A stretch of DNA of 41,316 nucleotides, taken from the UHGV virus genome UHGV-0262680, one strand, 5' to 3'. Of this stretch, positions 1 to 41,316 are shown one piece after another (positions within the stretch are counted from its first letter, which is position 1; every line of letters begins with the position of its first letter). Source of the stretch: a virus. The translations under genes and the position numbers were made by a program. The notes beneath the pieces are model-generated. The model made no database searches. It worked only from the letters and a program-made list of their open reading frames with translations, and was not told the origin of the DNA.

Positions 1-86
1 TGAGAGTCATATTCGCCCTGACTTTCCAGAACCATACGAACTGCCCGTTGACGGACCTCGGGGGAAAAACGTGTATTTTTAGTCAT
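1..86 (-). CDS. IS3-family transposase OrfA, N-terminal fragment (partial)
   Basis: Minus-strand ATG at 86-84 gives MTKNTRFSPEVRQRAVRMVLESQGEYDS, an IS3-family OrfA N-terminus recalled as IS629/IS1203-like; truncated by the window edge. Confidence 0.7.
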   Translation of the reverse strand, partial: MTKNTRFSPEVRQRAVRMVLESQGEYDS

Positions 87-140
87 CCTGTTTACCTCTT
101 TCTCAGGGAGTTTAGTCTCCAGGATTCCCGGGGCGGTTCA
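1..140 (-). mobile_element. IS3-family insertion sequence, terminal 140 bp (element continues left of window)
   Basis: Bases 1-140 are the exact reverse complement of 41178-41316. The element end reads TGAACCGCCCCGGG... on the minus strand and terminates at 140; the orfA start codon lies 54 bp inside the end. Confidence 0.8.
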
Positions 141-270
141 GGTAATACATCCTACTGGAACAGTTTTAATGTCAAAAACCATTTCCGGTTATGGAAATAT
201 GGATTCAACCAAAGCTTTTGTTGGAAAAGTAAAAAGAAAATGTTAGCGATTGAATCCAATTTCCCATACG

Positions 271-2112
271 TTACTGCTGTGTTGCCTCAGTAGCAAACAG
301 CGGTCTGATGGCATTCGCAGCGTTATTTATCGCTCTTTCATAGGCTGGTGTTCCTGCTTTGGTGTTTGCCAAACGAAGAAGCATATTCCTTGCTGCTTTG
401 GACTCATACAAGCGCATCATTGCACCAAAACCAGCCTCAAGCCCCATTGATACGCCAAGGGTCGCAGTTGCGCCAATCGTCCTTATCCTGTTGGCTTGCG
501 ATTGCCCCGTCTGAGTTACTACATTTGCGGTGTCTGACCTTGCTGTTTGCTGTAGAACTTCATGAAGAGCATCAAGCTCTTTCATGTGCTTTCCAGAAAA
601 AATAGTGTTGTAAATTTCACCGCCTGACTGAGATTTCAGCTTATTAACTTCAGTGATGAACTTGGCTGGAGAGTCCCCGGCCTTTTCCGCTATTTTGCTG
701 ACGTAAGCTGCACGCATAGCATCTTTCCCCTTATCATCCAGTGCGCTCCAGATTCGTTTCACGTCAGATGGTTTTCTGCTTAATACAACGGTATTTATAA
801 GTTCAGGACTGGCTTCACTGCTTGCCTTGTTGAGCTTGTTGGCAATGTTTTTATTAAGCACCTTATTATAAACGTTTGCATAATCGGAATTTGCTTTAAG
901 GTATTTTGCTGCGTCTGATGCACCGAGGTTTTTAGCAACTGCGTTACGAAGGTCTTTTGACATTGCATTCTCTACCATATTGGTAGCTGCTTTTGCCTGG
1001 TTGGGGAAGACCATAGCATCTCCCTGAACATTAGATCTAAATGCTGTTCTGTGCTGACGCAAGAGATCAAACGTAACATCCAAATCAGTTGCAGGGTTTG
1101 CTAATTCTTCACGTAGGTTACGCAAGGATGTAAGCAGGCTTTGATTGGCAGACGTCCCAAGCCGTTCCTGTCTTGCGATCGCTGTATTCAGAGCATTCAT
1201 GGTATTTGTGGTATCAACTGCGGCATTACCCATTTTATTGGTGACGTCATTGATAACAGCGCCAGCGGCATCCTTCCGCCCCCTTAACGTGGTGGTCAGA
1301 GATTTCACCACATCATCAGGGTTGTACTCACCAAAACGGTCAAAATAATTGCTTACCAGCTTACTCCGCGTTGCATATTGCTCTGCTCGCTTTGAGCCCG
1401 TCCCGAGCAAAGCCCCCTCGGCATCCTGAGTAAGGCCGCGAGTGAAAGCATTTTTCGGCGGGATAACATCAGATGTCATTGGTGTCACGCCCATCGATTC
1501 TGATGTGGCAATTTTCTTCGCCACTTCTGGCGCAATATCACCTTTTATAGCCGTTATTCCACGCCCTATTCCCTTTGCTGCTGCGGAAAGAACACCCTGA
1601 GCGGCAAGGTTAACTCCGGCATTTTTAGCTGCATTTTGTGCGAAATCGCCTTTCTGATTTGCGGCCTCTGCCAGCGATCCAATAGCCATGCTTCCTGCCG
1701 TTCCAACTCCTGGAACTAAATACCCACCAATTGTTTCACCGGCTTGTGCGTATGGGTCTGTCGGTTTGTCTACTGGACGATAAACATCATCCAAAACTTT
1801 TGGCCCACCAAGCCCCTGACTGATTGCATTAATCAGACTTGCGCCACCCTGCAATACGTCAAATGGTATGTTTACCAGACCACGACCAGCCTGTTCTGCA
1901 ATTTGCCCTGCACTTTGACCACCAGTGAGCCAATCGCCAGCTTGTTGCATCAATGATGGTTCTTCACGTACTGGTGCATTATTGGCCTGATTAACTGTTT
2001 GTTGCTGAACAACCTGACCAGCAAAATAATCATCAATGGCGGCTCCAATATCTTCCGTGCTCGTACCATCAGGGAAGGTAAATGTCTTACCGTTTGCAGT
2101 TACTTTCATCAT
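271..2112 (-). CDS. P22 gp16-like ejection (internal virion) protein, 613 aa
   Basis: Size and order match the P22 7-20-16 ejection gene set (about 229/471/609 aa). The ATG overlaps the upstream stop in an ATGA junction at 2109-2112. The protein is Ala/Gln/Asn-rich, as ejection proteins are. Confidence 0.6.
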
Positions 2113-3524
2113 TCCACCGTAAATTGAATGACTGATTTTGAGGTATATGATCCAACCTGATTCCGTGGTTCTCCTGAAGGTGTCGAATCTTGTGCTGGCG
2201 CTGCGTCAGTATTCAATGACATATACCGCTTAACGGCACTCCCCAATGATTCACCTTTTTTAACATCCAACCCCAATATCTGACCGCCATTACGCGATTG
2301 TCCAGGATTGCCATTCGCGCTCATCCACTCAGCTTTAAACTCATTAAACTGCGCGTTTCGTCGCTCAAGGTTTGCCATTGCATCAAGCCATCTTGCGACC
2401 GTCTCAGGGTTATCCATGTCAGTTGGCGCACCCTGCCGAACGATCTCAACGTCTTTATCCGTTGCTGGGCCGGGAGGTAGGAATTTAAGAACCTGACTGT
2501 TAACAAGGGCATTTTGGCGGATGCGCAAATCACGCAATGTCGTATCGCTTCCGGTAAGTTTTGCGAACATGTTCTGTGCGTTACCGAACAAACCTGTCGT
2601 TGGTTTTTCTGCTCTGAACTGTTGAGCAAGCGCACTCATAGAATTGGCTGAGTTTGATGATGCTGTGGCATTGTTTACAGCCGTCTCGATGCCTTTTTCC
2701 ATGTTTACTGACAGCTTAGGTGCTTCACTAATCAACTGCTGAGCCTTTTCCTGCGCTTGCTGCATCTTAAACCCGAACTCTTGCTGATCCAGAGCCAAGC
2801 GTTGTGCTGCGATATTGTGCCCAGTCATTGCTGACTGATAGGAAAGGTTTTGCCCTCTCGCCTGAAGTGCTTCACCAGCCTGATTGCTGCGGATTGTCTC
2901 TGCCAGCCTGCCTCGGTCAATTTCACGACCAGCCATCTTATCCTGAACAGCAAACGCCTTTTCTGGTCCAAGCGCACCGAGAGACATAGTAGTCAGCATG
3001 TGTGATAGCTGCTCTGGATTCTGGATACCTGTCTGAATCATCCAGTCAGCATTAGCACCAACGCGATTTAACCTGTCCTTGTTGTCAGTAATGAATTTAC
3101 TGTAGGCTTCCGGTCCCTGAGAAAGAGCGACGTTAGCCCTCATGGCTAAATCGCCCATATCGTTGCGTTGCTGATCATTAAGACCAGAAAACGCCTGTTG
3201 TGCCTGTGCAACAAACGCTGGATTTTCCTGGGCAAACTTAAATAGTCCCGATGGATCACCAGAAGCCCATGCATCAGCGTGAACCTTATTGAACGCACTA
3301 ATCGCTTTCTGTTGCTGTTCCTGATTGTAAATATCAGCAACTCCAGCCAGACCACGTAACGCGGTCAGACCAACGTTATTTGCACCTGAGCGAGCCAACT
3401 CATTGTTTTCGCGGATCAGACCAAGCGTTGCGTTAATGTCGCTTGCCTTTGGCGCATTCTCATTTTGCGTACCGATGCCAGCCAGAAAACCACCAGAATT
3501 AATACCATGTTGCCACGTAGCCAT
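2109..3524 (-). CDS. P22 gp20-like ejection protein, 471 aa
   Basis: 471 aa equals the recalled length of P22 gp20; it sits between the gp7-like and gp16-like ORFs and is Gln/Ala/Asn-rich. Confidence 0.6.
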
Positions 3525-3533
3525 GATTACCCC

Positions 3534-4226
3534 TTAAAACAACGAGCCAAGCAGACCAAGACCGCCGCCGATCGCAGCCCCCCACGGAGTGGATGAACCA
3601 ATTAATTTCGCAAGTCCAGCCCCAGCAATAGCACCAGACGCACCTCCGCCAATAGCAGATTGCATTGCTGATGGTCTGTTGGCATTTGCCGCTGCAAGAG
3701 CCGCACTTTGCTGAGAAATCTGACTCATGTTGTTGGCATATGTCTGCCCGGCGTTTGCCTGACCTTGCAGTGCGCCAAGACCAACATTTGCCAGATTCTG
3801 GTAGTTGTTCATCTGACCAGATAGCCATTGCTGACCAAGCGTTGGTGCGATTGTTGCTAACTGATTACTGGTTGCGGTGGAACCCAATCCACCTGTTGCT
3901 TCCGCTGCAGCCAGACTCTGATAGCGAGCCTGACCTGCAAGGTCTTTATACTGCTGAGAGTTGTAATACTGGTTAAGCGCCTGACCTTGCCCCTCCAGAG
4001 ACGATAAGTTCTCGAGGCTGCCGACATACTTCTCAGCCAGAGGAGTAAACGGTTTCAGGTTGTTCATGATGGTGTTGAACTGCTGATTTTGCAGGTCTGC
4101 GGCATACTTCTGAGCTTCTGCTGCATACTTTGCGCTTTTATCAGAGCTGCCACCTTTCCCGCCTTTTTCATGGCAATAAGGTTCCTCGCCGCGCAGTTTT
4201 CTGCCCAGCTTAAATGCATATAACAT
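3534..4226 (-). CDS. P22 gp7-like ejection protein, 230 aa
   Basis: ATG at 4226-4224 with a GGGAGA ribosome-binding site that now lies 24 bp from the Mu right end. Size and position match P22 gene 7. Confidence 0.6.
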   Translation of the reverse strand: MLYAFKLGRKLRGEEPYCHEKGGKGGSSDKSAKYAAEAQKYAADLQNQQFNTIMNNLKPFTPLAEKYVGSLENLSSLEGQGQALNQYYNSQQYKDLAGQARYQSLAAAEATGGLGSTATSNQLATIAPTLGQQWLSGQMNNYQNLANVGLGALQGQANAGQTYANNMSQISQQSAALAAANANRPSAMQSAIGGGASGAIAGAGLAKLIGSSTPWGAAIGGGLGLLGSLF

Positions 4227-4245
4227 GGCTATCTCCCGTGATTCA

Positions 4246-4250
4246 GGAAT
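4246..4250. repeat. 5-bp target-site duplication GGAAT (left copy)
   Basis: GGAAT immediately outside the Mu right end is repeated at 37939-37943 immediately outside the Mu left end; Mu transposition makes 5-bp duplications. Confidence 0.85.
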
Positions 4251-4330
4251 TGAAGCGGCGCACGAAAAACGCGAAAACGTTTCACGATAAATGCGAAAAC
4301 TTTAATTTTCGTGCTTCAAACGAAACAGCG
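4251..4330. promoter_or_regulatory. Mu right end (attR) with repeated CGAAAA-type transposase-binding motifs
   Basis: Matches the recalled Mu R-end sequence; the motifs CACGAAAAACGCGAAAACG, TTTCACGATAAATGCGAAAAC and TTTTCGTGCTTCAAACGAAA fit R1-R3-type MuA sites. Confidence 0.6.
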
Positions 4331-4350
4331 GCATTAACCGCTGTTTTTTT
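4325..4350 (+). terminator. Intrinsic-terminator-like hairpin with T-run at the Mu right end
   Basis: ACAGCGG-CATTAAC-CGCTGT followed by TTTTTTT on the plus strand, between the mom stop and the element end. Confidence 0.4.
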
Positions 4351-4365
4351 ATTCATAACGTGGGG

Positions 4366-5103
4366 TCACTTCGGGTATGGCTGAACCCTGAATAGTTTGG
4401 TGTTTAGGCGTTTTCTTGCGCGCTTGTTCAGGAACCTGATGTAGCGATATTGATTAAATTTGTGTACCACTGCCCGTTCCTTATTAGCCCGCAAATACTC
4501 GCCTCGTTGACCTCCGCGCTTAATCGCGTTCATCGCTATCTCGTGATACCACTCGCCGTCCAGTTCGTAGAATGTGCTTTCATGGCTGCCAATAAAATCA
4601 AAATTCGACGCCTGATATGCCACGCCAGCACGCCCGCAGCGTTCGTCTGCAAAGGACTGAACCCACTCCACTGACGGATACAGTAACCTGATGGTTTTCA
4701 GCGCGTAGCTGATGGCCCGTGATTCAGAATTGCGGGGCATGTCGTCGTGTAACCACATGCGGTTCAGTTCCATGTAACCCCGGTTATCTGTTTCAAGCAC
4801 GACACGACGCCCTGAGTTGGGATTAAGGGCATATCCCCACTGAAGAACGCCAACCAGATCACGTCCGCTGAATACGCCCAGATGCAGGTAGGAGTTATTC
4901 ACAAAACGGCGGGAATAATGCTTTGTCTGAATGATTGTGCGGGCCAGCCAGCAGGATATGGTTTCAACGCGCAACTCCTTTGAACCATAGCCGACAATCC
5001 GGCCTTCATACTCAATAACGCAGGGTTTTGTCAGAATGCGTGATTTCTTCTCTTTTCCCACAATACAGCTCCGTGGGATGCTCTTTGGCATTCGATATGA
5101 CAA
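4366..5103 (-). CDS. mom: Mom DNA-modification protein
   Basis: Last gene before the right end and overlaps the 3' end of com, as in Mu. The track start at 5103 is TTG; the first ATG is at 5091 (MPKSIPRS...). Confidence 0.65.
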
Positions 5104-5197
5104 TGTAACGTTTACAGCGAGGGCATTTAATTTCTATATGCTTAAAACCTCCTTTAAACAGTAACTTATTGCAGTTTTTACAGCGAACAGAGTCCAT
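5012..5197 (-). CDS. com: Com zinc-finger translational activator of mom, 61 aa
   Basis: ATG at 5197 after AGGGGGAA gives [61 protein letters not shown], carrying the CKNC...CPRC zinc-finger pattern of Mu Com. Confidence 0.8.
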
Positions 5198-5270
5198 GAT
5201 TCCCCCTGTGTAATAACCAGATACGACCACCCGGAGGGCTGGGGATATTTAACCACACATGATGTAAAAC

Positions 5271-5298
5271 GACGATCGATATGATGGTATCGATCGTC
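5271..5298. promoter_or_regulatory. Perfect 11-bp inverted repeat with two GATC sites upstream of com-mom
   Basis: GACGATCGATA-TGATGG-TATCGATCGTC; the GATC sites are at 5274-5277 and 5292-5295, about 75-100 bp upstream of the com ATG. Confidence 0.45.
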
Positions 5299-5337
5299 AT
5301 AATCTATACAAAACGCTTAATTATTAACCTTTTTGAG

Positions 5338-5808
5338 TCAGCTTTCTGCGGCACTCTGAGAAAGAGGCTCTGCTATCAGGGACAGCAGTCTCTCTGTCTG
5401 TTTTCTGTTTTCGAGGGTAATTGCGCAATCCCGTTTCACCTCCTCTGCATATAATCTGACACTTTCCGCACTTTTTTGTATCTGCATTGCAATCTCTTCG
5501 AACTTTTTAAGAGATTCAGGGCGCAAATCTGCATCTGTCACCGACAAAAAATCGTTAAGCGAACCGTCCTGTGAATCTTCATAAACGCGAATGATGCCGA
5601 TTTCTGAAAGGCGCTGTGCGCTCTGTGTCAGGCGAACACTGTACACGCCCGGCAGAACGGGGAAGTCGTACTCCCCGCTCTGTGTAGTGACGTGGCTGAA
5701 AACACCTTTCAGAATCCCTGCACGGTTGTGCAGGGAGGTCAGCGTGATGGTTGTGCCGCCCAGCGGTTCTCCTGTGGGCGTTTTAATCACACCTTTAAGC
5801 TGCGGCAT
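5338..5808 (-). CDS. Truncated lambda-Stf-like side-tail-fibre N-terminal domain ORF, about 156 aa (likely gene remnant)
   Basis: From the ATG at 5808: MPQLKGVIKTPTGEPL...IRVYEDSQDGSLNDFL..., resembling the lambda Stf N-terminus (MAVKISGVLKDGTGKP...ITVYEDSQPGTLNDFL). It stops before any fibre shaft or tip and overlaps the end of the tfa gene by 14 bp. Confidence 0.55.
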   Translation of the reverse strand: MPQLKGVIKTPTGEPLGGTTITLTSLHNRAGILKGVFSHVTTQSGEYDFPVLPGVYSVRLTQSAQRLSEIGIIRVYEDSQDGSLNDFLSVTDADLRPESLKKFEEIAMQIQKSAESVRLYAEEVKRDCAITLENRKQTERLLSLIAEPLSQSAAES

Positions 5809-6325
5809 CGGGATGCTCCGGCCAGCTGATGGCATTAAGGGAGGCTTCATCAGTAACGGCGCTTAAATCCAGCGCTTTTACCGCTTTGATATACGCCATC
5901 CACTGCGCAAGACGAGCTTTGTCGTCATCACTGATGACGCCCAGCTCCAGCTCGGTTTTCCAGTCGGAGGTGATGTCCTTTGCTTCAGTCAGCAGATGCT
6001 GGCGTTGTTTTTCTGCCAGTTGCGAATAATCAACAGGAACCGGCAGCACTTCGCCGTCTTTGTAATACCAACTGGCTTCAATGCCAAAGCCTTCCGGCAG
6101 TTCATCAACTTCCACAATGGTGAAGCCTGCCGGATAAAGACGGGACACGTCTTCTGCCATTGAATAAATCACGCCGCTTTCAGGGTGAATGCACAATTTG
6201 TATCTCTTCGTGAATTTGTCCATGGATTCATAAAAATCCTGGCCGTCTTCACTGCGGAAATACTGAATGTTTTCACCATAAGGCATCTCTTTCGGGTAAT
6301 AACGCGTGACGTTTCTGAGTTCCAT
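5795..6325 (-). CDS. Tail-fibre assembly protein (Mu U / Tfa-like), 176 aa
   Basis: ATG at 6325 preceded by TAAGGAG; starts MELRNVTRYYP, the typical Tfa N-terminus, and sits directly downstream of the fibre gene. Confidence 0.7.
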   Translation of the reverse strand: MELRNVTRYYPKEMPYGENIQYFRSEDGQDFYESMDKFTKRYKLCIHPESGVIYSMAEDVSRLYPAGFTIVEVDELPEGFGIEASWYYKDGEVLPVPVDYSQLAEKQRQHLLTEAKDITSDWKTELELGVISDDDKARLAQWMAYIKAVKALDLSAVTDEASLNAISWPEHPDAAA

Positions 6326-6339
6326 TATTTTCTCCTTAA

Positions 6340-7149
6340 TTAGCCGGATACCGTGCGCCATCCGCCATTGATATAAATCTGAGTTTGTTTGTAATACACG
6401 CCGCCGATGTTATCCGCAGAGCTCTTGCCAGTTTCCTGAACGTTAATACCTGACAAAATACAACCTGAAGGCGCGCGAAATACCCAGGAAATTTCGTTAC
6501 CACCGGGATTGTGAAACACTTCGCTGGTATACCTGAAATCACGTACTGCACCAGAATCGGTGCTGCTGATAGTGATATCGCTACTGCCATCAAACAGCAC
6601 ATTGTTAATCCTGCGGGCCGTCTGAAGCCGGGTTGCCGTTCCGGCGTTGCCGCTGATGTTGTTGATGGTGATATCCGAAGTCAGGGGCATGTTGTTGACC
6701 CTGCGGGTATTCGGTACGGCACGACTGGCTTTATCTACCGTGTCACGTAACGAAAGCGCATCTATAAATTCACCGGCCGTGGTTTTGCCAAGAATACCGC
6801 GCACAAACGCACTGAGTGGCGTTAATGACATTGTGTCTTCGCCCGTAAAATACGGGAACGTATTACTCTGACCGGTTAATCCGGCAATAGCCCCAGCTGA
6901 ACCACTGTTAGTGATAAACAGCTTTTTCAGCGCCGTCATAATCTGGTTGGTCGTGTTTTTGTCCGGTTTGATATTTGCCTGCCGGAGAATTTCCAGCATT
7001 TCGGACTGCACGATATTAAACCAGTCCGGCCCCGGATACGTGGGTGGAATACCGTTCCCTCCTTCGGTGAAATAAAGCGTCGTTTTACTGTATTCAGCCG
7101 CGACGGGCGGCATAACCGGCACGCCAGTATTATTATCAATGTGAAACAT
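6340..7149 (-). CDS. Tail-fibre protein (Mu S-like N-terminus), 269 aa
   Basis: MFHIDNNTGV...PPVAAEY N-terminus of Mu/P1 S-type fibres and a conserved FPYFTGEDTMSLTPLSAFVRGILG motif comparable to P2 H/lambda Stf; AGGAG ribosome-binding site. Confidence 0.7.
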   Translation of the reverse strand: MFHIDNNTGVPVMPPVAAEYSKTTLYFTEGGNGIPPTYPGPDWFNIVQSEMLEILRQANIKPDKNTTNQIMTALKKLFITNSGSAGAIAGLTGQSNTFPYFTGEDTMSLTPLSAFVRGILGKTTAGEFIDALSLRDTVDKASRAVPNTRRVNNMPLTSDITINNISGNAGTATRLQTARRINNVLFDGSSDITISSTDSGAVRDFRYTSEVFHNPGGNEISWVFRAPSGCILSGINVQETGKSSADNIGGVYYKQTQIYINGGWRTVSG

Positions 7150-7191
7150 ATCTGATTATTTCTCCTGATATTGTGTATACAGAGATATTTA

Positions 7192-8250
7192 TTATTCAGT
7201 AGCGCTCCTTGCCTGATTAAACAACTCCGCTGTAAAAGTCAGCTCACCCTTAGCGAAGGGAGTGTTCCCTCCTGGTTGAGTCATAAAACTCTGTGAGACA
7301 GTCGTCCAGCTGTTTGTGTCGCTTTGTACGCCATTCTCTGTAATCGTTGCGCCTGCATGGCTGCCATTTTTCACTTTCCAGGCCAGGCGGTTATTGGGGG
7401 CATCAGCACCGCGGTAAGTGACCGAGGCCATAACGGCCACAACATCACTGTTGCTGTTATCCACCGCACCAAACGTGGCCTGTGCGGCATTCAGGGACGG
7501 CGAGAGCATCAGATATCCGGCCTCGCTGTCAGAGGTGTTCAGCCCCGTGACAATATCTTTATTCAGTGAGTTTTTGGCGCTTCCACCGGTAAATGCCGTT
7601 ACCGGGCTGTATCTGACCTCAATGCTTCCGAGCAGGGCGGGTTCTGCACTATTATTTCTACCGTATGTCACTGTTCCACAGTACATATCACCCAGCATTA
7701 ACGTGCCGGATGCACCCGATGAAAAAATATTGTTACCACCACCAATACTCACCTGAATTTTGTCAGTCCGGTCATCTGGTACATAAAACGATGTATTTCC
7801 AACTAATGAGCGGTTGCAGTACAGACTGGCTGAGACATAGCCGTTTTCGTTTCGCGTTGCGAAAATTTCATAGTAATAACTGGCTGCTTCATCAGGATAC
7901 GGGGTTGTAAATGAATAGCCATTAATCCTGATGTGGGATGGCGAAGATGAATATTTCTTTCCCGCACTTAATGTCAGACGAAATCCCAGCTGTACAGCTG
8001 AGGATTTTAAGTCCGGAAGTGTGCTGTACAGTGTGACATATGAGGGTGTCGTAAAAATCAGCCCCGTTCTTTCTACAGTATTTACGGCCTGAGTGCCACG
8101 ACAGACGGATGTTACAGAACCGGACATATCATTGATAAGCGTGACACCGTTTTCGTTCAGTGCTGAAATAATATTTGTTGAATAATAGTTCTCGCACAAT
8201 CCCTCATTCGCCGGAATTTGTCGAAAACTTTCGAGTTTAATAATATTCAA
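7192..8250 (-). CDS. Hypothetical Ser/Thr/Gly/Asn-rich virion protein, 352 aa, probable TTG start
   Basis: Long ORF between the gp48-like baseplate gene and the fibre gene; AAGGAG lies 7 nt upstream of the TTG at 8250. No family recognised from memory. Confidence 0.45.
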   Translation of the reverse strand: MNIIKLESFRQIPANEGLCENYYSTNIISALNENGVTLINDMSGSVTSVCRGTQAVNTVERTGLIFTTPSYVTLYSTLPDLKSSAVQLGFRLTLSAGKKYSSSPSHIRINGYSFTTPYPDEAASYYYEIFATRNENGYVSASLYCNRSLVGNTSFYVPDDRTDKIQVSIGGGNNIFSSGASGTLMLGDMYCGTVTYGRNNSAEPALLGSIEVRYSPVTAFTGGSAKNSLNKDIVTGLNTSDSEAGYLMLSPSLNAAQATFGAVDNSNSDVVAVMASVTYRGADAPNNRLAWKVKNGSHAGATITENGVQSDTNSWTTVSQSFMTQPGGNTPFAKGELTFTAELFNQARSATE

Positions 8251-8273
8251 AGCGGCTCTCCTTTTATTTTATG

Positions 8274-9248
8274 TCATTCGGACGTGACCACAGCAAAATG
8301 CAGTCCCGGGTGATTAATCAATAACGGTTCACGGGTTCTGCTGGCTGTCTGCAACTGCATACTGTTAACCGGTACGGGGGAGCGGGTCCTGTATCCCGTC
8401 TGCAACTGTGCGCTGTTCATGGTCATGGGGTCCGTTGTCGGCAGACCTGAGTGCAATTGCGCCCTGCTGAGTACCAGTGGTTCTGCCGTCGGACGGGCGG
8501 CATAAAAGTTAATCCGGTTAATTGTCAGCGGCTTACCTGTCAGTGCCGGAACAAGTGCAAAATGCAGCCCTGCACAGTTAACCGTTAACGGTTCTTCTGG
8601 TTTATATCCGGCCTGAATCTGTATGCGATTAACGGATAATGGCGGACCGGACACAGCCTCATCGTTACCATCGGTGTAAAAAAACTCATACCCTGTTCCA
8701 CCCATGCGGTAATTTTTCAGGAGACATTCCAGCTCGCGGGTGCGTCCGCTGATTAATGGTGTCATGACATCATCAACACAGGTAAAACGCCCGGCGTCGC
8801 TGTCCTGAACCTCCACTTTCAGCAGCCAGCGATACCGCGCCGGATGCAGCGGGTACATGCAGTCGCGCAGGCAGTGATGCGGCAGAACGGCCGTCACCTT
8901 GATGGTGAAGCCCAGCGCCGCAGCAGCGGCTTCAATCTGCCAGGTTGCCAGCCCACCCTTGCGGCGGTATTTCTCCACCACGGCACGACGGCGGGCTTCC
9001 GTTGTGGTGGCGGCAATTCCGCATTCCGGCAGCGCCAGATACTGCTCCCACTCCGGCAGCAGCTGGAGCGTGGTTTCCGGGCGCATCTCCACATGCAGAC
9101 GCGAGGCGTCGTATTCAATGCGGGTTAAACGCGCTGCAAGCGCCCTTAAAAAACGGTTTAAATCCGCGTCGTTATCACGCGGCCATGCTTTACCCCGTGG
9201 CATGACCTGTTGCAGTGCGGTCAGCCATTCCGTCACGCTGTGAGCCAT
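8274..9248 (-). CDS. Baseplate protein (Mu gp48 / P2 gpI-like) with a C-terminal tandem-repeat extension, 324 aa
   Basis: The N-terminal ~200 aa resemble the small baseplate protein family; the C-terminus carries seven ~17-aa repeats of the form P-L-x-(V/I)-N-x-x-x-L. Confidence 0.55.
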   Translation of the reverse strand: MAHSVTEWLTALQQVMPRGKAWPRDNDADLNRFLRALAARLTRIEYDASRLHVEMRPETTLQLLPEWEQYLALPECGIAATTTEARRRAVVEKYRRKGGLATWQIEAAAAALGFTIKVTAVLPHHCLRDCMYPLHPARYRWLLKVEVQDSDAGRFTCVDDVMTPLISGRTRELECLLKNYRMGGTGYEFFYTDGNDEAVSGPPLSVNRIQIQAGYKPEEPLTVNCAGLHFALVPALTGKPLTINRINFYAARPTAEPLVLSRAQLHSGLPTTDPMTMNSAQLQTGYRTRSPVPVNSMQLQTASRTREPLLINHPGLHFAVVTSE

Positions 9249-10309
9249 GTCACCTCCCCGATGGTGATAAGCTCATCCACATCACTGGTGGTGTCTTCCC
9301 CGATGTTGAGAAAGTAATCTGTAATGCCGGATGTCATACCGATGGCCGTGCGCAGCGAGGACACCGGCAGCATCTGACCAGGGGCCAGCGTTTTCTGTAA
9401 TGCGGTCAGGTTTGCCCGGACGGCGTTCCTGTTCGCCTGGCCGTCCGGTGTCAGACGGATGGACAGGTCGACTTTCTTCAGCCTGACCTGAACCGGCCAG
9501 ACCTCAATGCCGCCCGGTTTGCCCACCATAACCCCAGTGGCCGGGTGTTTGTGGCAGAACAGATACTGCTCCATTGTCTTCAGGTCTTTGCGGGTCGGTA
9601 CAATATCTTCACGGTCATCGTAAAGCCATGCCAGTCCGACCGTGCCGGGGCCGTGCCACGCATCCCACGCCCACGCGCGGCTGACGCCAGCCACTTCGCG
9701 AGCCCAGATGACGTAATCATGCAGAGCACCGCCCACCGGGGGATTGCGACGCACATACAGCAGACGGTCCAGCAGCTCCGCGATGGATTCAGTGTCTGCG
9801 CCACCGGTGATGCCACCTTCAGCCACCACGCCTGCACTGGCCGTTCCGGGCAGCGGAGATAACAGGGTCAGCACGGCACCGGCAGCAAGATTACCCGCCA
9901 CCCCGGCTTCTTCAGCCTGCACAATGACGGTGACCTCGCCGTCCCGTACCTCACCGGATGTGAGCACCTGGTACACCTGATTCGTGTCGGACTGCATCCG
10001 TGTTTCAGCCGGAAGGAGAGACTGACTGGTGAAGGTCACCGGCCCGCTGGCAAAGGTGGCCTGTTTGCGGATAACCCCTTCATACGTTGCTGTTTTGATA
10101 ATGGTTTCATCATCAGACGTGGCGGACGGGATTATCTGGTCCTTAATCCAGCTCTGATGGTCGTATAAATCCCGGACCTGACTGCTGAATGACACGTTCA
10201 GCGCTTGCTCAACACTGACAGGCGGCAGCTTTTGCAGGCCGAGTTCATACGCAATATCTTTTTCGCCGTCGGCAATCAGTTTGCCCAGCGTGGGGATTTC
10301 ATACGGCAT
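9233..10309 (-). CDS. Baseplate J-like protein (Mu gp47-like), 358 aa
   Basis: Size and position in the baseplate block; ATG at 10309. Confidence 0.65.
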   Translation of the reverse strand: MPYEIPTLGKLIADGEKDIAYELGLQKLPPVSVEQALNVSFSSQVRDLYDHQSWIKDQIIPSATSDDETIIKTATYEGVIRKQATFASGPVTFTSQSLLPAETRMQSDTNQVYQVLTSGEVRDGEVTVIVQAEEAGVAGNLAAGAVLTLLSPLPGTASAGVVAEGGITGGADTESIAELLDRLLYVRRNPPVGGALHDYVIWAREVAGVSRAWAWDAWHGPGTVGLAWLYDDREDIVPTRKDLKTMEQYLFCHKHPATGVMVGKPGGIEVWPVQVRLKKVDLSIRLTPDGQANRNAVRANLTALQKTLAPGQMLPVSSLRTAIGMTSGITDYFLNIGEDTTSDVDELITIGEVTWLTA

Positions 10310-10751
10310 TAATGGTGGCCTCCCATCGACGGGTGATTTCGATTGTGAGCGTGGTTTTGTCCGGGCGGGTTAACACCACCTGAAAGGCAATACAGTCAGG
10401 GACGATGATTCTGGCCGTGACAGTGGCGTTACGGGCGTAACCGGCCCGCAGCAGCGGTTGCATGGACAGCCGTGCGTAATCTTCCACGCGCAGGCGGACA
10501 TCTTCCGTCAGCTTTTCACGCTCAAGCAGCCACAGGCGGGAACCCCACGAAAAATCGCTGTATGTGTCGCCCGGCCAGCCACGCGGGTCGCCGGAACCAT
10601 CAGGGATGACATCATCGTCATCAGCGCGGGCATCGGTGAAAAGGCAGATAAGAACCTGAGTGACCAGCCCCTCATCCCGTGAGAGGCCGTTATGGGTGAC
10701 GGTGATGTCACCCCGTGAGAGCATGTTATTCCAGCGGATTCCTGTCGTCAT
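10299..10751 (-). CDS. Baseplate protein (Mu gp46-like), 150 aa
   Basis: Position and size in the Mu baseplate order. Confidence 0.55.
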   Translation of the reverse strand: MTTGIRWNNMLSRGDITVTHNGLSRDEGLVTQVLICLFTDARADDDDVIPDGSGDPRGWPGDTYSDFSWGSRLWLLEREKLTEDVRLRVEDYARLSMQPLLRAGYARNATVTARIIVPDCIAFQVVLTRPDKTTLTIEITRRWEATINAV

Positions 10752-11284
10752 ACGGGCGGTGATGTCTTCTCATTGTCGCCGTCCTTATGAATATGATTGC
10801 TGAAAGATTTACCGTTGATGGTGACATCTTCAGTAAATTCACAGGGACCGACGAATTTCATTTGTTTACCGATAATATTCAGCAATTCGTCGGCGGTGAG
10901 ATTTACCGTTGTCCCTGAAACGTCTAATTGTTCCCCTGTTATTTCAATAACGCCGTTTTCCTTCAGGGTGATGTGTGATTTTCCGTCCCGGTGATACAGC
11001 CGGACGTCGCCGGGAGACAGGCCTTTAGGGCGACATCGCTTGTCCTCCACTGCGATGGCAACCAGCCCGTCACGCCGTCCGCCAACGGCCAGCACTATGG
11101 CTTCTGAACCTTCCGGCGGAACGGAAGTAAAACCGTAATTCTGGAAGCGTTCCACGTCGTCATCGGTGGCATCTGCCAGCGTCTGGATTTGCAGGTTCTG
11201 CCGCTCCAGACTGTCAGACACCATGCGGACAATGGCACGGTCAACCATCAGCCGCAGACGGCGGGTAATTGCGCTTAATCCCAT
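10748..11284 (-). CDS. Baseplate spike/assembly protein (Mu gp45 / gpV-like), 178 aa
   Basis: Position and size; start and stop overlap the neighbouring genes. Confidence 0.55.
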   Translation of the reverse strand: MGLSAITRRLRLMVDRAIVRMVSDSLERQNLQIQTLADATDDDVERFQNYGFTSVPPEGSEAIVLAVGGRRDGLVAIAVEDKRCRPKGLSPGDVRLYHRDGKSHITLKENGVIEITGEQLDVSGTTVNLTADELLNIIGKQMKFVGPCEFTEDVTINGKSFSNHIHKDGDNEKTSPPV

Positions 11285-12348
11285 GTGACCACCGCTTTTG
11301 CTGATTTCTTCGTTTTCACTTTCATTTCCGGCATGTCCAGTGATTCAGGCGGAACCAGCGCCAGAACCGTTATCCGCCCCTGTGCACCATCCGTCCAGGT
11401 CACCCCGGATATCAACCAGGTGGTTTTCAGGTTCTGAATACTGTCGTCGATATCAACAAGGCGGTTGGTCTGCCACAGCGGGCCGCTGTCGCCCTGTTCG
11501 CGCCAGCCTGCCACCGTGATTTCCGTCGTGCGGGCCTCTCCCAGCATCCGGGCTTTGAACCATTCCCCGCGAATGCTGGCTCCACCCACGGTCAGACTGT
11601 CTTCATTGACCAGAATGCGCGGGCGGTAACGGTTAATTTCCGGGTCTTCGGTGATGTACTGGCGACCGCCCACCATCGAGGCAGGCTGGCTGTCCCACAG
11701 TTTGCCACCGGCACTGGTGGTGCCCTTGATGATGTACTGACTGTTACGCTCCCGCCAGCTGAAGCGCCCACGGGCGGCGAGGATATTTTTTCCCAGCACC
11801 AGTGAGACACCTGCGCGAACGGAAGAGGCGCGGGTGATAATCAGGTTACCCCCTCCGTCAGACGTCAGCAGAACGCCGCGCTGTTTTGCCAGCCGGTCGA
11901 GCAGTTCAAAGCCCGTTTCACCCTGTTCCAGAACGACAGACGCAAACGCCTCCCCGGTCGGGGTTTCCGTGATGACGGTTATCCCGAACGGGCGGCAGAC
12001 ATCAGCCGCCACCTGTTCAAGCCGCACGCCTTTCCATTTCCCGGACGAATGCACCACAGAGCAGTCCACCAGGTCACCGGTTTTGTCGCGCCCCATGACG
12101 CGAATCTCCACGTTTTCTGCGTCATAGCTGGGAATAAAATCATCGATATACCCCGTCAGCACGGTATCCGCGCCCAGCCTGACCGTGCAGGGTTGCCCCT
12201 CACGAATCACGCGCGGTGCCGCCGCTGACCAGCGGGTTGTCACACTGAGATCAAACTCACCGGCAATCGCCTTCAGGGAACGACTGACGGACATTTCCGT
12301 CCAGCCTTCCCACAATTTGCCGTCAACGGTAAGAATCACGGAGCCCAT
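11275..12348 (-). CDS. Baseplate hub protein (Mu gp44-like), 357 aa
   Basis: Position between the P-like gene and the baseplate genes. Confidence 0.55.
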   Translation of the reverse strand: MGSVILTVDGKLWEGWTEMSVSRSLKAIAGEFDLSVTTRWSAAAPRVIREGQPCTVRLGADTVLTGYIDDFIPSYDAENVEIRVMGRDKTGDLVDCSVVHSSGKWKGVRLEQVAADVCRPFGITVITETPTGEAFASVVLEQGETGFELLDRLAKQRGVLLTSDGGGNLIITRASSVRAGVSLVLGKNILAARGRFSWRERNSQYIIKGTTSAGGKLWDSQPASMVGGRQYITEDPEINRYRPRILVNEDSLTVGGASIRGEWFKARMLGEARTTEITVAGWREQGDSGPLWQTNRLVDIDDSIQNLKTTWLISGVTWTDGAQGRITVLALVPPESLDMPEMKVKTKKSAKAVVTWD

Positions 12349-13622
12349 CAGTCGGTAATCTCCACAGGTTGCGTTGGCAGTATGAATGACGGATGGCGCA
12401 GGCGGTTACGCTGCACGATTTCATCCCGTCGGCTGGTGTCACCATGCTCGCGCCATGCCAGCAATGCGGCAGATGTGGTTGTGGTCAGCGTCACCTGCCG
12501 GGTTTCCGGCAGACGGGCGGCACGCTCGCGGGCATCCGTAATCACGGCCTGCCGTAAATCACGCAGCGTTCGCCACAATGCCCGCTGGTTATTTTCCACC
12601 GCCGCGACCGACTGCTCATGCAGTTCAGCCGCCAGCGCGTCACCGGCAGATAATGCCGCATCACTGGTATCGAACGTCATCGAGGCCACGGCACTGGCCT
12701 GTCCCAGCAGGGTTTCCAGCACAACCACCTGGCGGAAGTCGTCAATGTTCTTCTGCAGGCTGTCAGATACCGGCTGATAATCCGCTGACAGCCCGATGGC
12801 AAAGCCGATTTCACCGTCTGCCACGCTGCCGGGCTTCACGGTGATATCTTCCGGCAATGCGCCAGTGGCAACCTGTCGGGCGCGTTCTCCGGCCCACTGG
12901 TTGCGTAATGTCGTGTAAACCGCCAGTGCTTCGGGTGATTCCGTCACCAGATCAACCACGCCGTCAATGAGCGAGGACAGCTCACTGACCAGACGACCCG
13001 GCGTGGCAATAATGGTTCCGGCCATCTCCTTAAAATGGTTCAGCCTGTCCATCCACTGATTCAGTGCCGTCGGTAACGTGGGCAGGTTGGCCACAAGGTT
13101 TTCCATATCGGCCAGAAAGCTGTCGGCCATCTCACCCAGCCCGTCAGGTGCACCGAACCAGTTGCCATCGTCAATGGCCGCTTTTACCGCATCAATGCCC
13201 GTCAGCACTTCCTGCTGCGTGTTATCCGCCGCAGACGGGAACAGACGCTCGCCTGCCTCAAACACTTCAAATGTGACATACGCAATGCCGTCTTCCTCCG
13301 TGCTGAGGCGATGGGTGACCTTGCCAACCTGTACGGTCTGTATCCCGAACCACGGATGGATAAGCTCGCCGGGGCCGGGGGTATTGAGCGCATCTAAAAG
13401 GGCGTTTAAATCAGCCTGGAAGTTGCTACCCAACAGCTTCGCGTTAATCTGCTGTTGCCCCGGAACGGCCCCGTTATCATCCGTCCAGGCGGTTTCACGC
13501 CGGGGATAAGCACGGGGAATGGCACGACGGCCACCTGTGCCTTCCGTATCCACCAGAAAAAAAGGGACACCGCGAAACGAGGCGTCGCGCAGCCCGTCCC
13601 ATTTGCCTTTGCTTGTTGTCAT
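12348..13622 (-). CDS. Mu gp43 (P)-like DNA-circularisation / tail protein, 424 aa
   Basis: Immediately downstream of the tape-measure gene, as in Mu. Confidence 0.55.
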   Translation of the reverse strand: MTTSKGKWDGLRDASFRGVPFFLVDTEGTGGRRAIPRAYPRRETAWTDDNGAVPGQQQINAKLLGSNFQADLNALLDALNTPGPGELIHPWFGIQTVQVGKVTHRLSTEEDGIAYVTFEVFEAGERLFPSAADNTQQEVLTGIDAVKAAIDDGNWFGAPDGLGEMADSFLADMENLVANLPTLPTALNQWMDRLNHFKEMAGTIIATPGRLVSELSSLIDGVVDLVTESPEALAVYTTLRNQWAGERARQVATGALPEDITVKPGSVADGEIGFAIGLSADYQPVSDSLQKNIDDFRQVVVLETLLGQASAVASMTFDTSDAALSAGDALAAELHEQSVAAVENNQRALWRTLRDLRQAVITDARERAARLPETRQVTLTTTTSAALLAWREHGDTSRRDEIVQRNRLRHPSFILPTQPVEITD

Positions 13623-15478
13623 TACCCTTGCTCCACGCTGGTGACGCCAGCCTGCGCACTGAGTCTGACGCCGGGTTGATCCACTCTGACGCTTTTCACG
13701 CGGGCGTCACCTTCCACCACCACACGGATTTCCCCCTGCAATTGCTGCGGAAGGAAAGGATAATTCTGTGTGGGTTGCATACCTGCCCACGGTCGCGGGT
13801 CGGCAATGTTCTTGTCACCCAGCGAATTGAACCAGTCTGTTACCTTACGCCAGACGGATTCCAGTGCTTTCTGGTTGTCCTGGCTTTGTTGCGCGAACTC
13901 GCGCTCCCACGGGCTGGCGTCAGTGGCACCGGCAACGGATTTAGTGAGCGTGTCAACCTCGCCCGGCAGGGCGTGTTGCGTGGTCAGAAAATCGTAAAAT
14001 TCCAGACCAGCAGCAATGATGCCTGCACCTTTACCTGCCTTTCCTCCACGGTTCCCCGGACCTTGTGGATTGCGGGAGTTACGGGGATTGCGCGATGAAT
14101 CCGGCGCATCCGGCAGACCACCGGTATTACCCTTCATCCCGCCACTGCCCATATTGACCACATAAACCGGCATCACACCGGAGCCGAAAACATCCGTAAT
14201 GCCGCCGGGTATCCCTTTGCCTTTCTCTTTGGGATTCATGATGTCGTGAATGGTTTTACCGAACTGGTACGTCTTTCTGATGGCGATAATGCCACCCAGC
14301 GCGATCGCCATATACTTACCGACCTGCAACCAGTTCTGGACAGTGTTCTGGTCCACGCTGTTGAGCGCATCAGCCAGTTCCTGAACGGGCTTTGCCAGTT
14401 GTCCTTCAGCAAAACGTTGCCATTCGTTATTCAGTGATTGCATTGCAGCATTAAAGCCTTCGGCATTGGTCTGTGCGGCCTTTTGCGTGGAACCCAGATC
14501 AATCGTGCCGTAAATCATTTGTTCCATCAGTTGCCGGTTTTCAGGGTTGAGCAGCGCCTTAATCCCCTGCATCCCGGTCAGATCAAACACATCCTGAAGT
14601 TTCAGCGGGTCGTATTTGGCCCGTTTAAGGATTTCCATCATCAGCTCATAGGGCTTTTTGATGTCTTTTGTGCCTTTGACAAAAACGTCAATGCCGTTTT
14701 TTTTCAGGAACTCAATGTTCTTTTTGTCCGACAGGGAGGCATACATGGCCTGAATACTGGTTACCGTCTCATCAATGCTGCCTTTGTTTTTGGCGAACAC
14801 CTGAGCAAATGCCCCCATCTGGGCAATGGCTTCCGGTCCCTGATCCTGAATGATGGAAAACAGTTTCGGGGCAGCGCGGGCAACATCGGCAACGCTGACA
14901 GACCCCACTGCGAACTGCGAATACAGCCTGTCCATCATGTTATTGACCGCATCAGCACCCCGAACGTTTTTTTCCCAGAACTGGGCCATCAGCCCGGCTG
15001 CAACCTGTCCGTCAACACCGAACGCCTGCATCATCAACCCCATGTTGCGGAGGTTGTCCACCACATACTGATAATCACCGGTTTTCCCCAGAAGTTCGCT
15101 GGCCCCCTGACCAAGCGCAGAGGCATCAATACGAATATCTTTCTGGTTCGATACATCCCTGATTTTGTCGTGAAGCGTCTTTACCTGTTCAGTGGTTAAC
15201 TGGGCATCCGTACCCATCCGGCGCATCTGCGCATCAAAATCGGCAACCTGTTTGATAGTAAGACTACTGCCAAGCCCGGCTATCATTGCCGTGTAGCGGT
15301 TACCCAGCACGTCGAGGCCACGTGTGGCAGATTCCGTTGTGGCTTTGACCAGGTTCATTGCCTTCTGATGGTTCCGGGCGAACTGCGACATATTTGCGCC
15401 GTACTGCCGGGCTTTGGCGGTCAGGTTCCCGGCAAGGTTGATCATGATTTCCGTGCTGAGACGGTTACCTGTTGCCAT
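13622..15478 (-). CDS. Tail tape-measure protein, 618 aa
   Basis: Largest tail ORF, placed after the tube and chaperone genes; Gly-rich C-terminal region. Confidence 0.75.
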   Translation of the reverse strand: MATGNRLSTEIMINLAGNLTAKARQYGANMSQFARNHQKAMNLVKATTESATRGLDVLGNRYTAMIAGLGSSLTIKQVADFDAQMRRMGTDAQLTTEQVKTLHDKIRDVSNQKDIRIDASALGQGASELLGKTGDYQYVVDNLRNMGLMMQAFGVDGQVAAGLMAQFWEKNVRGADAVNNMMDRLYSQFAVGSVSVADVARAAPKLFSIIQDQGPEAIAQMGAFAQVFAKNKGSIDETVTSIQAMYASLSDKKNIEFLKKNGIDVFVKGTKDIKKPYELMMEILKRAKYDPLKLQDVFDLTGMQGIKALLNPENRQLMEQMIYGTIDLGSTQKAAQTNAEGFNAAMQSLNNEWQRFAEGQLAKPVQELADALNSVDQNTVQNWLQVGKYMAIALGGIIAIRKTYQFGKTIHDIMNPKEKGKGIPGGITDVFGSGVMPVYVVNMGSGGMKGNTGGLPDAPDSSRNPRNSRNPQGPGNRGGKAGKGAGIIAAGLEFYDFLTTQHALPGEVDTLTKSVAGATDASPWEREFAQQSQDNQKALESVWRKVTDWFNSLGDKNIADPRPWAGMQPTQNYPFLPQQLQGEIRVVVEGDARVKSVRVDQPGVRLSAQAGVTSVEQG

Positions 15479-15564
15479 GCTGTTTCTCCAGTTGCTTTAT
15501 CAGGCGGAACAGCTGCCGCAGGGGCAGCTGTTCCAGGTACTGAATACTGAATCTCTGGGACAGG

Positions 15565-15960
15565 TTAACCAGCAGGTTCATCAGTGCCGCCGCCAGCGGC
15601 ATCAGTTCGCCCCCGCGTTGCCACCTCCTCAAGCATCTCATCCAGCGCGGCGGCTTTCGTGCTGATAAGCTCAAGGTCTGCCGGGTGGAGCATTCGCAGC
15701 TGTTTCATGTCCAGCGGGCCGGGGATATTACCGATTGACGCAACCTGACGGCGCATCATCTCCAGCCCCATCAGCACTTCCGAGCAGTAAGCCACCGCCT
15801 TTCCGTTCCCGCCCATGACGACGCGTTCTGCGGCCAGTTGCGCATCAATCACGTCACTGGCGGTCAGTTCGCGCAGTTTCACGGTTTTATGCAGGGTTTC
15901 ATCTGCCGTGCCTTTGCCGGTCAGAAGCCCGTGTTTCAGTTCAAATTCCATTGCGGCCAT
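15565..15960 (-). CDS. Tail assembly chaperone, 131 aa, with an overlapping alternate-frame ORF (15465-15674)
   Basis: Sits between the tube and tape-measure genes; a second-frame ORF overlaps its 3' end, the usual arrangement for chaperone frameshift products. Confidence 0.45.
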   Translation of the reverse strand: MAAMEFELKHGLLTGKGTADETLHKTVKLRELTASDVIDAQLAAERVVMGGNGKAVAYCSEVLMGLEMMRRQVASIGNIPGPLDMKQLRMLHPADLELISTKAAALDEMLEEVATRGRTDAAGGGTDEPAG

Positions 15961-15961
15961 G

Positions 15962-16318
15962 TCACACCTTCACGCATTTTTCACCGATAAAGTTCGCACT
16001 GATGGTGCCGGAATCCTCGTCCAGCTCCGCCGGGTTATCCGTGGCTGAACCCGTCATCATGTAGTTCAGGCCGTTGTCGCCGTAGAACATCACCGTGACG
16101 TCTTCCCAGCTGCTGATTTCAATCACGTCCATATCCGCTGCTGCCGCAATGGTCACCTTGATGGACGGCGAGGCCATCTTGCTGGAGATGCCCCAGACCT
16201 TGCCGCCGCCCATATGCTGGGTGCGGCTGAAGCCGCCCGGATTCAGCGTGGATTTCCCCTCGGTTTTAATTTCGCGGCCATTCACGCGAATGGTCGCCAT
16301 GCCAAGAATTTTTGCCAT
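15962..16318 (-). CDS. Tail tube protein (Mu M-like), 118 aa
   Basis: 118-aa ORF immediately downstream of the sheath gene; ATG at 16318. Confidence 0.7.
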   Translation of the reverse strand: MAKILGMATIRVNGREIKTEGKSTLNPGGFSRTQHMGGGKVWGISSKMASPSIKVTIAAAADMDVIEISSWEDVTVMFYGDNGLNYMMTGSATDNPAELDEDSGTISANFIGEKCVKV

Positions 16319-16327
16319 GCGGCCCCC

Positions 16328-17803
16328 TTAAAGCTTGAACTGAATCAGGCCTGCCAGCACACGCAGCTGGTTCACCAGATTCGGGTGGCAGATAAAGTTC
16401 AGACGGTTTTTATCACTGCTGTCGCGTGTCACCTGAAGCGTGTCCCTGTAATCGCTGAAGTTCTCCACAAGGCCCGCCGGGAGGAGTTCGGTCTGGCAGA
16501 TATCCAGCAGCTCTGCGGTGCACAGCTTCGGCGTCATCACCGGCTGCCCCGCATCCAGCGAGTCCAGCACGTCATCGTCCGCCAGCTTGTGGCGCGGATA
16601 ACGGTTCGAGAAACGGTTTTTGATGATGTAACGGATACGGCCCAGCGTGGCGGGTGACTGCACATCCAGGTACGACACATCCGCATCACCGTACTGGTTA
16701 ACCCGGTACATGGTGATTTCACGCTCGATGCAGACGTTATCCCCGGCGTCCACCATGTGCGTGGCAATGCCGTCATGCAGCAGCAGATTACGCTCCGGCA
16801 TATCCCAGCGAACATTACGCGCAGGCGGCAGAATGCCGGTCAGAACCAGCGTCTGAAGCGGACGCGCCGGGTCAATGGCAAGGTGATACGCTGCCGTTGC
16901 GCCGTATGACGCGGCCCACATCCACGCCGGGTGCGGTGACAGGTTGGTGCCGATACAGCTAATCAGCCAGTCATTGCGGGTTTCACCAAACGTGCCTGTC
17001 TCGCCGTGTGTGCCACGAAACGCCGTCCACAACTGCGCCTCCATCATTTTGAGCGGCCCCCAGCGGTTCAGCAGTTCATCACGCAGGGTGTTCAGGCTTT
17101 TCGTGTCGGTGAACGGGGCGATGATATCGGTAAACCACTCCGGGCCGATGGCCGCAACGGCGTCTGTCATTTCCGGTGTCCCGGTGCCGCCGGTAAACGC
17201 GGTTGCGGTCACCTTCACACCTGCCGGGAAGGCTTCACCGGTGTAGTAGTTCAGGCGAACGTCGGCACCGTTGCCGGTGACACCGTGCCAGTTCACGGTT
17301 AGCTCCACGGTATCCGTGGCATCATCCTTCACCGCAGCGGCCACCTGCGTGGCTGGCTTTTTCGTCACCGCATCAGCAATGGCTTTTGCAATGTTTTCCT
17401 TCGTATCCCCGGCGCTCACGCTCACCTGAACGGACACACCGTTAATCAGCAGTGCCACCGTTCCGGCGTCGGTCGCTGTACCCAGCACGGTCAGCGTGGC
17501 TTTTGCGGCAGCGCCTTCAGGCGCGGCAACCGGCATTGCCCAGGTTTCCGTGTACGTGTTGGCACGACGCAGCATTTTGAGCATTTCAGCCAGCATCGAC
17601 CCTTTGCCATAAAGCTGGTCTGCCTGGCTGTCACTGGTGATGCGGGTCAGTGACAGGGCGTCTGCGCTGCCGGACGATACCGCATGGCCCATGACCAGAA
17701 TTTTTCGGCTTTGCGCGGATGCACCCTCCAGCGCCTGTGAATTGTCGATATCGATCCAGACAAGCGGGACGCGGATATCATCAGGAATTGAACCCAGCGA
17801 CAT
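16328..17803 (-). CDS. Contractile tail sheath protein (Mu L-like), 491 aa
   Basis: About 490 aa directly upstream of the tube gene, as in myovirus tail modules. Confidence 0.8.
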   Translation of the reverse strand: MSLGSIPDDIRVPLVWIDIDNSQALEGASAQSRKILVMGHAVSSGSADALSLTRITSDSQADQLYGKGSMLAEMLKMLRRANTYTETWAMPVAAPEGAAAKATLTVLGTATDAGTVALLINGVSVQVSVSAGDTKENIAKAIADAVTKKPATQVAAAVKDDATDTVELTVNWHGVTGNGADVRLNYYTGEAFPAGVKVTATAFTGGTGTPEMTDAVAAIGPEWFTDIIAPFTDTKSLNTLRDELLNRWGPLKMMEAQLWTAFRGTHGETGTFGETRNDWLISCIGTNLSPHPAWMWAASYGATAAYHLAIDPARPLQTLVLTGILPPARNVRWDMPERNLLLHDGIATHMVDAGDNVCIEREITMYRVNQYGDADVSYLDVQSPATLGRIRYIIKNRFSNRYPRHKLADDDVLDSLDAGQPVMTPKLCTAELLDICQTELLPAGLVENFSDYRDTLQVTRDSSDKNRLNFICHPNLVNQLRVLAGLIQFKL

Positions 17804-18003
17804 TATTTTTTCCCTCTGGTTTTGTTGTTATTTTTCGGAAGTGTGGTTATTTCCACATCTCCCTCGGCTTCACGGCGCAGCCAGTAAGCGCAGACATCGA
17901 GACGTTCCCCTTCCGGGGATAAATGCGCGCCATCCGGTTTACGGACACGAACGCTTTCCCGCGCTGGCTTAATCAGTTTCTGTTCCATCGTCACCCCGTA
18001 CAT
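17803..18003 (-). CDS. Small hypothetical protein, 66 aa
   Basis: ATG at 18003; lies between the head-completion genes and the sheath gene. Confidence 0.35.
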   Translation of the reverse strand: MYGVTMEQKLIKPARESVRVRKPDGAHLSPEGERLDVCAYWLRREAEGDVEITTLPKNNNKTRGKK

Positions 18004-18580
18004 GGATCACGTCGTTAATCTCAGTATGTTCACCGCTACGCAGCGTTGTCCCGAGGCGCAGGAAGTCCGGGAGCGCGGCGAGATCAATCTCTTCATCCAG
18101 CTGAAATTCCTGCTCCCACGTCACCGCCCACATGGTGACGCCCAGCCCGTCGAGGCTGGCGGAGTAAATGTTGTCTGCCCGCACGTCAGCAGCCATGCGT
18201 TCAGCCCCCATGCCCGCTGTGGCATCTGACGACAGCAGACGTTTGATCACCTTCCCGGCCAGCACTTCACAGCGCACGTCGCGGGAGTACCCCCACGAAT
18301 CCGTCGCCATGATGTAAGCCACCCAGGTGACCAGACCGGACAGCCCGCCGCGCGGGTTAATATCCCGGACGCGCAGGGCAGCTACCCGGATACAGCCGGT
18401 GCGACCGGACAGATAGCGTTTCACTTCATCGGGGCTGTTGAACTGGCCGATGTGACGCTCCACCACGTCGGCCCGGTCAGGGGTGTTTCCCTGAAGCGCT
18501 GTTTTCAGCCAGGCCACAATGCGCTCTGCGGCCGCAACTGTGCTCCCCGGTGTGCGCAGTTCAGGGCGTTGTTCTGTCAT
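17969..18580 (-). CDS. Head-tail joining / tail completion protein, 203 aa
   Basis: Position in the block between the major head and sheath genes. Confidence 0.4.
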   Translation of the reverse strand: MTEQRPELRTPGSTVAAAERIVAWLKTALQGNTPDRADVVERHIGQFNSPDEVKRYLSGRTGCIRVAALRVRDINPRGGLSGLVTWVAYIMATDSWGYSRDVRCEVLAGKVIKRLLSSDATAGMGAERMAADVRADNIYSASLDGLGVTMWAVTWEQEFQLDEEIDLAALPDFLRLGTTLRSGEHTEINDVIHVRGDDGTETD

Positions 18581-19119
18581 GGCAGAACCTCCTTCCAGAA
18601 ATGACTGATAACCTGTTGCAGCTCCTGCTGGTTGGCAGAAGACAGCCCCAGAAATTCACGTTGTGGAATATTCATCATGCGGTTATGTGCGCCGACGGTC
18701 TGCCAGACCGGATATTTCAGCGCCCGCCCGAAACACTGCGAGATAAGCCGCTTGTGGGCGCTGACCGGCACACTGCCGGAAAAGCCGTCATTCATGATGC
18801 GGGCATAATCCAGCGGTGAACCGATACGCACCACGCGGTTTTCCACAATGTACTGGATACTCTCCAGTAGATGACCTTCACCGCGCAGCAGACTCTGGTT
18901 GCCGTGGCGGGTCTTTTTGTACCCGTCAGACCAGTCCGGCCAGCGTTCGCCACCCGGACTGGTTTTCTCATCGATGATGCGGCGGCGGGTCTGTGATTCC
19001 ACCACCGCACCGATGCTTTCCAGCAGCTCTGCCTGCAATGAACCATCTGCCAGCTTTTCAACGGCACGGCGGATATCCTCCAGCCGCTGGTCACCGCTGA
19101 CCTGTACAGAAATCCCCAT
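18577..19119 (-). CDS. Head-tail joining protein, about 180 aa
   Basis: Position; the track start at 19122 is GTG and an ATG follows at 19119. Confidence 0.4.
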   Translation of the reverse strand: MGISVQVSGDQRLEDIRRAVEKLADGSLQAELLESIGAVVESQTRRRIIDEKTSPGGERWPDWSDGYKKTRHGNQSLLRGEGHLLESIQYIVENRVVRIGSPLDYARIMNDGFSGSVPVSAHKRLISQCFGRALKYPVWQTVGAHNRMMNIPQREFLGLSSANQQELQQVISHFWKEVLP

Positions 19120-19556
19120 CACAGCACCCCTTTCAGGTTGTTACGGGTGAACAGCCGGGCATTGGCACCCACCACAATGATCTTCCCGTGGTCGGTTTCT
19201 GCCGGGGTGGCATACGTCGGCAGACCCAGGTCACGGGTGCCGTTCGCCATCTCACGCAGGGTTTTAATGGCGTCGTCGTAGCGTTTCTGGATCAGCTCCG
19301 TGATTTGATTGTCACGCTCTGACAACCAGTAAAACGCCAGCGATACCGCCACGCGTTGCAGCGGGCGCGGGATTTCCGTCACTCCCAGCGGCAGCGGGTA
19401 GCGGCGGGACAGAAACGAATCAATTTCCGCTTCGGCATCACTGATGGCCTGACGGATTTTGTCTTCATCCAGTTCGTTGGTTTCCCGGTTAATCGCCATG
19501 TTCCAGACAAGATTGCCGTCCGCGCGTAACAGGTCTTCCTGCGTGATATACCCCAT
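19119..19556 (-). CDS. Head completion protein, 145 aa
   Basis: Position; ATG at 19556. Confidence 0.4.
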   Translation of the reverse strand: MGYITQEDLLRADGNLVWNMAINRETNELDEDKIRQAISDAEAEIDSFLSRRYPLPLGVTEIPRPLQRVAVSLAFYWLSERDNQITELIQKRYDDAIKTLREMANGTRDLGLPTYATPAETDHGKIIVVGANARLFTRNNLKGVL

Positions 19557-19867
19557 CAGCCTTTCTCCGCTTCCCGGACAATCAGATTCGGTTCAGCCAT
19601 CAGGCGGGTGGCAACCGCAGCGGTCACCGCCACATCCTCACCGGCATGTGACCAGAAACGGCCACAGCGCCAGAACCCGTTTTCAGACACGGCCCGGACG
19701 TTCAGCCGGACAGGGGCGTCACCCTGTACAGCAGTCGGGGCTTCAGCCGGACGTGGTTCATTCGCCTGACCGTCAGCCACAATAACGTCTGCCAGCGGTG
19801 CCGGGTTTTCCTGTGCTGCGCTGTTCTTTGCGGCTTTCGCGCCTTTGGTTCCTGCTTTTTCACTCAT
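19556..19867 (-). CDS. Small hypothetical head protein, 103 aa
   Basis: ORF immediately downstream of the major head gene. Confidence 0.35.
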   Translation of the reverse strand: MSEKAGTKGAKAAKNSAAQENPAPLADVIVADGQANEPRPAEAPTAVQGDAPVRLNVRAVSENGFWRCGRFWSHAGEDVAVTAAVATRLMAEPNLIVREAEKG

Positions 19868-19945
19868 GACTCTGCCTTTTAAAAGGCAGTTAAAAGGGCA
19901 TTCACAGCGCCTTTTAACTGCGGGTTACAGATTACGGATGACGGG

Positions 19946-20848
19946 TTATGCCGGGGTGGTGATGAACGGACTGACCACGATGTCCACATCCTTGTACCAG
20001 ATGTTGGAATCGCCGCCGTTAACCAGCATGGCGTCAATGATGCGCTTCGCGGCTGCACGGTTTTTCGGCCCCACCACAAGGGTGGTCGGGCGGATGCCCA
20101 GCGGTTCACCGTTGGTAGCCTTCATACCCAGCAGCAGATTGCTGGCCTTCTCGTAGTTCTCCGCTGTCAGTGCCGCACGGGAACCGACGGCGGTCTGCCA
20201 GAAGCCGAAGCCCGCATTGCAGCGACCGTCCACCCCGTAAAGGAACTCGTTATTCTTGAAGGTGTGCTCGCTGTTCAGATCATCCAGGGCTTCAAACTTA
20301 AAGGCGCGTCGCGTCTGCCAGATGATGGGTTTCAGTACCTGAGAATCATCAATCAGGAACCACGGTTCTCCCTGGTCTGATGCCGGGGTGCCGACAACGT
20401 TGCTGCAGGTGCCGTCGCCCAGCGGGTGGTCTTCATCAAAGAAGTTCTGACCGTCAAAACACAGGGTGTTAAACCCGGCACACAGCAGGGGGTAACACAG
20501 CTTGTCCGGGAACTCCGACGTCTGGCGGCCATAGCGTTCAGCGATAATGCTGTACTGACCAATCTGATCGTCTTCAATGTGTTCGCGTTTAACGCGGATC
20601 GAACTTTCCCAGGTTTTGTTCGCAAGGGTGTAACCATAACCGTCCAGCGTTGCCATCTGACGGGCGCTGACCCATTCTTTAATCTCCGGTAAATCCTTCA
20701 TCCAGCCGTAGGTATTGGAGGCGGACGAACTCGGGATTTCAGAGGCGATACGCTGCCACTGTGGGGTGACACCACTCAGACCACGGGTATAAGCGGCGCT
20801 CAGACAGGTGGTCAGCGCGTGAAGGACTTCGGAAGTGACTGCTCCCAT
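19946..20848 (-). CDS. Major head (capsid) protein (Mu T-like), 300 aa
   Basis: About 300 aa directly downstream of the protease/scaffold gene, as in Mu. Confidence 0.7.
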   Translation of the reverse strand: MGAVTSEVLHALTTCLSAAYTRGLSGVTPQWQRIASEIPSSSASNTYGWMKDLPEIKEWVSARQMATLDGYGYTLANKTWESSIRVKREHIEDDQIGQYSIIAERYGRQTSEFPDKLCYPLLCAGFNTLCFDGQNFFDEDHPLGDGTCSNVVGTPASDQGEPWFLIDDSQVLKPIIWQTRRAFKFEALDDLNSEHTFKNNEFLYGVDGRCNAGFGFWQTAVGSRAALTAENYEKASNLLLGMKATNGEPLGIRPTTLVVGPKNRAAAKRIIDAMLVNGGDSNIWYKDVDIVVSPFITTPA

Positions 20849-21810
20849 CAGTTATTCTCCTGTTTTGGTTTAGCGGCGAGGAACTCTTCCCCGGTAATAC
20901 CCATGCTGCGGCACATCGCCAGTTCGGCGTCGGTCAGTGTCTGCACGGGTTTATCCTTGCCCTGGCTGGGCTTGTCGTTGTTCACCAGCGGCTGTGCACC
21001 TCTGGTGTACTCCGCAAACTGTTTGCGGCCTTCTTCCGTACGGCAGGTGGCAAGGAACATGTCACGGTTTGCCGGGGCCACTTTTCCGGCTTCGATGGCC
21101 GCATCCACAAGCGCTTCTGCTTCCTTCTCTTCCAGTTGCTGAAGGCGTTGTTCTGCGGTTTCGGCACGGTTCAGTGCCAGATTGTGGGTTTCCACCGGCA
21201 CAAACTTCGTCAGATCAGGTGTCTGTGCGCGGTTCAGCGCCACCTGTTCGTTCTCCTGAAGTTGTTTAATGGCGGCCACGGTATCGTCCACCGTGGCGGA
21301 TTCAGCCAGCCCAAGCAGGCCGGTGATTTGCACAGGTACTGTCATCGGGTTTTTCTCCGTATTCAGTGCAGGAAAATCCAGGTTAGGTTTGTTGGTCAGC
21401 CCGACGCTGGACAGGCGTGTCACCGCACCGTCCGCGTCAAAGAAAAACGCCGGGCTGTAATAGCGGTAGCGGCGCTCGCTCAGCATCCACCGGGCGGACT
21501 CACTCCAGACAACACGGCCTTCAATGGTGCTGCTGTCCGTCACCCGCAGTTCCTCCACCCAGCCATACGCCGGAGCATCTTCACCCCGCGGGCCTTTAAT
21601 TTCGGTGGCGTGTTCAATGTCCACCGGAATTTTGATGTCGGACGAACGGGCAACCACCTCATGTGGATTGCGGTTAATCCACGTCCGGCCATCGCGCCCG
21701 GTGAACTCACCCGCAGGGACGAGTTCAAGCCATTCCGGCAGTTGAGCGGGTGTCAGCTCATTGATGGGTTCTGGCAGGGAAAAACACAGCGCCAGCAGTT
21801 CCGGTTGCAT
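20848..21810 (-). CDS. Head protease/scaffold protein (Mu I-like), 320 aa
   Basis: First gene after the F-I intergenic region; has a C-terminal charged, coiled-coil-like scaffold region. Confidence 0.65.
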   Translation of the reverse strand: MQPELLALCFSLPEPINELTPAQLPEWLELVPAGEFTGRDGRTWINRNPHEVVARSSDIKIPVDIEHATEIKGPRGEDAPAYGWVEELRVTDSSTIEGRVVWSESARWMLSERRYRYYSPAFFFDADGAVTRLSSVGLTNKPNLDFPALNTEKNPMTVPVQITGLLGLAESATVDDTVAAIKQLQENEQVALNRAQTPDLTKFVPVETHNLALNRAETAEQRLQQLEEKEAEALVDAAIEAGKVAPANRDMFLATCRTEEGRKQFAEYTRGAQPLVNNDKPSQGKDKPVQTLTDAELAMCRSMGITGEEFLAAKPKQENN

Positions 21811-21850
21811 GTCAGTCTCCGTCGTTTGGGGTTACTGACGGTCAGTATGC

Positions 21851-21890
21851 GGAAGGCAGAAAAAAAGCCGGATTTACCGGCTTCACTGAA
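21851..21890 (-). promoter_or_regulatory. Conserved 40-bp dyad-plus-T-run element, copy 1 (late-promoter or terminator candidate), 41 bp upstream of the I ATG
   Basis: Minus strand TTCAGTGAAGCCGGTAAATCCGGCTTTTTTTCTGCCTTCC; nearly identical to 29411-29450. Confidence 0.5.
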
Positions 21891-21905
21891 AACGGGAAGA
21901 ATACC

Positions 21906-21949
21906 CCCTTCAAAACCCCTTCAAAAACGCCACAGCGCCTTCAAAAACG
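21906..21949. repeat. Three direct repeats of CCTTCAAAA(ACG) in the F-I intergenic region
   Basis: CCCTTCAAAA at 21906, CCCTTCAAAAACG at 21917 and GCCTTCAAAAACG at 21937. Confidence 0.6.
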
Positions 21950-22024
21950 TCAGAATGCACATTCACGCCATCAGAATAAAAAACGCGTTTCTGATGCATT
22001 TCAGGGGGATTTACGGCGGGAGGG

Positions 22025-22789
22025 TTATTCACTGTCAAAACGGGCCTGTTTTGTCGCCAGCTGGCGCGCCAGCTCCTGCTCACGGTTTATGCCGGGATTG
22101 TAGTTCCAGCCCGGATCAATCCCTTCCGGCACATCTTCCTCTTCGCCCGTGCGTTTGTTCACCCAGCGGACAGTTCTGATTTCCGGCGCTTCGGTGTGAA
22201 TGGTGCCCTGTGCCGCCAGTTGCGCATATTCACCTCGGCTGACCTGACGGATGGTGCATTTGCAGCCCCAGCCGTTAGGGGCAAAATGCGTCTGCCAGAA
22301 CGGATGATCTACCGGCAGACACAGACGCGCCCATTTCACATGCTCCGCCCGGTGCTCGCGGGATGGCCCCAGCTCGTAAATCAGATACGGCATGGCCCGT
22401 TTTGTCCGCTGAATGCGTTCCCACTGGCCCGCTGCGCGGGCGGTGCGCATGTTGGTATCAAAAATCGTGCGGAGGCGGCGGTCGCTGCCCAGCTGTACGG
22501 TGCGCGTTTCTCCTGTCAGCGGATCATCCATCTCCTGTACGCCCCACCATCCGCGTTTTATCAGCAGCGGTTGCAGCGCCTCCCGGAACTCACTGAACGT
22601 CTGCCCGCTTTGCAGGGCGTCTTCCACAAGGGCTTTCACATCCGACAACAAATCCAGTTGCAGCATTTTTGCCACGGTGAAGCTGTTCCGGTGTTCTTCC
22701 CGCCACACATCCCGGTAATCAAAACCGGGGCGCAGCTTCTTCGCCTTCAGCCACGCCAGCGCCTCTTTCGGGATGAGGGTTTCACGCAT
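22025..22789 (-). CDS. Mu F-like head morphogenesis protein, about 254 aa
   Basis: Immediately downstream of the portal gene; ATG at 22789 with GGGAG upstream (the track start at 22846 is TTG). Confidence 0.65.
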   Translation of the reverse strand: MRETLIPKEALAWLKAKKLRPGFDYRDVWREEHRNSFTVAKMLQLDLLSDVKALVEDALQSGQTFSEFREALQPLLIKRGWWGVQEMDDPLTGETRTVQLGSDRRLRTIFDTNMRTARAAGQWERIQRTKRAMPYLIYELGPSREHRAEHVKWARLCLPVDHPFWQTHFAPNGWGCKCTIRQVSRGEYAQLAAQGTIHTEAPEIRTVRWVNKRTGEEEDVPEGIDPGWNYNPGINREQELARQLATKQARFDSE

Positions 22790-24353
22790 GAGCAGTGTCT
22801 CCCAGTGCTCGCGCCTTAAAGCACACCTCTGCCAGTTGCAGGGCAAAGTCGTCCGCGTTCAGCGTTTCCTGAAGCTCAGGCAGGCGTTTCAGAAAGTCAT
22901 CAAAACTGTCGCATTCCTGCGCCAGTGTCAGCACCGGGTTCGTGAACGCCTCGCCGGTTTTCTGCCAGTCACGCAGGGCATCATCCACCATCTGTGCCAG
23001 TTCGTCGGGGTGTTCCCGGTTCAGGGCGACGCGCTCACGGTTCATCGCCATATCACCTGGCACCCCGGCAGACACAGGATGCAGAACTTCCGCCCCTTCA
23101 TCCGGTTCAGCAAAACCGAACCGGTCCCGCAGCTCCGATTCCTGAACCCGCAGCCCCCGGTCAATCAGCGGCACGACGGCGTCTGTCAGCGCCTTCAGAT
23201 CTTCTGCTTCACTGATACGCAGAACAACACGGGGGTAGTGCGCCTGTGTCCCGTAGTTGGCCTCGATGTAGGGACGTACCAGATATTCGTTCAGCGTGTT
23301 AGCCAGCTGCCGCGCATCCCAGCGCACAATGTCCATGCGCACCTGATTGTGCACGTCCGCCTGTGAACGCGAACTGCCGTTATCCGTGGTCATGGTCTGC
23401 CCCAGCACAGCCTTACTGATTTGCGCATCACACCATTCCGCCATTTCACGGAACAGTGCACCGCCGTTATTCCGGCTGGCGGTTTCCTGCATCTCCAGTT
23501 GCATGGACTGCGGAATGGCACACCCGGCATCCGAGGCAATGGAGGCAATCGCGTCAATCAGCACGCGGATTTGCTCCTCCGTGGCGTTGGGGCCGTATTT
23601 CCCCACCGTGACCGGAATGCCGAATTTTTCCGCAAATGCCCACCAGTCACGTACGGTAAAGGATTTCAGCATGTACATTACCGCCACCAGACGGGCCAGA
23701 CCGTTACGCAGCGGCAGACCGGATTTCAGACGCGGCTGGTGAACAATGAATTTTCCCGGTGTCAGCGGTACGCCATCCACCGGCTCATCGTCAGTCAGCA
23801 GGCGGAACTGGCGCAGCGTGGGCTTTTCGGCTTTCAGAAAACGGGGATCAACCCACTCATAATCACGGGGCACCCAGTGGTTGTTGCGGGTGTTCCAGAG
23901 AATTTCACAGACCGCCACACCTTTTCCCAGCCCGTCGAGCAAATCAAACAACAGTTCGGGAATTTGCGGAGCGTCCATCAGCGCCCGGATGGCGTCCGCC
24001 AGCTGCACGTCGGCATCGTCATCACTGGCGGCAACCACCACCGGTTCGATACCGGCTACCGTCAGCTTGCGGGTGCGCAACACCGAAGCGTAATGCAAAT
24101 CGCGTTCTTCCATCTCTTCGGCAAGGATAAAAAAATCACGTGTGATACCGTCGGCAGCATTGCGCAGAATACCTGCCAGCCTGCCGGGATTCAGCCCGGA
24201 AGCGACACTGATGCCCGGCGAGGCCGAGCGCACACCTGCCTGACGCGGACGGGCCTGTACTTCATCGAGCCTCTCTTTTTTCAGCGTATCTTCCTCACCG
24301 GTTGCCGGGTTCAGCAGACGGCGAACGGCTCCGGCCAGTTGTTTCAGGTTCAC
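22782..24353 (-). CDS. Portal protein (Mu H-like), 523 aa, GTG start
   Basis: Directly downstream of the large terminase gene; GTG at 24353 preceded by GAGGGAGG. Confidence 0.75.
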   Translation of the reverse strand: MNLKQLAGAVRRLLNPATGEEDTLKKERLDEVQARPRQAGVRSASPGISVASGLNPGRLAGILRNAADGITRDFFILAEEMEERDLHYASVLRTRKLTVAGIEPVVVAASDDDADVQLADAIRALMDAPQIPELLFDLLDGLGKGVAVCEILWNTRNNHWVPRDYEWVDPRFLKAEKPTLRQFRLLTDDEPVDGVPLTPGKFIVHQPRLKSGLPLRNGLARLVAVMYMLKSFTVRDWWAFAEKFGIPVTVGKYGPNATEEQIRVLIDAIASIASDAGCAIPQSMQLEMQETASRNNGGALFREMAEWCDAQISKAVLGQTMTTDNGSSRSQADVHNQVRMDIVRWDARQLANTLNEYLVRPYIEANYGTQAHYPRVVLRISEAEDLKALTDAVVPLIDRGLRVQESELRDRFGFAEPDEGAEVLHPVSAGVPGDMAMNRERVALNREHPDELAQMVDDALRDWQKTGEAFTNPVLTLAQECDSFDDFLKRLPELQETLNADDFALQLAEVCFKARALGDTAHA

Positions 24354-25885
24354 AGTAAACCTCCCTCATTTTTCAGGCCGCGTGTCAGTTTCATCTGGCG
24401 GCGCGTGTTGCCTTCTTCCGGTTTCGCCGGGCGGTTCAGGCGGTGCAGCTCGTAACGGTGGCAGTCATCCTTGCTGGCAAGGAAGCCCAGGAAAATGGCC
24501 ACAGCGGCATCGCCGTGACGCTTGCGGCCATCGCTACCTTTAGTACGGGCATCGTCAATGCCGGGAACACCACGCAGTAACTGAATGGCCCCGAGGTCAT
24601 TGATCACGTCTTCATGCTTCGGAAGGATCAGCTCATCATCTTCAAACGCTGCACGGAAACGGGGCATGTTTTCGCGGTAGAACGCCACGGACAGCATCAC
24701 CTGTTCCACCTCATCGCCGTACCGCTCCGCCGCCTGTTCTGCCAGATACTGACCATTCCCCCGTGCATCCATTTTGATACCGTCACGACGGGGCAGACGA
24801 TCGCAAAGCCAGAACAGCACCTGCTCCTGCTGTTTAAACGGCATATTGCCAAGCTCAACCAGGAACGGCACCTCGCGGGTGGTGTCATCGTTCACCGTCA
24901 CAGGGGCCAGTACGGTCAGGTCACCCGAACGCGCAAAGTCTTCCCCCAGACAGTGGCGCAGGTTCTTCGGGAGTTTTTCCAGCTCGGGGCGCACCACCGT
25001 CTCCAGCCATTCCCGGATTTCTGCCCGGCGCTGGCTTTCTGTCAGTGCGTTAAATTCCGGTGTGCCGGTAAAGCGCAACACTTTCCCGGTGCCACGGGCC
25101 GCACGTTCACGCAGTGAGCGAGGGATATACGTGCCGCCGCCGTTTTTCGGGACGCAGTAGTATTCCTCCAGGGCGTCTTCGCGGGTGGCAGTATTTCTCA
25201 GCAGACCTTCTTTCCATTCCGCCTCGGCCTCCGGTGACCACACCATGCCGCGCACCTGACAGATACGCCGGTACAGCCCGTCATTGCAGGCATCATCCAG
25301 CGTGATGGTGTGAATACGGTAATCTTTTTTGCCTGCGCGGCTTTCCTGAATCAGCTGGTTAAACGGGTTGTCCACGCCGTCATGGGTAGAGATAAGGCGA
25401 ACCTTACCGCCCCACGTGGTCAGTGGTGTGACCGCCTTGAGTACCTCATCCAGTTGTTCATGAAACGCCGCCTCGTCGATGGTGACATTCCCCTGCATCC
25501 CGCGAATGTTGCCCGGATTACTGGACAGCGCCTTGACCTTAAATCCGCTGGCGAAGTACACGACGAACGTCAGAATGTCCTTGTCTTCGTCGGTGATCAC
25601 TTCCTCGCGGATTTCTTCTGCTGCCGCATTAAACGCTTTCGCCCACATTGCCACGGCGTCGATAAATTCGCGGGCCATCTCCTTATTCGAACCGATATAA
25701 AAGTGATCGCTCCCGCCGTTTTCCTTCTTCAGTGATGCGGTCAGTGCCGCATCTGCCGCTTCTGCCCAGGTTAAACCGGTACGGCGGGATTTCTCGGCGA
25801 TTTTCAGTTTTGAATCATCCGCAACCCAGCGTTTCTGATACGGCAGCAGAACATCGGATTCACTGAACGTGTTCATCTGTGTCAT
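24350..25885 (-). CDS. Terminase large subunit, 511 aa
   Basis: About 510 aa directly upstream of the portal gene; Walker-B-like VTIDEAAF motif. Confidence 0.7.
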   Translation of the reverse strand: MTQMNTFSESDVLLPYQKRWVADDSKLKIAEKSRRTGLTWAEAADAALTASLKKENGGSDHFYIGSNKEMAREFIDAVAMWAKAFNAAAEEIREEVITDEDKDILTFVVYFASGFKVKALSSNPGNIRGMQGNVTIDEAAFHEQLDEVLKAVTPLTTWGGKVRLISTHDGVDNPFNQLIQESRAGKKDYRIHTITLDDACNDGLYRRICQVRGMVWSPEAEAEWKEGLLRNTATREDALEEYYCVPKNGGGTYIPRSLRERAARGTGKVLRFTGTPEFNALTESQRRAEIREWLETVVRPELEKLPKNLRHCLGEDFARSGDLTVLAPVTVNDDTTREVPFLVELGNMPFKQQEQVLFWLCDRLPRRDGIKMDARGNGQYLAEQAAERYGDEVEQVMLSVAFYRENMPRFRAAFEDDELILPKHEDVINDLGAIQLLRGVPGIDDARTKGSDGRKRHGDAAVAIFLGFLASKDDCHRYELHRLNRPAKPEEGNTRRQMKLTRGLKNEGGLL

Positions 25886-26463
25886 GCGCTAATCCCCAGA
25901 ATGTCCCGTTTGATGGTGTCAGCCGCACCGCCTGACAGACCGCCCGTTCTGACCAGCTCTTCGGTTTTTTCTGCCATCTCCTGCGCAAACGCATCGCGGA
26001 TCGCTTTCTCGCGTTTATGGCTGGTCATGGCGGCTGCTTCCAGACGCTGGGCAACCAGCGCCAGTTGGCCCAGCGCCTTCGGTGCAACGGGCTTGTCGTC
26101 TTCTGCCATCGACATGGACGTTTCAAAGGCCAGCGTTTTTACAAACTCCATCAGCAGCTTGCCGACGTCTGACGTCGGCGCGGAACCCAGCTTTGCCGCC
26201 CAGACCTCGGCCATCTCGCGGGAGGCGCGGATTTTGGCCCCGACTTTTTCCATACGGCTGGCATAGCGGTTTAAGCCCGTCCGGCTTAACTGCATCTCTT
26301 CCGGCAGGTTGTGTTCGTCAATCAGGGTGTTGATGGCTTCGCGGATTTCTTCCTGCGTGTGCCGCTTTTCCCGCAGCATCTGATGTAACTGCTCCCGGAT
26401 GCTGTCCGGGAGTAAATCCACTTTGGAAAGACGGCCACGGGTGGGGCGTTGTTCATTTTCCAT
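25882..26463 (-). CDS. Putative terminase small subunit / DNA-packaging protein, 193 aa
   Basis: Immediately upstream of the large terminase gene. Confidence 0.4.
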   Translation of the reverse strand: MENEQRPTRGRLSKVDLLPDSIREQLHQMLREKRHTQEEIREAINTLIDEHNLPEEMQLSRTGLNRYASRMEKVGAKIRASREMAEVWAAKLGSAPTSDVGKLLMEFVKTLAFETSMSMAEDDKPVAPKALGQLALVAQRLEAAAMTSHKREKAIRDAFAQEMAEKTEELVRTGGLSGGAADTIKRDILGISA

Positions 26464-26740
26464 CTTCAGACCTCTGCGTTTTCAGACCGGCGTATATTTC
26501 TTCACGAACGGACTGAATATCCTTACTTAACAGCTTCCACAGCCGCGCACATGCCGGTGATGATCGCAGGGCGCGTTTCATGGGGGTATCCGGTGCATCC
26601 GGGTTCCAGGGCTTTCCTGTCTGTTTTTCGTATGCACGGACAATGGCGTTTTGCTCAATATCTGCCAGCACAAGGCAGTACGCCAGTTGCCGCACGACGG
26701 CCCGTTCTCCGCGACTTAACGGCTTCAGTTTTCGGGCCAT
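26453..26740 (-). CDS. Hypothetical protein, 95 aa
   Basis: ATG at 26740; in the operon between the lysis and packaging genes. Confidence 0.35.
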   Translation of the reverse strand: MARKLKPLSRGERAVVRQLAYCLVLADIEQNAIVRAYEKQTGKPWNPDAPDTPMKRALRSSPACARLWKLLSKDIQSVREEIYAGLKTQRSEDGK

Positions 26741-26742
26741 GC

Positions 26743-27036
26743 TCAGTCCCTCGCACGGGGTTTTTTAACGCCCGGAACGCCGGACAGGCCGTTTGCCACA
26801 TCCTCGCCGCTGCCGGTGATTTCAGCCACGTAACAGCCGCCCACATCAGACAGACGAACCAGCCCCTGCTCGCGAAGCCATGCAAGCTGAGTGCGCACCA
26901 CATCACGGGATACCTTATGACCGTAAGCCTGAAGGCAGGTCTGCAACACGGATTCATTCGCGCTGTCGCCACAGTCCAGCAGGGAACGCAGTAACACCAG
27001 ACGACGGTCTTCAGTGAGGATCTCTTTCATCGCCAT
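26743..27036 (-). CDS. Hypothetical protein, 97 aa
   Basis: ATG at 27036. Confidence 0.35.
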   Translation of the reverse strand: MAMKEILTEDRRLVLLRSLLDCGDSANESVLQTCLQAYGHKVSRDVVRTQLAWLREQGLVRLSDVGGCYVAEITGSGEDVANGLSGVPGVKKPRARD

Positions 27037-27341
27037 TAATTTTTTTCCTTTAACTCGTTCTCTAATAACAAATCGCTGATGCGGGATACCTGGCGGATGG
27101 ATGGCCCCAGTTCTTTGATTTCTCCCCGCAGATTGCTGATATCCAGTTGCAGGCGGTGGAACTCATCACGGTCAGGTAAATGGTGTACCTGGCTTTCCAT
27201 CACCGACACGCGGGAACGGAGTGAATCAAACTCTTCACGTTTGACGTAGGTTTTCGCCAGTATCAACTGAAGCAGGTTTATTCCTGTCATCAGCAATGCC
27301 CACAGAATGGGCCAGTTGGCTCTGATCATTTCCCAGGACAC
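27036..27341 (-). CDS. Membrane-anchored coiled-coil protein (i-spanin-like), about 101 aa
   Basis: N-terminal hydrophobic segment WPILWALLMTGINLLQLIL followed by a coiled-coil-like region; sits in the lysis region. Confidence 0.4.
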   Translation of the reverse strand: MSWEMIRANWPILWALLMTGINLLQLILAKTYVKREEFDSLRSRVSVMESQVHHLPDRDEFHRLQLDISNLRGEIKELGPSIRQVSRISDLLLENELKEKN

Positions 27342-27553
27342 GTTTTCCTCCTGCGTTCCCGAATATGCTGACAGTCAATACAGGTCACCACATCCGGCAG
27401 CGCCGCAAGGCGTTGTGCCGGAATAACGTTCCCACAGTCATTGCAGCAGCCCCGACTATGGGGCGCTTCTTTTGTCCGCGTCTGCCAGGCGTTAACGACG
27501 CTCTGACGTTCGTTCATAACCACTTCACTGATGCGGTCGATTTCGTCGGTCAT
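27326..27553 (-). CDS. TraR/DksA-type zinc-finger protein, 75 aa
   Basis: CCNDCGNVIPAQRLAALPDVVTCIDC, a C4 zinc finger typical of phage TraR-like proteins. Confidence 0.6.
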   Translation of the reverse strand: MTDEIDRISEVVMNERQSVVNAWQTRTKEAPHSRGCCNDCGNVIPAQRLAALPDVVTCIDCQHIRERRRKTCPGK

Positions 27554-28158
27554 TTCGGCCCCGCAGAGATTTTGTGACGGCTCGATTTGCTGTACCGGGC
27601 AAAGCCGTCCATGGTTCTTACTCCGAGATAGCCCAGCGCCGGGGTAAGCAACATCAGCGTGATATCCCAGTCCGGTGACGGCATATGCAGTGTGATACCT
27701 CTGGCACCGGCAATGGCTCCGGCAATCTGGCCACAGGAGAGCAACAGCACATAGGTCAGACTGCTGTAACAGGAAAGACGGGCCAGCAGCGGGCGCGTCT
27801 GGCGCACATAGCTGTCCGCAGCGTTGTCACCATTGCGGATGGTTTCCTGCTGTTCGTGATGCGCGGCCTGCTCGTCAGCCAGCACCAGCTTCTGCCGTTC
27901 CACCTCAAGCTGTTGTAACTGGACTTTCAGCGTTTCCAGTTGCATCAGTTGCTCCGGTGACAACGCCGTCAGTTGTTGTTCCAGAATGCGTTGCTGTTCG
28001 GTAACCGGCAGGCTTTCCCGGACGCTTTCCACCATACCGGCCACCGAGTCAGCGGCGGCAGATGTGCTACCACCAAACCAGCGCCCGACGGAACGAATCA
28101 GCCCCGGCCCGGCTTTCAGCAGAACAGAGGCGATGCCTGAAAGGGTTAACGGATCCAT
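27550..28158 (-). CDS. Lysis-associated membrane protein with C-terminal hydrophobic segments, 202 aa
   Basis: Coiled-coil middle region and two C-terminal hydrophobic stretches. Confidence 0.4.
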   Translation of the reverse strand: MDPLTLSGIASVLLKAGPGLIRSVGRWFGGSTSAAADSVAGMVESVRESLPVTEQQRILEQQLTALSPEQLMQLETLKVQLQQLEVERQKLVLADEQAAHHEQQETIRNGDNAADSYVRQTRPLLARLSCYSSLTYVLLLSCGQIAGAIAGARGITLHMPSPDWDITLMLLTPALGYLGVRTMDGFARYSKSSRHKISAGPK

Positions 28159-28556
28159 GAATCCCCCTTATGAAAACTGCGCTGATGTTTATAAAGTGCC
28201 GCGCAAAAGATACCGCCCAGCCAGAACGCCAGCTGATAAGGCTCCTTCAGATAAAGAAGGCCGAATGTCAGCATGAAAAGACCAACGGCCCAGACCACCC
28301 ATGACCACACGACAATTCGAAGGGAGGCGGCCCGGAAACGCCTTTTGGGTTGCAGGCGATTAGGTACGTTGCCCAGCGAGAAACTGTGAATCAGGCAGAG
28401 TGTCGCGCCGTATGCCAGCACCATGACCGCAAACGCCCGCCATCCGGCAAAACAGCTCGCCAGAAAAAGTACTGCCGACAGCCCCAGAAACGACCACTGG
28501 TACAACATAAAGCGGGAGTAAATAACGCGAACAAAAAGACTATTCATTCTGTGCAT
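28146..28556 (-). CDS. Multi-pass membrane protein (holin-like candidate), about 136 aa
   Basis: From the ATG at 28556: MHRMNSLFVRVIYSRFMLYQWSFLGLSAVLFLASCF..., with about four hydrophobic segments. Confidence 0.4.
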   Translation of the reverse strand: MHRMNSLFVRVIYSRFMLYQWSFLGLSAVLFLASCFAGWRAFAVMVLAYGATLCLIHSFSLGNVPNRLQPKRRFRAASLRIVVWSWVVWAVGLFMLTFGLLYLKEPYQLAFWLGGIFCAALYKHQRSFHKGDSWIR

Positions 28557-28767
28557 TGAGTTTTTCCTTGTACTTCTGGCACTGCCAGAAAATGTCCCGT
28601 GTATCCACGGAGTTCCAGCCACGCATGTAGTAGCTGGCGTGTGTACCGTCATGACCGGTATAGTCCACCGGCTCTGGCGGCGGACCTCCGTCCATACGAT
28701 GTAAAACCTCCTGACGCAGGCGGTCACGCCGCCCGGCTCTTAGCGAGGCATCCCAGCCTTTACCCAT
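28540..28767 (-). CDS. Hypothetical protein, 75 aa
   Basis: ATG at 28767, just after the lysin stop. Confidence 0.3.
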   Translation of the reverse strand: MGKGWDASLRAGRRDRLRQEVLHRMDGGPPPEPVDYTGHDGTHASYYMRGWNSVDTRDIFWQCQKYKEKLNAQNE

Positions 28768-28768
28768 A

Positions 28769-29365
28769 TCACCCCCGCGTGGCGGACATGATGCCTAAAG
28801 GGGTATCGATGATTTCCAGACAGGCGTCGGTCAGCTTTTCCATGCGGTTAAACCAGCCGTTCAGGTATTTACCCTGGGCGGGTTTTGACTTGATGATGTC
28901 GGCATAAAAGCGGGAACGACGGACAATGCAGCGGGCCAGCAACCAGTCCGGGGTGGACAGACTCACGGCCTTACGGGTACGCGGGCCGATGATGCCGTCA
29001 GCATCCACATCAGCGGCTTCCTGCAAAATCCTGATAGCTTTTTTAACGCCATGCTGAACGGCTGCATCGAACACAAACATCGCCACGCCATCAGGCCACT
29101 GGTCACATCCGGCAGGCAGCCAGTAATCGCGCCAGTAAATCTGCGCGACATGTTCGCGGGTTAAATCCCTGATGCGGGTATCCGGTTTACCGTCGCCGCT
29201 GACATCGGTTTTGCCGTCAATCACACCGTCGCGGCGGTCAGAAATGCCGTATTTGGTTTCGCCGCCACGGTCAGTGGGGTCATTGACATAGACGCCTTCG
29301 ATATCGGGACGCAGAATAAAATTCAGCGCATGTTCAAAGGCCGGGGAGAATTTCAGATTTTCCAT
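28769..29365 (-). CDS. Endolysin, GH108-type N-acetylmuramidase with peptidoglycan-binding domain, 198 aa
   Basis: Motifs EGVYVNDPTDRGGETKYGI and DVDADGIIGPRTRKAV, typical of GH108 plus PG-binding phage lysins. Confidence 0.7.
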   Translation of the reverse strand: MENLKFSPAFEHALNFILRPDIEGVYVNDPTDRGGETKYGISDRRDGVIDGKTDVSGDGKPDTRIRDLTREHVAQIYWRDYWLPAGCDQWPDGVAMFVFDAAVQHGVKKAIRILQEAADVDADGIIGPRTRKAVSLSTPDWLLARCIVRRSRFYADIIKSKPAQGKYLNGWFNRMEKLTDACLEIIDTPLGIMSATRG

Positions 29366-29410
29366 AAAAGCACCTGTGAAGCAGAGTTAAACGTGGTCTG
29401 CTTCATAGTG

Positions 29411-29450
29411 CCGGAGGCATAAAAAAAGCCGGATTTACCGGCTTCATTGA
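29411..29450 (-). promoter_or_regulatory. Conserved 40-bp dyad-plus-T-run element, copy 2, 46 bp upstream of the endolysin ATG
   Basis: Minus strand TTCAATGAAGCCGGTAAATCCGGCTTTTTTTATGCCTCCGG; nearly identical to copy 1. Confidence 0.5.
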
Positions 29451-29464
29451 ATTAAAAAAGATGA

Positions 29465-29944
29465 CTACTCATCACCTTTGATGGAGCAATCTATCATCAT
29501 ATTTTTCCCCATAGGGAGAAACTTTGTCTGAATGTGAAAGCCCAGAATCTTATACGTTAGTCCGTAACCTTTAACTTTTGCTGCGGAAGCCACCATGTCA
29601 ATAACTCGTTCCTGCTGTTCTTCAGTTAATTGACCAATTACAGATTCAACAACCCGCGAACATGCAGCAAAGGAGGGCAGAGCGCCTACAGGATTATCAT
29701 CAAAATCTTTTACAGTCGTCGTTGAACTAACGACCTTATTATTAATCATAAACAATCCAAACTTGCTGTGAGCAGTTTCGGTTCCACCGTTCTTAATTGA
29801 ATCGCCCCCTTTAAGAGGCTTCCAGCTATTTAGTGCAATGAGGTCTTTTTCGGCCAGGCGTTTTTTGATTACCTCTTCAGAGGGCAGCTTTGCCGCATTA
29901 GCGCAAAATACGCTCAGTAAAAACATAAGAGGAAAGTATTTCAT
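29465..29944 (-). CDS. Secreted (signal-peptide) protein of unknown function, 159 aa; lower-GC accessory gene coupled to mor
   Basis: N-terminus MKYFPLMFLLSVFCANA is signal-peptide-like. Its ATG overlaps the mor stop in an ATGA junction at 29941-29944, and it is visibly AT-richer than the flanking genes. Confidence 0.55.
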   Translation of the reverse strand: MKYFPLMFLLSVFCANAAKLPSEEVIKKRLAEKDLIALNSWKPLKGGDSIKNGGTETAHSKFGLFMINNKVVSSTTTVKDFDDNPVGALPSFAACSRVVESVIGQLTEEQQERVIDMVASAAKVKGYGLTYKILGFHIQTKFLPMGKNMMIDCSIKGDE

Positions 29945-30351
29945 GGCTCATCCTTAAATAGTTGCATTTGATATTTTCCACGCTCCAGCCTTCGCATTCT
30001 TTTGATGGCCTGATATACCGTTTTGTAGGTCACTTTGTAACGCTGCACCAACTCTGCTACGTTTTTTCCATCAAAATCACGCCAGATGCGCATGTCTCTG
30101 ATCATATTTTCCAGTATTTTCCCTTTCGGAACATATACCTGAATCCCTCCGATATGATTGCAAATTGCCACTACCAGCTCAAGAGAGTGGGCAGGGTTAA
30201 CACCAAGCCTTATCAGTTCCTGTCGCAGCAGAGCATTCAGCTCTGAAAGTAGCGCCGGGTAAACATATTTTTCCTGATAATCGTGAAGATATTCCAGAAC
30301 ACTGTCGTCCCGGAAGTCTTCGAATAAATCCTGCTCTTTCATCTGTTTCAT
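29941..30351 (-). CDS. mor: Mor middle-operon transcription activator, 136 aa
   Basis: ...ALLSELNALLRQELIRLGVNPAHSLELVVAICNHIGGIQVYVP...IRDMRIWRDFDGKNVAELVQRYKVTYKTVYQAIKRMRRL aligns along its length with Mu Mor as recalled. Confidence 0.8.
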   Translation of the reverse strand: MKQMKEQDLFEDFRDDSVLEYLHDYQEKYVYPALLSELNALLRQELIRLGVNPAHSLELVVAICNHIGGIQVYVPKGKILENMIRDMRIWRDFDGKNVAELVQRYKVTYKTVYQAIKRMRRLERGKYQMQLFKDEP

Positions 30352-30899
30352 ACAGCAATTCTCCCGCTGTTTCGTGCGCGGGCATACGCACTGGTCAGTG
30401 CATCATAGCCGCGCAGCTCCCGCCCGGTTTCGCTCACAGGTAAAGGCACACCATGTCGGGCAAAGGCGTCCCGGATGCAGCGCATATGCCACTGTTTGAG
30501 CGTTTCGAGCACAACCTGCAACGATTCCCCGTGACACCAGGCCAGAGTGGAAACACCCTGACCGCCATTACGTCTGGCCGTCAGGCGTTCAACGTATTTG
30601 TCCAGCGCGGCGTCGCTGATATCGGAAACGAAACCATCAAGAAACATCTGCTGCCAGATTTTGTAAATCTTCTCGCGTGGTGTGACATGCCCCTTAAAGC
30701 GACGGCGGGGATGTTTTTTCTGCTTCTTAAAACCACGCTCTTTCATGGCATCGAGCACCTGTTCCAGTTGTGCGACGGACAGTTCGCGGCAACTGGTTTT
30801 GCCTGTGCACTGCACCAGAAAGGCGCGGTAAGTGTCATCGTCGAGTTGTAGATCACGACGGGCGACATGAATTAATTTAATCAGGGATGTGCGATTCAT
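30348..30899 (-). CDS. gemA: GemA-like protein, about 183 aa
   Basis: ATG at 30899 after GGAGGT gives MNRTSLIKLIHVARRDLQLDDDTYRAF...; lies directly upstream of mor, as in Mu. Confidence 0.7.
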   Translation of the reverse strand: MNRTSLIKLIHVARRDLQLDDDTYRAFLVQCTGKTSCRELSVAQLEQVLDAMKERGFKKQKKHPRRRFKGHVTPREKIYKIWQQMFLDGFVSDISDAALDKYVERLTARRNGGQGVSTLAWCHGESLQVVLETLKQWHMRCIRDAFARHGVPLPVSETGRELRGYDALTSAYARARNSGRIAV

Positions 30900-31177
30900 T
30901 ATCGTACCTCCAGAAAAGGGGGCGGTGCGGCAACACCGCCAGAATCCACTCACTAAACAGAGGAAACTTTTTATGAAAAACAGTGAACAGCCTTATGATG
31001 TTGCAGGGTATGTCATTGCCTCAAGGTTGCTGATACTCCTTGTCAGAAAGGGGCTGATTACCGCAGAGGAAGGCAAAACGATCCTCGAAGCCGCAGCAAG
31101 CGGAGCGGCAGAGGCTCCGGCATTGAGAACAACGAATAATCCCATCCTGCAAATATCACAGCTAATCACTGATACCA

Positions 31178-31525
31178 TCAGTTTGTTAGACCAAGATTCT
31201 GATGAATATCAAAAGCCTCAGCCATCTGAGCATCCGTAAGAATATCTTTATTTGATAGTCCCAGCCTGCGACGAATGTATTCCTCGCGGGCTGCTTCATT
31301 TTGTAGCGCCACGGCAACTTCCACCTGGTTCATTTCACGGTTAATAATGCTCCGGACTTCTCTGGCGGTGAGGTCATGCTCAATACCATATTTAACGATA
31401 TCGTGCATACGTTCCAGCATCTTTAAATTAGCCATGACGCCATCAATATCAACTGGTGTGAATTTCATTTCGTTATTCTCTGGTTTATTCATTTCGTAAT
31501 ACCTCTTCGCAATAAAAGATTTCAT
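31178..31525 (-). CDS. Hypothetical early-region protein, 115 aa
   Basis: ATG at 31525; in the semi-essential early region. Confidence 0.4.
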   Translation of the reverse strand: MKSFIAKRYYEMNKPENNEMKFTPVDIDGVMANLKMLERMHDIVKYGIEHDLTAREVRSIINREMNQVEVAVALQNEAAREEYIRRRLGLSNKDILTDAQMAEAFDIHQNLGLTN

Positions 31526-31667
31526 TGGGATAACGTTTTTGTATGCGCTCCATCACCTGCACACATGCCTGCTCTGTGGGCCAGATTTTTTCCGTTACCG
31601 GAATGGCATCGCAGGCATCATTCCCGCAGGTGCCAACCAGCAGGACAAAGCCAATTGACTTAATCAT
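31485..31667 (-). CDS. Small putative lipoprotein / secreted peptide, about 60 aa
   Basis: From the ATG at 31667: MIKSIGFVLLVGTCGNDAC..., a signal-peptide-like start with a Cys after the hydrophobic core. Confidence 0.3.
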   Translation of the reverse strand: MIKSIGFVLLVGTCGNDACDAIPVTEKIWPTEQACVQVMERIQKRYPNEIFYCEEVLRNE

Positions 31668-32202
31668 GCTCACTGGCTTCCTGTGTTGCCGCCGGAACCG
31701 GTGAATAATCAAGAATGAGATAGCGCAGGACGTGGTCGGTGATATTCCAGCCACTGGAGCCACAAATAAAACGTCCCAGCCGGATATCGATATACGCCAT
31801 CACAAAACGGGGCATTCCCTGTTTGCACATCTCGTCGCCCACTTCTGCAACGATGTAAACCGACTCGCAGGTCAGTACGCCTGTCGCAAATTCTTTTGCC
31901 AGTGCCGGAATAGCATTGCCTTCCAGCCAGGGCAAAGAGCGGCGGAACGCGCACCATTGAGCATCATCAACATCGGGATGTTCCGTTGTTGCGTTTCGTC
32001 TTACTGGCGGCGTCGGACGAGGGCGCGGAACGTCATAAAATCCGTTGCATTCTGTCAGCATTCCGGCATCAACCGCATCACGCAGGAAATACACCATTGA
32101 CGAGGGAGGCATCTTCATTTTTTCAGCCAGAACGCCACAGGTCAGACGCCCGTAAGCCCGTAGTAATGTGCTGACACCGTTCAGAATTTTTGCATCAATC
32201 AT
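31660..32202 (-). CDS. Hypothetical early-region protein, 180 aa
   Basis: ATG at 32202; downstream of gam. Confidence 0.45.
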   Translation of the reverse strand: MIDAKILNGVSTLLRAYGRLTCGVLAEKMKMPPSSMVYFLRDAVDAGMLTECNGFYDVPRPRPTPPVRRNATTEHPDVDDAQWCAFRRSLPWLEGNAIPALAKEFATGVLTCESVYIVAEVGDEMCKQGMPRFVMAYIDIRLGRFICGSSGWNITDHVLRYLILDYSPVPAATQEASEHD

Positions 32203-32300
32203 TTTTTATTTCTCAGATATCAGATTCAGGCGCGAGCAATCCCCTGACGCATCGCGCCATAATTAAAAGATTGTGAATTAATTAAATATTAATGGTGGTA

Positions 32301-32825
32301 TTAAATACCGGCTTCCTGTTCAAATGGAATAATAGAAAAATCTTCAATGCCCGATTTAACTGTAATTCCGGCAACACCTGCGACCGCTTTCGGCTCCAGT
32401 AAAATCGCCTCCTTGTTGATTTCCTGTTTCGTGCGAATAAAACGTTGCAGGCCAAGACGCTCCAGCGTTTCCATTACCGCATCCACACCGCGAATACTTA
32501 CTGATGGTGGGCGCTGACGCCATGACACATCACCGGTGACCAGGTTTGCCGTCTTCACCTTGCCGCCGTTCGTCAGTTCGTCACGGTTCGCTTCACACCA
32601 TCCCTGAATGCCTTTTGAAAGGGTTTCAATACTGGTTTTAAGTGGCGCAATCTGTGAGGCGTATTTTTCTGTAATCTCGGCGATAGCGTCATTCATTTCC
32701 GTTTCAAGTCGTGCTGCTTCGCGTTGCAGGTCACCAATCCGGCGGATATCACATACCACGGCATCGCGGGATTGCGGAACATAAGCCGCTGCGGCGTTCC
32801 TGATTCGTTTTACTGGTTTAGCCAT
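32301..32825 (-). CDS. gam: Gam host-nuclease inhibitor (Ku-like DNA-end-binding protein), 174 aa
   Basis: MAKPVKRIRNAAAAYVPQSRDAV...GWCEANRDELTNGGKVKTANLVTGDVSWR...IIPFEQEAGI, near-identical to Mu Gam as recalled. Confidence 0.9.
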   Translation of the reverse strand: MAKPVKRIRNAAAAYVPQSRDAVVCDIRRIGDLQREAARLETEMNDAIAEITEKYASQIAPLKTSIETLSKGIQGWCEANRDELTNGGKVKTANLVTGDVSWRQRPPSVSIRGVDAVMETLERLGLQRFIRTKQEINKEAILLEPKAVAGVAGITVKSGIEDFSIIPFEQEAGI

Positions 32826-32844
32826 TAAATAAAGCTCCTGTCAA

Positions 32845-33135
32845 TTAATATTCACTGTATACAATGCTGGATACCGCACGATTGCTTAATTCCATCTTTT
32901 TGGCTATCACATGAATAGCCAGCCCTTCTTTATAAAGTTCACGACACAAATATTTGTCATGCTCACTGATTCGGTAAACACACAACGATATTCCGTGCCT
33001 TCTGGCATGTGCCCGGAGGGCGGTTGTGGCAACGTTCAGTTTTTTCGCCATTTCCTCGACGGTCATTTTCCCGACACTGGCTTCGATAAATTCCCGGTCT
33101 TCGCGTGACCATCTTTTGCGAGGGATTATCATCAT
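32845..33135 (-). CDS. Small DNA-binding (helix-turn-helix-like) early protein, about 96 aa
   Basis: ATG-ATG at 33135/33132 after GGAAGGAGG; contains two helix-turn-helix-like segments. Confidence 0.45.
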   Translation of the reverse strand: MMIIPRKRWSREDREFIEASVGKMTVEEMAKKLNVATTALRAHARRHGISLCVYRISEHDKYLCRELYKEGLAIHVIAKKMELSNRAVSSIVYSEY

Positions 33136-33151
33136 GCCTCCTTCCCTGAAA

Positions 33152-33421
33152 TTAATGTTTGGTTGCATCCGGGTTATACCGGAATAACTCGCCTTCGGCT
33201 TCCAGCCCATGTTGTCTGGCTGACTTCAACAACTCCTGGGTTGCTTTTTCAATAATTTCAGGAGCCATGCTCTTGATAATGCCTGCCATCACGTCATGTG
33301 GTCCGATTAGCCCCTTAGGAGACTGTTCTTCCAGTTGCACACTCATTCCTACAAAGAAACCTCCTTTTTTCTGAAACTCAACATCTTCCATGCGGTTAAA
33401 TTCAAAGATTACTTTTGCCAT
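33152..33421 (-). CDS. Hypothetical early protein, about 89 aa
   Basis: ATG at 33421 with GAGGAA upstream (the track start at 33475 is TTG). Confidence 0.4.
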   Translation of the reverse strand: MAKVIFEFNRMEDVEFQKKGGFFVGMSVQLEEQSPKGLIGPHDVMAGIIKSMAPEIIEKATQELLKSARQHGLEAEGELFRYNPDATKH

Positions 33422-33453
33422 TTTGTTATTCCTCACAAATAAATAAGCCGTTG

Positions 33454-33681
33454 TTAACGCCAGATAATCTGACAACCATTAAGACGGGCCGTCCATACTG
33501 AACGGGCAACCCCGGATTTATGCTCCATAATTCTGACAGCATTCCTGACAAGCTCCGGTGGCGGACAGGTGATTTCAAGCACCGGGCGGGCCACGCCCAG
33601 CCAGGATTCGTTGACGTGGCTGCCGCGCCCCTGTAACCAGGTCTTTACTTCCGTTGCCATTTTGATATTCCGTGACATCAT
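33454..33681 (-). CDS. kil: Kil-like small protein, about 75 aa
   Basis: First gene after B; ATG-ATG at 33681 after AAGGAG; size matches Mu Kil at about 74 aa. Confidence 0.45.
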
Positions 33682-33694
33682 GATTTCGCTCTCC

Positions 33695-34633
33695 TTACGT
33701 GCGCAGCAGAGTTGAAATATCAACGTCCAGGTCTAATTCACGGAAAGCCTGACGCAGATAATCTTCATTAACACGTTCACCTTTGCCGTGGGCGGTCATG
33801 GCAGCAAGGCGCAGCGAGTGGTTCAGGATGCGAAGCGCACCTGGTTTTTGCGCAATCTGCTGTAATAATTCCCGCTCATTTTCGCCGGTAATCTGCCAGG
33901 CATCCGCAATGGCCTTTACATCATCAATTTTGGTTTTATTGATTGCCGTCCGTTTGGCAATACGGGAAAACAGTCGGGCAAATTCAACCGTTCTGTTACC
34001 ACCGGTCATGTTTGAATAAACGCGGTGATTCCCCATCAGAACAAGGCCAATACGGGCGGATTCCTGCAACAGGCGGAGTTCTTCCAGAACTTCAGCGCCA
34101 AGATGATCAGCTTCGTCGATAATGACCAGCCCCTGCGTACCTTCAAGACGGCGTCTCAAAGCGCGGGAGAGTGGCCCCTTACGGCGTGGTGCGTCATTCA
34201 TTCCCAGTTCATAAGCCAGTTCAGTCAGGCATTCCAGAACACTGGCACAGGATGGGGTAACGGTGATCATCCAGACATTGTTATTGGTGCGACGAAATTC
34301 GCGGGCCGCTTCAGTTTTTCCCACACCTGGATTACCGCAGATAACAGAAATACTTTCAGTCAGGCTGGCAAAACGCATACTCGTCCAGATTTGGCGTGCT
34401 GTTCTGGTTTCCACAAAACGTGGTGGTTCTGGCAGCTCTGCGGCACGGTGATAGTTCTCCAGCCAGCGTTCCAGCGTCTGCGCAACACGTTCATTGTCGC
34501 CGTTGTACTTGTTATTCACGAATGCGCTTAACGTTCCTGCGGCCACGCCAGACTCGCGTGCAATTTGTGCATAAGTCGCTTTTTCACTTTCTACAAGCGT
34601 GCGCAGTCCTGCGCGAATATCGGAAATATTCAT
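33695..34633 (-). CDS. B: MuB ATP-dependent target-DNA activator, 312 aa
   Basis: [15 protein letters not shown]...[41 protein letters not shown]...; Walker A motif GNPGVGKT; 312 aa as in Mu B. Confidence 0.95.
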
Positions 34634-34671
34634 CTGAATAACCTCGTAATTAAATTTTGTTTAAACGTTAA

Positions 34672-36660
34672 TTAAATGGCTTTTTTACGTCTGTTCTGTT
34701 CCAGAATATCCAGCGAATGATTCAGATATTCATCACGATCAGTTTCATATTCATCATCGGGTTCCTGGTATTTCACCTGCACCGTGTTACCGGAAGGCCG
34801 GAAAATACCAACAACCCTTGATTCTGGCGCTGCTGGTTCGGCTATCTGCGGCAGCAGTTCAGCAACTTCCAGCGCGTCCATTTGCTTCTGCGCCTTAATG
34901 GCTGCTTTAGTTGCAGATTTCAGTTGTTTCTGGCGGCGGCGATATTCGCGGCCTGCCGCAGCATCATTAAATGCAACAGGTGCCAGACATTCCGCTTCAC
35001 AGATAAACCGACCGTCCAGGGTGTAGCAATAAACTGTGCTGTGTAGCTGCTGCGGATCAAACCTGACCACAACTTTTTTCACGCCTGCATTCATTAACGC
35101 CATGTTGTAATAAACGTTTTTCGCGCCTTTAAGGGAGCCGCCAACTTTAAGCGTAAACTCGCCTTTGCGTGAAACGTTCACCGCTTCGGCAGGCAGTAAC
35201 AGCATCCGTTTTTGTTCTTCGGTTGGCTTACGCACAATCGTTCTGGCGTATTCACGCTCGAAAACATCATCAAACGAGAGTTTGCCCCCGCACATTTCTG
35301 TTTCACGGCCTGTTCTGGCATTGAACATCGCCACACCTTCGGCAAGGGTTTTCAGAAACAGCTCTGCATCAACAGCGCGGTCGCCATAGTTATCAGGTTT
35401 TGCCTGCGGATTTGGCCCCGTATATGCACCAGCCAGTGCCGGATGCTTATCAACGTATTCCTCAAGCCCACCAACACCGAAAGCACGTTCAACAGGTTTT
35501 GCCTGGCCCCAGCCTTTACCGGCAACAACGCTTGTCCAGTGCATTTTCGCACCCATCAGTAAAAACAGTCCTTTTGGATCGTCCTCTTTTACCTTAAAGC
35601 GGTAGCGATTGGGCGCGCCTCCCGTCAGCCATTTATTCGCAGCACCACGGGTGTTATCAATGGTGATGTGAAAATCCTCCGGGATACCGTAGCGAGTCAC
35701 AACATCCATGAACGAGAGGCGAATTGAATCAATGTTCTCGCTCACATCGCAGCGCCAGCCCAGAATTTTTCGGGTTTTCACATCCTGCCAGAACCATGTT
35801 TTTGGACGGATCACATCACCGTTAAACCAGCGTACAAAGACGTTATGCAGATAACCGTCGCCGTTGATCCACTGCATGGCGTCCAGGTGTTCCACAGTTC
35901 GCTGCTGTGCTGGTATCAGATGCATCAGTGCATGTTCACCTTCACGACAGGCAACAACCATTGCCTCGTCCAGTTGCTGAATCCGGCGAAAGGCCGTGGC
36001 ACGGGAGGGAATACTCCAGCCATGCTCGCGGGCTGCCAGTTCCAGACGCTCATAACATTTGCGGAAGGCGGGCTTTTCCGGTCGCAGATAATCTGCAATC
36101 AGAAACTGCCAGGCATCCTCGTCAAATTCACTTTTGTGAACATTGCGACGGGATGCTCCACGTCCATCAACAAGTGCAGCCGCCCAGTCAGGTTTCGCAA
36201 ACTTCTGTACCTGGTAATACTTGTCCCGCAAAGTGGATGCGCTGACCTGGTAATGCCCTGCAACGGTCGCAAAAGCCGTTTTCGTTGAAATCCCCTGGTT
36301 CAGCATTTCGTCTGCAGCCTGAACCGCAGGCAACCATTTTTCAGCAAGTCTGCGCTGGGAATCGCTGGCGTTATCCCATTTGCTCCACAGCGCCTCGCGA
36401 TCATAATCGTGGGCTTCCAGCGTGGGGCGGGCGATTTCAAAATACCCTTGGCTTGTTTCAATTCTCCCTTGTTGCAACAGAATTTCAGCACGTAATGTGA
36501 CAGGAAATGATTTGATATTGAATTCAAATGATACACCTTTAGTTCCTGCAACCTGCCTGAACTCCCAGCCTTCTCTTTGTGCCTTACGTGTAATGTTAGT
36601 GGCTTGCTTTGGTAAACCTGCCAAACCGAGCAACTCTTTTGCTGTATACCATTCTTTCAT
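34672..36660 (-). CDS. A: MuA DDE transposase, 662 aa (D108-type N-terminus)
   Basis: From ...[49 protein letters not shown]... onward it matches Mu A as recalled; the first ~60 aa differ, as in D108. Confidence 0.95.
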
Positions 36661-36667
36661 AGCGCAC

Positions 36668-36889
36668 CTAGTATCGAGACGGCCAAATATCTTGCGGTGT
36701 CATTCCCAGTGCATCTGCAATGATTTTCTCCGCTTTCGGATATCTCTTATCCAAAGCATTTTTTAATGTTGAAGACGAAAGATGATTAGATCTTCCCAAT
36801 TCAGCTAGTGACATATTGCGTTTTCGTAGCGCTGCAACGATGTCAGCTCTGTGCCAATCTTGGCTGTTAGTTCTTTTATTCATATGCAT
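36668..36889 (-). CDS. ner: Ner DNA-binding regulator, 73 aa
   Basis: ...[23 protein letters not shown]...[22 protein letters not shown]; 73 aa as in D108 Ner. Confidence 0.85.
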
Positions 36890-37074
36890 TTCATGTAATC
36901 CTTTCAGATTCCCCCGTGAGCTACGCTATAAAGTAGCTCACGGCATATCGTGCAATGTAGTGTGGAATCACTTTCAAATCAATAGTGATTTGATAGGATT
37001 TGCCACAATTTTGCATAACGGCATGATTTTTATATGAATTTATTTTATCTCTATTGAAATCACTAGGATTTTAA
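36890..37074. promoter_or_regulatory. Divergent early/repressor promoter-operator region between ner and c
   Basis: 185-bp AT-rich intergenic region between divergent genes; contains the inverted repeats GTGAGCTAC-N8-GTAGCTCAC and AATCACT-N11-AGTGATT. Confidence 0.6.
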
Positions 37075-37599
37075 ATGATGCCTTTTGAAATCAAAGAATG
37101 GTTTAATGCGAAAGAGCTGGAAGGGATGCCTGGTGTACCAAAGTTGGCGACTAACATTACCAGGAAAGCTGTGGCGGAAGATTGGGTAAAACGTCAGCGT
37201 CACGGTGGGAAAGGTGTCGCTTATGAGTATCACATCAACAGTCTGCCAGAAGAAACACGCAGGGCCATTAAAGGAGCCTCACTTTCTGATAAACCAGTGC
37301 ATACATCAATCGCCCATACAGTTGATGAGAGGCTAATTTATGCAATGAGCTTCTTAACACCAGATGAGCAGGCCGCAGCTGTGGAGATCATTCGTGTAGC
37401 AGGGATTAAAGGACTTATGCCTACAATTGTCAGTAAAGATAAGGCATTAGAGGCATTAGGGATTACTGTGGAGCAACAGAAAACCCTGCAAACTCTTCAG
37501 GCATTACCACCGGAAAAAGTGAGAGAGATTTTGTCTCAGTATGAAGGCAAAGAACATAATTTCCCTGTAAGAGAAAACGATGTAAAGAAGGCTGTATAA
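37075..37599 (+). CDS. c: Repressor c (D108-type), 174 aa
   Basis: Divergent from ner; the N-terminus [32 protein letters not shown] parallels the DNA-binding N-terminus of the adjacent transposase ([27 protein letters not shown]), as is known for Mu/D108 repressor and A. Confidence 0.85.
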   Translation: MMPFEIKEWFNAKELEGMPGVPKLATNITRKAVAEDWVKRQRHGGKGVAYEYHINSLPEETRRAIKGASLSDKPVHTSIAHTVDERLIYAMSFLTPDEQAAAVEIIRVAGIKGLMPTIVSKDKALEALGITVEQQKTLQTLQALPPEKVREILSQYEGKEHNFPVRENDVKKAV

Positions 37600-37938
37600 C
37601 AACCAGGTAATGGCTAAGACATAAACTTCACTCCAGGTTATTACATATGTAAGATACCCAAACAGTGATGATTGTTTTTGACACACAGCACTTGCTGAAA
37701 GCCTGGTTGTTACCGTTTTTGAAGCATTTTTGAAGCTGTACTTGAAATGATGCGTGAAGTAATTGCTTTTCGTGTCTTTAATGAATCAAAAGCTGTTTCC
37801 AACAATCTTTCGCGTTTCAAGATGTAACGGCTAAAATCTATCCTACAGGCTTGCAAGCCCCACTAAATCTAATCCCGCCAAATCCCGAATAATCCAATGT
37901 CCTCCCGGTTTTTTTCGTACTTCACGTGAATCAATACA
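37600..37938. promoter_or_regulatory. Mu left end (attL) with transposase-binding sites
   Basis: Terminal sequence rc TGTATTGATTCACGTGAAGTACGAAAAAAACCGGGAGGACATTGG..., with further TGAAGC/TTTCG-type repeats inward. Confidence 0.65.
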
Positions 37939-38377
37939 GGAATTCGATTAGTTCTTCGCGTGTAGCACTGTAAAAAGTCACGTCATCCACGCCTTTGAAG
38001 TATTTCTTGATGGTTCCTACACGCTTAAGGCCAATCATTGCGCAGTACATCTGCCCGTGGCGGAATTTGCGTGCAGCGAACGATGTGACGCACTGAACGG
38101 TGGTGTTAGTCAGAATGTATCGCCAGAACGCCAGACCGATTTCCTTGCTGAATCCACGAACCTCTGGCAGGTACATGGCGTGGCAATCGAATGTCAGCGG
38201 CTGAATCTCCTGATAGTAAACAATGCCGCCGAACTGCCCGTGCACGCTCACCTCAAAGTAACGGCATTCAGGTTTGTAGTCGTATCCATCGCCGTTGTTG
38301 CTCCCGGCGATAATGTCAGGGTGATTTCCGACTGCTTCTATCAGGTCGATGTTTCGCGTTGGTTTGAATGTAATCAT
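37931..38377 (-). CDS. P22 gene-14-like protein, C-terminus altered by the Mu insertion
   Basis: The ORF reads from host DNA into the Mu left end, ending ...ELIEFLY. Joining the flanks across one GGAAT copy restores ...ELIEFLNHGR-stop. Confidence 0.55.
   Translation of the reverse strand: MITFKPTRNIDLIEAVGNHPDIIAGSNNGDGYDYKPECRYFEVSVHGQFGGIVYYQEIQPLTFDCHAMYLPEVRGFSKEIGLAFWRYILTNTTVQCVTSFAARKFRHGQMYCAMIGLKRVGTIKKYFKGVDDVTFYSATREELIEFLY
37939..37943. repeat. 5-bp target-site duplication GGAAT (right copy)
   Basis: Identical to 4246-4250. Confidence 0.85.
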
Positions 38378-39078
38378 CAGTCAATCAGCCCATGTAATCT
38401 AAGTGCCGTTTCAAGCGCCAGAATACGCTGCCGCGCCTGCTGCAAACCTGTAGCGAGAGCTGCGACTTCGGATTGTGTGTACGTAGTGCCGACAGTGTAT
38501 GACTGGTTAGCGTTGAATGAGCCAAGAAGTGGCGTACCTGTGGCTGCAGTCCATCCGGTATTTCTTGCTCCAACAACCTGAATTCCATCAACTGAATATG
38601 ATGTTTTTACATCCAGCGGTGACTCAAGAGACTGCAATTCGGTTACGGTTTTCGATACGTAATCACTCTTAATGCCAGAGACATCGTTTTCTACGTCATC
38701 CAGTCTTTGGTCAACAGTGACCAGATGCGCCTGAATATCGATAACCTCATCCAGCAAGTAATCAACATCGCTACGCAGTACGACTATCTTCCCTTCGGCA
38801 GTTGTTAACCTGACCTCAAGTAGATTTATCGCTTTTGTGTTTGCGGTGATTCTTGCGTCGTGATCAGCCAGTTCGACGTCCTGTTCATCGTTTTTCACCT
38901 GAGCATCGTAAGCGCCCTGACCAGCCTGATTTGCCTTCCCGGCAATTGCGCCGACATCAGCCCCCTGATTAATGACATACAGCAGGTAAGACTGGCTGAA
39001 TATATTGCGTGGAAGGATTGATGTATCGAGCCGCGTCGCCTGCACAATAACAGGGGTGTTGAGATTCGAATCAGCCAT
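38377..39078 (-). CDS. P22 gp26-like tail needle protein, 233 aa
   Basis: [77 protein letters not shown]... closely resembles the P22 tail needle ([27 protein letters not shown]...) as recalled; 233 aa. Confidence 0.8.
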
Positions 39079-40496
39079 TACTCAATCCTTATCTGGCAGC
39101 CAGACAGAGTGACAGGTGACTTCGTGATAACGCGCAATTTGAAGCCGACATTTTTCCTGATGCGCCCGACTCGCTTCCACAAAACGCGTTTGTCGTAAAC
39201 GAACGGTTCATTCTGCTCAATCATCTGCTCACGACCGTAATTTATGCCGTCAGTGGTCGCAGAGAGGAACAGGCGGTCGGCGTACTGAGCTACGCCAGTG
39301 GACGATTCCACCTCCAGATCGAAGCATCTGGCGTTATCCGCTTTGAACAACGGAGTAAACAGAAGGTGTTCCTGTTGAAGCCCATACTGACTGCTGATAT
39401 CGAACTGCAATTTCCCGGTCACCGATTCCAGCTTATCGCCGCACGTTATCTGATTGCCTTCGTAAATGAAGTCGATAGCGCGGTACACATCGTCATACAG
39501 GCCTGTTTTAAGCACACACCATTGCGGACCATTGGCGCTTGAAGATGCGTCGTACACGAGGACGTGACGCGGAAGATGGATAATCAGCAACTCATGAGCA
39601 TCAAACCGCAACGATTCCATCACGCCATCAGCCAGTTCATCAGCAGTGTAGGAGCGGAGGATTTTCTCAATGCTCGCACTGGCGATTGGTGACACCTGAC
39701 CGGAGCCGATGATGTACACAGACGGCGCACCTGTTGCCGGATTGCTGATGAACGCATATGAATCAGAGAATGGCGTTTTGCAGTAAGTCCCGGCGATTCC
39801 TTTTTGCACCATTAGTGATGGCTGTGCGACATACAAAGCGGCACCAACGGTGGTTGCACCAGTCAGGGAAAAATATTCAATCGTCGATGAACCAAAGCAG
39901 ACGATGAAATCTCGCCATGTTCCGATGCCGATGATACCGTCCGGCTGCGATTCTGCCCGATATTGTGCGCTGTAGCGGTCAGGATGCGATTCGTCTTCAA
40001 GGTCAGTGATAAACCATGAATCAGTACCGTCTTTTGACCACGCATAACGCCCACGTAAACGCGTAATGTCACGGACCGAACCTAACTCATACTGCGTGAA
40101 TCCGCTGTCCGTAGGCCAGTTTGAGACGGTTTTAACCGTGCCATCATAGCGGTATTCGACCAGTTGACCATTAACGCCTACCGCCTGTGATGTCCGACCA
40201 TGTGCCATTGATACGCGACCACTTCCGGCAACATCACCAACTTCACTTTCTCCTTTGTACAGCTTGCCACCACACACGCGATAAACAGCACTCTGCGCCA
40301 TGTTGTACTCGACGCCTCGCGATACGCCGTTCACATCAGAACGTTTGGCAATGCCCGGGAATGAGCGAAGATATCCCGATGAATTCAACACCTCCTTGGG
40401 CGTAGCTAAAAGATTGACTGGAAGTTGGTCTATATAATCAGCATTAACCGCACTTTTCCCCAATCCCTTCATTAGTGGTAGTTGTTGTATTGCCAT
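39078..40496 (-). CDS. P22 gp10-like tail hub protein, about 472 aa
   Basis: Immediately upstream of the tail needle gene; from the ATG at 40496 it is 472 aa, matching P22 gp10 (the track start at 40505 is TTG). Confidence 0.65.
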
Positions 40497-41028
40497 TGGA
40501 ATCAACCTTTATATGAACCCAGTTAGCATCACGCTTTAGCCTACTTGCCCAGGTCTTAGATATCCCGTACTTAGCCGCAATTACTGACAAGCTTTCTTTT
40601 GATGACTTGATTGCAAGAACATCGTCATCACTCAACTTGTGTTTTGGGTGCTTGGTTCCGAAAAACTTGATTGGTTTCTTTAATCCGGTGGCGTATGCAT
40701 GTTTGATGTTTTCGCTTTGAGTGCACCACTCAAGATTATTGACGTTATTATTGAGTGGATTGCCATCAATATGATTTACCTGAGGCTTGTTTTCAGGATT
40801 TGGCAGGAATGTCATTGCAACGATTCGATGGGCAAAAGTCCATTTTGCTCCGATATTATAAAGCACCCTTCCCTGATTGATTTTAGGCTTTAACCAGCGC
40901 CCCTTTCTGAGTTGCGTGCTGCCATGCGCAGCCTTAACAACACGTGAGTGAGAATATACCCTGCCATCTTCTGTTACGGCATAAACACCTTCAAATCCAG
41001 GTATATCTTTAGCATTCTCAGAAAGCAT
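40444..41028 (-). CDS. HNH homing endonuclease, 194 aa
   Basis: HNH motif HIDGNPLNNNVNNLEW and a C-terminal helix-turn-helix-like DNA-binding segment; strong AAGGAG ribosome-binding site. Confidence 0.75.
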   Translation of the reverse strand: MLSENAKDIPGFEGVYAVTEDGRVYSHSRVVKAAHGSTQLRKGRWLKPKINQGRVLYNIGAKWTFAHRIVAMTFLPNPENKPQVNHIDGNPLNNNVNNLEWCTQSENIKHAYATGLKKPIKFFGTKHPKHKLSDDDVLAIKSSKESLSVIAAKYGISKTWASRLKRDANWVHIKVDSNGNTTTTTNEGIGEKCG

Positions 41029-41064
41029 ATCTACTCCTTAAAGTTTCGATTTTTCATGTACTTA

Positions 41065-41169
41065 TTATATCAAAATTGCCAGCATATTCACTGGCAGATA
41101 GTCGATATAGTCGGCGTTTCGAAAGTCTTTGCCGACACCTTTCATAAGCGGAAGTTGCTGAATCGGCAT
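41065..41169 (-). pseudogene. Duplicated 5' fragment of the gp10-like gene, 34 codons
   Basis: Translation [34 protein letters not shown]-stop parallels the gp10-like N-terminus [31 protein letters not shown]... Confidence 0.5.
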
Positions 41170-41177
41170 TTATTCAC

Positions 41178-41316
41178 TGAACCGCCCCGGGAATCCTGGA
41201 GACTAAACTCCCTGAGAAAGAGGTAAACAGGATGACTAAAAATACACGTTTTTCCCCCGAGGTCCGTCAACGGGCAGTTCGTATGGTTCTGGAAAGTCAG
41301 GGCGAATATGACTCTC
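41178..41316 (+). mobile_element. IS3-family insertion sequence, terminal 139 bp (element continues right of window)
   Basis: TGAACCGCCCCGGGAATCCTGGAGACTAAACTCC...; inverted copy of 1-140. Confidence 0.8.
41232..41316 (+). CDS. IS3-family transposase OrfA, N-terminal fragment (partial)
   Basis: ATG at 41232 gives MTKNTRFSPEVRQRAVRMVLESQGEYDS. Confidence 0.7.
   Translation, partial: MTKNTRFSPEVRQRAVRMVLESQGEYDS

What the first reader, a model, noticed from the sequence alone, without database searches (positions are those of the whole stretch)
1..41316. Whole segment bracketed by inverted copies of the same IS3-family element
Bases 1-140 and 41178-41316 are exact reverse complements, and both copies have their orfA start 54 bp from the inward-facing end. 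The 41-kb segment could be invertible by recombination between the copies, or mobilisable as a composite unit. The inserted copies also truncate the P22-like prophage on both sides.
Basis: seen in the sequence. Interest (0 to 1): 0.45.

Follow-up and report, generated by a model that had tools for sequence, protein, structure and literature searches.

The report
Contig ends in two IS copies
The matching inverted ends are real, but they are the first 140 bases of an ordinary E. coli insertion sequence at which a short-read assembler stopped. At least one of the two copies is a plain, independent insertion into a dead P22-like prophage that also carries a Mu-like prophage.

Summary
Window 2-141 is the exact reverse complement of 41177-41316. 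The IS proper is 1-140 and 41178-41316, and orfA starts 54 nt from each inner end.

The window is one whole MEGAHIT contig, ena:ERZ27264790:k141_20272 (k = 141). Each end holds k-1 nt of a 1310-bp IS3-family element of the IS629/IS1203/IS3411 type. The equal arm lengths and the apparent truncation are therefore set by the assembler.

I predicted the outer junction of the left copy and found it in the same assembly, on contig k141_12570. That contig continues the same P22-like prophage (tailspike arm) into the E. coli chromosome (yagU-ecp). It ends in 140 nt of the IS right end and carries the matching 3-bp duplication GGT. The left copy is thus a simple insertion, which argues against arrival as a composite unit.

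I could not recover the outer side of the right copy. Its predicted duplication is CAC, just after the gp4 stop codon.

Only 7.3 kb of the 41 kb is P22-like. The other 33.7 kb is a Mu-like prophage with its own 5-bp duplication.

Inversion by recombination between the two copies is possible in principle. It cannot be tested from an assembly. The finding is ordinary and already known.

The parts
1..140 (-). Left IS copy, inner part only: IS positions 1-140 (left inverted repeat TGAACCGCCCCGGGAATCCTGGAGAC..., then the first 28 codons of orfA from the ATG at 86-84). It reads out of the window to the left.
   Evidence: Identical to L005 2502-2641. The IS3-family features were tested on the full reference copy.
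141..143 (.). GGT, the inner copy of the 3-bp target duplication of the left IS.
   Evidence: The outer copy lies on L007 10271-10273, directly abutting the IS right end. Removing the IS and one GGT restores the O111 11128 sequence with 0 mismatches in 430 nt.
141..246 (+). 3' remnant of a small hypothetical gene (122-129 aa when intact) that the left IS splits.
   Evidence: The intact gene is at L001 5738-6106. The 5' part, fused to IS sequence, is protein P0055 on L007.
271..2112 (-). P22-like gp16 (DNA ejection protein).
   Evidence: 100% identical DNA is annotated as P22-gp16 family / DNA transfer protein in many E. coli genomes. There was no Pfam hit.
2109..3524 (-). P22-like gp20 (injectosome translocase).
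   Evidence: Pfam Inj_translocase, E = 9e-118.
3534..4226 (-). P22-like gp7 (ejection protein).
   Evidence: Pfam P22_gp7, E = 6e-133.
4246..4250 (.). GGAAT, 5-bp target duplication of the Mu-like prophage (right-end side).
   Evidence: Read directly from the sequence.
4251..37938 (-). Mu-like transposable prophage, 33,688 bp. The right end TGAAGCGGCGCACG... is at 4251 and the left end ...CAATACA is at 37938. Genes present: repressor, MuA, MuB, kil, gam, gemA, mor, lysis, terminase, portal, head, contractile tail, baseplate, com and mom.
   Evidence: It is 99.96% identical, with no gaps, to a prophage at a different site in E. coli NCCP 13717.
37939..37943 (.). GGAAT, 5-bp target duplication of the Mu-like prophage (left-end side).
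   Evidence: Read directly from the sequence.
37931..38377 (-). P22-like gp14 (DUF2824). Its last codons are replaced by read-through into the Mu left end.
   Evidence: Pfam DUF2824. This exact chimeric protein is on record on this one contig only.
38377..39078 (-). P22-like gp26 position (233 aa, tail needle).
   Evidence: Assigned by synteny with annotated prophages. There was no Pfam hit.
39078..40496 (-). P22-like gp10 (packaged-DNA stabilisation protein, 472 aa).
   Evidence: Pfam Phage_stabilise, E = 1e-296.
40444..41028 (-). HNH/NUMOD4 homing-endonuclease gene.
   Evidence: Pfam NUMOD4 + HNH_3.
41077..41169 (-). 31-codon N-terminal remnant of gp10, left upstream of the HNH gene.
41175..41177 (.). 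CAC, the predicted inner copy of the 3-bp target duplication of the right IS. The site is immediately downstream of the gp4 stop codon in uninterrupted relatives.
   Evidence: Empty sites ...CATTTATTCAC|CTATGCG or |CTCACGT occur in five complete genomes. The outer copy was not recovered.
41178..41316 (+). Right IS copy, inner part only: IS positions 1-139. It reads out of the window to the right.
   Evidence: Identical to L005 2502-2640.

Best explanation
The window is one complete contig of a MEGAHIT (k = 141) metagenome assembly of an E. coli population. Two copies of a 1310-bp IS3-family element (IS629/IS1203/IS3411 type) inserted independently, in opposite orientations, into the late operon of a P22-like prophage. 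That prophage lies next to yagU-ecp on the chromosome. One copy sits in a small gene downstream of gene 16. The other sits in the short spacer between gp4 and gp10. A de Bruijn assembler cannot pass a repeat longer than k, so the contig stops k-1 nt into each copy. This produces two equal, exactly complementary 140-nt arms and the appearance of a truncated prophage. The copies are best read as static transposition scars. Together with a Mu-like prophage that transposed into gp14 between them, they cut the late operon in three places and leave the P22-like prophage defective. SHOWN: the contig identity and k; the identity of the arms to a complete IS; both junctions of the left copy with the duplication GGT and collinear flanks; the Mu-like insertion with the duplication GGAAT. 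INFERRED: that the right copy is complete and has CAC duplicated with gp4 beyond it; that both copies lie in the same genome; that the segment is in its original orientation.
For:: the record name is k141_20272 and the contig length of 41316 equals the window; three independent contig ends stop at 140 nt, 139 nt plus 1 shared flank base, and 140 nt of IS, which is k-1 each time; the complete 1310-bp copy has TG...CA inverted repeats, orfA/orfB with an annotated programmed frameshift, an rve (DDE) domain and a 3-bp duplication (CGC); the fusion protein I predicted for a simple insertion (the first 95 residues of the hypothetical protein, 88 from PGAP's later start, plus VEPPRFSWRVFYL) exists exactly once in about 15 billion proteins. 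It lies on contig k141_12570 of the same sample, which ends ...CATGGGT|TGAACCGCCCCGGTTTTCC. L007 plus the window, minus the IS and one GGT, equals the O111 11128 sequence with 0 mismatches. L007 1-6445 is E. coli chromosome (ecpC-ecpD-ecpE-ykgJ-yagU) at 99% identity; the right inner flank ends exactly where uninterrupted relatives continue into the gp4 stop codon; neither junction occurs in 5,426 complete E. coli genomes, JGI metagenomes or GTDB representative genomes, so these are private, recent insertions. PMC3271280: 62% of IS629 copies in O157:H7 lie in prophages or prophage-like elements, and IS629 duplicates 3-4 bp.
Against: The outer junction of the right copy was not recovered, so a deletion or rearrangement endpoint there is not excluded. 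Only 140 nt at each of three ends is seen in this sample, so completeness of the copies is inferred from identical reference copies. Recombination inside the IS leaves every junction unchanged, so the present orientation of the 41-kb block and any orientation mixture are invisible. The sample is a metagenome, so linkage of the two insertions in one genome rests on an unbranched assembly path.
Confidence: 0.85

Rival explanations
1. The 41-kb block is an invertible segment. RecA-dependent recombination between the two inverted 1.3-kb IS copies flips it, so both orientations coexist in the population.
For: The copies are inverted, and their inner 139 nt are identical. Recombination between inverted IS copies is a well-known cause of inversions in IS-rich enterobacteria (established knowledge).
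Against: There is no positive evidence. This is a generic property of any inverted repeat pair. The block contains only disrupted prophage late genes and a Mu-like prophage, with no promoter/gene arrangement that a switch would control. The test is impossible on a k=141 assembly because the junction sequences do not change on inversion.
Confidence: 0.08
2. The block is, or arrived as, a composite transposon bounded by the two IS copies.
For: Two copies of one IS flank a segment, as in Tn10/Tn5-type elements.
Against: The left IS has its own 3-bp duplication on both of its sides. Its outer and inner flanks rejoin into a contiguous prophage sequence known from other genomes. The right inner flank is likewise collinear with uninterrupted prophages. 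The unit's junctions and its marker protein occur nowhere else. In this arrangement both outer ends would be right ends. IS3-family elements move by copy-out/paste-in through a circle that joins one left and one right end (established knowledge).
Confidence: 0.02
3. The right IS copy marks an IS-mediated deletion or rearrangement endpoint, so the prophage really is truncated on that side.
For: The outer right contig could not be found. A related genome (Z1323HEC0422) has an IS3-family element joining gp4 directly to an integrase remnant, which is an IS-associated deletion in the same kind of prophage.
Against: The failure to find the contig is explained by method. gp4 has no unique fusion product, its exact sequence in this strain is unknown, and the common variants sit on hundreds to over a thousand contigs. 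The left copy proved to be a simple insertion.
Confidence: 0.1
4. The contig is a metagenomic chimera: the two IS insertions belong to different strains and never bracket one segment in a single genome.
For: The source is a metagenome assembly.
Against: If uninterrupted and interrupted versions coexisted at comparable depth, the graph would branch at each insertion point. The contig would then end at the junction, not 140 nt inside the IS. The 41 kb between the junctions is a single unbranched path. All three insertions (two IS, one Mu-like) are private to this sample, which fits one clone.
Confidence: 0.04

Closest known systems
IS629 / IS1203 / IS3411 (IS3 family, IS3 group) insertions in E. 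coli prophages
   Same: The reference copy is 1310 bp with TG...CA inverted repeats. It has orfA/orfB with a programmed -1 frameshift (the record marks a pseudoknot feature there), an rve (DDE) transposase and a 3-bp duplication. The insertions lie inside a prophage, as do most IS629 copies in O157:H7 (PMC3271280).
   Different: This sequence variant is the less common one. It is at least 99% identical in about 308 of 20,395 E. coli records, while most records match at 95-99%. Which named isoform it is was not determined, because no ISfinder comparison was available. Both insertion sites appear to be private to this sample.
IS-mediated chromosomal inversions (recombination between inverted IS copies, as in Shigella, O157, Bordetella, Yersinia)
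   Same: The substrate exists: two identical IS copies in inverted orientation, 41 kb apart.
   Different: No inverted product has been observed. Nothing suggests more than the background potential of any inverted repeat.
Composite transposons with inverted IS arms (Tn10, Tn5)
   Same: The superficial architecture is the same: IS, segment, inverted IS.
   Different: The duplication belongs to a single IS, not to the unit. The flanks are collinear with the native prophage. The IS family is different, with a copy-out/paste-in mechanism. The unit has not been seen elsewhere.
Contig-end repeats in de Bruijn assemblies
   Same: Each contig end carries k-1 nt of the repeat (k = 141), at three independent ends in this assembly.
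   Different: Nothing differs. This is the textbook signature, with the detail that both ends of one contig run into the same repeat in opposite orientation.
Bacteriophage Mu and Mu-like prophages (Mu, D108, SfMu)
   Same: The ends match Mu ends (TGAAGCGGCGCACGAAAAACGCGAAA... and ...CAATACA). There is a 5-bp duplication, MuA/MuB/repressor/Gam/Mor, Mu-type head and contractile-tail genes, and com-mom.
   Different: Only the com-mom end is similar at the DNA level, at about 88%. The element is 3 kb shorter than Mu and has no gin/G-segment. The same phage occurs near full length in 40 of 5,426 E. coli genomes.

Membership tests
IS3 family insertion sequence | Terminal inverted repeats ending 5'-TG...CA-3' | tested here: met
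   The left repeat TGAACCGCCCCGGGAATCCTGGAGAC is in the window. The right repeat TGAACCGCCCCGGTTTTCCTGGAGAG is on L007. The two match at 23 of the first 26 positions.
IS3 family insertion sequence | Length of about 1.2-1.55 kb with two overlapping ORFs (orfA, orfB) joined by a programmed -1 frameshift | tested here: met
   This was tested on the reference copy only (L005, 1310 bp, CDS annotated 'programmed frameshift' with a pseudoknot feature). The reference copy is identical to the 140 + 140 nt of both ends seen in this sample. The interior of the copies in this sample was not seen.
IS3 family insertion sequence | DDE transposase with an rve (integrase core) domain in OrfB and a helix-turn-helix domain in OrfA | tested here: met
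   Pfam HTH_Tnp_1 (OrfA), and rve plus HTH_21 (OrfB), on the reference copy.
IS3 family insertion sequence | 3-4 bp target-site duplication | tested here: met
   Left copy: GGT at window 141-143 and at L007 10271-10273. Reference copy: CGC. Right copy: the inner CAC only, with the outer side not recovered.
Composite transposon | The target duplication lies at the outer ends of the whole unit, and the inner junctions have none | tested here: not met
   The left IS carries the same GGT on its inner and outer sides, and its flanks rejoin into native prophage sequence.
Composite transposon | The unit is found in more than one genomic context | tested here: not met
   No junction occurs in 5,426 complete E. 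coli genomes, JGI metagenomes or GTDB representatives. The marker chimeric gp14 is on one contig only.
Invertible DNA segment | Both orientations are observed in a population | not testable with these tools
   Only a k=141 assembly is available. Recombination inside a 1310-bp repeat leaves all junction sequences unchanged.
Invertible DNA segment | A dedicated site-specific invertase with short inverted sites | tested here: not met
   No invertase or recombinase family was hit among the ORFs scanned, and the Mu-like phage lacks a gin/G segment. Some small ORFs were not scanned.
Mu-like transposable phage | Mu-type ends, a 5-bp duplication, MuA (DDE_2) and MuB | tested here: met
   The ends and the GGAAT duplication were read. 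MuA shows DDE_2 at E = 2e-136. MuB shows Phage-MuB_C. The same phage lies at another site with the duplication GCGGG.
P22-like prophage | Late-gene synteny gp4-gp10-gp26-gp14-gp7-gp20-gp16-...-tailspike | tested here: met
   gp10, gp14, gp7 and gp20 have Pfam hits. gp16 and gp26 are assigned by identity or synteny to annotated prophages. The tailspike (Head_binding) and Mnt/Arc lie on outer contig L007. gp4 was not seen in this sample.

The most novel reading that the evidence does not exclude
The IS-bracketed 41-kb block, which carries an apparently intact Mu-like prophage, actively flips or is moved as a unit in this E. coli population. That would couple IS recombination to the orientation or mobility of a transposable phage nested in a dead prophage.
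Probability: 0.04. Interest if true: 0.3.

Novelty: already known. Interest (0 to 1): 0.07.

Why it matters
The main value is as a caution for genome scans. A contig whose two ends are exact inverted copies of k-1 nt of an IS is the expected signature of a short-read assembly that ran into a repeat. It is not evidence for a special bracketed unit or a truncated element. Biologically, the locus is a clear example of a prophage acting as a tolerated landing pad. Three private mobile-element insertions (two IS copies and one 33.7-kb Mu-like phage) lie within 7.5 kb of P22-like late genes. This fits what is already known about IS629-type elements and 'grounded' prophages.

Tried and rejected
1. 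A homologue search with the predicted left fusion protein did not list it. It was hidden as a member of a 90% cluster, and the first listing of cluster members did not show it either. The exact-sequence look-up with the correct GTG start found it.

2. The right outer junction was not recovered. gp4 ends in its own stop codon at the junction, so no unique fusion product exists. Five gp4 variants from complete genomes were confirmed in the collection. Four variants were looked up: two of those five and two other members of the same cluster (P0056, P0057, P0062, P0063). None came from ERZ27264790. The window's exact HNH protein occurs in 1,569 blocks of the collection and pairs with at least two gp4 families. 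The gp4 of this strain therefore cannot be guessed.

3. Exact scans for both inner junctions in JGI metagenomes and GTDB representative genomes found nothing.

4. No complete E. coli genome has either junction. Comparison with related genomes that share the IS copies, to look for orientation variants, was therefore impossible.

5. I considered whether the flanks could be host DNA packaged with Mu, and rejected the idea. The flanks are 3.2-4.1 kb on both sides, they assemble uniquely, and they continue into the chromosome.

6. The IS isoform (IS629, IS1203 or IS3411) was not resolved.
Full report
**Observation**

Reading both ends and the repeat scan confirm that window 2-141 is the exact reverse complement of 41177-41316 (140 nt). 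A script check gave the same length. Base 1 is unpaired.

The sequence is the left end of an IS3-family element. It begins TGAACCGCCCCGGG..., so the IS proper occupies 1-140 and 41178-41316. The extra matching base on each side is flank that happens to be identical. Both copies read out of the window.

The next-longest inverted repeat in the window is 21 nt, so chance is not an issue.

**What the window is**

An exact look-up of a protein unique to this window returned one contig, ena:ERZ27264790:k141_20272, of length 41316. The protein used was the gp14 whose C-terminus reads into a Mu end. The window is therefore a whole contig.

The 'k141_' prefix is MEGAHIT's naming for a final k of 141 (my own knowledge of the program). 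A de Bruijn contig that enters a repeat keeps k-1 nt of it. Here the left end holds 140 nt of IS. The right end holds 139 nt plus one flank base shared with the other junction, which makes 140. A third, independent contig end from the same assembly (below) holds exactly 140 nt of the other IS end.

The equal arm lengths are therefore set by the assembler. So is the impression that the prophage is cut off at the IS.

**The IS**

The 141-nt arm matches 5,782 E. coli records. It is at least 99% identical in about 308 of them and 95-99% identical in most.

A 100%-identical complete copy in strain 14EC007 has these features:
- It is 1310 bp long.
- It has TG...CA inverted repeats.
- Its transposase CDS is annotated with a programmed frameshift and a pseudoknot feature.
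- OrfA has HTH_Tnp_1, and OrfB has HTH_21 plus rve domains.
- It has a 3-bp duplication (CGC).

This is the IS629/IS1203/IS3411 type. PMC3271280 treats those three as isoforms. It also reports 3-4-bp duplications and that 62% of IS629 copies in O157:H7 lie in prophages or prophage-like elements.

**What lies between the copies**

On the minus strand the window reads, from right to left:
- HNH/NUMOD4 endonuclease
- gp10
- gp26
- gp14
- 33.7 kb of other DNA
- gp7
- gp20
- gp16

(and annotation of identical DNA).

The 33.7 kb (4251-37938) is a Mu-like prophage. Its ends match Mu's right and left ends and it is flanked by a 5-bp duplication, GGAAT. It encodes repressor, MuA, MuB, Kil, Gam, GemA, Mor, lysis functions, terminase, Mu-type portal, protease, major head protein, sheath, tube, baseplate, Com and Mom. 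It entered six or seven codons before the gp14 stop.

The same phage sits in a different gene in E. coli NCCP 13717, with the duplication GCGGG. The two copies differ by 14 mismatches in 33,688 nt, with no gaps. It occurs near full length in 40 of 5,426 complete genomes. Against isolated phages, only the com-mom end is similar, at about 88% to Mu, D108 and SfMu.

So only about 7.3 kb of the 'P22-like' segment is P22-like.

In E. coli O111:H- 11128 the left flank continues uninterrupted (100% identity from window 141 onward). The insertion point lies inside a small hypothetical gene.

If the IS were a simple insertion with a 3-bp duplication, an outer contig should encode the N-terminal part of that protein through ...RVIDSW (88 residues from PGAP's ATG, 95 from the GTG start) fused to VEPPRFSWRVFYL, read from the IS right end. 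With the GTG start suggested by the ribosome-binding site, this exact 108-aa sequence exists once in the collection.

It lies on ena:ERZ27264790:k141_12570 (10,413 bp), in the same sample. That contig ends ...ATCGACTCATGGGT|TGAACCGCCCCGGTTTTCCTGGAGAG..., with exactly 140 nt of the IS right end.

Joining it to the window, after removing the IS and one GGT, reproduces the O111 sequence with 0 mismatches in 430 nt.

The contig carries the rest of the prophage arm:
- a 139-aa gene
- Mnt/Arc
- a tailspike with a Head_binding domain
- a 261-aa gene

It then runs into E. coli chromosome (yagU, ykgJ, ecpE, ecpD, ecpC) at 99% identity to strains such as E2348/69.

The left copy is therefore an ordinary insertion with its own duplication. 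On this side the prophage is interrupted, not truncated.

**The right copy**

In five complete genomes the inner flank ...CATTTATTCAC continues directly into the gp4 stop codon (CTA... on this strand). The IS therefore sits in the short spacer between gp4 and the gp10 start. The predicted duplication is CAC.

I could not recover the outer contig. No fusion product marks it, and gp4 variants are numerous and widespread. Four look-ups of gp4 variants returned no contig from this sample. This part remains inferred, and an IS-associated deletion is not excluded. One such deletion exists in a related prophage.

**Interpretation**

Two independent insertions in opposite orientation are the best-supported reading.

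Origin as a composite unit is contradicted, for three reasons:
- The duplication belongs to a single IS.
- The flanks are collinear with native prophage.
- Neither junction, nor the unit's marker protein, occurs anywhere else. The places searched were 5,426 complete E. coli genomes, the look-up's index of gene positions in public assemblies, JGI metagenomes and GTDB representatives.

Inversion by homologous recombination between the two 1.3-kb copies is possible, as it is for any inverted repeat. It would leave every junction sequence unchanged, so a k=141 assembly cannot speak to it. Nothing in the block suggests a regulated switch. No invertase family was hit among the ORFs scanned, though some small ORFs were not scanned. 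The genes at both ends belong to an operon already broken in three places.

A strain chimera is unlikely. Coexisting empty sites at comparable depth would have broken the contig at the junctions rather than 140 nt inside the IS.

**Verdict**

It is wrong or unsupported on truncation, on the composite unit and on any special invertibility.

This is a known kind of event (IS629-type insertions in prophages) seen through a known assembly signature. Interest is low. The nested Mu-like prophage is the most noteworthy content of the window, but it too belongs to a phage already present in dozens of sequenced E. coli genomes.

Noticed in passing
window 4246-37943: A 33,688-bp Mu-like transposable prophage with the 5-bp duplication GGAAT is inserted six or seven codons before the stop of P22-like gp14. 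It is 99.96% identical to a prophage at another site (duplication GCGGG) in E. coli NCCP 13717, and is near full length in 40 of 5,426 complete genomes. Only its com-mom end resembles Mu, D108 or SfMu at the DNA level (about 88%).
   Followed up: yes
window 5338-7149: The Mu-like prophage has no gin invertase or G segment. The ORF with a tail-fibre N-terminal domain (5338-5850) is only 170 aa, and its counterpart in NCCP 13717 is annotated as a pseudogene lacking its C-terminus. The phage may therefore have a defective or unusual tail fibre.
   Followed up: partly
window 40444-41169: An HNH/NUMOD4 endonuclease gene lies between a 31-codon N-terminal remnant of gp10 (41077-41169) and the intact gp10. 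This looks like a homing-endonuclease cassette that duplicated the start of gp10. The exact HNH protein is very widespread (1,569 blocks of the collection). Other P22-like prophages carry a NUMOD4 gene at a different position, between gp10 and gp26.
   Followed up: partly
window 21848-21890 and 29409-29451: A 43-nt direct repeat (91% identical) folds, on the minus (coding) strand, into a GC-rich hairpin followed by a run of U. These look like two copies of an intrinsic terminator at module boundaries of the Mu-like prophage (z-scores -2.7 and -3.1).
   Followed up: partly
L007 7350-8756: The tailspike of the P22-like prophage, on the neighbouring contig of the same sample, combines the P22 Head_binding domain with a GDPD (glycerophosphodiester phosphodiesterase) domain. 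This is an uncommon receptor-destroying module.
   Followed up: no
L002 13590-15570 (E. coli Z1323HEC0422): A related P22-like prophage between dacD and sbcB has an IS3-family element joining the gp4 start directly to an integrase remnant. This is an IS-associated deletion of the whole early and head region.
   Followed up: no

What the first reader, a model, noticed from the sequence alone, without database searches (positions are those of the whole stretch)
4246..37943. Complete Mu/D108-like transposable prophage inserted into a P22-like virion gene cluster
Canonical Mu termini lie at 4251 and 37938 with a perfect 5-bp GGAAT duplication. The insertion replaces the last codons of a gene-14 homologue (...LNHGR becomes ...LY) and separates the downstream ejection genes 7/20/16 from their upstream promoter by 33.7 kb. 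This is a phage-in-prophage event that probably cripples the P22-like element while leaving the Mu-like element looking intact.
Basis: partly seen in the sequence, partly recalled or inferred. Interest (0 to 1): 0.6.

Follow-up and report, generated by a model that had tools for sequence, protein, structure and literature searches.

The report
Mosaic Mu-type prophage inside P22-like prophage
A complete, apparently functional Mu-type transposable phage of 33.7 kb has jumped into the end of a head-assembly gene of a P22-like prophage of E. coli. This is an ordinary transposition event, but the inserted phage is an undescribed hybrid of D108 transposition genes and a non-Mu virion module.

Summary
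A 33,688-bp Mu-type element occupies 4251..37938 in reverse orientation. It ends 5'-TG...CA-3', has the Mu arrangement of transposase-binding sites (L1-L3, R1-R3), and is flanked by a perfect 5-bp duplication, GGAAT. Deleting the element and one GGAAT restores a gene 14/gene 7 junction. That junction aligns end to end with 121 P22-like phages and 823 E. coli genomes. gp14 changes from ...EFLNHGR (151 aa) to ...EFLY (148 aa).

The interpretation needs three refinements.
- Only about 22% of the element is Mu/D108 DNA. The D108-like part is attL-c-ner-A (c, ner and A 97-99% aa). B through gemA are 72-91% aa, and com-mom-attR is Mu-like. The remaining ~25 kb of lysis and virion genes are 28-50% aa identical to Mu, have 56-60% GC, and carry no gin/G segment and no separate C gene.
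- The same mosaic element sits at four other E. coli sites, each with its own 5-bp duplication. All 49 coding genes are open here, so it is very probably active.
- The window is a whole metagenome contig that stops about 140 nt into IS629 at both ends. The P22-like prophage therefore carries at least two further insertions, and Mu need not be what disabled it.

This is a new member of a known kind, of modest interest.

The parts
1..140 (-). IS629 left end (IRL plus the start of orfA). The contig stops here, at k-1 of a k=141 assembly.
   Evidence: The P22-like match starts at 141. The mirror copy at the other end is 100% identical to an annotated IS629 orfA region. The contig is named k141_20272.
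271..2112 (-). P22-like ejection protein gene 16 (613 aa), open
   Evidence: 612 residues identical to the 612-aa 'P22-gp16 family' protein of E. coli 23CRST032.
2109..3524 (-). P22-like ejection protein gene 20 (471 aa), open
   Evidence: 469/471 identical to the homologue in L005.
3534..4226 (-). P22-like ejection protein gene 7 (230 aa). Its start codon lies 24 nt from the Mu right end.
   Evidence: 228/230 identical. Annotated 'DNA transfer/ejection protein' in the matching records.
4246..4250 (.). Target-site duplication GGAAT, copy 1
4251..37938 (-). Complete Mu-type transposable prophage, 33,688 bp. The Mu left (c) end is at 37938.
4261..4322 (-). attR transposase-binding sites R1 (4261-4277), R2 (4283-4299) and R3 (4306-4322, inverted)
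   Evidence: Consensus scan scoring 16-17 of 17. Mu-like alignment.
4366..5197 (-). mom (4366-5091; 96% aa to Mu) and com (5012-5197; 73%)
5338..5850 (-). Truncated lambdoid side-tail-fibre N-terminal fragment. It occupies the position of Mu's G segment and gin.
   Evidence: PF08400 hit. PGAP marks it a pseudogene in identical copies. No gin hit. No G-type inverted repeats.
5795..29365 (-). Non-Mu late module: GH108 endolysin, terminase, portal, protease, major head, sheath, tube, tape measure, baseplate, short tail fibre and chaperone. GC is 56-60% in the 1-kb bins of about 11-29 kb (52-61% over 8-11 kb).
   Evidence: 28-50% aa identity to Mu proteins. GC profile. Annotation of a near-identical copy. 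TerL nearest relatives are Trabulsiella (83%) and Klebsiella, Kluyvera and Vibrio (~69%).
29465..29944 (-). 159-aa ORF of unknown function, between mor and the endolysin gene
   Evidence: No Pfam hit. Full-length match to phrog_38744, function unknown.
29941..30351 (-). The only Mor/C-family activator gene (59% aa to Mu Mor, 32% to Mu C)
   Evidence: PF08765 hit. tblastn.
30348..33681 (-). Semi-essential early region: gemA, gp14/15-like, gp11, gam, gp9, gp7-like and kil (72-91% aa to Mu/D108, except gp14/gp15-like at 37-72% and 55%)
33695..36660 (-). B (33695-34633; 89% aa) and transposase A (34672-36660; 98.6% aa to D108)
   Evidence: Pfam PF02316, PF09039, PF02914 and PF09299 for A, and PF09077 for B.
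36668..37599 (.). ner (36668-36889, - strand; 97.3% to D108), the operator/enhancer gap, and repressor c (37075-37599, + strand; 98.3% to D108)
37767..37928 (-). attL transposase-binding sites L3 (37767-37783), L2 (37807-37823) and L1 (37912-37928)
   Evidence: D108-like alignment.
37939..37943 (.). Target-site duplication GGAAT, copy 2
37931..38377 (-). P22-like gene 14 (DUF2824), with its 3' end replaced: 148 aa ending ...EFLY instead of 151 aa ending ...EFLNHGR. The stop codon lies inside the Mu left end.
   Evidence: PF11039.
38377..40496 (-). P22-like tail needle gene 26 (38377-39078) and gene 10 (39078-40496), both open
40444..41177 (-). HNH/NUMOD4 homing-endonuclease gene (40444-41028), followed by a relic copy of the gene 10 5' end and the last 8 nt of gene 4
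   Evidence: PF07463 and PF13392. The same HNH position occurs in Salmonella phage UPF_BP1. Sequence read.
41178..41316 (+). IS629 left end, inverted relative to the copy at 1-140; the contig ends here

Best explanation
A Mu-type transposable phage integrated by MuA/MuB-mediated transposition into the last codons of gene 14 of a P22-like prophage in an E. coli or Shigella-like host.

Shown:
- Exact 5'-TG...CA-3' ends with the Mu L1-L3/R1-R3 site layout.
- A 5-bp staggered-cut duplication and a perfectly restorable target.
- A D108-type repressor, Ner and transposase, plus a MuB homologue.
- 49 open coding genes.
- Four further copies of the same element at unrelated chromosomal sites, each with its own 5-bp duplication.

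The element is a mosaic. Its D108-like transposition and immunity cassette and its Mu-like com-mom-attR are joined to a virion and lysis module from a different Mu-like lineage. That lineage is Enterobacteriaceae- or Vibrio-type, with no gin or G segment and a single Mor-family activator.

Inferred:
- The element is inducible and forms virions.
- The insertion disables the P22-like prophage. It shortens gp14 by three residues. It places 33.7 kb between genes 26-14 and genes 7-20-16. It would raise a ~39-40 kb genome to ~73 kb, far above the ~43.5 kb P22 headful (established knowledge of P22 packaging).
- The P22-like prophage is also hit by two IS629 copies, so it may already have been defective.
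For: - Ends and MuA-binding sites.
- Target-site duplication.
- Empty site in 121 phages and 823 E. coli genomes.
- No complete E. coli genome carries this junction. The truncated gp14 is found on only one contig in the gene-position index, and that contig is this window.
- An element of identical length with 14 substitutions lies in E. coli NCCP 13717, in an SDR gene, with duplication GCGGG.
- Further copies carry duplications CTCGT (yehQ/yehR), ATCTG (inside a lambdoid prophage) and CCTAA (irp1/irp2).
- All 49 CDS are open, with at most 2 aa differences from the NCCP 13717 copy.
- Protein identities to Mu and D108. Mosaic map. Pfam domains of A and B.
- IS629 at both ends.
Against: - No expression, induction or read-level data exist.
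- GGAAT/ATTCC does not fit the preferred Mu target pentamer N-Y-(G/C)-R-N. That consensus is from recollection, and it is a preference rather than a rule.
- The element lacks gin, the G segment and a separate C activator. It also pairs a D108-type left end, where Mu's pac site lies, with a terminase only 46-49% identical to Mu's, so functional compatibility is inferred, not shown.
- The copy in strain 23CRST050 has a frameshifted portal gene, so copies of this lineage do decay.
- Whether the rest of the P22-like prophage exists beyond the IS629 copies is unknown.
Confidence: 0.9

Rival explanations
1. Assembly artefact: the metagenome assembler joined a Mu-like phage to unrelated P22-like sequence.
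For: The window is an entire MEGAHIT k141 contig from a metagenome. It ends in repeats at both sides. No other record has these junctions.
Against: A chimera would not break exactly at both Mu termini. It would not create a perfect 5-bp direct duplication. Nor would it leave flanks that rejoin into an uninterrupted gene 14/gene 7 sequence 98-99% identical to hundreds of genomes.
Confidence: 0.02
2. The Mu-like element is a structurally complete but non-functional (cryptic) prophage, for example because mismatched modules (pac and terminase, late promoters and activator) or the short tail fibre prevent a productive cycle.
For: There is no gin/G segment or C gene, and only one Mor-family activator. 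The region upstream of com is not homologous to Mu Pmom. A truncated tail-fibre fragment is present. One relative has a frameshifted portal.
Against: At least five independent insertion sites occur in unrelated strains from Korea, the Netherlands, Japan, Ecuador and this metagenome. The compared parts are 99.5-100% identical (late region; full length for NCCP 13717), and lengths are 33,681-33,689 bp. That implies recent horizontal spread as a unit. All 49 CDS are open. The same body works with a different transposition cassette in TD225-C4.
Confidence: 0.2
3. The P22-like prophage was already a defective remnant through IS629 insertions or rearrangement when Mu landed, so the Mu insertion had no functional consequence for it.
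For: IS629 ends lie 130 nt downstream of gene 16 and 8 nt upstream of the old gene 10 start, in the last codons of gene 4. They are in inverted orientation, a layout that permits inversion. Only 7.3 kb of P22-like DNA is visible.
Against: All visible P22-like genes are still open and 97-100% identical to intact prophages, so all three insertions are recent. Their order cannot be deduced.
Confidence: 0.45

Closest known systems
Escherichia phage D108 (Muvirus), NC_013594
   Same: The first 4,486 bp (attL, c, ner, A, B, kil) are 93.7% nt identical. Against D108, c is 98.3%, ner 97.3% and A 98.6% aa identical. The L1-L3 layout is the same, and gam, gemA and mom are homologous.
   Different: Identity weighted over the whole genome is only ~22% (my arithmetic). 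The late genes are not homologous at the DNA level. There is no gin or G segment, no C, and no D108 gene 56. The right end is Mu-type rather than D108-type. The element is 33.7 kb, against 37.2 kb for D108.
Escherichia phage Mu, NC_000929
   Same: Ends, 5-bp duplication, R1-R3 layout and com-mom-attR (88% nt; Mom 96% aa). A is 93% and B 89% aa identical. The overall gene order is the same: early, lysis, head, tail, fibre, mom.
   Different: Different immunity (c is 30% aa identical). The virion proteins are only 28-50% aa identical, and no hit at all was found for lys, gp23-25, G, gp35, gp37 and gp38. No invertible G segment or gin. No separate late activator C. GH108 endolysin.
Klebsiella phage Kp4866-3; Vibrio phage martha 12B12; Shewanella phage MuM16-2 (Mu-like myoviruses)
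   Same: These are the closest isolated-phage relatives of the late module: TerL ~69-70% aa, and 72.6% nt over part of the tail and head region for Kp4866-3.
   Different: Their transposition modules and ends were not compared. They are far below species or genus identity. No isolate in the phage collection covers more than 16% of the late half.
Sp18 Mu-like prophage of E. coli O157:H7 Sakai
   Same: A Mu-type prophage of pathogenic E. coli that sits at strain-specific sites and disrupts genes (sorM). It is described as capable of transposition (PMC7430833).
   Different: Only scattered ~70% nt matches. Sp18 is 38.8 kb and has a DNA invertase. It is a different lineage.
Sibling prophage in E. 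coli TD225-C4 (NZ_CP035860)
   Same: The body from mom to gemA (window 4370-30900) is 99.4% nt identical.
   Different: Both ends and the c/ner/A/B genes are replaced by an unrelated transposition cassette (695-aa transposase, GTATCAAA-type end repeats). The transposase and both ends are therefore exchanged as a set.

Membership tests
Mu-type transposable phage (MuA/MuB DDE transposition) | 5'-TG...CA-3' termini with three transposase-binding sites at each end (L1, then spaced L2/L3; R1-R3 contiguous) | tested here: met
Mu-type transposable phage (MuA/MuB DDE transposition) | 5-bp target-site duplication | tested here: met
   GGAAT here. GCGGG, CTCGT, ATCTG and CCTAA at four other copies.
Mu-type transposable phage (MuA/MuB DDE transposition) | MuA-type transposase (Mu DNA-binding domains, DDE core, Mu C-terminal domain) adjacent to a MuB AAA+ ATPase | tested here: met
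   PF02316, PF09039, PF02914 and PF09299 on the 662-aa protein. PF09077 on the 312-aa protein. 98.6% and 89% aa to D108 A and B.
Mu-type transposable phage (MuA/MuB DDE transposition) | Insertion at many unrelated sites, with no site-specific integrase | tested here: met
   Five different sites. No integrase among the 49 CDS.
Mu-type transposable phage (MuA/MuB DDE transposition) | Replicative transposition and headful packaging with variable host DNA at the ends | not testable with these tools
   Needs induction, or virion or read-level data.
Genus Muvirus (Mu, D108, SfMu) | About 70% or more nucleotide identity over the genome length (ICTV genus guideline, from recollection) | tested here: not met
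   About 22% of the element's length times identity is shared with D108, and less with Mu. No record in the phage collection covers 80% or more.
Genus Muvirus (Mu, D108, SfMu) | Invertible G segment with Gin invertase and alternative S/U and S'/U' fibres | tested here: not met
   No gin or S' hit. No long inverted repeats in 4251-9300. A single short fibre gene plus chaperone.
Genus Muvirus (Mu, D108, SfMu) | Two-step late control: Mor activates C, and C activates the late promoters including Pmom | tested here: not met
   Only one PF08765 gene is present. Mu C aligns only to that gene, at 32%. The com upstream region is not homologous to Mu.
P22-like phage (Lederbergvirus-type) virion gene cluster | Gene order 4-10-26-14-7-20-16 with high identity to P22-like phages | tested here: met
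P22-like phage (Lederbergvirus-type) virion gene cluster | Complete prophage (packaging, capsid, tailspike, immunity, integrase) | not testable with these tools
   The contig ends in IS629 on both sides.
IS629 (IS3 family) | Terminal sequence and start of orfA identical to annotated IS629 | tested here: met
   139 nt are 100% identical to the region annotated 'IS629 putative transposase OrfA' in JQ347801. Only ~140 nt of each copy is present.

The most novel reading that the evidence does not exclude
The insert represents an undescribed, currently spreading, genus-level lineage of E. coli transposable phage. It arose when a D108-type transposition and immunity cassette, together with matching left and right ends, was grafted onto the body of a different Mu-like phage. 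The sibling in TD225-C4 carries the same body with an unrelated transposase and unrelated ends. This would show that in Mu-like phages the transposase and both termini are exchanged as one functional unit, through two coordinated recombination breakpoints, one of them exactly at the 3' end of mom. A more speculative add-on: all Mu genes point the same way as the P22 late operon. Antiterminated P22 late transcription could therefore run into the Mu early operon and couple induction of the two phages.
Probability: 0.5. Interest if true: 0.4.

Novelty: new member of a known kind. Interest (0 to 1): 0.3.

Why it matters
This is a clean, fully bounded example of one temperate phage inactivating another, 'grounding' a prophage by transposition. 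It was recovered from a metagenome with both junctions intact. The more useful result is the inserted phage itself. It is a D108-immunity, Mu-ended element with a non-Mu virion module, and I found it in at least 45 complete E. coli genomes. It disrupts genes such as rlmB, an SDR gene, the yersiniabactin irp1/irp2 interval and another prophage. I found no description of it in the literature searched. It is a natural test case for which Mu features (gin/G, C, pac-terminase pairing) are dispensable or interchangeable. None of this challenges what is known about Mu biology.

Tried and rejected
- An exact 39-nt scan for the left junction in the GTDB species-representative genomes found nothing. No complete E. 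coli genome holds the junction either. The source strain therefore could not be named.
- Rfam at gathering thresholds gave no RNA family in the window.
- A search for G-segment-like inverted repeats in 4251-9300 gave only two weak 18-19-nt pairs, taken as chance.
- The 214-nt central gap was tested for similarity to Mu's strong gyrase site. Only 7-16-nt chance matches were found.
- The tandem CGTTTTTGAAGG motif of that gap was tested as a possible shared late-promoter element. It gave 8 matches against 4.7 expected, which is not significant, and it is absent from other operon starts.
- Consensus promoter and terminator scans around both junctions were at or below shuffle expectation and settled nothing about read-through into gene 7.
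- Sp18 of O157:H7 Sakai was considered as the same phage and rejected, with only scattered ~70% matches.
- Literature searches found no paper describing this mosaic element or a Mu insertion in a P22-like prophage.
Full report
OBSERVATION

The + strand reads ...GATTCAGGAAT|TGAAGCGGCGCACGAAAAACGCG... at 4246-4251 and ...CACGTGAATCAATACA|GGAATTCGATTAG... at 37938-37943. The first is the Mu right end and the second is the reverse complement of the Mu/D108 left end. The element therefore lies in reverse orientation. It is 33,688 bp long and is flanked by a perfect GGAAT duplication.

- The three-way alignment of the first 250 nt of the left end with Mu and D108 has 94% mean column identity, and the window sequence is nearly identical to D108. 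The right end follows Mu rather than D108.
- Matches to the MuA-site consensus lie at 11-27, 116-132 and 156-172 nt from the left end. They lie at 11-27, 33-49 and 56-72 (inverted) nt from the right end. This is exactly the L1-L3/R1-R3 layout.

EMPTY SITE

A 349-nt rejoin with one GGAAT removed aligns over its full length with 121 P22-like phage records. These include Bas106 (98.3%), IME10, Sf6 and HK620. It also aligns with 823 of 5,426 complete E. coli genomes, at up to 98.9%. In every case it spans the gene 14 (DUF2824)/gene 7 boundary.

- The rejoined gp14 is 151 aa and ends ...EFLNHGR, as in relatives. The interrupted gp14 is 148 aa and ends ...EFLY, with its stop codon inside Mu.
- Genes 16, 20, 7, 26 and 10 are open.

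WHAT THE INSERT IS

It is not simply Mu or D108.

- Megablast finds Mu-family DNA only at 4251-5187 (attR, mom, com; 88%) and at about 30.4-37.9 kb (early region; up to 91%). A finer map shows the first 4,486 bp are 93.7% identical to D108.
- Against D108, c is 98.3%, Ner 97.3% and A 98.6% aa identical. B is 89% and Mom 96-97%.
- Between about 5.2 and 30.1 kb, the proteins that hit Mu at all are only 28-50% identical to it, apart from small-ORF outliers (gp18-like 68%, gp26-like 61%, gp41-like 51%). Gene order is Mu-like. GC rises to 56-60% over about 11-29 kb, against 46-51% in the Mu/D108-like parts.
- There is no gin, no S'/U', and no long inverted repeat, so no G segment. A truncated lambdoid side-fibre N-terminal fragment occupies that position.
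- Only one Mor/C-family gene is present. The endolysin is GH108 rather than Mu Lys.
- The nearest TerL relatives are prophages of Trabulsiella (83%) and of Klebsiella, Kluyvera, Raoultella and Pluralibacter (69%), then Vibrio and Shewanella Mu-like phages (~69-70%). Mu is at 49%.
- Summed identity times length against D108 is about 22% of the element (my arithmetic). This is far below a genus-level relationship.

IS IT INTACT AND MOBILE?

- E. coli NCCP 13717 carries an element of exactly 33,688 bp that differs by 14 substitutions. It is inserted in an SDR oxidoreductase gene and flanked by GCGGG.
- Three more copies of 33,681-33,689 bp carry their own 5-bp duplications. One lies between yehQ and yehR (CTCGT). 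One lies inside the tail-fibre region of a lambdoid prophage in an O166:H15 strain (ATCTG). One lies between irp1 and irp2 (CCTAA).
- Forty-five complete E. coli genomes hold at least 80% of the late region.
- In the window all 49 coding genes are open, with at most 2 aa differences from the NCCP 13717 copy.
- These facts show recent movement of this exact mosaic. Present-day inducibility of this particular copy is inferred.
- In strain TD225-C4 the body from mom to gemA is 99.4% identical, but both ends and c/ner/A/B are replaced by an unrelated cassette. The transposase and both termini are thus exchanged together, with one breakpoint at the 3' end of mom (window 4369/4370). That is also where D108 diverges.

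CONTEXT

The truncated gp14 sequence is on record on a single contig, ENA ERZ27264790 k141_20272, of length 41,316. The window is that whole contig.

- Its first 140 nt and last 139 nt are the same IS629 left end in inverted orientation. They are 100% identical to an annotated IS629 orfA region. This is k-1 for a k=141 assembly, so the assembler stopped in a repeat.
- One IS629 lies 130 nt downstream of gene 16, inside a small ORF seen in an intact relative. The other lies 8 nt upstream of a relic gene 10 start, in the last codons of gene 4.
- The P22-like prophage therefore carries at least three recent insertions, and the late promoter is not visible.
- The flanks are 98-99.3% identical to E. 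coli prophages, so the host is E. coli or Shigella.

MECHANISM AND CONSEQUENCES

Integration by MuA/MuB strand transfer with a 5-bp stagger is directly supported by the ends and the duplication.

Consequences for the P22-like element are inferred.
- gp14 loses NHGR and gains Y.
- Genes 7, 20 and 16 lie 33.7 kb further from any upstream late promoter.
- A genome enlarged to about 73 kb cannot fit a ~43.5-kb P22 headful (established knowledge).

Because IS629 also interrupts the prophage, Mu cannot be singled out as the inactivating event.

All Mu genes except c point in the same direction as the P22 late operon. Read-through coupling is conceivable but untested. Simple promoter and terminator scans were uninformative.

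RIVALS

- An assembly chimera is essentially excluded by the exact ends, the duplication and the restorable site.
- A complete but cryptic element is possible. The pac site and terminase come from mismatched lineages, there is a single activator, and one relative has a frameshifted portal. Multi-site spread of near-identical copies argues against this.

NOVELTY

Mu inserts almost anywhere, so landing in a prophage is unremarkable. The O166:H15 copy does the same. The mosaic phage is present in RefSeq genomes, and its proteins already have PHROG families. However, no isolate in the phage collection resembles it overall, and I found no paper describing it.

Verdict: the finding is real and correctly read, it is a new member of a known kind, and it is of modest interest.

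Noticed in passing
window 1-140 and 41178-41316: Both contig ends are the same IS629 left end in inverted orientation, each about k-1 (140 nt) long. The window is an entire MEGAHIT k141 metagenome contig (ENA ERZ27264790 k141_20272). The P22-like fragment plus Mu is bracketed by two inverted IS629 copies, a layout that would allow inversion.
   Followed up: yes
window 40444-41177: An HNH/NUMOD4 homing-endonuclease gene sits at the 5' end of gene 10. It is followed by a relic duplicate of the first ~28 codons of gene 10 ([16 protein letters not shown]...). Salmonella phage UPF_BP1 has an HNH gene at the same place.
   Followed up: partly
window 5338-5850: A 170-aa ORF with a lambdoid 'prophage tail fibre N-terminal' domain (PF08400) lies directly after the tail-fibre chaperone gene, where Mu has the G segment and gin. 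It is truncated. PGAP calls it a pseudogene in identical copies. It is probably a recombination scar.
   Followed up: partly
window 21811-22024: This 214-nt stretch is the largest internal non-coding gap, and it lies at 47.6% of the element length, the relative position of Mu's strong gyrase site. It holds tandem CGTTTTTGAAGG repeats and a hairpin, GAAGCCGGTAAATCCGGCTTTTTTT. The same hairpin recurs upstream of the endolysin gene (window ~29423-29447). No sequence similarity to the Mu gyrase site was found.
   Followed up: partly
window 5265-5300 (- strand): A perfect 11-nt-arm palindrome, GACGATCGATA-CCATCA-TATCGATCGTC, carrying two GATC (Dam) sites lies upstream of com. The region is not homologous to Mu Pmom. 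In Mu, Pmom is controlled through Dam-methylated GATC sites (from recollection). It could be a regulatory site or a terminator.
   Followed up: no
L010 (E. coli TD225-C4, NZ_CP035860) 10576-44354: A sibling prophage inserted in rlmB has the same body (99.4% over window 4370-30900). Its ends are unrelated (GTATCAAA-type repeats), and so are its repressor, Ner, 695-aa transposase and B. The same terminase therefore works with two unrelated left ends, which raises the question of where pac lies.
   Followed up: partly
L009 (E. coli O166:H15 JNE21-009) 10552-44240: The same 33,689-bp element is inserted inside the tail-fibre region of a lambdoid prophage, with duplication ATCTG. This is a second phage-in-prophage case for this lineage.
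   Followed up: partly
L011 (E. coli 23CRST050) 29084-30407: This copy of the element, between irp1 and irp2 of the yersiniabactin island, has a frameshifted portal (DUF935) gene. Some copies of the lineage are therefore decaying.
   Followed up: no
window 27550-28556: Downstream of the GH108 endolysin gene lie a gp18-like ORF, then a 136-aa ORF and a 202-aa ORF. PGAP annotates the 202-aa ORF as a 'TatA/TatE family subunit'. Both match PHROGs of unknown function and may be the holin/spanin equivalents of this lysis cassette.
   Followed up: no
window 38377-39078: The tail needle gp26 is only 173/233 identical to the needle of the otherwise 97-100% identical E. coli prophage. This is local mosaicism in the P22-like flank.
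   Followed up: no

What the first reader, a model, noticed from the sequence alone, without database searches (positions are those of the whole stretch)
5231..5337. Perfect 11-bp inverted repeat carrying two Dam (GATC) sites upstream of com-mom
GACGATCGATA-N6-TATCGATCGTC lies about 75-100 bp upstream of com. In Mu, mom transcription is controlled by the methylation state of GATC sites within an upstream OxyR-binding region. The palindrome here may be the equivalent epigenetic switch, but with a different, perfectly symmetric architecture.
Basis: partly seen in the sequence, partly recalled or inferred. Interest (0 to 1): 0.5.

Follow-up and report, generated by a model that had tools for sequence, protein, structure and literature searches.

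The report
Two-GATC Dam/OxyR-type operator upstream of com-mom
The palindrome is real and is the counterpart, in a Mu-like prophage of E. coli, of the well-known Dam-methylation/OxyR control site in front of phage Mu's mom gene, with two methylation sites instead of three, so it is a minor variant of a known switch rather than a new one.

Summary
GACGATCGATA (5271-5281) and TATCGATCGTC (5288-5298) form a perfect inverted repeat with a 6-nt spacer. The GATC sites at 5274 and 5292 lie 74-101 bp upstream of the com ATG (5197, minus strand).

The window holds a complete Mu-like transposable prophage (4251-37938, 5-bp target duplication GGAAT) inserted in a P22-like prophage.

From a shared TATAG, the region aligns without gaps to Mu's Pmom upstream region (28/37 identical). 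It has the same ATAG-N8-GATC and the same 18-bp GATC1-GATC2 spacing. Mu's third GATC is CATC here.

In 77 com-mom loci (47 distinct upstream regions), all but one have a GATC pair 18-19 bp apart. That pair is flanked C-GATC...GATC-G in 45 of 46. E. coli agn43, the classic Dam/OxyR switch, has the same geometry.

In the 22 distinct sequences of this window's class the arms are almost invariant (1/22 variable columns). The spacer (3/6) and the rest of the region (40/86) vary.

The best reading is a homologue of Mu's Dam-sensitive OxyR operator. This is not shown by experiment. The downstream OxyR half-site is weak (5/10), and no C-activator gene is present. The "different architecture" claim is overstated.

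The parts
5198..5337 (-). 140-bp intergenic region between the last tail-fibre-module gene (5338-5850) and com. It holds the whole regulatory region.
5288..5298 (.). com-distal arm of the palindrome (plus strand TATCGATCGTC). It carries the GATC equivalent to Mu GATC1 at 5292-5295.
5271..5281 (.). com-proximal arm of the palindrome (plus strand GACGATCGATA). It carries the GATC equivalent to Mu GATC2 at 5274-5277.
5282..5287 (.). 6-nt spacer (com-sense CCATCA). It varies among relatives (ACCATC, AACATC, AGCATC, ATCATC, AGAATC, ACAATC when the last arm base is included).
5293..5307 (-). OxyR-like half-site 1, ATAGATTATGACGAT. It matches 8/10 of ATAGnTnnnAnCTAT, and its inner element CGAT overlaps GATC1.
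5262..5276 (-). OxyR-like half-site 2, ATCGTCGTTTTACAT (5/10, weak), 31 bp centre-to-centre from half-site 1. Its inner element ATCG overlaps GATC2.
5261..5264 (-). CATC at the exact position of Mu's third GATC, so the Dam site is absent here.
5239..5248 (-). ATATCCCCAG, in register with Mu Pmom ATAACCACAC and resembling the ATAACCCC box of Mu late promoters. This is a tentative activator box.
5218..5223 (-). TATCTG, a tentative -10 hexamer. The promoter is not mapped, and most relatives have TGTCTG here.
   Evidence: inference
5012..5197 (-). com (61 codons, zinc-finger translational activator of mom).
4366..5091 (-). mom (241 codons, Mom family DNA-modification enzyme). It overlaps the 3' end of com.
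29941..30351 (-). The only Mor/C-family activator gene in the prophage (59% identical to Mu Mor, 32% to Mu C). It is a candidate activator of the mom promoter, by inference only.

Best explanation
The palindrome is the core of a Dam-methylation-sensitive repressor site. It is homologous to 'region I' upstream of phage Mu's mom promoter, and it sits in a Mu-like prophage of E. coli that lacks gin and the C gene. The proposed mechanism is inferred from Mu and agn43. Host OxyR, in its reduced tetrameric form, binds two half-sites whose centres are 31 bp apart (5307-5293 and 5276-5262). The inner recognition elements, CGAT and ATCG, are the two GATC sites, and the palindrome centre coincides with the centre of this extended site. 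When both GATCs are fully methylated by host Dam, OxyR cannot bind, and the downstream activator-dependent promoter can fire late in lytic growth. On unmethylated DNA, and by analogy with Mu on hemimethylated DNA just after replication, OxyR binds and blocks transcription of com-mom. This limits expression of the toxic Mom enzyme. What is shown here: the sequence, its position, its colinearity with Mu, and its conservation. What is inferred: OxyR binding, methylation sensitivity, the promoter position, and the identity of the activator.
For: 1. The element lies directly upstream of a com-mom operon 87.5% identical to Mu's, in a complete Mu-like prophage with Mu-type ends and a 5-bp target duplication.
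2. The ungapped alignment with Mu from TATAG gives 28/37 identical bases. Both have ATAG-N8-GATC, both have an 18-bp GATC1-GATC2 spacing, and both have 29 bp from GATC2 to the ATA(A/T)CC box.
3. All 47 distinct upstream regions from 77 com-mom loci keep at least two GATCs. GATC1-GATC2 spacing is 18 bp, or 19 bp in two lineages and 31 bp in one. GATC2-GATC3 spacing is 13 bp when a third site is present.
4. C precedes GATC1 and G follows GATC2 in 45 of 46 regions. Dam does not need these bases. They turn the sites into CGAT and ATCG, each matching 3/4 of OxyR's CTAT and ATAG elements (consensus from PMC2909390).
5. E. coli agn43, whose OxyR binding is blocked by GATC methylation (PMC2909390; PMC4872104), has ATAG-N8-GATC, spacings of 19 and 13 bp, and a 10/11 dyad. 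Its half-sites score 8/10 and 8/10 and are 32 bp apart. Cota et al. call that distance canonical for reduced OxyR (PMC4856963).
6. In the 22 distinct sequences of the window's class, 1 of 22 arm columns varies, against 3 of 6 spacer columns and 40 of 86 other columns from GTATAG to the com ATG (Fisher p = 1.5e-4).
7. In IMG/VR, 19 of 27 exact matches to GATCGATA-N6-TATCGATC lie beside com-mom.
8. The host is E. coli, with a 100% match in strain NCCP 13717 and 22 other complete genomes. E. coli has Dam and OxyR (established knowledge).
Against: There is no experiment on this sequence. The downstream half-site matches only 5/10 of the OxyR consensus, against 7/10 in Mu and 8/10 in agn43. The combined score of 13/20 is not distinctive: at the 31-bp spacing 16 scan positions in the window reach it, which is 8 sites including this one, each counted on both strands. 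Motif matching alone is therefore not evidence. Mu's third GATC is missing. From memory of Sun and Hattman (1996), which could not be read here, the reduced-OxyR footprint in Mu covers that site, so affinity and methylation sensitivity could differ. One distant locus (L075) keeps a 10/11 dyad with two GATCs but has poor outer OxyR elements (4/10 and 3/10). That would also fit a different dimeric binder. The prophage has no C homologue, and the mom promoter lacks the Mor-type dyad found at two other promoters in the prophage. The activation step therefore has no identified factor.
Confidence: 0.7

Rival explanations
1. The palindrome is the operator of a different dimeric DNA-binding protein, from the phage or the host, and not of OxyR. 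That protein would read the perfect dyad GACGATCGATA-N6-TATCGATCGTC, with or without sensitivity to methylation.
For: The dyad is perfect (11/11) and much stronger than OxyR sites need. The outer OxyR element on the com side is degenerate (half-site 5/10). L075 keeps a 10/11 dyad without OxyR-like flanks. The OxyR consensus score is not above the window background.
Against: The site is colinear with the Mu region that the literature describes as the Dam/OxyR control region. agn43, an OxyR site, has the same ATAG-N8-GATC and the same spacing pattern. The central 6 nt vary freely, which fits two separated half-sites better than a compact dimer site. No candidate regulator gene lies next to com-mom.
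Confidence: 0.12
2. The inverted repeat acts as an RNA hairpin, an intrinsic terminator or attenuator for read-through transcripts from the upstream tail-fibre genes. This would insulate com-mom from late tail transcription.
For: On the com-sense strand the RNA forms a 13-pair stem. The 61-nt segment folds at -20 kcal/mol, with z = -3.1 against shuffles. In this window GUUUUAC follows the stem.
Against: The terminator scan does not call it, because there are only 4 U. Most members of the class have GGTTTG after the stem, so the U-run is not conserved. No compensatory changes are seen in the arms: the single change, in L019, simply breaks the outer pair. Mu and other lineages have much weaker hairpins but keep the GATC geometry. 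There is no Rfam match. A minor accessory role in this sub-lineage is not excluded.
Confidence: 0.08
3. It is a chance or neutral palindrome with no function. It arises because CGATCG and ATCGAT are each self-complementary.
For: Each arm is built from overlapping self-complementary hexamers, which makes an inverted repeat easier to form. Four GATC pairs within 35 bp of each other occur in the window.
Against: None of 100 shuffles gives a match. The arms are conserved while the spacer and the flanks vary (p = 1.5e-4). A GATC pair at 18-19 bp spacing is kept in 46 of 47 distinct upstream regions, including lineages with only 74-85% Mom identity and unrelated flanks.
Confidence: 0.03

Closest known systems
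Phage Mu Pmom upstream 'region I': three Dam (GATC) sites inside the OxyR (MomR) binding site (Bolker and Kahmann 1989; Hattman and Sun 1997; cited in PMC3378877 and PMC2909390)
   Same: It occupies the same place, directly upstream of the activator-dependent promoter of com-mom. It has the same TATAG start, the same ATAG-N8-GATC, the same 18-bp GATC1-GATC2 spacing and the same distance to the ATA(A/T)CC box. 28 of 37 bases are identical without gaps. The GATCs lie at about -84 and -66 if the tentative +1 is right, against -87 and -69 in Mu.
   Different: There are two GATCs, not three: Mu's AGATCG is ACATCA here. The dyad is 11/11 instead of 8/11. The com-side half-site scores 5/10 instead of 7/10. 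The leader is about 8 nt shorter. The upstream gene is a tail-fibre gene rather than gin. The phage has no C gene.
E. coli agn43 (flu) Dam/OxyR phase-variation operator
   Same: It has ATAG-N8-GATC, GATC spacings of 19 and 13 bp, a 10/11 dyad around GATC-I and GATC-II, the shared string TATCGATCGT, and half-sites 32 bp apart. GATC methylation abrogates OxyR binding there (PMC2909390).
   Different: agn43 has three GATCs and two strong half-sites (8/10 each). It is a chromosomal phase-variable gene and needs no phage activator. Whether mom expression phase-varies is unknown (PMC2909390).
Salmonella gtr (P22) and opvAB Dam/OxyR switches
   Same: GATC sites are embedded in OxyR half-sites with the spacing typical of reduced OxyR, and methylation blocks binding (PMC2909390; PMC4856963).
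   Different: Those systems use three or four half-sites and two alternative OxyR positions to give ON and OFF states. Here there is a single site with one GATC per half-site.

Membership tests
Mu-type mom Dam/OxyR operator (region I) | Lies immediately upstream of the promoter of a com-mom operon in a Mu-like transposable phage | tested here: met
   com-mom is 87.5% identical to Mu's. Mu-type ends and a 5-bp target duplication are present. Mu A, B, Gam, GemA and Mor homologues are present.
Mu-type mom Dam/OxyR operator (region I) | Sequence homology and colinearity with Mu region I | tested here: met
   The ungapped alignment gives 28/37 identical bases from TATAG and 47/80 overall. MAFFT gives the same register.
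Mu-type mom Dam/OxyR operator (region I) | GATC1 and GATC2 are 18 bp apart and flanked as C-GATC...GATC-G | tested here: met
   The flanks are C and G in 45 of 46 distinct regions.
Mu-type mom Dam/OxyR operator (region I) | A third GATC 13 bp downstream of GATC2 | tested here: not met
   CATC occupies 5264-5261 on the minus strand. Three other lineages (L005, L049, L075) also lack the third site.
Mu-type mom Dam/OxyR operator (region I) | Two OxyR half-sites (ATAGnTnnnAnCTAT) at the spacing used by reduced OxyR | tested here: inconclusive
   The half-sites score 8/10 and 5/10 and are 31 bp apart. The total of 13/20 is reached at 7 other sites in the window.
Mu-type mom Dam/OxyR operator (region I) | OxyR binds unmethylated DNA but not fully methylated DNA | not testable with these tools
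   This needs EMSA or footprinting.
Mu-type mom Dam/OxyR operator (region I) | Transcription of mom depends on host Dam, and that dependence is relieved by an oxyR mutation | not testable with these tools
   This needs reporter assays in dam and oxyR hosts.
Rho-independent terminator | A G+C-rich hairpin followed by a run of at least 5 U | tested here: not met
   The hairpin is present. Only 4 U follow it and the scan does not call it. The U-run is absent in most relatives.
Known RNA families (Rfam 15) | Match to a covariance model | tested here: not met
   There is no match at E <= 1 in 4950-5450.

The most novel reading that the evidence does not exclude
In this lineage the operator may have been reduced to a perfectly symmetric two-GATC site with only one good outer OxyR element. 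It might then no longer work as in Mu. One possibility is that another dimeric, methylation-sensitive protein reads it. Another is that it binds OxyR in a way that makes com-mom expression heritably bistable (phase-variable) in lysogens, as at agn43, rather than merely Dam-gated during lytic growth.
Probability: 0.1. Interest if true: 0.5.

Novelty: new member of a known kind. Interest (0 to 1): 0.25.

Why it matters
This is a natural two-GATC version of a textbook epigenetic control site. It occurs in prophages found in 23 of 5,426 complete E. coli genomes, and no isolated phage in the phage collection matched this stretch. It offers a ready-made test of how many Dam sites, and which OxyR contacts, are needed for methylation-sensitive repression. 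At Mu's GATC3 position nature has the same GATC-to-CATC change that experimenters introduce. The comparison also shows that the conserved core of the mom operator is C-GATC-N14/15-GATC-G, and that this core shares its geometry with agn43. None of this changes the current picture of mom regulation.

Tried and rejected
- **blastn against isolated phages.** A blastn search of 5150-5900 against 50,697 phage records found nothing. Homology to Mu upstream of com is visible only in a direct alignment.
- **OxyR consensus as a discriminator.** Scoring against the consensus was rejected as evidence because 13/20 is not above the window background.
- **Plus-strand sigma-70-like match.** TCGATA-16-CATAAT (5276-5303) lies inside the palindrome, but one match against 1.4 expected is chance level.
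- **An inverted Mu C-box.** TAACCACAC lies on the plus strand at 5250-5258. It was considered and not pursued, because the same-orientation ungapped alignment explains the region and an exact AATAACCACAC at 17841-17851 is at chance level.
- **A second Mor/C-family (C) gene.** None was found by tblastn or Pfam.
- **A shared late-promoter motif with the mom promoter.** TTAAATATCCCCAGCCC is unique in the window. Of the five ATAWCCCC matches, only the one in the mom promoter lies in an intergenic region.
- **Primary papers.** Bolker and Kahmann 1989, Hattman and Sun 1997, Wallecha 2002 and Kaminska 2010 are not held in the library. Footprint limits and the roles of single GATCs rest on memory and are marked as such.
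- **Genome-collection scan.** The single-protein Mom query returned only 4 loci. The viral and metagenome scans supplied the rest.

Full report
**1. Observation**

The sequence contains GACGATCGATA at 5271-5281 and TATCGATCGTC at 5288-5298. This is a perfect 11-nt inverted repeat with a 6-nt spacer. Each arm carries one GATC, at 5274 and 5292, 18 bp apart.

None of 100 dinucleotide-preserving shuffles gave a match, even with three mismatches. The window has only four perfect short-spacer inverted repeats of 11 nt or more, and all four are intergenic.

com (5197 to 5012) and mom (5091 to 4366) are on the minus strand. The palindrome therefore lies 74-101 bp upstream of the com ATG, in a 140-bp intergenic region.

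**2. Context**

Window 4300-5187 is 87.5% identical to com-mom of phage Mu. The megablast match stops 10 bp inside com.

The window is a complete Mu-like transposable prophage. The Mu right-end sequence TGAAGCGGCGCACGAAAAACGCG starts at 4251. The Mu left end...GTGAATCAATACA, finishes at 37938. Both are flanked by the 5-bp duplication GGAAT. Transposase A-sized and B-sized ORFs, a repressor with the Mu DNA-binding domain, and Gam, GemA and Mor are present.

The prophage sits inside a P22-like prophage, between ORFs resembling gp7 and gp14. It lacks gin and the invertible G segment. The gene upstream of com is a tail-fibre-module gene.

The same region occurs in 23 of 5,426 complete E. coli genomes. 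No isolated phage in the phage collection matches the stretch upstream of com by blastn.

**3. Comparison with Mu**

I read both regions on the com-sense strand and anchored them at a shared TATAG. They then align without any gap:

- Window: TATAGATTATGACGATCGATACCATCATATCGATCGTCGTTTTACATCA
- Mu: TATAGAAAACGACGATCGAATCAATTAAATCGATCGGTAATACAGATCG

28 of the first 37 bases are identical, and MAFFT finds the same register. Both sequences have ATAG-N8-GATC. Both have GATC1 and GATC2 18 bp apart. Both have 29 bp from GATC2 to an ATA(A/T)CC box (ATAACCAC in Mu, ATATCCCC here).

Mu's third GATC (AGATCG) reads ACATCA in the window. GATC-to-CATC is the change experimenters use to remove a Dam site without altering the OxyR consensus (PMC2909390; PMC4856963).

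I placed Mu's +1 from the published -58 to +20 Ptin7 fragment. That puts the Mu GATCs at -87, -69 and -56. With a tentative -10 of TATCTG (5223-5218), the window's GATCs would lie at about -84 and -66.

**4. Conservation**

Scans with Mom as the query returned 80 related loci. Adding Mu, two E. coli loci and the window itself, 77 have a recognisable com, with 47 distinct 150-nt upstream regions. Every one has at least two GATCs upstream of com.

GATC1-GATC2 spacing is 18 bp, except for 19 bp in two lineages and 31 bp in one. When a third site exists it is always 13 bp further on.

There are two large classes:

- The Mu class has Com starting MKSIRCKN and GATCs at -109, -91 and -78 from the com ATG.
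- The window's class has Com starting MDSVRCKN and GATCs at -98 and -80 only.

Three further lineages (L005, L049, L075) also have only two GATCs. L049 even has GATCGATA-N6-TATCGATC within otherwise unrelated flanks.

C precedes GATC1 and G follows GATC2 in 45 of 46 regions.

Within the 22 distinct sequences of the window's class, the variable columns are distributed as follows (Fisher p = 1.5e-4):

| Segment | Variable columns |
|---|---|
| Palindrome arms | 1 of 22 |
| Spacer | 3 of 6 |
| Rest, from GTATAG to the com ATG | 40 of 86 |

Similarity between the classes, and between members with different upstream genes, begins about 10 bp before TATAG. The conserved cassette therefore starts at this site.

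In IMG/VR, 19 of 27 exact occurrences of GATCGATA-N6-TATCGATC lie beside com-mom. The other 8 have no com or mom and look like chance matches.

**5. What reads the site**

The literature says mom transcription in Mu is governed by Dam and OxyR acting upstream of the C-dependent promoter (PMC3378877; PMC2909390). The OxyR dimer consensus is ATAGnTnnnAnCTAT. The reduced tetramer uses half-sites about 32 bp apart (PMC4856963).

On that geometry the window gives ATAGATTATGACGAT (8/10) and ATCGTCGTTTTACAT (5/10), 31 bp apart. Mu gives 7/10 and 7/10. The inner elements of the two half-sites are CGAT and ATCG, which are the two GATC sites together with their conserved C and G flanks. The centre of the palindrome is exactly the centre of this extended site. 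The freely varying spacer corresponds to the helical turn that reduced OxyR does not contact.

E. coli agn43 was read from K-12. It has ATAG-N8-GATC, GATC spacings of 19 and 13 bp, a 10/11 dyad, and half-sites of 8/10 and 8/10 that are 32 bp apart. The GATC geometry of mom operators thus matches that of an OxyR site whose binding is known to be blocked by methylation.

Two cautions apply. First, the 13/20 consensus score is also reached at 7 other sites in the window, so it carries no weight alone. Second, the com-side half-site is weak in this class.

**6. Mechanism proposed**

The mechanism is inferred from Mu and agn43. Full Dam methylation of both GATCs keeps OxyR off. Unmethylated DNA lets OxyR bind and block the com-mom promoter. 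By analogy with the title finding of Hattman and Sun 1997 (listed), hemimethylated DNA may do the same.

The activating step is unclear. The prophage has one Mor/C-family gene, which is 59% identical to Mor and 32% identical to C. Mor-type dyads (AAGCCGGTAAATCCGGCTT) occur upstream of the lysis and head genes but not upstream of com. The promoter itself is not mapped.

**7. Rivals**

- **Terminator hairpin.** The RNA folds well (-20 kcal/mol, z = -3.1). However, the U-run is short, is not called by the scan, and is not conserved. The arms show no compensatory changes.
- **A different dimeric binder.** This is not excluded. It is suggested by the perfect dyad, by the weak outer element, and by L075, which keeps the dyad without OxyR-like flanks.
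- **Chance.** This is excluded by the conservation.
- **A known RNA family.** There is no Rfam match.

**8. Verdict**

The register and spacings are those of Mu, and the dyad is a family trait that agn43 shares. What is new is a natural two-GATC member with a sharpened dyad, in a Mu-like phage without gin or C. Interest is modest.

Noticed in passing
window 4246-4250, 4251-37938, 37939-37943: A complete Mu-like transposable prophage (33,688 bp) has Mu-type ends and a 5-bp target-site duplication GGAAT. It is inserted inside a P22-like prophage, between a gp7-like ORF (3534-4226) and a gp14-like ORF (37931-38377), so it is a prophage within a prophage.
   Followed up: partly
whole window; 5296-12248: GATC is strongly depleted: 62 observed against 152 expected from shuffles or 188 from a Markov model. 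No GATC occurs for about 7 kb after the operator. The two operator sites are retained against this depletion.
   Followed up: partly
window 29941-30351; 21865-21883; 29426-29444: The prophage has only one Mor/C-family activator, a Mor orthologue, and no C gene. Two copies of the dyad AAGCCGGTAAATCCGGCTT sit upstream of the lysis and head gene blocks; each is also a terminator-like hairpin. They match Mu's middle promoter (AAGCCGGTTAATCCGGCTT). The mom promoter lacks this dyad, so its activator is unknown.
   Followed up: partly
window 15506-15534, 19886-19921, 36914-36943: Three other perfect inverted repeats of 11-12 nt with short spacers are present, all intergenic. The last lies in the repressor / early-operator region.
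   Followed up: no
L085 (E. coli K-12 2071305-2071360, agn43 regulatory region): agn43 and the mom operators share ATAG-N8-GATC, GATC spacings of 18-19 and 13 bp, and a dyad around the first two GATCs. I did not find this correspondence spelled out in the papers I could read.
   Followed up: partly
L002 (E. coli plasmid pPS1T_138kb, NZ_CP180608.1 24511-25270): A remnant of the same cassette sits on a 138-kb plasmid among IS66 and IS21 elements. It comprises the operator with intact palindrome arms, com and a truncated mom.
   Followed up: no
window 5214-5226 and 5250-5262: A direct repeat on the com-sense strand, TCGTATCTGGTTA and TCATGTGTGGTTA, 36 bp apart, brackets the ATATCCCCAGCCCTCCGGG core of the putative promoter. 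On the plus strand the second copy contains TAACCACAC, identical to part of Mu's C-binding region but in the opposite orientation.
   Followed up: partly
window 5338-6361: There is no gin invertase and no invertible G segment. The tail-fibre end of the prophage is a short ORF with a lambda-type 'prophage tail fibre N-terminal' domain plus a tail-fibre assembly gene.
   Followed up: no

What the first reader, a model, noticed from the sequence alone, without database searches (positions are those of the whole stretch)
5338..7149. Tail-fibre locus lacks the Gin invertase and G-segment; a truncated Stf-like N-terminal ORF sits in their place
In Mu an invertible G-segment and gin separate the constant part of S from com-mom. 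Here a complete S-like fibre gene (269 aa) and a tfa gene are followed, on the same strand, by an ORF encoding only a lambda-Stf-like tail-attachment N-terminal domain, which abuts the com-mom regulatory region. No recombinase and no inverted fibre-tip copy are present. This looks like a recombination scar from fibre-module exchange and implies a fixed host range.
Basis: partly seen in the sequence, partly recalled or inferred. Interest (0 to 1): 0.5.

Follow-up and report, generated by a model that had tools for sequence, protein, structure and literature searches.

The report
Truncated second tail-fibre gene in Mu-like prophage
The 156-codon ORF is the leftover front end of a second tail-fibre gene that is intact in sister E. 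coli Mu-like prophages; it is an ordinary deletion remnant, and nothing suggests that a lost Gin/G-segment switch once sat at this position.

Summary
On the minus strand lie a 269-aa Mu-S-like fibre gene (7149-6340), a tfa/U-like chaperone (6361-5795) and a 156-codon ORF (5808-5338). That ORF encodes only a lambda-Stf-type attachment domain plus a short helix and ends 140 nt before com. The window has no Gin homologue, no gix site and no inverted fibre copy.

All ten relatives I inspected, eight of them Mu-like prophages of this lineage, lack gin and a G segment. Between tfa and com-mom they carry a full-length, hypervariable Stf-type second fibre (301-1037 aa), usually with a DUF4376 chaperone. 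Here everything beyond codon 156 is gone, about 1.4-2.4 kb less than in four relatives. NCBI's PGAP annotation pipeline already calls the same sequence a pseudogene.

The truncation haplotype (about 5086-5550) is nearly identical across otherwise 6-12% diverged prophages. I read this as a single event later moved by recombination. It occurs in 23 of 5,426 complete E. coli genomes, at several insertion sites, so the phage tolerates it. It always co-occurs with an extended gp48 and a 352-aa lectin-like protein, which may substitute for the lost fibre.

Verdict: a gene remnant of modest interest. A residual function for the stub is not excluded.

The parts
5338..5808 (-). Truncated second-fibre gene: 156 codons encoding the Stf-type collar (attachment) domain, a linker and a helix of about 59 residues.
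   Evidence: PF08400 at E 9e-25. PDB 9e7m lambda Stf residues 4-91 at E 7e-11, and XM1 collar spike 7kjk at E 2e-4. AF2 model: beta-sandwich at 3-75, a single helix at 97-155, pLDDT 72. PGAP marks the identical sequence as a pseudogene missing its C-terminus. Relatives are 301-1037 aa. The ATG overlaps the tfa stop by 14 nt, with GGAG upstream.
5324..5445 (-). Allele-specific stalk stub plus deletion junction. These are the last ~35 codons and the stop, with no DNA match in any full-length relative.
   Evidence: blastn finds this segment only in truncated alleles. The peptide has coiled-coil character and resembles the stalks of other alleles only weakly. No parental full-length allele was found.
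5198..5323 (-). Conserved com-mom control region with clustered GATC (Dam) sites. It begins right after the TAA (5323-5321) that corresponds to the stop of the last cassette gene in relatives.
   Evidence: Alignment with Mu and five relatives and the sequence itself. Identity to relatives is 89-91%.
5795..6361 (-). Tail fibre assembly chaperone (Mu U / lambda Tfa type) for the S-like fibre.
   Evidence: PF02413 at E 6.6e-21 and phrog_136 at E 3e-56. It is 26-31% identical to Mu U/U'.
6340..7149 (-). Complete short S-like tail fibre, 269 aa.
   Evidence: Residues 1-81 match Mu S (5yvq, E 3.6e-21) and residues 209-269 match a short tail fibre tip (9cuy, E 9e-13). phrog_1833 is matched to its end. 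Six of the relatives have the same 269-aa length; two others have 253 and 259 aa.
7192..8250 (-). 352-aa protein predicted as a concanavalin-A-like / carbohydrate-binding jelly-roll fold; candidate accessory receptor-binding protein. It is present only in prophages that carry the truncated fibre.
8274..9248 (-). gp48/YmfQ baseplate wedge protein with a ~130-aa C-terminal extension made of seven ~17-aa repeats.
   Evidence: PF10076 covers residues 11-191 only. Relatives are 194 aa. Repeats are listed. In Mu, gp48 carries the fibre-docking loop (PMC11915804).
5012..5197 (-). com, the translational activator of mom.
   Evidence: PF10122 and phrog_13819. It is 73% identical to Mu Com.
4366..5091 (-). 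mom, the DNA modification gene.
   Evidence: PF25680 at E 2e-74. It is 96% identical to Mu Mom.
4246..4250 (.). 5-bp target-site duplication GGAAT at the prophage right end; the prophage starts at 4251. Its partner is at 37939-37943.
   Evidence: Sequence. The Mu-type end sequence was located. Homology to Mu-like prophages in other genomes starts at 4251.

Best explanation
The window carries a 33.7-kb Mu-type transposable prophage (4251-37938). Its host-recognition locus is a co-directional tandem of fibre cassettes rather than Mu's invertible G segment.

In sister E. coli prophages the order is gp47, gp48, a short S-like fibre, a U-like chaperone, a second Stf-type fibre, then usually a DUF4376 chaperone or an SGNH hydrolase, then com-mom. 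The second fibre has a lambda-Stf/XM1-gp40-type N-terminal collar domain followed by a hypervariable stalk and tip. By analogy with the solved Mu baseplate, the S-like fibre should dock on gp48 through its Mu-S-like N-terminus. By analogy with Ur-lambda and XM1, the second fibre should attach elsewhere on the tail or neck through its collar domain. Such virions would then carry two fibre types at once.

In the window's prophage a single deletion removed the second fibre beyond codon 156, together with any downstream chaperone. The break lies just upstream of the intact mom control region. What remains is the collar domain, a linker and a helix of about 59 residues. The stub is probably still transcribed with the late tail operon and translated by coupling to tfa. 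It lacks the long stalk, the receptor-binding tip and the chaperone, so it cannot be a fibre. It is best regarded as a gene remnant.

The phage remains viable, because the S-like fibre is intact. This lineage also has an extended gp48 and a 352-aa lectin-like protein that may provide the accessory receptor-binding function.

Shown: the anatomy, the truncation relative to homologues, the absence of the inversion machinery, and the single-haplotype pattern. Inferred: the attachment sites, expression of the stub, its lack of function, and substitution by the 352-aa protein.
For: 1. Ten relatives have a full-length gene with the same N-domain at the same position: L002-L007, L016 and L018 (Mu-like prophages) and L023 and L024 (metagenome contigs whose context I did not inspect). 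Domain content of the relatives is, and the alignment shows conservation ending at about residue 115.
2. DNA homology to the relatives runs 4251-5323 and 5446-7150. Between these, 122 bp in the window replaces 2498 bp in L002. The corresponding gaps against L003, L005 and L006 are 1.6-2.4 kb.
3. PGAP independently calls the identical sequence 'incomplete; missing C-terminus'.
4. The domain assignment rests on PF08400, PDB 9e7m and 7kjk, and the AF2 model. In Ur-lambda, Stf residues 1-94 form the collar, 92-101 a linker, and the coiled coil starts at 102 (PMC12617516). XM1 gp40 binds the neck through its N-terminal domain (PMC10457771).
5. The event looks single and recent. Across four backbones the block 5086-5550 differs by 0-4 nt, while the flanks differ by 6-12%. 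Codons 116-156 show zero synonymous differences, against pS 0.12-0.17 in codons 1-115.
6. The truncation is tolerated. The truncated prophage is found at five or more different insertion sites: in a P22-like prophage here, and in an SDR oxidoreductase gene, an FAD monooxygenase gene, next to a NUDIX gene and next to a GH127 gene elsewhere.
7. There is a precedent. Laboratory lambda has a frameshifted stf, is viable, and Stf is not detected in its virions by mass spectrometry (PMC10721106).
8. No Gin, gix or inverted copies are present.
Against: - No full-length parental allele carrying the same stalk stub (codons ~105-156) was found in complete E. coli genomes, the protein database, species-representative genomes or metagenomes. 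The deletion endpoints are therefore inferred from non-identical alleles.
- The ORF is intact in every good-quality copy, keeps a Shine-Dalgarno sequence and an overlapping start, and no terminator-like site separates it from tfa. It may well be made.
- pN/pS in the N-domain is 0.14-0.4. This is compatible with constraint, although recombination with functional alleles explains it equally well.
- The strict co-occurrence with the gp48 extension and the 352-aa module could mean the stub has a role in that architecture.
- One relative (L006) has an Stf-N protein of only 301 aa followed by separate genes, so short N-domain 'adaptor' forms can be functional.
Confidence: 0.75

Rival explanations
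1. The stub is functional. The collar domain plus short helix would be retained as a structural ring or plug on the tail or neck, or as an adaptor that works with the extended gp48 and the 352-aa lectin-like protein. On this view the truncation is an adaptive remodelling, not decay.
For: - The ORF is intact in all good copies across four diverged backbones.
- It is translationally coupled to tfa and no terminator precedes it.
- The truncation haplotype has apparently spread by recombination and is found only with the gp48 extension and the 352-aa module: 4 of 4 truncated backbones against 0 of the 8 full-length prophages whose gp48-to-fibre region I could see.
- In lambda the collar domains alone form a 12-mer ring around the gpV/gpM junction (PMC12617516).
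- A 301-aa adaptor-like form exists in L006.
Against: - The block is so young (0-4 differences in ~450 bp) that an intact ORF says nothing about selection.
- N-domain diversity is explained by recombination with full-length alleles.
- In lambda PaPa a much longer N-terminal Stf fragment is not detected in virions (PMC10721106).
- The backbones are not phylogenetically independent, so the association is weak statistically.
- The AF2 model shows a lone helix with modest confidence, pLDDT 53-73 in the tail.
Confidence: 0.15
2. A Mu-type ancestor with a G segment and gin lost them when a lambdoid stf-tfa module recombined in, and the stub is the scar of that exchange.
For: - The position is equivalent to that of the G(-) half and gin in Mu.
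- com-mom and the right end are 88% identical in DNA to Mu, and Mom is 96% identical in protein, so Mu-proper sequence adjoins the stub.
- The N-domain belongs to the family first described in lambdoid prophages.
Against: - No residual gin, gix or inverted Sv'/U' sequence is present.
- Sister prophages carry a complete second fibre and chaperone here, so the truncation happened inside that cassette.
- The N-domain is at most 34% identical to any Stf in 50,697 phage records.
- The late genes are only 31-38% identical to Mu's. The morphogenetic module is therefore not a recent Mu derivative that would be expected to have had a G segment.
Confidence: 0.06
3. Assembly or sequencing artefact: a collapsed repeat or misjoin produced an apparent truncation.
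For: Fibre genes with collagen-like or coiled-coil repeats, such as the L002 collagen repeats, are prone to assembly collapse.
Against: The identical junction is present in 23 independently completed E. coli genomes and in several metagenome assemblies. The stub contains no repeat.
Confidence: 0.01

Closest known systems
Frameshifted stf of laboratory lambda (lambda PaPa versus Ur-lambda)
   Same: An Stf-type side-fibre gene is inactivated while its N-terminal collar-domain coding part is kept. The phage stays viable because another receptor-binding device remains. The N-domain is the same fold and family (PF08400; 9e7m, E 7e-11; PMC12617516, PMC10721106).
   Different: Here the lesion is a 1.4-2.4-kb deletion that also removes the chaperone, not a 1-bp frameshift. 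The host virion is a Mu-type myophage, not a siphophage. Protein identity to lambdoid phage Stf proteins is only about 33-34%.
Phage Mu G segment / Gin host-range switch (S-U / S'-U')
   Same: The genomic position is the same, between baseplate gene 48 and com-mom. The first fibre has a Mu-S-like N-terminus and a U-like chaperone. com-mom and its GATC-rich control region are conserved.
   Different: There is no invertase, no gix and no inverted alternative fibre tip. Diversity is supplied by a second, separately anchored, co-directional fibre cassette, which is truncated here.
Collar spike protein gp40 of Vibrio myophage XM1
   Same: This is a myophage fibre anchored by a ~100-residue Ig-like N-terminal domain. 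That domain is detectably homologous to the ORF (7kjk, E 2e-4, residues 3-128; PMC10457771).
   Different: XM1 gp40 is a complete 839-aa trimeric spike bound to the neck. The window ORF stops after 156 residues, and its attachment site is unknown.
Truncated stf/tfa remnants in E. coli cryptic prophages, which PGAP annotates as 'prophage tail fiber N-terminal domain-containing protein, incomplete'
   Same: Same family, same kind of lesion, same annotation outcome.
   Different: This copy sits in an apparently complete, recently mobile transposable prophage with an intact 5-bp target duplication, not in a decayed cryptic element.

Membership tests
Mu-type invertible G segment / Gin switch | Serine invertase gene (gin/pin/cin/hin family) adjacent to the fibre genes | tested here: not met
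   tblastn of Mu Gin against the whole window gives a best E of 1.4. No Y-x-R-[VIL]-S-[TS]-x-x-Q motif occurs in six frames.
Mu-type invertible G segment / Gin switch | Inverted gix crossover sites flanking the segment | tested here: not met
   The gix consensus gives 0 hits at up to 3 mismatches. The longest inverted repeat in 4200-9400 is 28 nt at 71% complementarity.
Mu-type invertible G segment / Gin switch | Second, inverted set of fibre-tip and chaperone genes (Sv'/U') | tested here: not met
   Self-tblastn of the fibre and tfa, and tblastn of Mu S'/U', find only the single minus-strand copies.
Mu-type invertible G segment / Gin switch | Constant Mu-S-type N-terminal fibre part that docks on gp48 | tested here: met
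   Residues 1-81 of the 269-aa ORF match Mu S 5yvq at E 3.6e-21. The docking itself is inferred from PMC11915804.
Stf-type side/collar fibre (PF08400 N-terminal domain fibres) | N-terminal collar/attachment domain | tested here: met
   PF08400 at E 9e-25, above the gathering score. 9e7m at E 7e-11. AF2 beta-sandwich at 3-75.
Stf-type side/collar fibre (PF08400 N-terminal domain fibres) | Long trimeric stalk and C-terminal receptor-binding region | tested here: not met
   The ORF ends at residue 156 after a ~59-residue helix. Homologues are 301-1037 aa.
Stf-type side/collar fibre (PF08400 N-terminal domain fibres) | Dedicated downstream chaperone (Tfa/DUF4376) | tested here: not met
   Only 140 nt of mom control region lie between the stop and com. 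Five of the eight inspected prophages with a full-length fibre carry a DUF4376 gene there.
Caudovirales tail fibre assembly protein (Mu U / lambda Tfa) | Caudo_TAP domain, located immediately downstream of its fibre gene | tested here: met
   PF02413 at E 6.6e-21 and phrog_136 at E 3e-56. It is 26-31% identical to Mu U/U'.
com-mom operon | Com zinc-ribbon gene overlapping a Mom gene, preceded by a GATC-clustered control region, at the right end of a Mu-type genome | tested here: met
   PF10122 and PF25680. Mom is 96% and Com 73% identical to Mu's. The GATC sites align with Mu's. The C-protein site and OxyR binding were not tested.
Gene remnant / pseudogene | Shorter than all intact homologues, with loss of essential domains | tested here: met
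   156 aa against 301-1037 aa. PGAP flags it as a pseudogene.
Gene remnant / pseudogene | Absence of purifying selection or function | tested here: inconclusive
   Codons 116-156 show 0 synonymous and at most 1 nonsynonymous difference, so there is too little divergence. Expression and incorporation cannot be tested with these tools.

The most novel reading that the evidence does not exclude
This E. coli Mu-like lineage would have replaced Mu's either/or inversion switch with two fibre systems displayed at once: an S-type fibre on gp48 and a collar-anchored Stf-type fibre. In the window's sub-lineage the collar fibre would then have been swapped for a different accessory receptor-binding device, a repeat-extended gp48 carrying a 352-aa lectin-like protein. 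On this reading the 156-aa collar stub is deliberately retained and spread by recombination, because the collar ring itself is needed structurally or because a full-length collar fibre is incompatible with the new device.
Probability: 0.12. Interest if true: 0.5.

Novelty: new member of a known kind. Interest (0 to 1): 0.25.

Why it matters
As a truncated fibre gene it matters little. Such remnants are common in prophages, and the standard annotation pipeline already flags this one.

The context is more useful than the stub:
- A group of Mu-type transposable prophages in E. coli, about 1% of complete genomes, achieves receptor diversity without a G-segment invertase. It uses a tandem second-fibre slot bounded by two conserved recombination anchors, the collar domain and the mom control region.
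- This slot holds very different cargo in different strains: collagen-like fibres, fibre-repeat fibres, an SGNH esterase, or nothing.
- For host-range prediction and for engineering Mu-like vectors, this slot and the alternative gp48-extension/lectin-like module are the places to look.

Tried and rejected
- **Parental allele.** I searched for a full-length allele containing the stalk stub and found none. The searches were blastn of 5300-5470 against 5,426 E. coli genomes (truncated copies only), the 5.8-billion-protein search (mostly short or partial proteins), a species-representative genome scan (nothing) and a metagenome scan (only truncated copies or unrelated stalks). The exact deletion endpoints remain inferred.
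- **1-bp indel.** Most of the other genomes differ from the window by one base in this region. I first suspected a frameshift in the ORF. In the copy I aligned (L008) it is an A5/A6 run downstream of the stop codon and does not touch the ORF.
- **dN/dS test of function.** This was uninformative. The tail has no synonymous differences, and the N-domain differences are best explained by recombination.
- **Isolated phages.** No isolated phage in INPHARED carries this fibre arrangement. The best Stf N-domain match is about 34% identical, and the late region has only a 72.5% partial match to a Klebsiella phage.
- **Terminator or promoter scan.** I looked for signals that would isolate the stub from the tail operon. 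There is no convincing minus-strand signal between tfa and the stub or after it.
- **Artefact hypothesis.** Rejected, because the junction recurs in many independent assemblies.
Full report
**What is in the window**

All relevant genes are on the minus strand. Reading 5' to 3', they are:

| Coordinates | Product | Main evidence |
|---|---|---|
| 10309-9233 | gp47 | 37% identical to Mu gp47 |
| 9248-8274 | gp48/YmfQ homologue, 324 aa | PF10076 covers residues 11-191 only |
| 8250-7192 | 352-aa ORF | no Pfam family |
| 7149-6340 | 269-aa fibre | see below |
| 6361-5795 | tail fibre assembly protein | PF02413; PGAP start at 6325 |
| 5808-5338 | 156-codon ORF | PF08400 'prophage tail fibre N-terminal', E 9e-25 |
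| 5197-5012 | com | PF10122, phrog_13819 |
| 5091-4366 | mom | PF25680 |

The 269-aa protein is a complete fibre. Its first 81 residues match the solved Mu fibre protein S (E 3.6e-21) and its last 60 match a solved short-tail-fibre tip. By tblastn, Mu S residues 1-125 are 38% identical and Mu U/U' 26-31% identical. Mom is 96% identical and Com 73%.

**Absence of the inversion machinery**

- Mu Gin gives no tblastn hit in the 41-kb window; the best E is 1.4.
- No serine-recombinase catalytic motif is present in any frame.
- The gix consensus has no match within three mismatches.
- The longest inverted repeat in 4200-9400 is 28 nt at 71% complementarity, which is chance level.
- The fibre and tfa genes have no second copy on either strand.

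**What the 156-codon ORF is**

Residues 3-89 align with the lambda Stf N-terminal chain solved in the Ur-lambda tail (9e7m, E 7e-11). Residues 3-128 align with the collar spike protein of Vibrio myophage XM1 (7kjk, E 2e-4).

In Ur-lambda, Stf residues 1-94 form a beta-sheet 'collar' domain. Twelve copies ring the gpV/gpM junction. Residues 92-101 are a linker, and the trimeric coiled coil starts at residue 102 (PMC12617516). In XM1 the homologous ~100-residue domain binds the neck (PMC10457771).

An AlphaFold2 model of the window ORF shows a beta-sandwich at residues 3-75 and a single long helix at 97-155, with mean pLDDT 72. The ORF therefore encodes the attachment domain, the linker and about 59 residues of stalk, and nothing else.

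**What relatives have at this position**

The 5.1-kb fibre/mom region is 99.4-99.9% identical in 22 complete E. coli genomes. PGAP annotates the ORF there as 'prophage tail fiber N-terminal domain-containing protein; incomplete; missing C-terminus'.

More distant prophages of the same lineage are about 91% identical in gp47/gp48 and 89-94% in com-mom. Between tfa and com they carry a full-length gene that begins with the same domain:

- 755 aa with collagen repeats, plus a DUF4376 gene, in PSS-15.
- 605 aa in STEC388, SA53-3 and KFu019.
- 749 aa plus DUF4376 in 06-00048.
- 301 aa followed by a 100-aa ORF and an SGNH/GDSL hydrolase in STEC719.

Metagenome contigs hold alleles of 1024 and 1037 aa. 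None of the eight annotated Mu-like prophages has gin or an inverted segment. The same tandem (fibre, tfa, Stf-type fibre, DUF4376) also occurs in a non-Mu myophage-type prophage next to ipaH. The alignment shows near-invariance up to about residue 115, then unrelated stalks.

The state seen in every sampled relative with an intact cassette is thus a two-fibre cassette. The window's ORF is a truncated copy of the second fibre.

**Anatomy of the lesion**

Against PSS-15, DNA homology runs 4251-5323 (94%) and 5446-7150 (90%). Between these, 122 bp in the window replaces 2498 bp in PSS-15. Against other relatives the missing stretch is 1.6-2.4 kb.

The 3' boundary is sharp. Homology resumes within a few nucleotides of the TAA at 5323-5321, which corresponds to the stop codon of the last cassette gene in relatives. 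It continues into the mom control region, whose GACGATCGA...ATCGATCG motifs align with Mu's Dam-site cluster. The ORF's own TGA (5340-5338) lies 15 nt upstream of that point.

The last ~35 codons are found only in truncated alleles. They look like coiled-coil stalk and resemble other stalks only faintly, for example KQ-TERLL...AAES in P0018. No full-length parent with this stalk turned up anywhere I could search. The deletion is therefore inferred from non-identical alleles and has not been observed directly.

**Age and spread**

The junction segment occurs in 23 of 5,426 complete E. coli genomes. The N-domain of this type occurs in 48.

Truncated alleles sit in at least four backbones with different first fibres: 269, 331 and 356 aa, and gp48 of 324 or 341 aa. 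Between these backbones, the tfa, the 5' part of the N-domain, the 352-aa gene and mom differ by 6-12%. The block from about 5086 to 5550 differs by only 0-4 nucleotides. Codons 116-156 have no synonymous difference, against pS 0.12-0.17 in codons 1-115.

This pattern fits one recent truncation whose haplotype has been moved between prophages by homologous recombination. It also means that the intact reading frame carries no information about selection.

The truncated prophage is found at five or more different Mu-type insertion sites, so it has been mobile since the event:

- in a P22-like prophage in this window;
- in an SDR oxidoreductase gene;
- in an FAD monooxygenase gene;
- next to a NUDIX gene;
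- next to a GH127 gene.

Losing the second fibre is evidently tolerated.

**Is the stub made, and does it do anything?**

Its ATG overlaps the tfa stop by 14 nt and has GGAG eight nucleotides upstream. No terminator-like site on the minus strand separates it from tfa. Transcription and coupled translation are therefore likely, though this is an inference.

The closest precedent argues against function. Laboratory lambda carries a frameshifted stf and is viable, and no Stf protein is detected in its virions by mass spectrometry (PMC10721106). I put about 0.75 on 'non-functional remnant' and about 0.15 on a residual structural or adaptor role.

**An associated difference upstream**

Relative to the full-length relatives, the window has a 1.5-kb insertion (7151-8671). 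It adds a ~130-aa C-terminal extension of seven 17-residue repeats to gp48, plus the 352-aa ORF.

All four truncated backbones have this module. It is absent from all eight full-length prophages whose gp48-to-fibre region I could see.

In Mu, gp48 carries the loop on which the fibre docks (PMC11915804). A reasonable but untested idea is that the extended gp48 displays this lectin-like protein as an accessory receptor-binding device. That would make the collar fibre dispensable or incompatible.

**Comparison with known systems**

The locus works like a conventional fibre + chaperone set plus a dead second fibre. It is not a member of the Gin/G-segment class, since three of its defining features were tested and not met. 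The stub belongs to the PF08400 family by its N-domain, but it fails the features that make a fibre: stalk, tip and chaperone. The nearest analogue is the frameshifted stf of lambda PaPa.

**Verdict**

The ORF is a truncated remnant and there is no switch. However, it is a deletion within a lineage-typical second-fibre cassette. It is not a scar of Gin/G-segment replacement by a lambdoid module. Novelty is low, as a new member of a known kind, and interest is about 0.25. The mildly interesting part is the lineage's G-segment-free, two-slot fibre architecture and the mutually exclusive accessory modules.

Noticed in passing
window 4246-4250 and 37939-37943; flanks 271-4226 and 37931-41028: The Mu-like prophage (4251-37938, 33.7 kb) is inserted inside a P22-like prophage, between gene 14 (head morphogenesis) and gene 7 (ejection protein). 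It has a perfect 5-bp target duplication, GGAAT. The flanks encode P22-type gp7, gp20 and gp16 on one side and gp14, the tail needle gp26, gp10 and an HNH endonuclease on the other. The insertion replaces the last codons of gene 14. None of the 5,426 complete E. coli genomes shares this insertion site.
   Followed up: yes
window 7192-8250 and 8274-8670: A 352-aa hypervariable protein is confidently predicted as a concanavalin-A-like / carbohydrate-binding jelly-roll fold. gp48 carries a C-terminal extension of seven ~17-aa P-L-x-[VI]-N repeats. Both are seen only in prophages that have the truncated second fibre, and the module also occurs in an unrelated prophage in ETEC B7A (L010).
   Followed up: partly
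window 1-41316 (composition); 30400-34000 and 4251-5187 (Mu homology): The prophage is a mosaic. The early region and com-mom are 84-88% identical in DNA to Mu/D108/SfMu at 46-51% GC. The morphogenetic genes (~9000-29000) are 52-61% GC (mostly 56-60%) and, for the baseplate and fibre proteins compared, only 31-38% identical to Mu proteins. The fibre region (~5300-8500) is again ~48% GC. No isolated phage in the collection matches the late region beyond a 72.5% partial hit to a Klebsiella phage.
   Followed up: partly
L006 2573-5299 (E. coli STEC719): In one relative the second-fibre slot holds a 301-aa Stf-N protein, a 100-aa ORF, a 456-aa SGNH/GDSL hydrolase and a 50-aa ORF, with no long fibre. 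This suggests a collar-anchored esterase (possibly an O-antigen deacetylase).
   Followed up: no
L017 2787-6699 (E. coli RMDEC465): The same tandem (fibre, tfa, Stf-N-type fibre, DUF4376) occurs in a non-Mu contractile-tail prophage (DUF2612 baseplate) next to an ipaH effector gene. The two-fibre cassette is therefore shared between different myophage backbones.
   Followed up: no
L012 2050-6471 and L014 785-5206 (CP028768 and CAJGWE010000013): In these rearranged copies the Mu-type transposase, ner-like and repressor-like genes lie directly next to tfa and the 156-aa stub. This implies large internal deletions or inversions of the prophage. One genome (CP028768) carries both this remnant and a complete copy.
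   Followed up: no
window 41232-41316: The window ends with the start of an ORF (MTKNTRFSPEVRQRAVRMVLESQGEYDS...). From memory it resembles an IS3-family OrfA, which would mean an IS element in the P22-like prophage. I did not test this.
   Followed up: no
window 5326-5331: An A5/A6 length polymorphism lies just downstream of the stub's stop codon. Most other genomes with this junction differ from the window by one base over 5300-5470, and in the copy I aligned (L008) the difference is an extra A here.
   Followed up: yes

What the first reader, a model, noticed from the sequence alone, without database searches (positions are those of the whole stretch)
7192..8250. Unassigned 352-aa Ser/Thr/Gly/Asn-rich ORF with TTG start inside the tail-fibre module
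Canonical Mu has no gene between the small baseplate protein and the fibre gene. This ORF has a good ribosome-binding site (AAGGAG, 7 nt spacer) in front of a TTG start and a composition typical of receptor-binding or beta-rich fibre proteins. It may be an additional receptor-binding protein or depolymerase.
Basis: inference. Interest (0 to 1): 0.45.

Follow-up and report, generated by a model that had tools for sequence, protein, structure and literature searches.

The report
Add-on tail protein with docking repeats
The ORF is a real, conserved phage tail-module gene that came in as a 1.5-kb add-on together with a repeat tail fused onto the baseplate protein gp48, and it most likely gives this Mu-like prophage a second, sugar-binding attachment protein, though its function has never been tested.

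Summary
Window 7192-8250 on the minus strand is a 352-aa ORF with a TTG start and an AAGGAG site 7 nt upstream. It is under purifying selection, and RefSeq annotates it as hypothetical.

It is not a split fibre gene. It belongs to a very small family (PHROG 8291, unknown function), almost entirely from Escherichia prophages.

- **Fold:** a confident AlphaFold model shows a compact protein built of beta-sandwiches of the concanavalin-A-like lectin/glucanase type, not a beta-helix tailspike.
- **Relatives:** it is a remote homologue of Achromobacter phage AchV4 gp25-27 (hhalign 95%, full-length TM 0.66). Mass spectrometry found gp25 and gp26 in AchV4 virions.
- **Origin:** window 7151-8671 is a 1,521-bp insertion absent from a 91-93% identical sister prophage. 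It carries this ORF plus a 130-aa C-terminal extension of baseplate wedge protein gp48, made of seven ~17-aa PLxIN...L repeats.
- **Linkage:** the repeat module precedes ORF352 homologues in nearly every locus. It is fused to three unrelated tail anchors (gp48, lambda-Stf N-domain, tail-collar fibre N-domain) or stands alone.

Best reading (inferred): a portable two-part accessory receptor-binding device. Rivals are an assembly chaperone, an enzyme and a moron. I rate it a new variant of a known kind, of moderate interest.

The parts
7192..8250 (-). ORF352: 352-aa protein with a TTG start and TAA stop. Member of PHROG 8291. Compact protein built of lectin-like beta-sandwiches. Proposed accessory tail adhesin.
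8258..8263 (-). Shine-Dalgarno site AAGGAG, 7 nt upstream of the TTG start.
   Evidence: Read from the sequence. An equivalent purine-rich site is conserved in all related loci.
8277..8671 (-). Cext: C-terminal extension of gp48 (about aa 193-324), absent from ordinary gp48. It contains seven repeats of 17-20 aa, PLxIN...L (aa 203-324, window 8277-8642), and ends in the invariant LxFA motif (...GLHFAVVTSE*). Proposed docking module for ORF352.
   Evidence: Not covered by the Pfam or PHROG gp48 models, which stop at aa 191 and 199. No Pfam or PDB match. Absent from more than 100 gp48 homologues of about 193 aa. Found directly upstream of ORF352 homologues in 30 of 36 loci. AlphaFold pLDDT 24-48 as a monomer.
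7151..8671 (-). The 1,521-bp insertion cassette (Cext, intergenic region, ORF352, and 41 nt carrying the fibre gene's ribosome-binding site), defined relative to a sister Mu-like prophage.
   Evidence: In a blastn comparison of the window with L036, the flanks align at 93% and 91% identity, and window 8671..7151 replaces 10 bp of L036. GC drops from about 60% in the baseplate core genes to 43-53% from about 8600 downwards. dS is 0.5-0.9 inside the cassette against 0.2 in the flanking baseplate genes.
8672..9248 (-). gp48 proper: baseplate wedge protein 3, YmfQ/DUF2313. In Mu it is present as one copy per wedge and carries the fibre-docking loop.
   Evidence: Pfam PF10076, E = 9e-30, aa 11-191. 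phrog_203 baseplate wedge subunit. Stoichiometry and docking loop taken from PMC11915804.
6340..7149 (-). Primary tail fibre (269 aa), complete, immediately downstream of ORF352.
   Evidence: phrog_1833 and phrog_6859 tail fibre. The same 269-aa gene follows gp48 directly in L036.
5795..6361 (-). Tail fibre assembly protein (Caudo_TAP) for the primary fibre.
   Evidence: Pfam PF02413, E = 7e-21.

Best explanation
ORF352 is an accessory tail protein that works together with the repeat extension (Cext) fused to the C-terminus of baseplate wedge protein gp48. The two arrived as one 1.5-kb cassette.

Proposed mechanism (inferred):
- The 17-aa PLxIN...L repeats, which end in an invariant LxFA strand, do not fold on their own and act as a docking arm at the edge of each of the six wedges.
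- ORF352, a compact lectin-like beta-sandwich protein translated at a low level from a conserved TTG start, binds that arm and stays in the virion.
- This gives the phage a second receptor-binding specificity beside its normal fibre, probably for a surface glycan.

The same plug-and-socket pair has been grafted onto other tail anchors in other prophages: the lambda-Stf N-domain and the tail-collar fibre N-domain.

Shown: the gene is real and under selection; it travels with the repeat module; its fold; remote homology to proven virion proteins. Inferred: physical binding, retention in the virion, and receptor or glycan binding.
For: 1. Co-gain. A sister Mu-like prophage, 91-93% identical in the flanks, has a 194-aa gp48 followed directly by the same fibre gene. 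Cext and ORF352 are both absent from it, and together they form one 1,521-bp insertion. More than 100 gp48 homologues are about 193 aa and lack Cext.

2. Linkage across backbones.
- In 30 of 36 loci the ORF upstream of the ORF352 homologue ends 17-30 nt before it, carrying 4-7 repeats and the LxFA terminus.
- In L007-type prophages gp47 and the gp48 N-domain are only 26-29% identical to the window, yet Cext is 87% and ORF352 98% identical.
- The repeat module is fused to PF10076 (gp48), PF08400 (phage_tail_N) or PF12571 (tail-collar fibre N) anchors.
- The most distant family members (P0032, P0041) and L002 also follow 16-18-aa repeat modules, some as stand-alone proteins of 64-90 aa.
- The identity matrices of Cext and ORF352 correlate: Mantel r = 0.63, reached by 66 of 5,000 permutations.

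3. Virion association by homology. Full-length structural matches to AchV4_0026 and relatives have TM 0.55-0.70. Profile-profile probability is 95.2%, E = 2.8e-8 over 199 columns. AchV4_0025 and AchV4_0026 were detected in virions by LC-MS/MS and lie directly after the tail fibre gene (PMC7996906).

5. Operon position. The gene is co-directional with its neighbours, with gaps of 23 and 42 nt and no promoter or terminator hit in either gap. The TTG start is conserved.

6. Host-range-like behaviour. Within one backbone the cassette is replaced by a 73%-identical allele (dS 0.9 against 0.2 in the flanks), with dN/dS 0.21.

7. gp48 is the protein that docks the normal fibre in Mu (PMC11915804).
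Against: - There is no direct evidence of binding between Cext and ORF352.
- The Cext model is low-confidence. That may simply reflect a 5-sequence alignment over that region.
- No sequence match exists in 50,697 isolated phage genomes, so no virion proteomics exists for this family itself.
- Sequence variation is spread evenly over both halves, rather than showing the conserved-anchor and variable-tip pattern typical of receptor-binding proteins.
- In L012 and L014 the gene sits after the fibre and its chaperone rather than directly after Cext.
- L018 pairs an 88%-identical ORF352 with a 35%-identical Cext.
- gp48 is monomeric per wedge, whereas the other anchors are presumably trimeric, so stoichiometry is unclear.
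- The fold is equally compatible with an enzyme.
Confidence: 0.55

Rival explanations
1. Assembly chaperone only. ORF352 binds the C-terminal repeats of the upstream protein to fold or stabilise them, as tail fibre assembly proteins do for the fibre encoded just upstream. It is then released and is not a receptor-binding component.
For: It sits immediately downstream of the C-terminus it would act on, which is the classical fibre-then-chaperone gene order. Cext is not predicted to fold alone. The weak TTG start implies sub-stoichiometric amounts.
Against: There is no Caudo_TAP or other chaperone-family match. A 352-aa lectin-like beta-sandwich protein is large for a chaperone of a 120-aa peptide. 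Its remote homologues AchV4_0025 and AchV4_0026 are present in mature virions. Its alleles diversify like host-range genes.
Confidence: 0.15
2. Virion-borne enzyme. ORF352 is a jelly-roll polysaccharide lyase or glycosidase (a non-canonical depolymerase), or a carbohydrate esterase partner, that trims capsule or O-antigen at the baseplate.
Against: Matches are at fold level only (7-13% identity) and score no better than non-catalytic CBMs and lectins. The PL7 signature motifs are not present in the sequence; this rests on inspection and recalled motifs, not a tool test. Of the polar residues, the hhalign alignment shows E128, N146 and D188 aligned to identical residues in AchV4_0026. That trio would equally fit a structural metal site of a lectin or CBM (from memory).
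Confidence: 0.12
3. Moron or non-structural cargo. The protein is expressed from the prophage for the benefit of the host (surface modification, exclusion or virulence) and only happens to sit in the tail region.
For: The family is confined to prophages, with no hit in isolated phages. In several prophages it is the last gene of the tail module, next to the prophage end, a typical moron site. Many carriers are human clinical isolates.
Against: No signal peptide is evident from inspection of the N-terminus. No own promoter or terminator was found. Here it lies in the middle of the late operon, between gp48 and the fibre. It is strictly coupled to a repeat module fused to structural tail proteins. 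It is homologous to virion proteins. It has no PADLOC match.
Confidence: 0.05
4. N-terminal half of a split or frameshifted tail fibre gene.
For: Its composition resembles that of the fibre (39.5% against 37.5% S+T+G+N), and it lies adjacent to the fibre gene.
Against: The fibre gene downstream is full length with its own N-terminal domain and ribosome-binding site, and it occurs unchanged without ORF352 in L036. ORF352 homologues are always separate proteins of about 350 aa with conserved starts and stops. No fibre PHROG or Pfam family matches ORF352.
Confidence: 0.01

Closest known systems
Achromobacter phage vB_AchrS_AchV4 gp25/gp26/gp27 (phrog_2448; Casjensviridae distal-tail proteins of unknown function)
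   Same: Same size (333-377 aa) and same overall fold (TM 0.66 for gp26). Profile-profile homology at 95% probability. Shared motifs MxIIxLEGFxQ at the N-terminus, YYYE...LYxN and GDxY. Encoded at the distal end of the tail module, after the fibre gene. gp25 and gp26 are proven virion components (PMC7996906).
   Different: No direct HMM hit, and the single-sequence hhalign comparison was negative. Those proteins occur as three tandem paralogues in a lytic siphovirus. They are not preceded by a PLxIN repeat module; a different repeat array lies at the N-terminus of the following gene, gp28. Their function is also unknown.
T2/T6/S16-type gp38 adhesin on the tip of long tail fibre gp37 (from general knowledge)
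   Same: A separate, non-fibrous adhesin encoded immediately downstream of the protein whose C-terminal tip it caps, with alleles that determine host range. This is the closest analogy for how ORF352 would work.
Accessory carbohydrate-binding baseplate modules of Gram-positive siphophages (for example Tuc2009 BppA, CBM insertions in Dit/Tal; from general knowledge)
   Same: An optional lectin/CBM-fold protein added to the baseplate periphery beside the primary receptor-binding protein. It is present in some relatives and absent in close kin.
   Different: Different phage lineages, different docking mode, and no homology shown.
Mu gp48-gp49 fibre docking (PMC11915804)
   Same: The same baseplate protein, gp48 (wedge protein 3), is the platform. 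In Mu its loop 133-155 anchors the trimeric fibre N-terminus.
   Different: Here a second site, a 130-aa C-terminal repeat arm that Mu and most gp48 proteins lack, would hold a globular monomer-like protein rather than a fibre.
Tail fibre assembly proteins (Caudo_TAP: lambda Tfa, Mu U)
   Same: The position directly downstream of the partner's C-terminus. Some Tfa proteins remain bound at the fibre tip (from general knowledge).
   Different: No PF02413 match, twice the size, and a different fold. A genuine Caudo_TAP gene is present separately at 5795-6361.

Membership tests
PHROG 8291 (unknown function) | Full-length match to the family profile | tested here: met
   E = 1e-243, residues 1-348 against profile positions 1-348 of 349.
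phrog_2448 / AchV4 gp25-27 superfamily | Same overall fold over the full length | tested here: met
   Foldseek BFVD: TM 0.66 to A0A7T3PGU3 (identified with AchV4_0026 by its 352-aa length and product name), and 0.55-0.70 to about 12 other phage proteins of 306-371 aa.
phrog_2448 / AchV4 gp25-27 superfamily | Statistically supported sequence homology | tested here: met
   hhalign of A5 against A6: probability 95.2%, E = 2.8e-8, 199 columns. However, there was no direct hmmscan hit to phrog_2448, and the single-sequence hhalign comparison was negative.
phrog_2448 / AchV4 gp25-27 superfamily | Presence in the mature virion | not testable with these tools
   Shown only for AchV4_0025 and AchV4_0026 by LC-MS/MS (PMC7996906). 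No isolated phage carries an ORF352-family gene.
Concanavalin A-like lectin/glucanase fold | Beta-sandwich jelly roll superposable on known members | tested here: met
Concanavalin A-like lectin/glucanase fold | Carbohydrate-binding or catalytic residues in place | not testable with these tools
Only conserved polar residues could be listed.
Tailspike depolymerase | Trimeric right-handed beta-helix catalytic domain | tested here: not met
Tail fibre assembly chaperone (Caudo_TAP, PF02413) | Match to the family model | tested here: not met
   No Pfam, NCBIfam or PHROG chaperone hit. The true TAP is the neighbouring gene at 5795-6361.
Tail fibre (split gene hypothesis) | Homology to the fibre N-terminal or shaft region, with an incomplete downstream fibre | tested here: not met
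   No fibre family matches ORF352. The downstream fibre is complete and identical in layout in L036, which lacks ORF352.
Adenovirus/reovirus-type triple beta-spiral (considered for the Cext repeats only) | Match to shaft repeat models, and a trimeric chain | tested here: not met
   No Pfam hit even at E <= 10 and no PDB profile hit. gp48 is one copy per wedge. The resemblance in the PLxV...L pattern is recalled from memory only.
Anti-phage defence systems (PADLOC) | Match to any defence protein model | tested here: not met
   No hits for ORF352 or Cext.

The most novel reading that the evidence does not exclude
The 17-aa PLxIN...L / LxFA repeat arm and the ORF352-family protein form a previously undescribed, portable plug-and-socket attachment system. 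A short, intrinsically unfolded repeat peptide can be fused to any tail anchor: a monomeric baseplate wedge protein, a lambda-Stf N-domain, a tail-collar fibre N-domain, or a stand-alone 64-90-aa protein. It recruits one or several copies of a lectin-like adhesin. This would be a way of adding a receptor-binding protein that does not depend on trimeric fibre architecture, is exchanged horizontally between myo- and siphovirus prophages, and could be used to engineer host range.
Probability: 0.3. Interest if true: 0.65.

Novelty: new variant of a known kind. Interest (0 to 1): 0.5.

Why it matters
Host range of temperate phages and phage-derived particles is set by what hangs on the baseplate.

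If this reading is right, about 1% of complete E. coli genomes (55-66 of 5,426) carry prophages with a second, uncharacterised receptor-binding device. That device moves as a compact 1.5-kb cassette between unrelated tail types.

It would also give a first functional handle on two PHROG families of unknown function (8291 and 2448). These include abundant virion proteins of Casjensviridae.

Finally, it would describe a docking principle, a repeat peptide on a monomeric wedge protein, that could be copied for engineering Mu- or P2-like phages, tailocins and related contractile injection systems. If the protein proves to be only a chaperone, or is not in the virion, the finding is an ordinary mosaic tail-module gene.

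Tried and rejected
- **Complex prediction.** The key interaction therefore remains untested.
- **Homologue search with Cext alone.** It returned a single fragment, so Cext-bearing proteins had to be collected from loci and from the full-length gp48 search.
- **Searching viral contigs with the Cext alignment.** The search for related loci failed because no stretch was conserved enough. The reciprocal question, whether Cext modules exist without ORF352, therefore remains open.
- **AlphaFold model of full-length gp48.** The N-domain was acceptable but Cext had pLDDT 24-48, which gives no information on its fold.
- **Sequence searches for ORF352.** Pfam, NCBIfam, PADLOC and PDB sequences gave nothing. 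tblastn against 50,697 phage genomes gave nothing, even at E <= 10.
- **hhalign of the narrow family against AchV4_0026 alone.** This was negative. Homology only emerged after adding distant members and the three AchV4 paralogues.
- **Triple beta-spiral idea for the repeats.** It was not supported by any tool and conflicts with gp48 stoichiometry.
- **Conserved anchor domain versus variable tip.** This pattern was not found; entropy is 1.21 bits in both halves.
- **Split-fibre and defence-system readings.** Both were rejected.
- **Literature searches.** Searches on gp48/Mu-like, YmfQ, beta-spiral and Casjensviridae found no description of this module.

Full report
**Observation**

The ORF is real and sits exactly at 7192-8250, on the minus strand.
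- Its start is TTG. AAGGAG lies at 8258-8263 with a 7-nt spacer, and an in-frame stop lies seven codons upstream.
- S+T+G+N make up 39.5% of residues, against 24.9% for 13 other genes of the element.
- RefSeq annotates the identical ORF as a hypothetical protein in a 99.9%-identical prophage.
- The gene is flanked by 23-nt and 42-nt gaps, is co-directional with its neighbours, and has no promoter-like or terminator-like site in either gap.
- The TTG start with a Shine-Dalgarno site is kept in 32 of 34 related loci, including lineages at about 50% protein identity where a stop one codon upstream leaves no other start.
- Against a 73%-identical allele in the same phage backbone, dN/dS is 0.21.

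This is a translated gene under selection.

**Context**

The window is a Mu-like prophage.
- It has MuA and MuB transposition proteins, a Mu-type repressor-like DNA-binding protein, and com and mom.
- The baseplate genes run gp43 to gp48.
- After ORF352 come a complete 269-aa fibre, a Caudo_TAP chaperone and a truncated second fibre.
- In Mu itself, gp48 is wedge protein 3. It is present as one copy per wedge, and its loop 133-155 docks the trimeric fibre gp49 (PMC11915804).

**What the protein is**

- No Pfam, NCBIfam, PADLOC or PDB-sequence match exists.
- The protein matches PHROG 8291 (unknown function) over its full length, E = 1e-243.
- The family is tiny. There are 27 clusters at 90% identity among 5.8 billion sequences, and 17 representatives among 1.84 billion proteins. 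Of the clusters that carry a source name, all are from Escherichia coli except one from Raoultella planticola, and one further genome locus is from E. albertii.
- It has no relative in 50,697 isolated phage genomes, even at E <= 10.
- An AlphaFold model built on 24 homologues is confident (pLDDT 90.4, pTM 0.89) and almost all-beta.
- Foldseek against the PDB agrees, with low TM scores because only part of the query aligns.
- The model is not a beta-helix tailspike and not a fibre.

**Link to proven virion proteins**

- Foldseek against predicted viral structures finds full-length matches of the same size (TM 0.55-0.70). They are from Achromobacter phage AchV4, Serratia phage JS26 (three paralogues), Providencia phages Kokobel1 and Stilesk, Cronobacter JC01 and others.
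- The best named hit is a 352-aa AchV4 "virion structural protein", which I identify with AchV4_0026 by length and product name (MW269554 25062-26120). It lies with paralogues 0025 and 0027 directly after the putative tail fibre gene.
- AchV4_0025 and AchV4_0026 were detected in virions by LC-MS/MS (PMC7996906 Table 1).
- A single-sequence profile comparison was negative.
- Widening the family with its distant members (A5) and aligning the three AchV4 paralogues (A6) gives hhalign probability 95.2%, E = 2.8e-8 over 199 columns.
- Shared motifs are visible by eye: MxIIxLEGFxQ at the N-terminus, YYYE...LYxN, and GDxY.
- The AchV4 proteins belong to phrog_2448, also of unknown function.

ORF352 is therefore a remote member of a superfamily of distal-tail virion proteins. 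Its own presence in particles is inferred, not shown.

**The other half of the feature**

- gp48 here is 324 aa, but the Pfam and PHROG gp48 models end at residues 191 and 199.
- More than 100 gp48 homologues, including ones 92-93% identical, are about 193 aa.
- The extra 130 residues (Cext, window 8277-8671) are seven repeats of 17-20 aa of the form PLxIN...L. The last one ends in ...GLHFAVVTSE*.
- A sister Mu-like prophage (L036) has a 194-aa gp48 followed after 3 nt by the same 269-aa fibre gene, with neither Cext nor ORF352.
- In a blastn comparison the flanks align at 93% and 91%, and window 8671..7151 (1,521 bp) replaces 10 bp of L036.
- GC falls from about 60% in the baseplate core to 43-53% from about 8600 downwards.

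Cext and ORF352 therefore entered as a single cassette, fused in frame to the end of gp48.

**The pair travels together**

Among 36 loci with an ORF352 homologue and upstream sequence:
- In 30, the upstream ORF ends 17-30 nt before the homologue and carries 4-7 such repeats plus an LxFA terminus.
- In L007-type prophages the baseplate genes are only 26-29% identical to the window, yet Cext is 87% and ORF352 98% identical.
- The repeat module is fused to three unrelated tail anchors: PF10076 gp48 (window, L007, L012, L023), PF08400 lambda-Stf-type N-domain (L006, L031) and PF12571 tail-collar fibre N-domain (L018) by Pfam scan. L017 and L035 are assigned to the latter two groups by similarity. 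P0152 also combines PF08400 with Cext.
- In L002/L003 a stand-alone 64-aa protein with degenerate repeats precedes the gene.
- For the most distant member, P0041, a stand-alone 90-aa four-repeat protein ending ...GLNALTESEV* abuts it. For P0032 the upstream ORF ends in VPVKxxYG... repeats and ...GVMMISSEV*.
- The exceptions are L012, L014 and L042. There Cext is on gp48, but the fibre and its chaperone intervene before ORF352.
- Pairwise identity matrices of Cext and ORF352 correlate (Mantel r = 0.63, reached by 66 of 5,000 permutations). This could be linkage as much as co-evolution. L018 pairs an 88%-identical ORF352 with a 35%-identical Cext.
- Cext matches nothing in Pfam (even at E <= 10) or in the PDB, and no Pfam or PHROG hit on the proteins that carry it covers it.
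- AlphaFold gives Cext pLDDT 24-48 as a monomer.

**Mechanism proposed**

Shown:
- ORF352 is a selected gene of the late tail operon.
- It has a lectin-like beta-sandwich fold.
- It is remotely homologous to virion proteins.
- It was co-acquired with, and is persistently linked to, a repeat module attached to structural tail anchors.

Inferred:
- The repeat arm is a docking site that folds on binding.
- ORF352 binds it and stays on the baseplate periphery, with six gp48 copies per virion.
- ORF352 acts as a second receptor-binding module, probably for a surface glycan, beside the normal fibre.

Within one phage backbone the cassette is swapped for a 73%-identical allele, with dS of 0.9 against 0.2 in the flanks. 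This is the mosaic behaviour expected of host-range genes. I put this reading at about 0.55.

**Rivals**

- **Chaperone only (0.15).** The gene order fits and Cext does not fold alone. But there is no chaperone family match, the protein is large for the task, and its homologues are in virions.
- **Moron (0.05).** The family is prophage-only and sometimes sits at the end of the tail module. But it has no promoter of its own, no signal peptide, and is structurally coupled to tail proteins.
- **Split fibre gene (0.01).** Refuted.

**Comparison with what is known**

- In working principle the closest analogue is the T2/S16-type gp38 adhesin, encoded just downstream of gp37 and capping its tip. The accessory CBM proteins of Gram-positive siphophage baseplates are a second analogue. 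Both comparisons come from general knowledge, and no homology was found.
- In descent, the closest relatives are the AchV4 gp25-27 / phrog_2448 proteins, whose function is also unknown.
- A resemblance of the repeats to the adenovirus fibre-shaft triple beta-spiral is only a recollection. No tool supports it, and gp48 is monomeric per wedge.

**Novelty and verdict**

- An accessory receptor-binding protein on a baseplate is a known kind of thing.
- A repeat-peptide socket that can be fused to a monomeric wedge protein or to fibre N-domains, paired with this lectin-like family, does not appear in Pfam, PHROGs annotations, the PDB or the papers searched.
- I rate it a new variant of a known kind, interest 0.5.
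- The cassette is present in 55-66 of 5,426 complete E. coli genomes.
- The decisive experiments are multimer prediction, virion proteomics or cryo-EM of the induced prophage, pull-downs, and deletion or allele-swap host-range tests.

Noticed in passing
window 271-4226 and 37931-41028: The Mu-like prophage (about 4.25-37.9 kb) has transposed into a P22-like prophage. The left flank encodes P22 gp7, gp20 (Inj_translocase) and a 613-aa protein. The right flank encodes DUF2824, a 233-aa protein, Phage_stabilise and an HNH endonuclease. The P22-like ejection-protein operon is therefore interrupted.
   Followed up: partly
window 5338-5850 (-): A second fibre with a lambda-Stf-type N-terminal domain (PF08400) is truncated to 170 aa. 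The sister prophage L036 keeps it intact (464 aa) with a DUF4376 gene, and about 1.65 kb is missing here. The lineage that gained Cext and ORF352 has therefore lost its second fibre.
   Followed up: partly
window 4366-7149: There is no gin invertase or invertible G segment, unlike Mu. The fibre region runs fibre, TAP, truncated second fibre, com, mom.
   Followed up: no
window 8277-8642 (-): The repeat arm looks internally duplicated. Repeat 2 (PLTVNCAGLHFALVPALTGK) resembles the terminal unit (PLLINHPGLHFAVVTSE). Shorter modules in L006, L018, L023 and L031 have only the distal 4-5 repeats. There could be two docking sites per arm.
   Followed up: no
L037 (AchV4, MW269554) 19255-20991: AchV4_0028, just downstream of the three ORF352-like paralogues, starts with about 11 repeats of 17-22 aa of the type RVxAQFAQVL. 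This may be an analogous repeat partner placed on the other side.
   Followed up: no
L002 7002-9357 and L039 2661-7083: Where the repeat module is a stand-alone protein of 64-90 aa, the fibre encoded upstream ends in a shared C-terminal domain of about 100 aa (motif LPAGRA...W...FxWD). In L002 a small conserved 88-aa protein (phrog_4772) follows the ORF352 homologue.
   Followed up: no
P0092 (Logan contig, 1.8 kb) and hit H59 (E. coli E94, NZ_CP119740.1 2142710-2142871): Two odd junctions were seen. One is a Baseplate_J protein fused directly to Cext. The other is the first 162 nt of Cext at 99% identity lying under an annotated mom gene. These are probably deletions or assembly artefacts.
   Followed up: no
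L042 (E. coli plasmid NZ_OZ547049.1) and L043 (NZ_CP027550.1): Decayed copies exist. On a 249-kb plasmid the gp48 gene is a pseudogene lacking its C-terminus while ORF352 is intact. In L043 the ORF352 homologue is cut to 228 aa.
   Followed up: partly

What the first reader, a model, noticed from the sequence alone, without database searches (positions are those of the whole stretch)
21811..22024. Structured F-I intergenic region near the centre of the prophage (possible strong-gyrase-site analogue)
This 214-bp non-coding gap lies about 16.0 kb from the left end and 17.6 kb from the right end, close to the middle of the element. It contains the palindromes AAACGCGTTT and GAATGTGCATTC, three direct repeats CCTTCAAAA(ACG), and one copy of the conserved hairpin element. 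In Mu the strong gyrase site that promotes end synapsis sits centrally between G and I; here G is absent and the gap occupies the equivalent place.
Basis: inference. Interest (0 to 1): 0.45.

Follow-up and report, generated by a model that had tools for sequence, protein, structure and literature searches.

The report
Mu-type gyrase site plus late promoter
The 214-bp gap at the centre of this Mu-like E. coli prophage is the counterpart of phage Mu's central strong gyrase site, followed by a terminator and an activator-dependent promoter for the head genes; this is a known kind of element in a prophage lineage where it has not been annotated.

Summary
The window carries a 33,688-bp Mu-type transposable prophage (4251..37938, genes on the minus strand). 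Its ends are 29/30 identical to Mu's, with a 5-bp target duplication. The F-I gap (21811-22024) is homologous to Mu's G-I gap.

- **Gyrase site.** The three CCTTCAAAA repeats are the phased T-tracts of the Mu strong-gyrase-site right arm. They sit at the same distances from the predicted cut as in Mu.
- **Motif score.** I used two approximate rebuilds of the published E. coli gyrase motif, checked on Mu, where the real site ranks 2nd. They place the best site of the whole prophage at 21960/21961, 47.4% along the genome.
- **Relatives.** The site stays top-ranked in 19 alleles. It appears in the same register in a Klebsiella phage and in Mu-type E. coli prophages, three of which carry this right arm at 95.7% identity.
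- **Promoter module.** The "conserved hairpin" matches Mu's middle-promoter module: Mor-binding box, intrinsic terminator and -10. It occurs twice, before lys and before I, in a phage with one Mor homologue and no C.

The two palindromes are not conserved. A G homologue exists elsewhere in the prophage. Verdict: a new member of a known kind, of moderate interest.

The parts
21811..22024 (-). F-I intergenic gap; homologue of Mu's G-I gap (gyrase site plus the promoter for I)
   Evidence: ORF map. Local alignment to Mu 17760-18080 scores 50 against 21.1 +/- 3.0 for shuffles. Multiple alignment A3.
21898..22027 (-). Predicted 130-bp gyrase-wrapped region (motif positions -63..+66). It starts at the F stop codon and ends 10 bp before the Mor-like box.
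   Evidence: Top-scoring window with the regression matrix: 11.68, rank 1 of 41,187, against 9.44 for the Mu site on the same scale. Rank 2 with the independent count matrix. Left arm, core and right arm all contribute (z 2.4, 2.3, 3.8).
21961..21964 (.). Predicted 4-bp staggered cleavage. Plus strand reads GAATGCAC|ATTC|ACGCCATC; phage-forward reads GATGGCGT|GAAT|GTGCATTC.
   Evidence: Position of the matrix maximum. The first right-arm repeat unit starts at +13 from the cut, as in Mu, whose top-scoring site (stagger 17876-17879) abuts the gyrase cut annotated at 17879/17880. Inference; not mapped experimentally.
21981..22027 (-). Left arm. Contains CATCAGAAACGCGT, which resembles Mu CATCAGAAAACGCGT, and the AAACGCGTTT palindrome.
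   Evidence: 14/15 match to the Mu left arm, but weak on its own (z about 2.3). 32% of columns vary among 19 alleles.
21898..21944 (-). Right arm holding most of the T-tract repeat block (TTTTGAAGG on the phage-forward strand). The first T-tract (21943..21947) straddles the core boundary. A fourth T-tract lies at 21889-21892.
   Evidence: T-tracts start at +17, +37, +49 and +72, against +15, +37, +51 and +72 in Mu (read from the sequences). This arm is the largest matrix contribution (z 3.8). Only 1 of 25 columns in 21909-21933 varies. The repeat block 21902-21947 is 95.7% identical over 46 bp to the G-I gap of Mu-type prophages in E. coli TUM9757, PEC422 and SE11.
21872..21887 (-). Mor-box-like 16-bp element AGTGAAGCCGGTAAAT, centred at -43.5 from the predicted start
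   Evidence: 14/16 identical to the Mu Pm Mor dyad AGTAAAGCCGGTTAAT (Mu 9173-9188). The dyad spans -51 to -36 according to PMC4287176. Invariant in 19 alleles.
21858..21884 (-). Hairpin (8-bp stem, 5-nt loop) plus T7 run; an intrinsic-terminator-like element overlapping the Mor-like box
   Evidence: Terminator scan. RNA fold gives -12.8 kcal/mol, z -3.1. Same structure as Mu 9176-9200. 0 of 30 variable columns.
21836..21849 (-). -10 hexamer CATACT (21849..21844) and predicted transcription start near 21836 for the I operon
   Evidence: Same spacing from the T-run as the Mu Pm hexamer TATCCT, and aligned with Mu P_I CAAACT. Inference; the start site is not mapped.
29397..29448 (-). Second copy of the same module upstream of the endolysin gene: box AATGAAGCCGGTAAAT, identical hairpin and T7, -10 CACTAT, predicted start near 29397
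   Evidence: Identical 22-mer, sequence, fold -12.6 kcal/mol. The TTTTGAAGG repeats are absent here.
29941..30351 (-). Mor-family activator gene, the presumed activator of both modules
   Evidence: PF08765, E 7e-30. 59% identical to Mu Mor and 32% to Mu C. The next ORF has no similarity to C.
22025..22846 (-). F-like head morphogenesis gene, upstream neighbour
   Evidence: PF04233. RefSeq annotates a shorter start.
20848..21810 (-). I protease/scaffold gene, downstream neighbour
   Evidence: PF10123, E 6e-45.
4251..37938 (-). The Mu-type transposable prophage whose centre the site occupies
   Evidence: Both ends 29/30 identical to the Mu L and R termini, with a 5-bp ATTCC target duplication. 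Gene map.

Best explanation
The gap holds two adjacent cis-acting elements inherited from a Mu-like ancestor.

**(1) A strong DNA gyrase site (22027..21898).** Gyrase would bind with its cleavage centre at 21961-21964. It would wrap the right arm, where T-tracts recur in helical phase at +17, +37, +49 and +72, around a GyrA C-terminal domain. Processive supercoiling from the middle of the 33.7-kb prophage would then extrude a plectonemic loop. That loop brings the Mu-type left and right ends together for transposase synapsis and replicative transposition, as shown for Mu.

**(2) A Mu-Pm-type module (21887..21836).** An 8-bp hairpin with a T7 run would terminate the upstream lys-to-F transcript. 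It overlaps a 16-bp box centred at -43.5. The phage's single Mor-family activator would bind this box and recruit sigma-70 RNA polymerase to a -10-only promoter (CATACT) for the I-T head operon. An identical module precedes lys.

**Shown and inferred.** Shown here: the homology, the geometry, the motif scores and their conservation. Inferred: gyrase cleavage, the effect on transposition, termination, and Mor dependence.
For: **Homology**
- Alignment to the Mu G-I gap scores 50, against 21.1 +/- 3.0 for shuffles.
- The repeats align with the Mu right arm, and GGtGTATgaaTCCCGTTTT and the P_I region are also conserved.

**Gyrase motif**
- I built a regression matrix from 618 published cleavage sites with the authors' scores (cross-validated r 0.87) and an independent count matrix (r 0.85).
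- Both rank the real Mu site 2nd of 36.6k positions.
- Both place 21960/21961 first within the prophage: 11.68 and 9.73, against 9.44 and 8.83 for Mu.
- No position in 275 kb of E. coli K-12 exceeds 10.71 with the regression matrix.

**Register and location**
- The predicted cut is in the same register relative to the right arm in Mu, this phage, Klebsiella phage Kp4866-3 and the TUM9757 Mu-type prophage.
- The site lies at 47.4% of a prophage whose ends are 29/30 identical to Mu's.

**Relatives**
- The site is rank 1 of about 8.8 kb in all 19 related IMG/VR loci with the regression matrix, and rank 1-4 with the count matrix.
- The most diverged alleles score higher than the reference, whereas random substitution sets of equal size lower the score (P <= 0.006).
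- The right arm is shared at 95.7% identity with otherwise 76%-identical Mu-type gaps.

**Literature**
- The right arm is the essential part of the Mu site (PMC13284261).
- Strong gyrase sites occur in Mu-like prophages (PMC3820752).

**Promoter module**
- The box is 14/16 identical to the Mu Mor dyad, with the same hairpin, T-run and -10 spacing.
- The phage encodes a Mor homologue and no C.
- There are two identical copies, before lys and before I.
- 0 of 30 columns vary among 19 alleles, against about 35% at third codon positions.
Against: - There is no experimental cleavage or transposition data for this phage.
- The matrices are approximations. The exact published matrix was cut from the held supplement, and exact recovery failed (rms 0.56).
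- The approximate matrices rank Mu's own site 2nd rather than 1st.
- Similarity to Mu in the left arm and core is weak (z about 2.3).
- The core and left arm vary about as fast as synonymous sites.
- The alleles used are phylogenetically related, so those counts are not independent.
- In a 57%-identity relative (L036) the homologous position ranks only 6th and 60th. In 35%-identity relatives from unknown hosts no site stands out upstream of I.
- From memory of Oram & Pato 2004, which the paper library does not hold: central sites of some Mu-like prophages were cleaved by gyrase yet did not support Mu replication.
- The Mor-like box is a poorer dyad than Mu's (AGTGA/TAAAT).
Confidence: 0.75

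Rival explanations
1. The gap is only a transcription-control region (terminator plus Mor-dependent promoter). On this reading the T-tract repeats are an extended UP element or binding sites for the activator, IHF or another DNA-bending protein that helps the promoter, and they have no special relation to gyrase.
For: The promoter/terminator module is the most conserved part of the gap (0/30 variable columns). A/T tracts upstream of the Mor site are known to bind the RNA polymerase alpha C-terminal domain at Mu Pm (PMC4390567). The high matrix score depends largely on the same T-tracts.
Against: - The identical promoter module before lys has none of the repeats, which occur only in the F-I gap.
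- The repeats lie about 55-125 bp upstream of the predicted start, beyond the proximal UP subsite. At Mu Pm, mutations upstream of -57 had no effect.
- The left arm and core also score positively.
- The repeats align with the experimentally defined right arm of the Mu site, in the same register to the cut.
Confidence: 0.12
2. It is a relic. The sequence descends from the Mu site and still resembles a gyrase motif, but in this G-less, shorter phage it no longer matters for transposition. It would be a weak or non-functional site, like the Haemophilus and Salmonella prophage sites reported to be inactive in Mu.
For: The core and left arm vary at near-neutral rates. From memory of Oram & Pato 2004 (not held in the library), being cleaved by gyrase was not sufficient for biological function.
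Against: - The score is top-ranked in all 19 alleles, and it rises rather than decays in the most diverged ones.
- The right-arm segment 21909-21933 is nearly invariant.
- That segment is shared at 95.7% identity with a different Mu lineage.
- The central position is retained.
- The transposition ends are almost identical to Mu's.
Confidence: 0.1
3. The gap encodes a product of its own: a small protein (29-aa ORF from ATG 21998 to 21910, minus strand) or a small RNA ending at the terminator.
For: An ORF exists. The hairpin plus U-run could be the 3' end of a short transcript. There is a weak sroD-like Rfam match (18.9 bits, E 0.78).
Against: - The ATG is ACG in three related E. coli alleles, and no Shine-Dalgarno sequence precedes it.
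- The Rfam hit is far below the gathering score of 50.
- No sigma-70-like promoter is found in the gap.
Confidence: 0.03

Closest known systems
[quoted passage not shown]
   Same: - It lies centrally in a Mu-type transposable genome, immediately upstream of the I promoter.
- The right arm is homologous, with T-tracts at the same distances from the cut.
- It is the extreme match to the E. coli gyrase motif within the phage.
- The right arm is the strongest contributor to the score.
   Different: - G is not the upstream gene. The whole 130-bp footprint is non-coding here, whereas Mu's left arm lies inside G.
- The core and left arm are barely alignable.
- The repeat unit is TTTTGAAGG rather than TTTTAAA(A/C)CG.
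- The CATCAGAAACGCGT motif is about 20 bp closer to the cut.
- Function is untested.
Central gyrase sites of other Mu-like prophages (Oram & Pato 2004: E. coli O157 Sakai Sp18, Neisseria, Haemophilus, Salmonella Typhi)
   Same: The concept is the same: a gyrase site at the centre of a Mu-like prophage, varying in sequence and presumably in strength.
   Different: This lineage was not among those tested, as far as I can tell. No O157 Sakai record appears among the 50 E. coli records that match the gap. The 2004 paper could not be read here, so the comparison rests on memory and on citations in PMC3820752 and PMC10052514.
Mu middle promoter Pm, with its Mor-binding dyad and the overlapping hairpin and T-run after mor
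   Same: - The 16-bp box is 14/16 identical and centred at -43.5.
- The hairpin architecture and T7 run are the same.
- It is a -10-only promoter at the same spacing.
- The phage encodes a Mor orthologue (59% identity).
   Different: Here the module drives the late operons (lys and I) directly and occurs twice, and no C-type second activator is encoded. In Mu, Pm drives the C operon, and P_lys and P_I are C-dependent with TTAT-N5-6-ATAA sites (PMC12867686).
Mu late promoter P_I
   Same: It has the same position in front of I, and the -10 and surrounding bases align (ours TCCGCATACTGAC, Mu CCCGCAAACTGAC).
   Different: The activator site resembles the Mor box rather than the C box.

Membership tests
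Mu-type strong gyrase site | Located near the centre of a Mu-type transposable prophage | tested here: met
   The predicted cut is at 47.4% of a 33,688-bp prophage whose ends are 29/30 identical to Mu's, with a 5-bp target duplication. Mu's site is at 48.7%.
Mu-type strong gyrase site | Sequence homology to the Mu site | tested here: met
   Local alignment scores 50 against 21.1 +/- 3.0 for shuffles, covering the right arm through P_I. The left arm and core are only weakly similar (z about 2.3).
Mu-type strong gyrase site | Outstanding match to the 130-bp E. coli gyrase binding/cleavage motif (top site of the phage genome) | tested here: met
   Rank 1 of 41,187 with the regression matrix. Rank 2 with the count matrix, and rank 1 inside the prophage. 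The Mu positive control ranks 2nd. The matrices approximate the published one, with r 0.85-0.87 to the authors' scores.
Mu-type strong gyrase site | Right arm with phased bending signals, the essential determinant in Mu | tested here: met
   T-tracts start at +17, +37, +49 and +72, against +15, +37, +51 and +72 in Mu. The right-arm partial score has z 3.8. The role of the right arm is taken from PMC13284261.
Mu-type strong gyrase site | Preferential, efficient gyrase cleavage with quinolones, and enhanced processive supercoiling | not testable with these tools
   Needs Topo-Seq or in vitro cleavage and supercoiling assays.
Mu-type strong gyrase site | Required for timely end synapsis and replicative transposition | not testable with these tools
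   Needs deletion or replacement in a lysogen.
Mor-dependent (Pm-type) promoter | 16-bp Mor box centred at -43.5, a recognisable -10 hexamer, and no -35 | tested here: met
   AGTGAAGCCGGTAAAT is 14/16 identical to the Mu box. CATACT sits at the same spacing as Mu TATCCT. The numbering depends on a predicted start site.
Mor-dependent (Pm-type) promoter | Cognate Mor-family activator encoded by the phage | tested here: met
   PF08765, E 7e-30; 59% identity to Mu Mor.
Mor-dependent (Pm-type) promoter | Transcription start and activation dependent on the activator | not testable with these tools
   Needs 5' end mapping and reporter assays.
Intrinsic (rho-independent) terminator | G+C-rich stem-loop followed by a U-run on the transcribed strand | tested here: met
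   8-bp stem with 5 G-C pairs, 5-nt loop and U7. Fold energy is -12.8 kcal/mol, z -3.1. Termination in vivo is not tested.
C-dependent late promoter (Mu P_lys/P_I type) | C activator encoded, and a TTAT-N5-6-ATAA site | tested here: not met
   There is no C homologue: the 159-aa ORF after mor has no similarity to C and the Mor-family protein is only 32% identical to C. The box resembles the Mor dyad, not the C consensus quoted in PMC12867686.

The most novel reading that the evidence does not exclude
The gyrase site behaves as an exchangeable, selectable cassette. Its right arm has moved between two Mu lineages. The Mu-type prophages of E. coli TUM9757, PEC422 and SE11 carry this phage's right arm joined to a Mu-like left arm and core. 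The fast-changing core would then hold natural strength variants, analogous to Mu's nuB up-mutations, and selection would tune gyrase affinity. In addition, the site sits between the end of the lys-to-F transcript's coding part and its terminator. Late transcription could therefore feed positive supercoils into it, coupling gyrase recruitment to the phage's transcription programme.
Probability: 0.2. Interest if true: 0.55.

Novelty: new member of a known kind. Interest (0 to 1): 0.4.

Why it matters
Strong gyrase sites are rare, and Mu's is the reference substrate for gyrase mechanism and structure. This finding offers three things.

- **A second natural allele series.** There are 19 or more variants that keep the T-tract geometry of the right arm while the core and left arm vary freely. 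That is a ready-made comparative data set for asking which features make a site "strong".
- **Better annotation.** The region is an unannotated gap in all 47 RefSeq records that carry it. This prophage family occurs in about 0.9% of complete E. coli genomes, including STEC and ETEC strains.
- **A simpler regulatory cascade.** In this lineage a single Mor-type activator appears to drive the late operons directly.

None of this overturns current understanding.

Tried and rejected
- **Consensus matching failed its control.** I scored windows by identity, or by G+C pattern correlation, to the published 133-bp gyrase consensus. The Mu site ranked only 247th and 27th, so I dropped the method.
- **Exact matrix not recovered.** The sheet holding the published matrix (DS10) is cut from the held supplement. 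Alternating least squares on 618 (sequence, score) pairs, modelling the maximum over both strands, did not converge (rms 0.56-0.70). I therefore used two approximations and say so.
- **Distant relatives uninformative.** IMG/VR relatives at 30-39% identity show no standout site upstream of I. Their hosts are unknown and an E. coli matrix may not apply.
- **No RNA family.** Rfam gave nothing above threshold.
- **Small ORF rejected.** The start codon of the 29-aa ORF is not conserved.
- **Palindromes rejected as functional cores.** They are not conserved.
- **Further promoters unresolved.** A loose pattern search for more Mor-type promoters (T[AT]AAT-N21-23 followed by a -10-like hexamer) gave mostly chance-level hits.
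- **Key papers unavailable.** Oram & Pato 2004 and Oram et al. 2006 are not held.
- **A wasted call.** One search was unnecessary, because locus files in /data hold several records each.

Full report
**What the window is.** The genes around the finding lie on the minus strand. They follow the Mu order: terminase, portal, F, then I, T, the tail genes, and com/mom. The prophage runs from 37938 (left, repressor end) to 4251 (right, mom end), a length of 33,688 bp. Both termini are 29/30 identical to the Mu L and R ends, and a 5-bp duplication (ATTCC) flanks it. The same prophage type occurs in 46-49 of 5,426 complete E. coli genomes. The nearest deposited phage is Klebsiella phage Kp4866-3, at about 75% identity.

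**The observation.** The F-like gene (PF04233) ends at 22025 and the I gene (PF10123) starts at 21810, so the 214-bp gap is real.
- CCTTCAAAA occurs three times (21907, 21918, 21938) and nowhere else in the window.
- AAACGCGTTT is at 21981-21990.
- GAATGTGCATTC, read on the minus strand at 21954-21965, is two 5-bp arms around a 2-nt centre.
- The hairpin GAAGCCGGTAAATCCGGCTTTTTTT is at 21884..21858 on the minus strand. An identical 22-mer lies at 29423-29444.
- The quoted distances to the ends are right.
- One correction: a G-family gene (PF05069) exists at 18577..19122. G is missing only from the F-I position.

**Homology with Mu.** Mu's G-I gap (17860-18055) carries the annotated gyrase cut at 17879/17880. 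A local alignment of our gap, read phage-forward, with Mu 17760-18080 scores 50, against 21.1 +/- 3.0 for shuffles.
- Our three repeats read TTTTGAAGG on the phage-forward strand. [quoted passage not shown]
- Next comes the conserved GGtGTATgaaTCCCGTTTT, then the P_I region (ours TCCGCATACTGAC, Mu CCCGCAAACTGAC).
- To the left only CATCAGAAA(A)CGCGT is shared, which is weak on its own.

**A mosaic relative.** E. coli TUM9757 carries a true Mu-type prophage, with F, G, I and T of Mu's sizes. PEC422 and SE11 show the same 46-bp match. The TUM9757 G-I gap has a Mu-like left arm and core (ATAAAATCAcGCG). Its right arm, however, is 95.7% identical over 46 bp to ours, while the gap as a whole is only 75.7% identical to Mu. 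So our repeat block is an allele of the Mu right arm sitting in the same slot.

**Gyrase motif scoring: method.** Sutormin et al. 2019 (PMC6379681) derived a 130-bp E. coli gyrase motif. With it the known sites of Mu, pSC101 and pBR322 score highest in their replicons.
- The matrix sheet is cut from the held supplement, and a simple consensus match failed on Mu.
- I therefore took 618 published cleavage coordinates with the authors' scores (supplement parts 10-13) and the first 275 kb of W3110.
- The coordinate convention was confirmed by the G at motif position 0 and the C at +3.
- Exact recovery of the matrix failed.
- Two approximations were built. One is a symmetric ridge regression on the authors' scores (cross-validated r 0.87, rmse 1.5). 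The other is an independent symmetric count matrix (r 0.85).

**Gyrase motif scoring: result.** As a positive control, the Mu site ranks 2nd of 36.6k positions with both matrices. That site is cut at 17875|17876 with the stagger AATC, which abuts the gyrase cut annotated at 17879/17880.
- In our window the best of 41,187 positions with the regression matrix is 21960|21961, at 11.68. Mu's site scores 9.44 on the same scale, and the maximum over 275 kb of K-12 is 10.71.
- With the count matrix the same position is 2nd (9.73). The only higher site, at 40081, lies outside the prophage.
- The 130-bp window is 21898-22027. It begins at the F stop codon and ends 10 bp before the promoter box.
- All three parts contribute: left arm z 2.4, core z 2.3, right arm z 3.8.
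- Read phage-forward, the cut is GATGGCGT|GAAT|GTGCATTC.
- T-tracts start at +17, +37, +49 and +72, against +15, +37, +51 and +72 in Mu.
- The matrices put the cut in the same register in the three E. coli alleles VL40, FDAARGOS_943 and RM11911 (12.6-14.4). The same holds for TUM9757 (10.1, top of 6 kb) and Kp4866-3 (10.07, top of 4 kb).

**Behaviour across alleles.** In 19 IMG/VR loci with 95-100% identical I protein, the site 153-154 bp upstream of I is rank 1 of about 8.8 kb with the regression matrix. It is rank 1-4 with the count matrix.
- Column variability among 19 distinct alleles is 32% in the left arm, 31% in the core and 19% in the right arm. Within 21909-21933 only 1 of 25 columns varies. 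Third codon positions of F and I vary at about 35%.
- Recognition is therefore not base-by-base, which fits an indirect-readout site.
- The most diverged alleles (9-13 substitutions) score 13.4-14.4. Random substitution sets of equal size average about 10.0-10.5 (P <= 0.006 with both matrices). The alleles are related, so this is suggestive rather than independent evidence.
- In a 57%-identity relative (L036) the three T-tract repeats and the promoter are recognisable. The homologous cut position is a local peak (7.39) but ranks only 6th and 60th.
- More distant relatives from unknown hosts show nothing.

**The hairpin.** Mu 9160-9230, just after mor, reads cAGTAAAGCCGGTTAATCCGGCTTTTTTTacgtcctcaaTATCCT. 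The Mor dyad at Pm spans -51 to -36 and is centred at -43.5 (PMC4287176 and PMC4390567). That fits AGTAAAGCCGGTTAAT with TATCCT as the -10.
- Our two elements read AGTGAAGCCGGTAAAT (before I) and AATGAAGCCGGTAAAT (before lys).
- Both have the same hairpin and T7 run.
- Both have -10-like hexamers, CATACT and CACTAT, at the same spacing.
- The predicted starts are near 21836 and 29397.
- The hairpins fold at -12.8 and -12.6 kcal/mol, against -14 for Mu, and match an intrinsic-terminator pattern.
- The phage encodes one Mor-family protein, 59% identical to Mor and 32% to C, and no C homologue.
- The module is invariant in 19 alleles.

The hairpin element is therefore a Pm-type module: terminator, Mor box and -10. 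Here it is used directly in front of the two late operons, which correspond to Mu's P_lys and P_I. The lys copy lacks the TTTTGAAGG repeats. That separates the repeats from promoter function.

**Rivals.**
- A promoter-only reading is weakened by the lys copy and by the homology and register with Mu's experimentally defined right arm.
- A relic reading is weakened by the maintained or rising scores and by the conserved right arm.
- A coding or small-RNA reading fails. The ATG at 21998 is ACG in relatives, and Rfam gives only a sub-threshold hit.

**Known or new.** Central gyrase sites in Mu-like prophages are an established concept (Pato 1990 and 1994; Oram & Pato 2004; summarised in PMC3820752 and PMC10052514). 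The dominance of the right arm is also established (PMC13284261). This lineage is not annotated for the site: all RefSeq records show "none". I found no sign that it was one of the tested prophages. It is a new member of a known kind.

The modestly new points are these:
- the fully non-coding 130-bp footprint fitted between the F stop codon and the Mor box;
- the exchange of the right arm between lineages;
- the allele series with a free core and a fixed right arm;
- the one-activator cascade.

Function remains to be shown experimentally.

Noticed in passing
window 29397-29448 (minus strand): A second, identical terminator, Mor-box and -10 module sits directly upstream of the endolysin gene (28769..29365), just after a 159-aa ORF of unknown function. 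It is probably the lys-operon promoter.
   Followed up: yes
window 29465-30351: The phage has a single Mor-family activator (59% identical to Mu Mor) and no C homologue. The 159-aa ORF between mor and lys matches no Pfam family. This suggests a two-tier rather than three-tier transcription cascade.
   Followed up: partly
window 4246-4251 and 37938-37943: The prophage termini are 29/30 identical to the Mu L and R ends and are flanked by a 5-bp direct duplication (ATTCC), the signature of Mu-type transposition. This looks like an intact, recently inserted element.
   Followed up: yes
window 18577-19122 (minus strand): A G-family virion morphogenesis gene (PF05069) lies downstream of the head genes instead of between F and I. 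G is relocated, not absent.
   Followed up: partly
window 22005-22016; L006 (Klebsiella phage Kp4866-3) just after the F stop: The left arm contains a degenerate copy of the hairpin loop region (CCGTAAATCC). Kp4866-3 has a full hairpin, GAGGCGGTAATCCGCCTC, at the equivalent place right after F. This may be a remnant or an alternative position of the terminator/Mor-box element.
   Followed up: no
L010 2968-3168 (E. coli TUM9757); also PEC422 and SE11: Mu-type prophages (F-G-I order) have a central gap that is mosaic: a Mu-like left arm and core joined to this phage's right arm, 95.7% identical over 46 bp.
   Followed up: partly
window 5197-5300 (minus strand, upstream of com/mom): GGTTAAAT is followed about 22-23 nt later by GTATCT/TATCTG, which loosely resembles the Mor-box-to-(-10) geometry. 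It could be a mom-operon promoter, but the match is weak and a pattern scan gives chance-level hits.
   Followed up: partly
window 40081 (outside the prophage): This is the highest-scoring position with the count-based gyrase matrix (10.04). It lies in host-side DNA to the left of the prophage and was not examined.
   Followed up: no
NZ_CP012497.1 (136-kb plasmid of E. coli 06-00048), 121815-122027: One copy of this prophage type, with the gap 96.7% identical, sits on a plasmid. Several strains carry two or more copies.
   Followed up: no
window 4322-4347: A strong terminator-like hairpin (10-bp stem, TTAAT-containing loop, T-run) lies between mom and the right end of the prophage.
   Followed up: no
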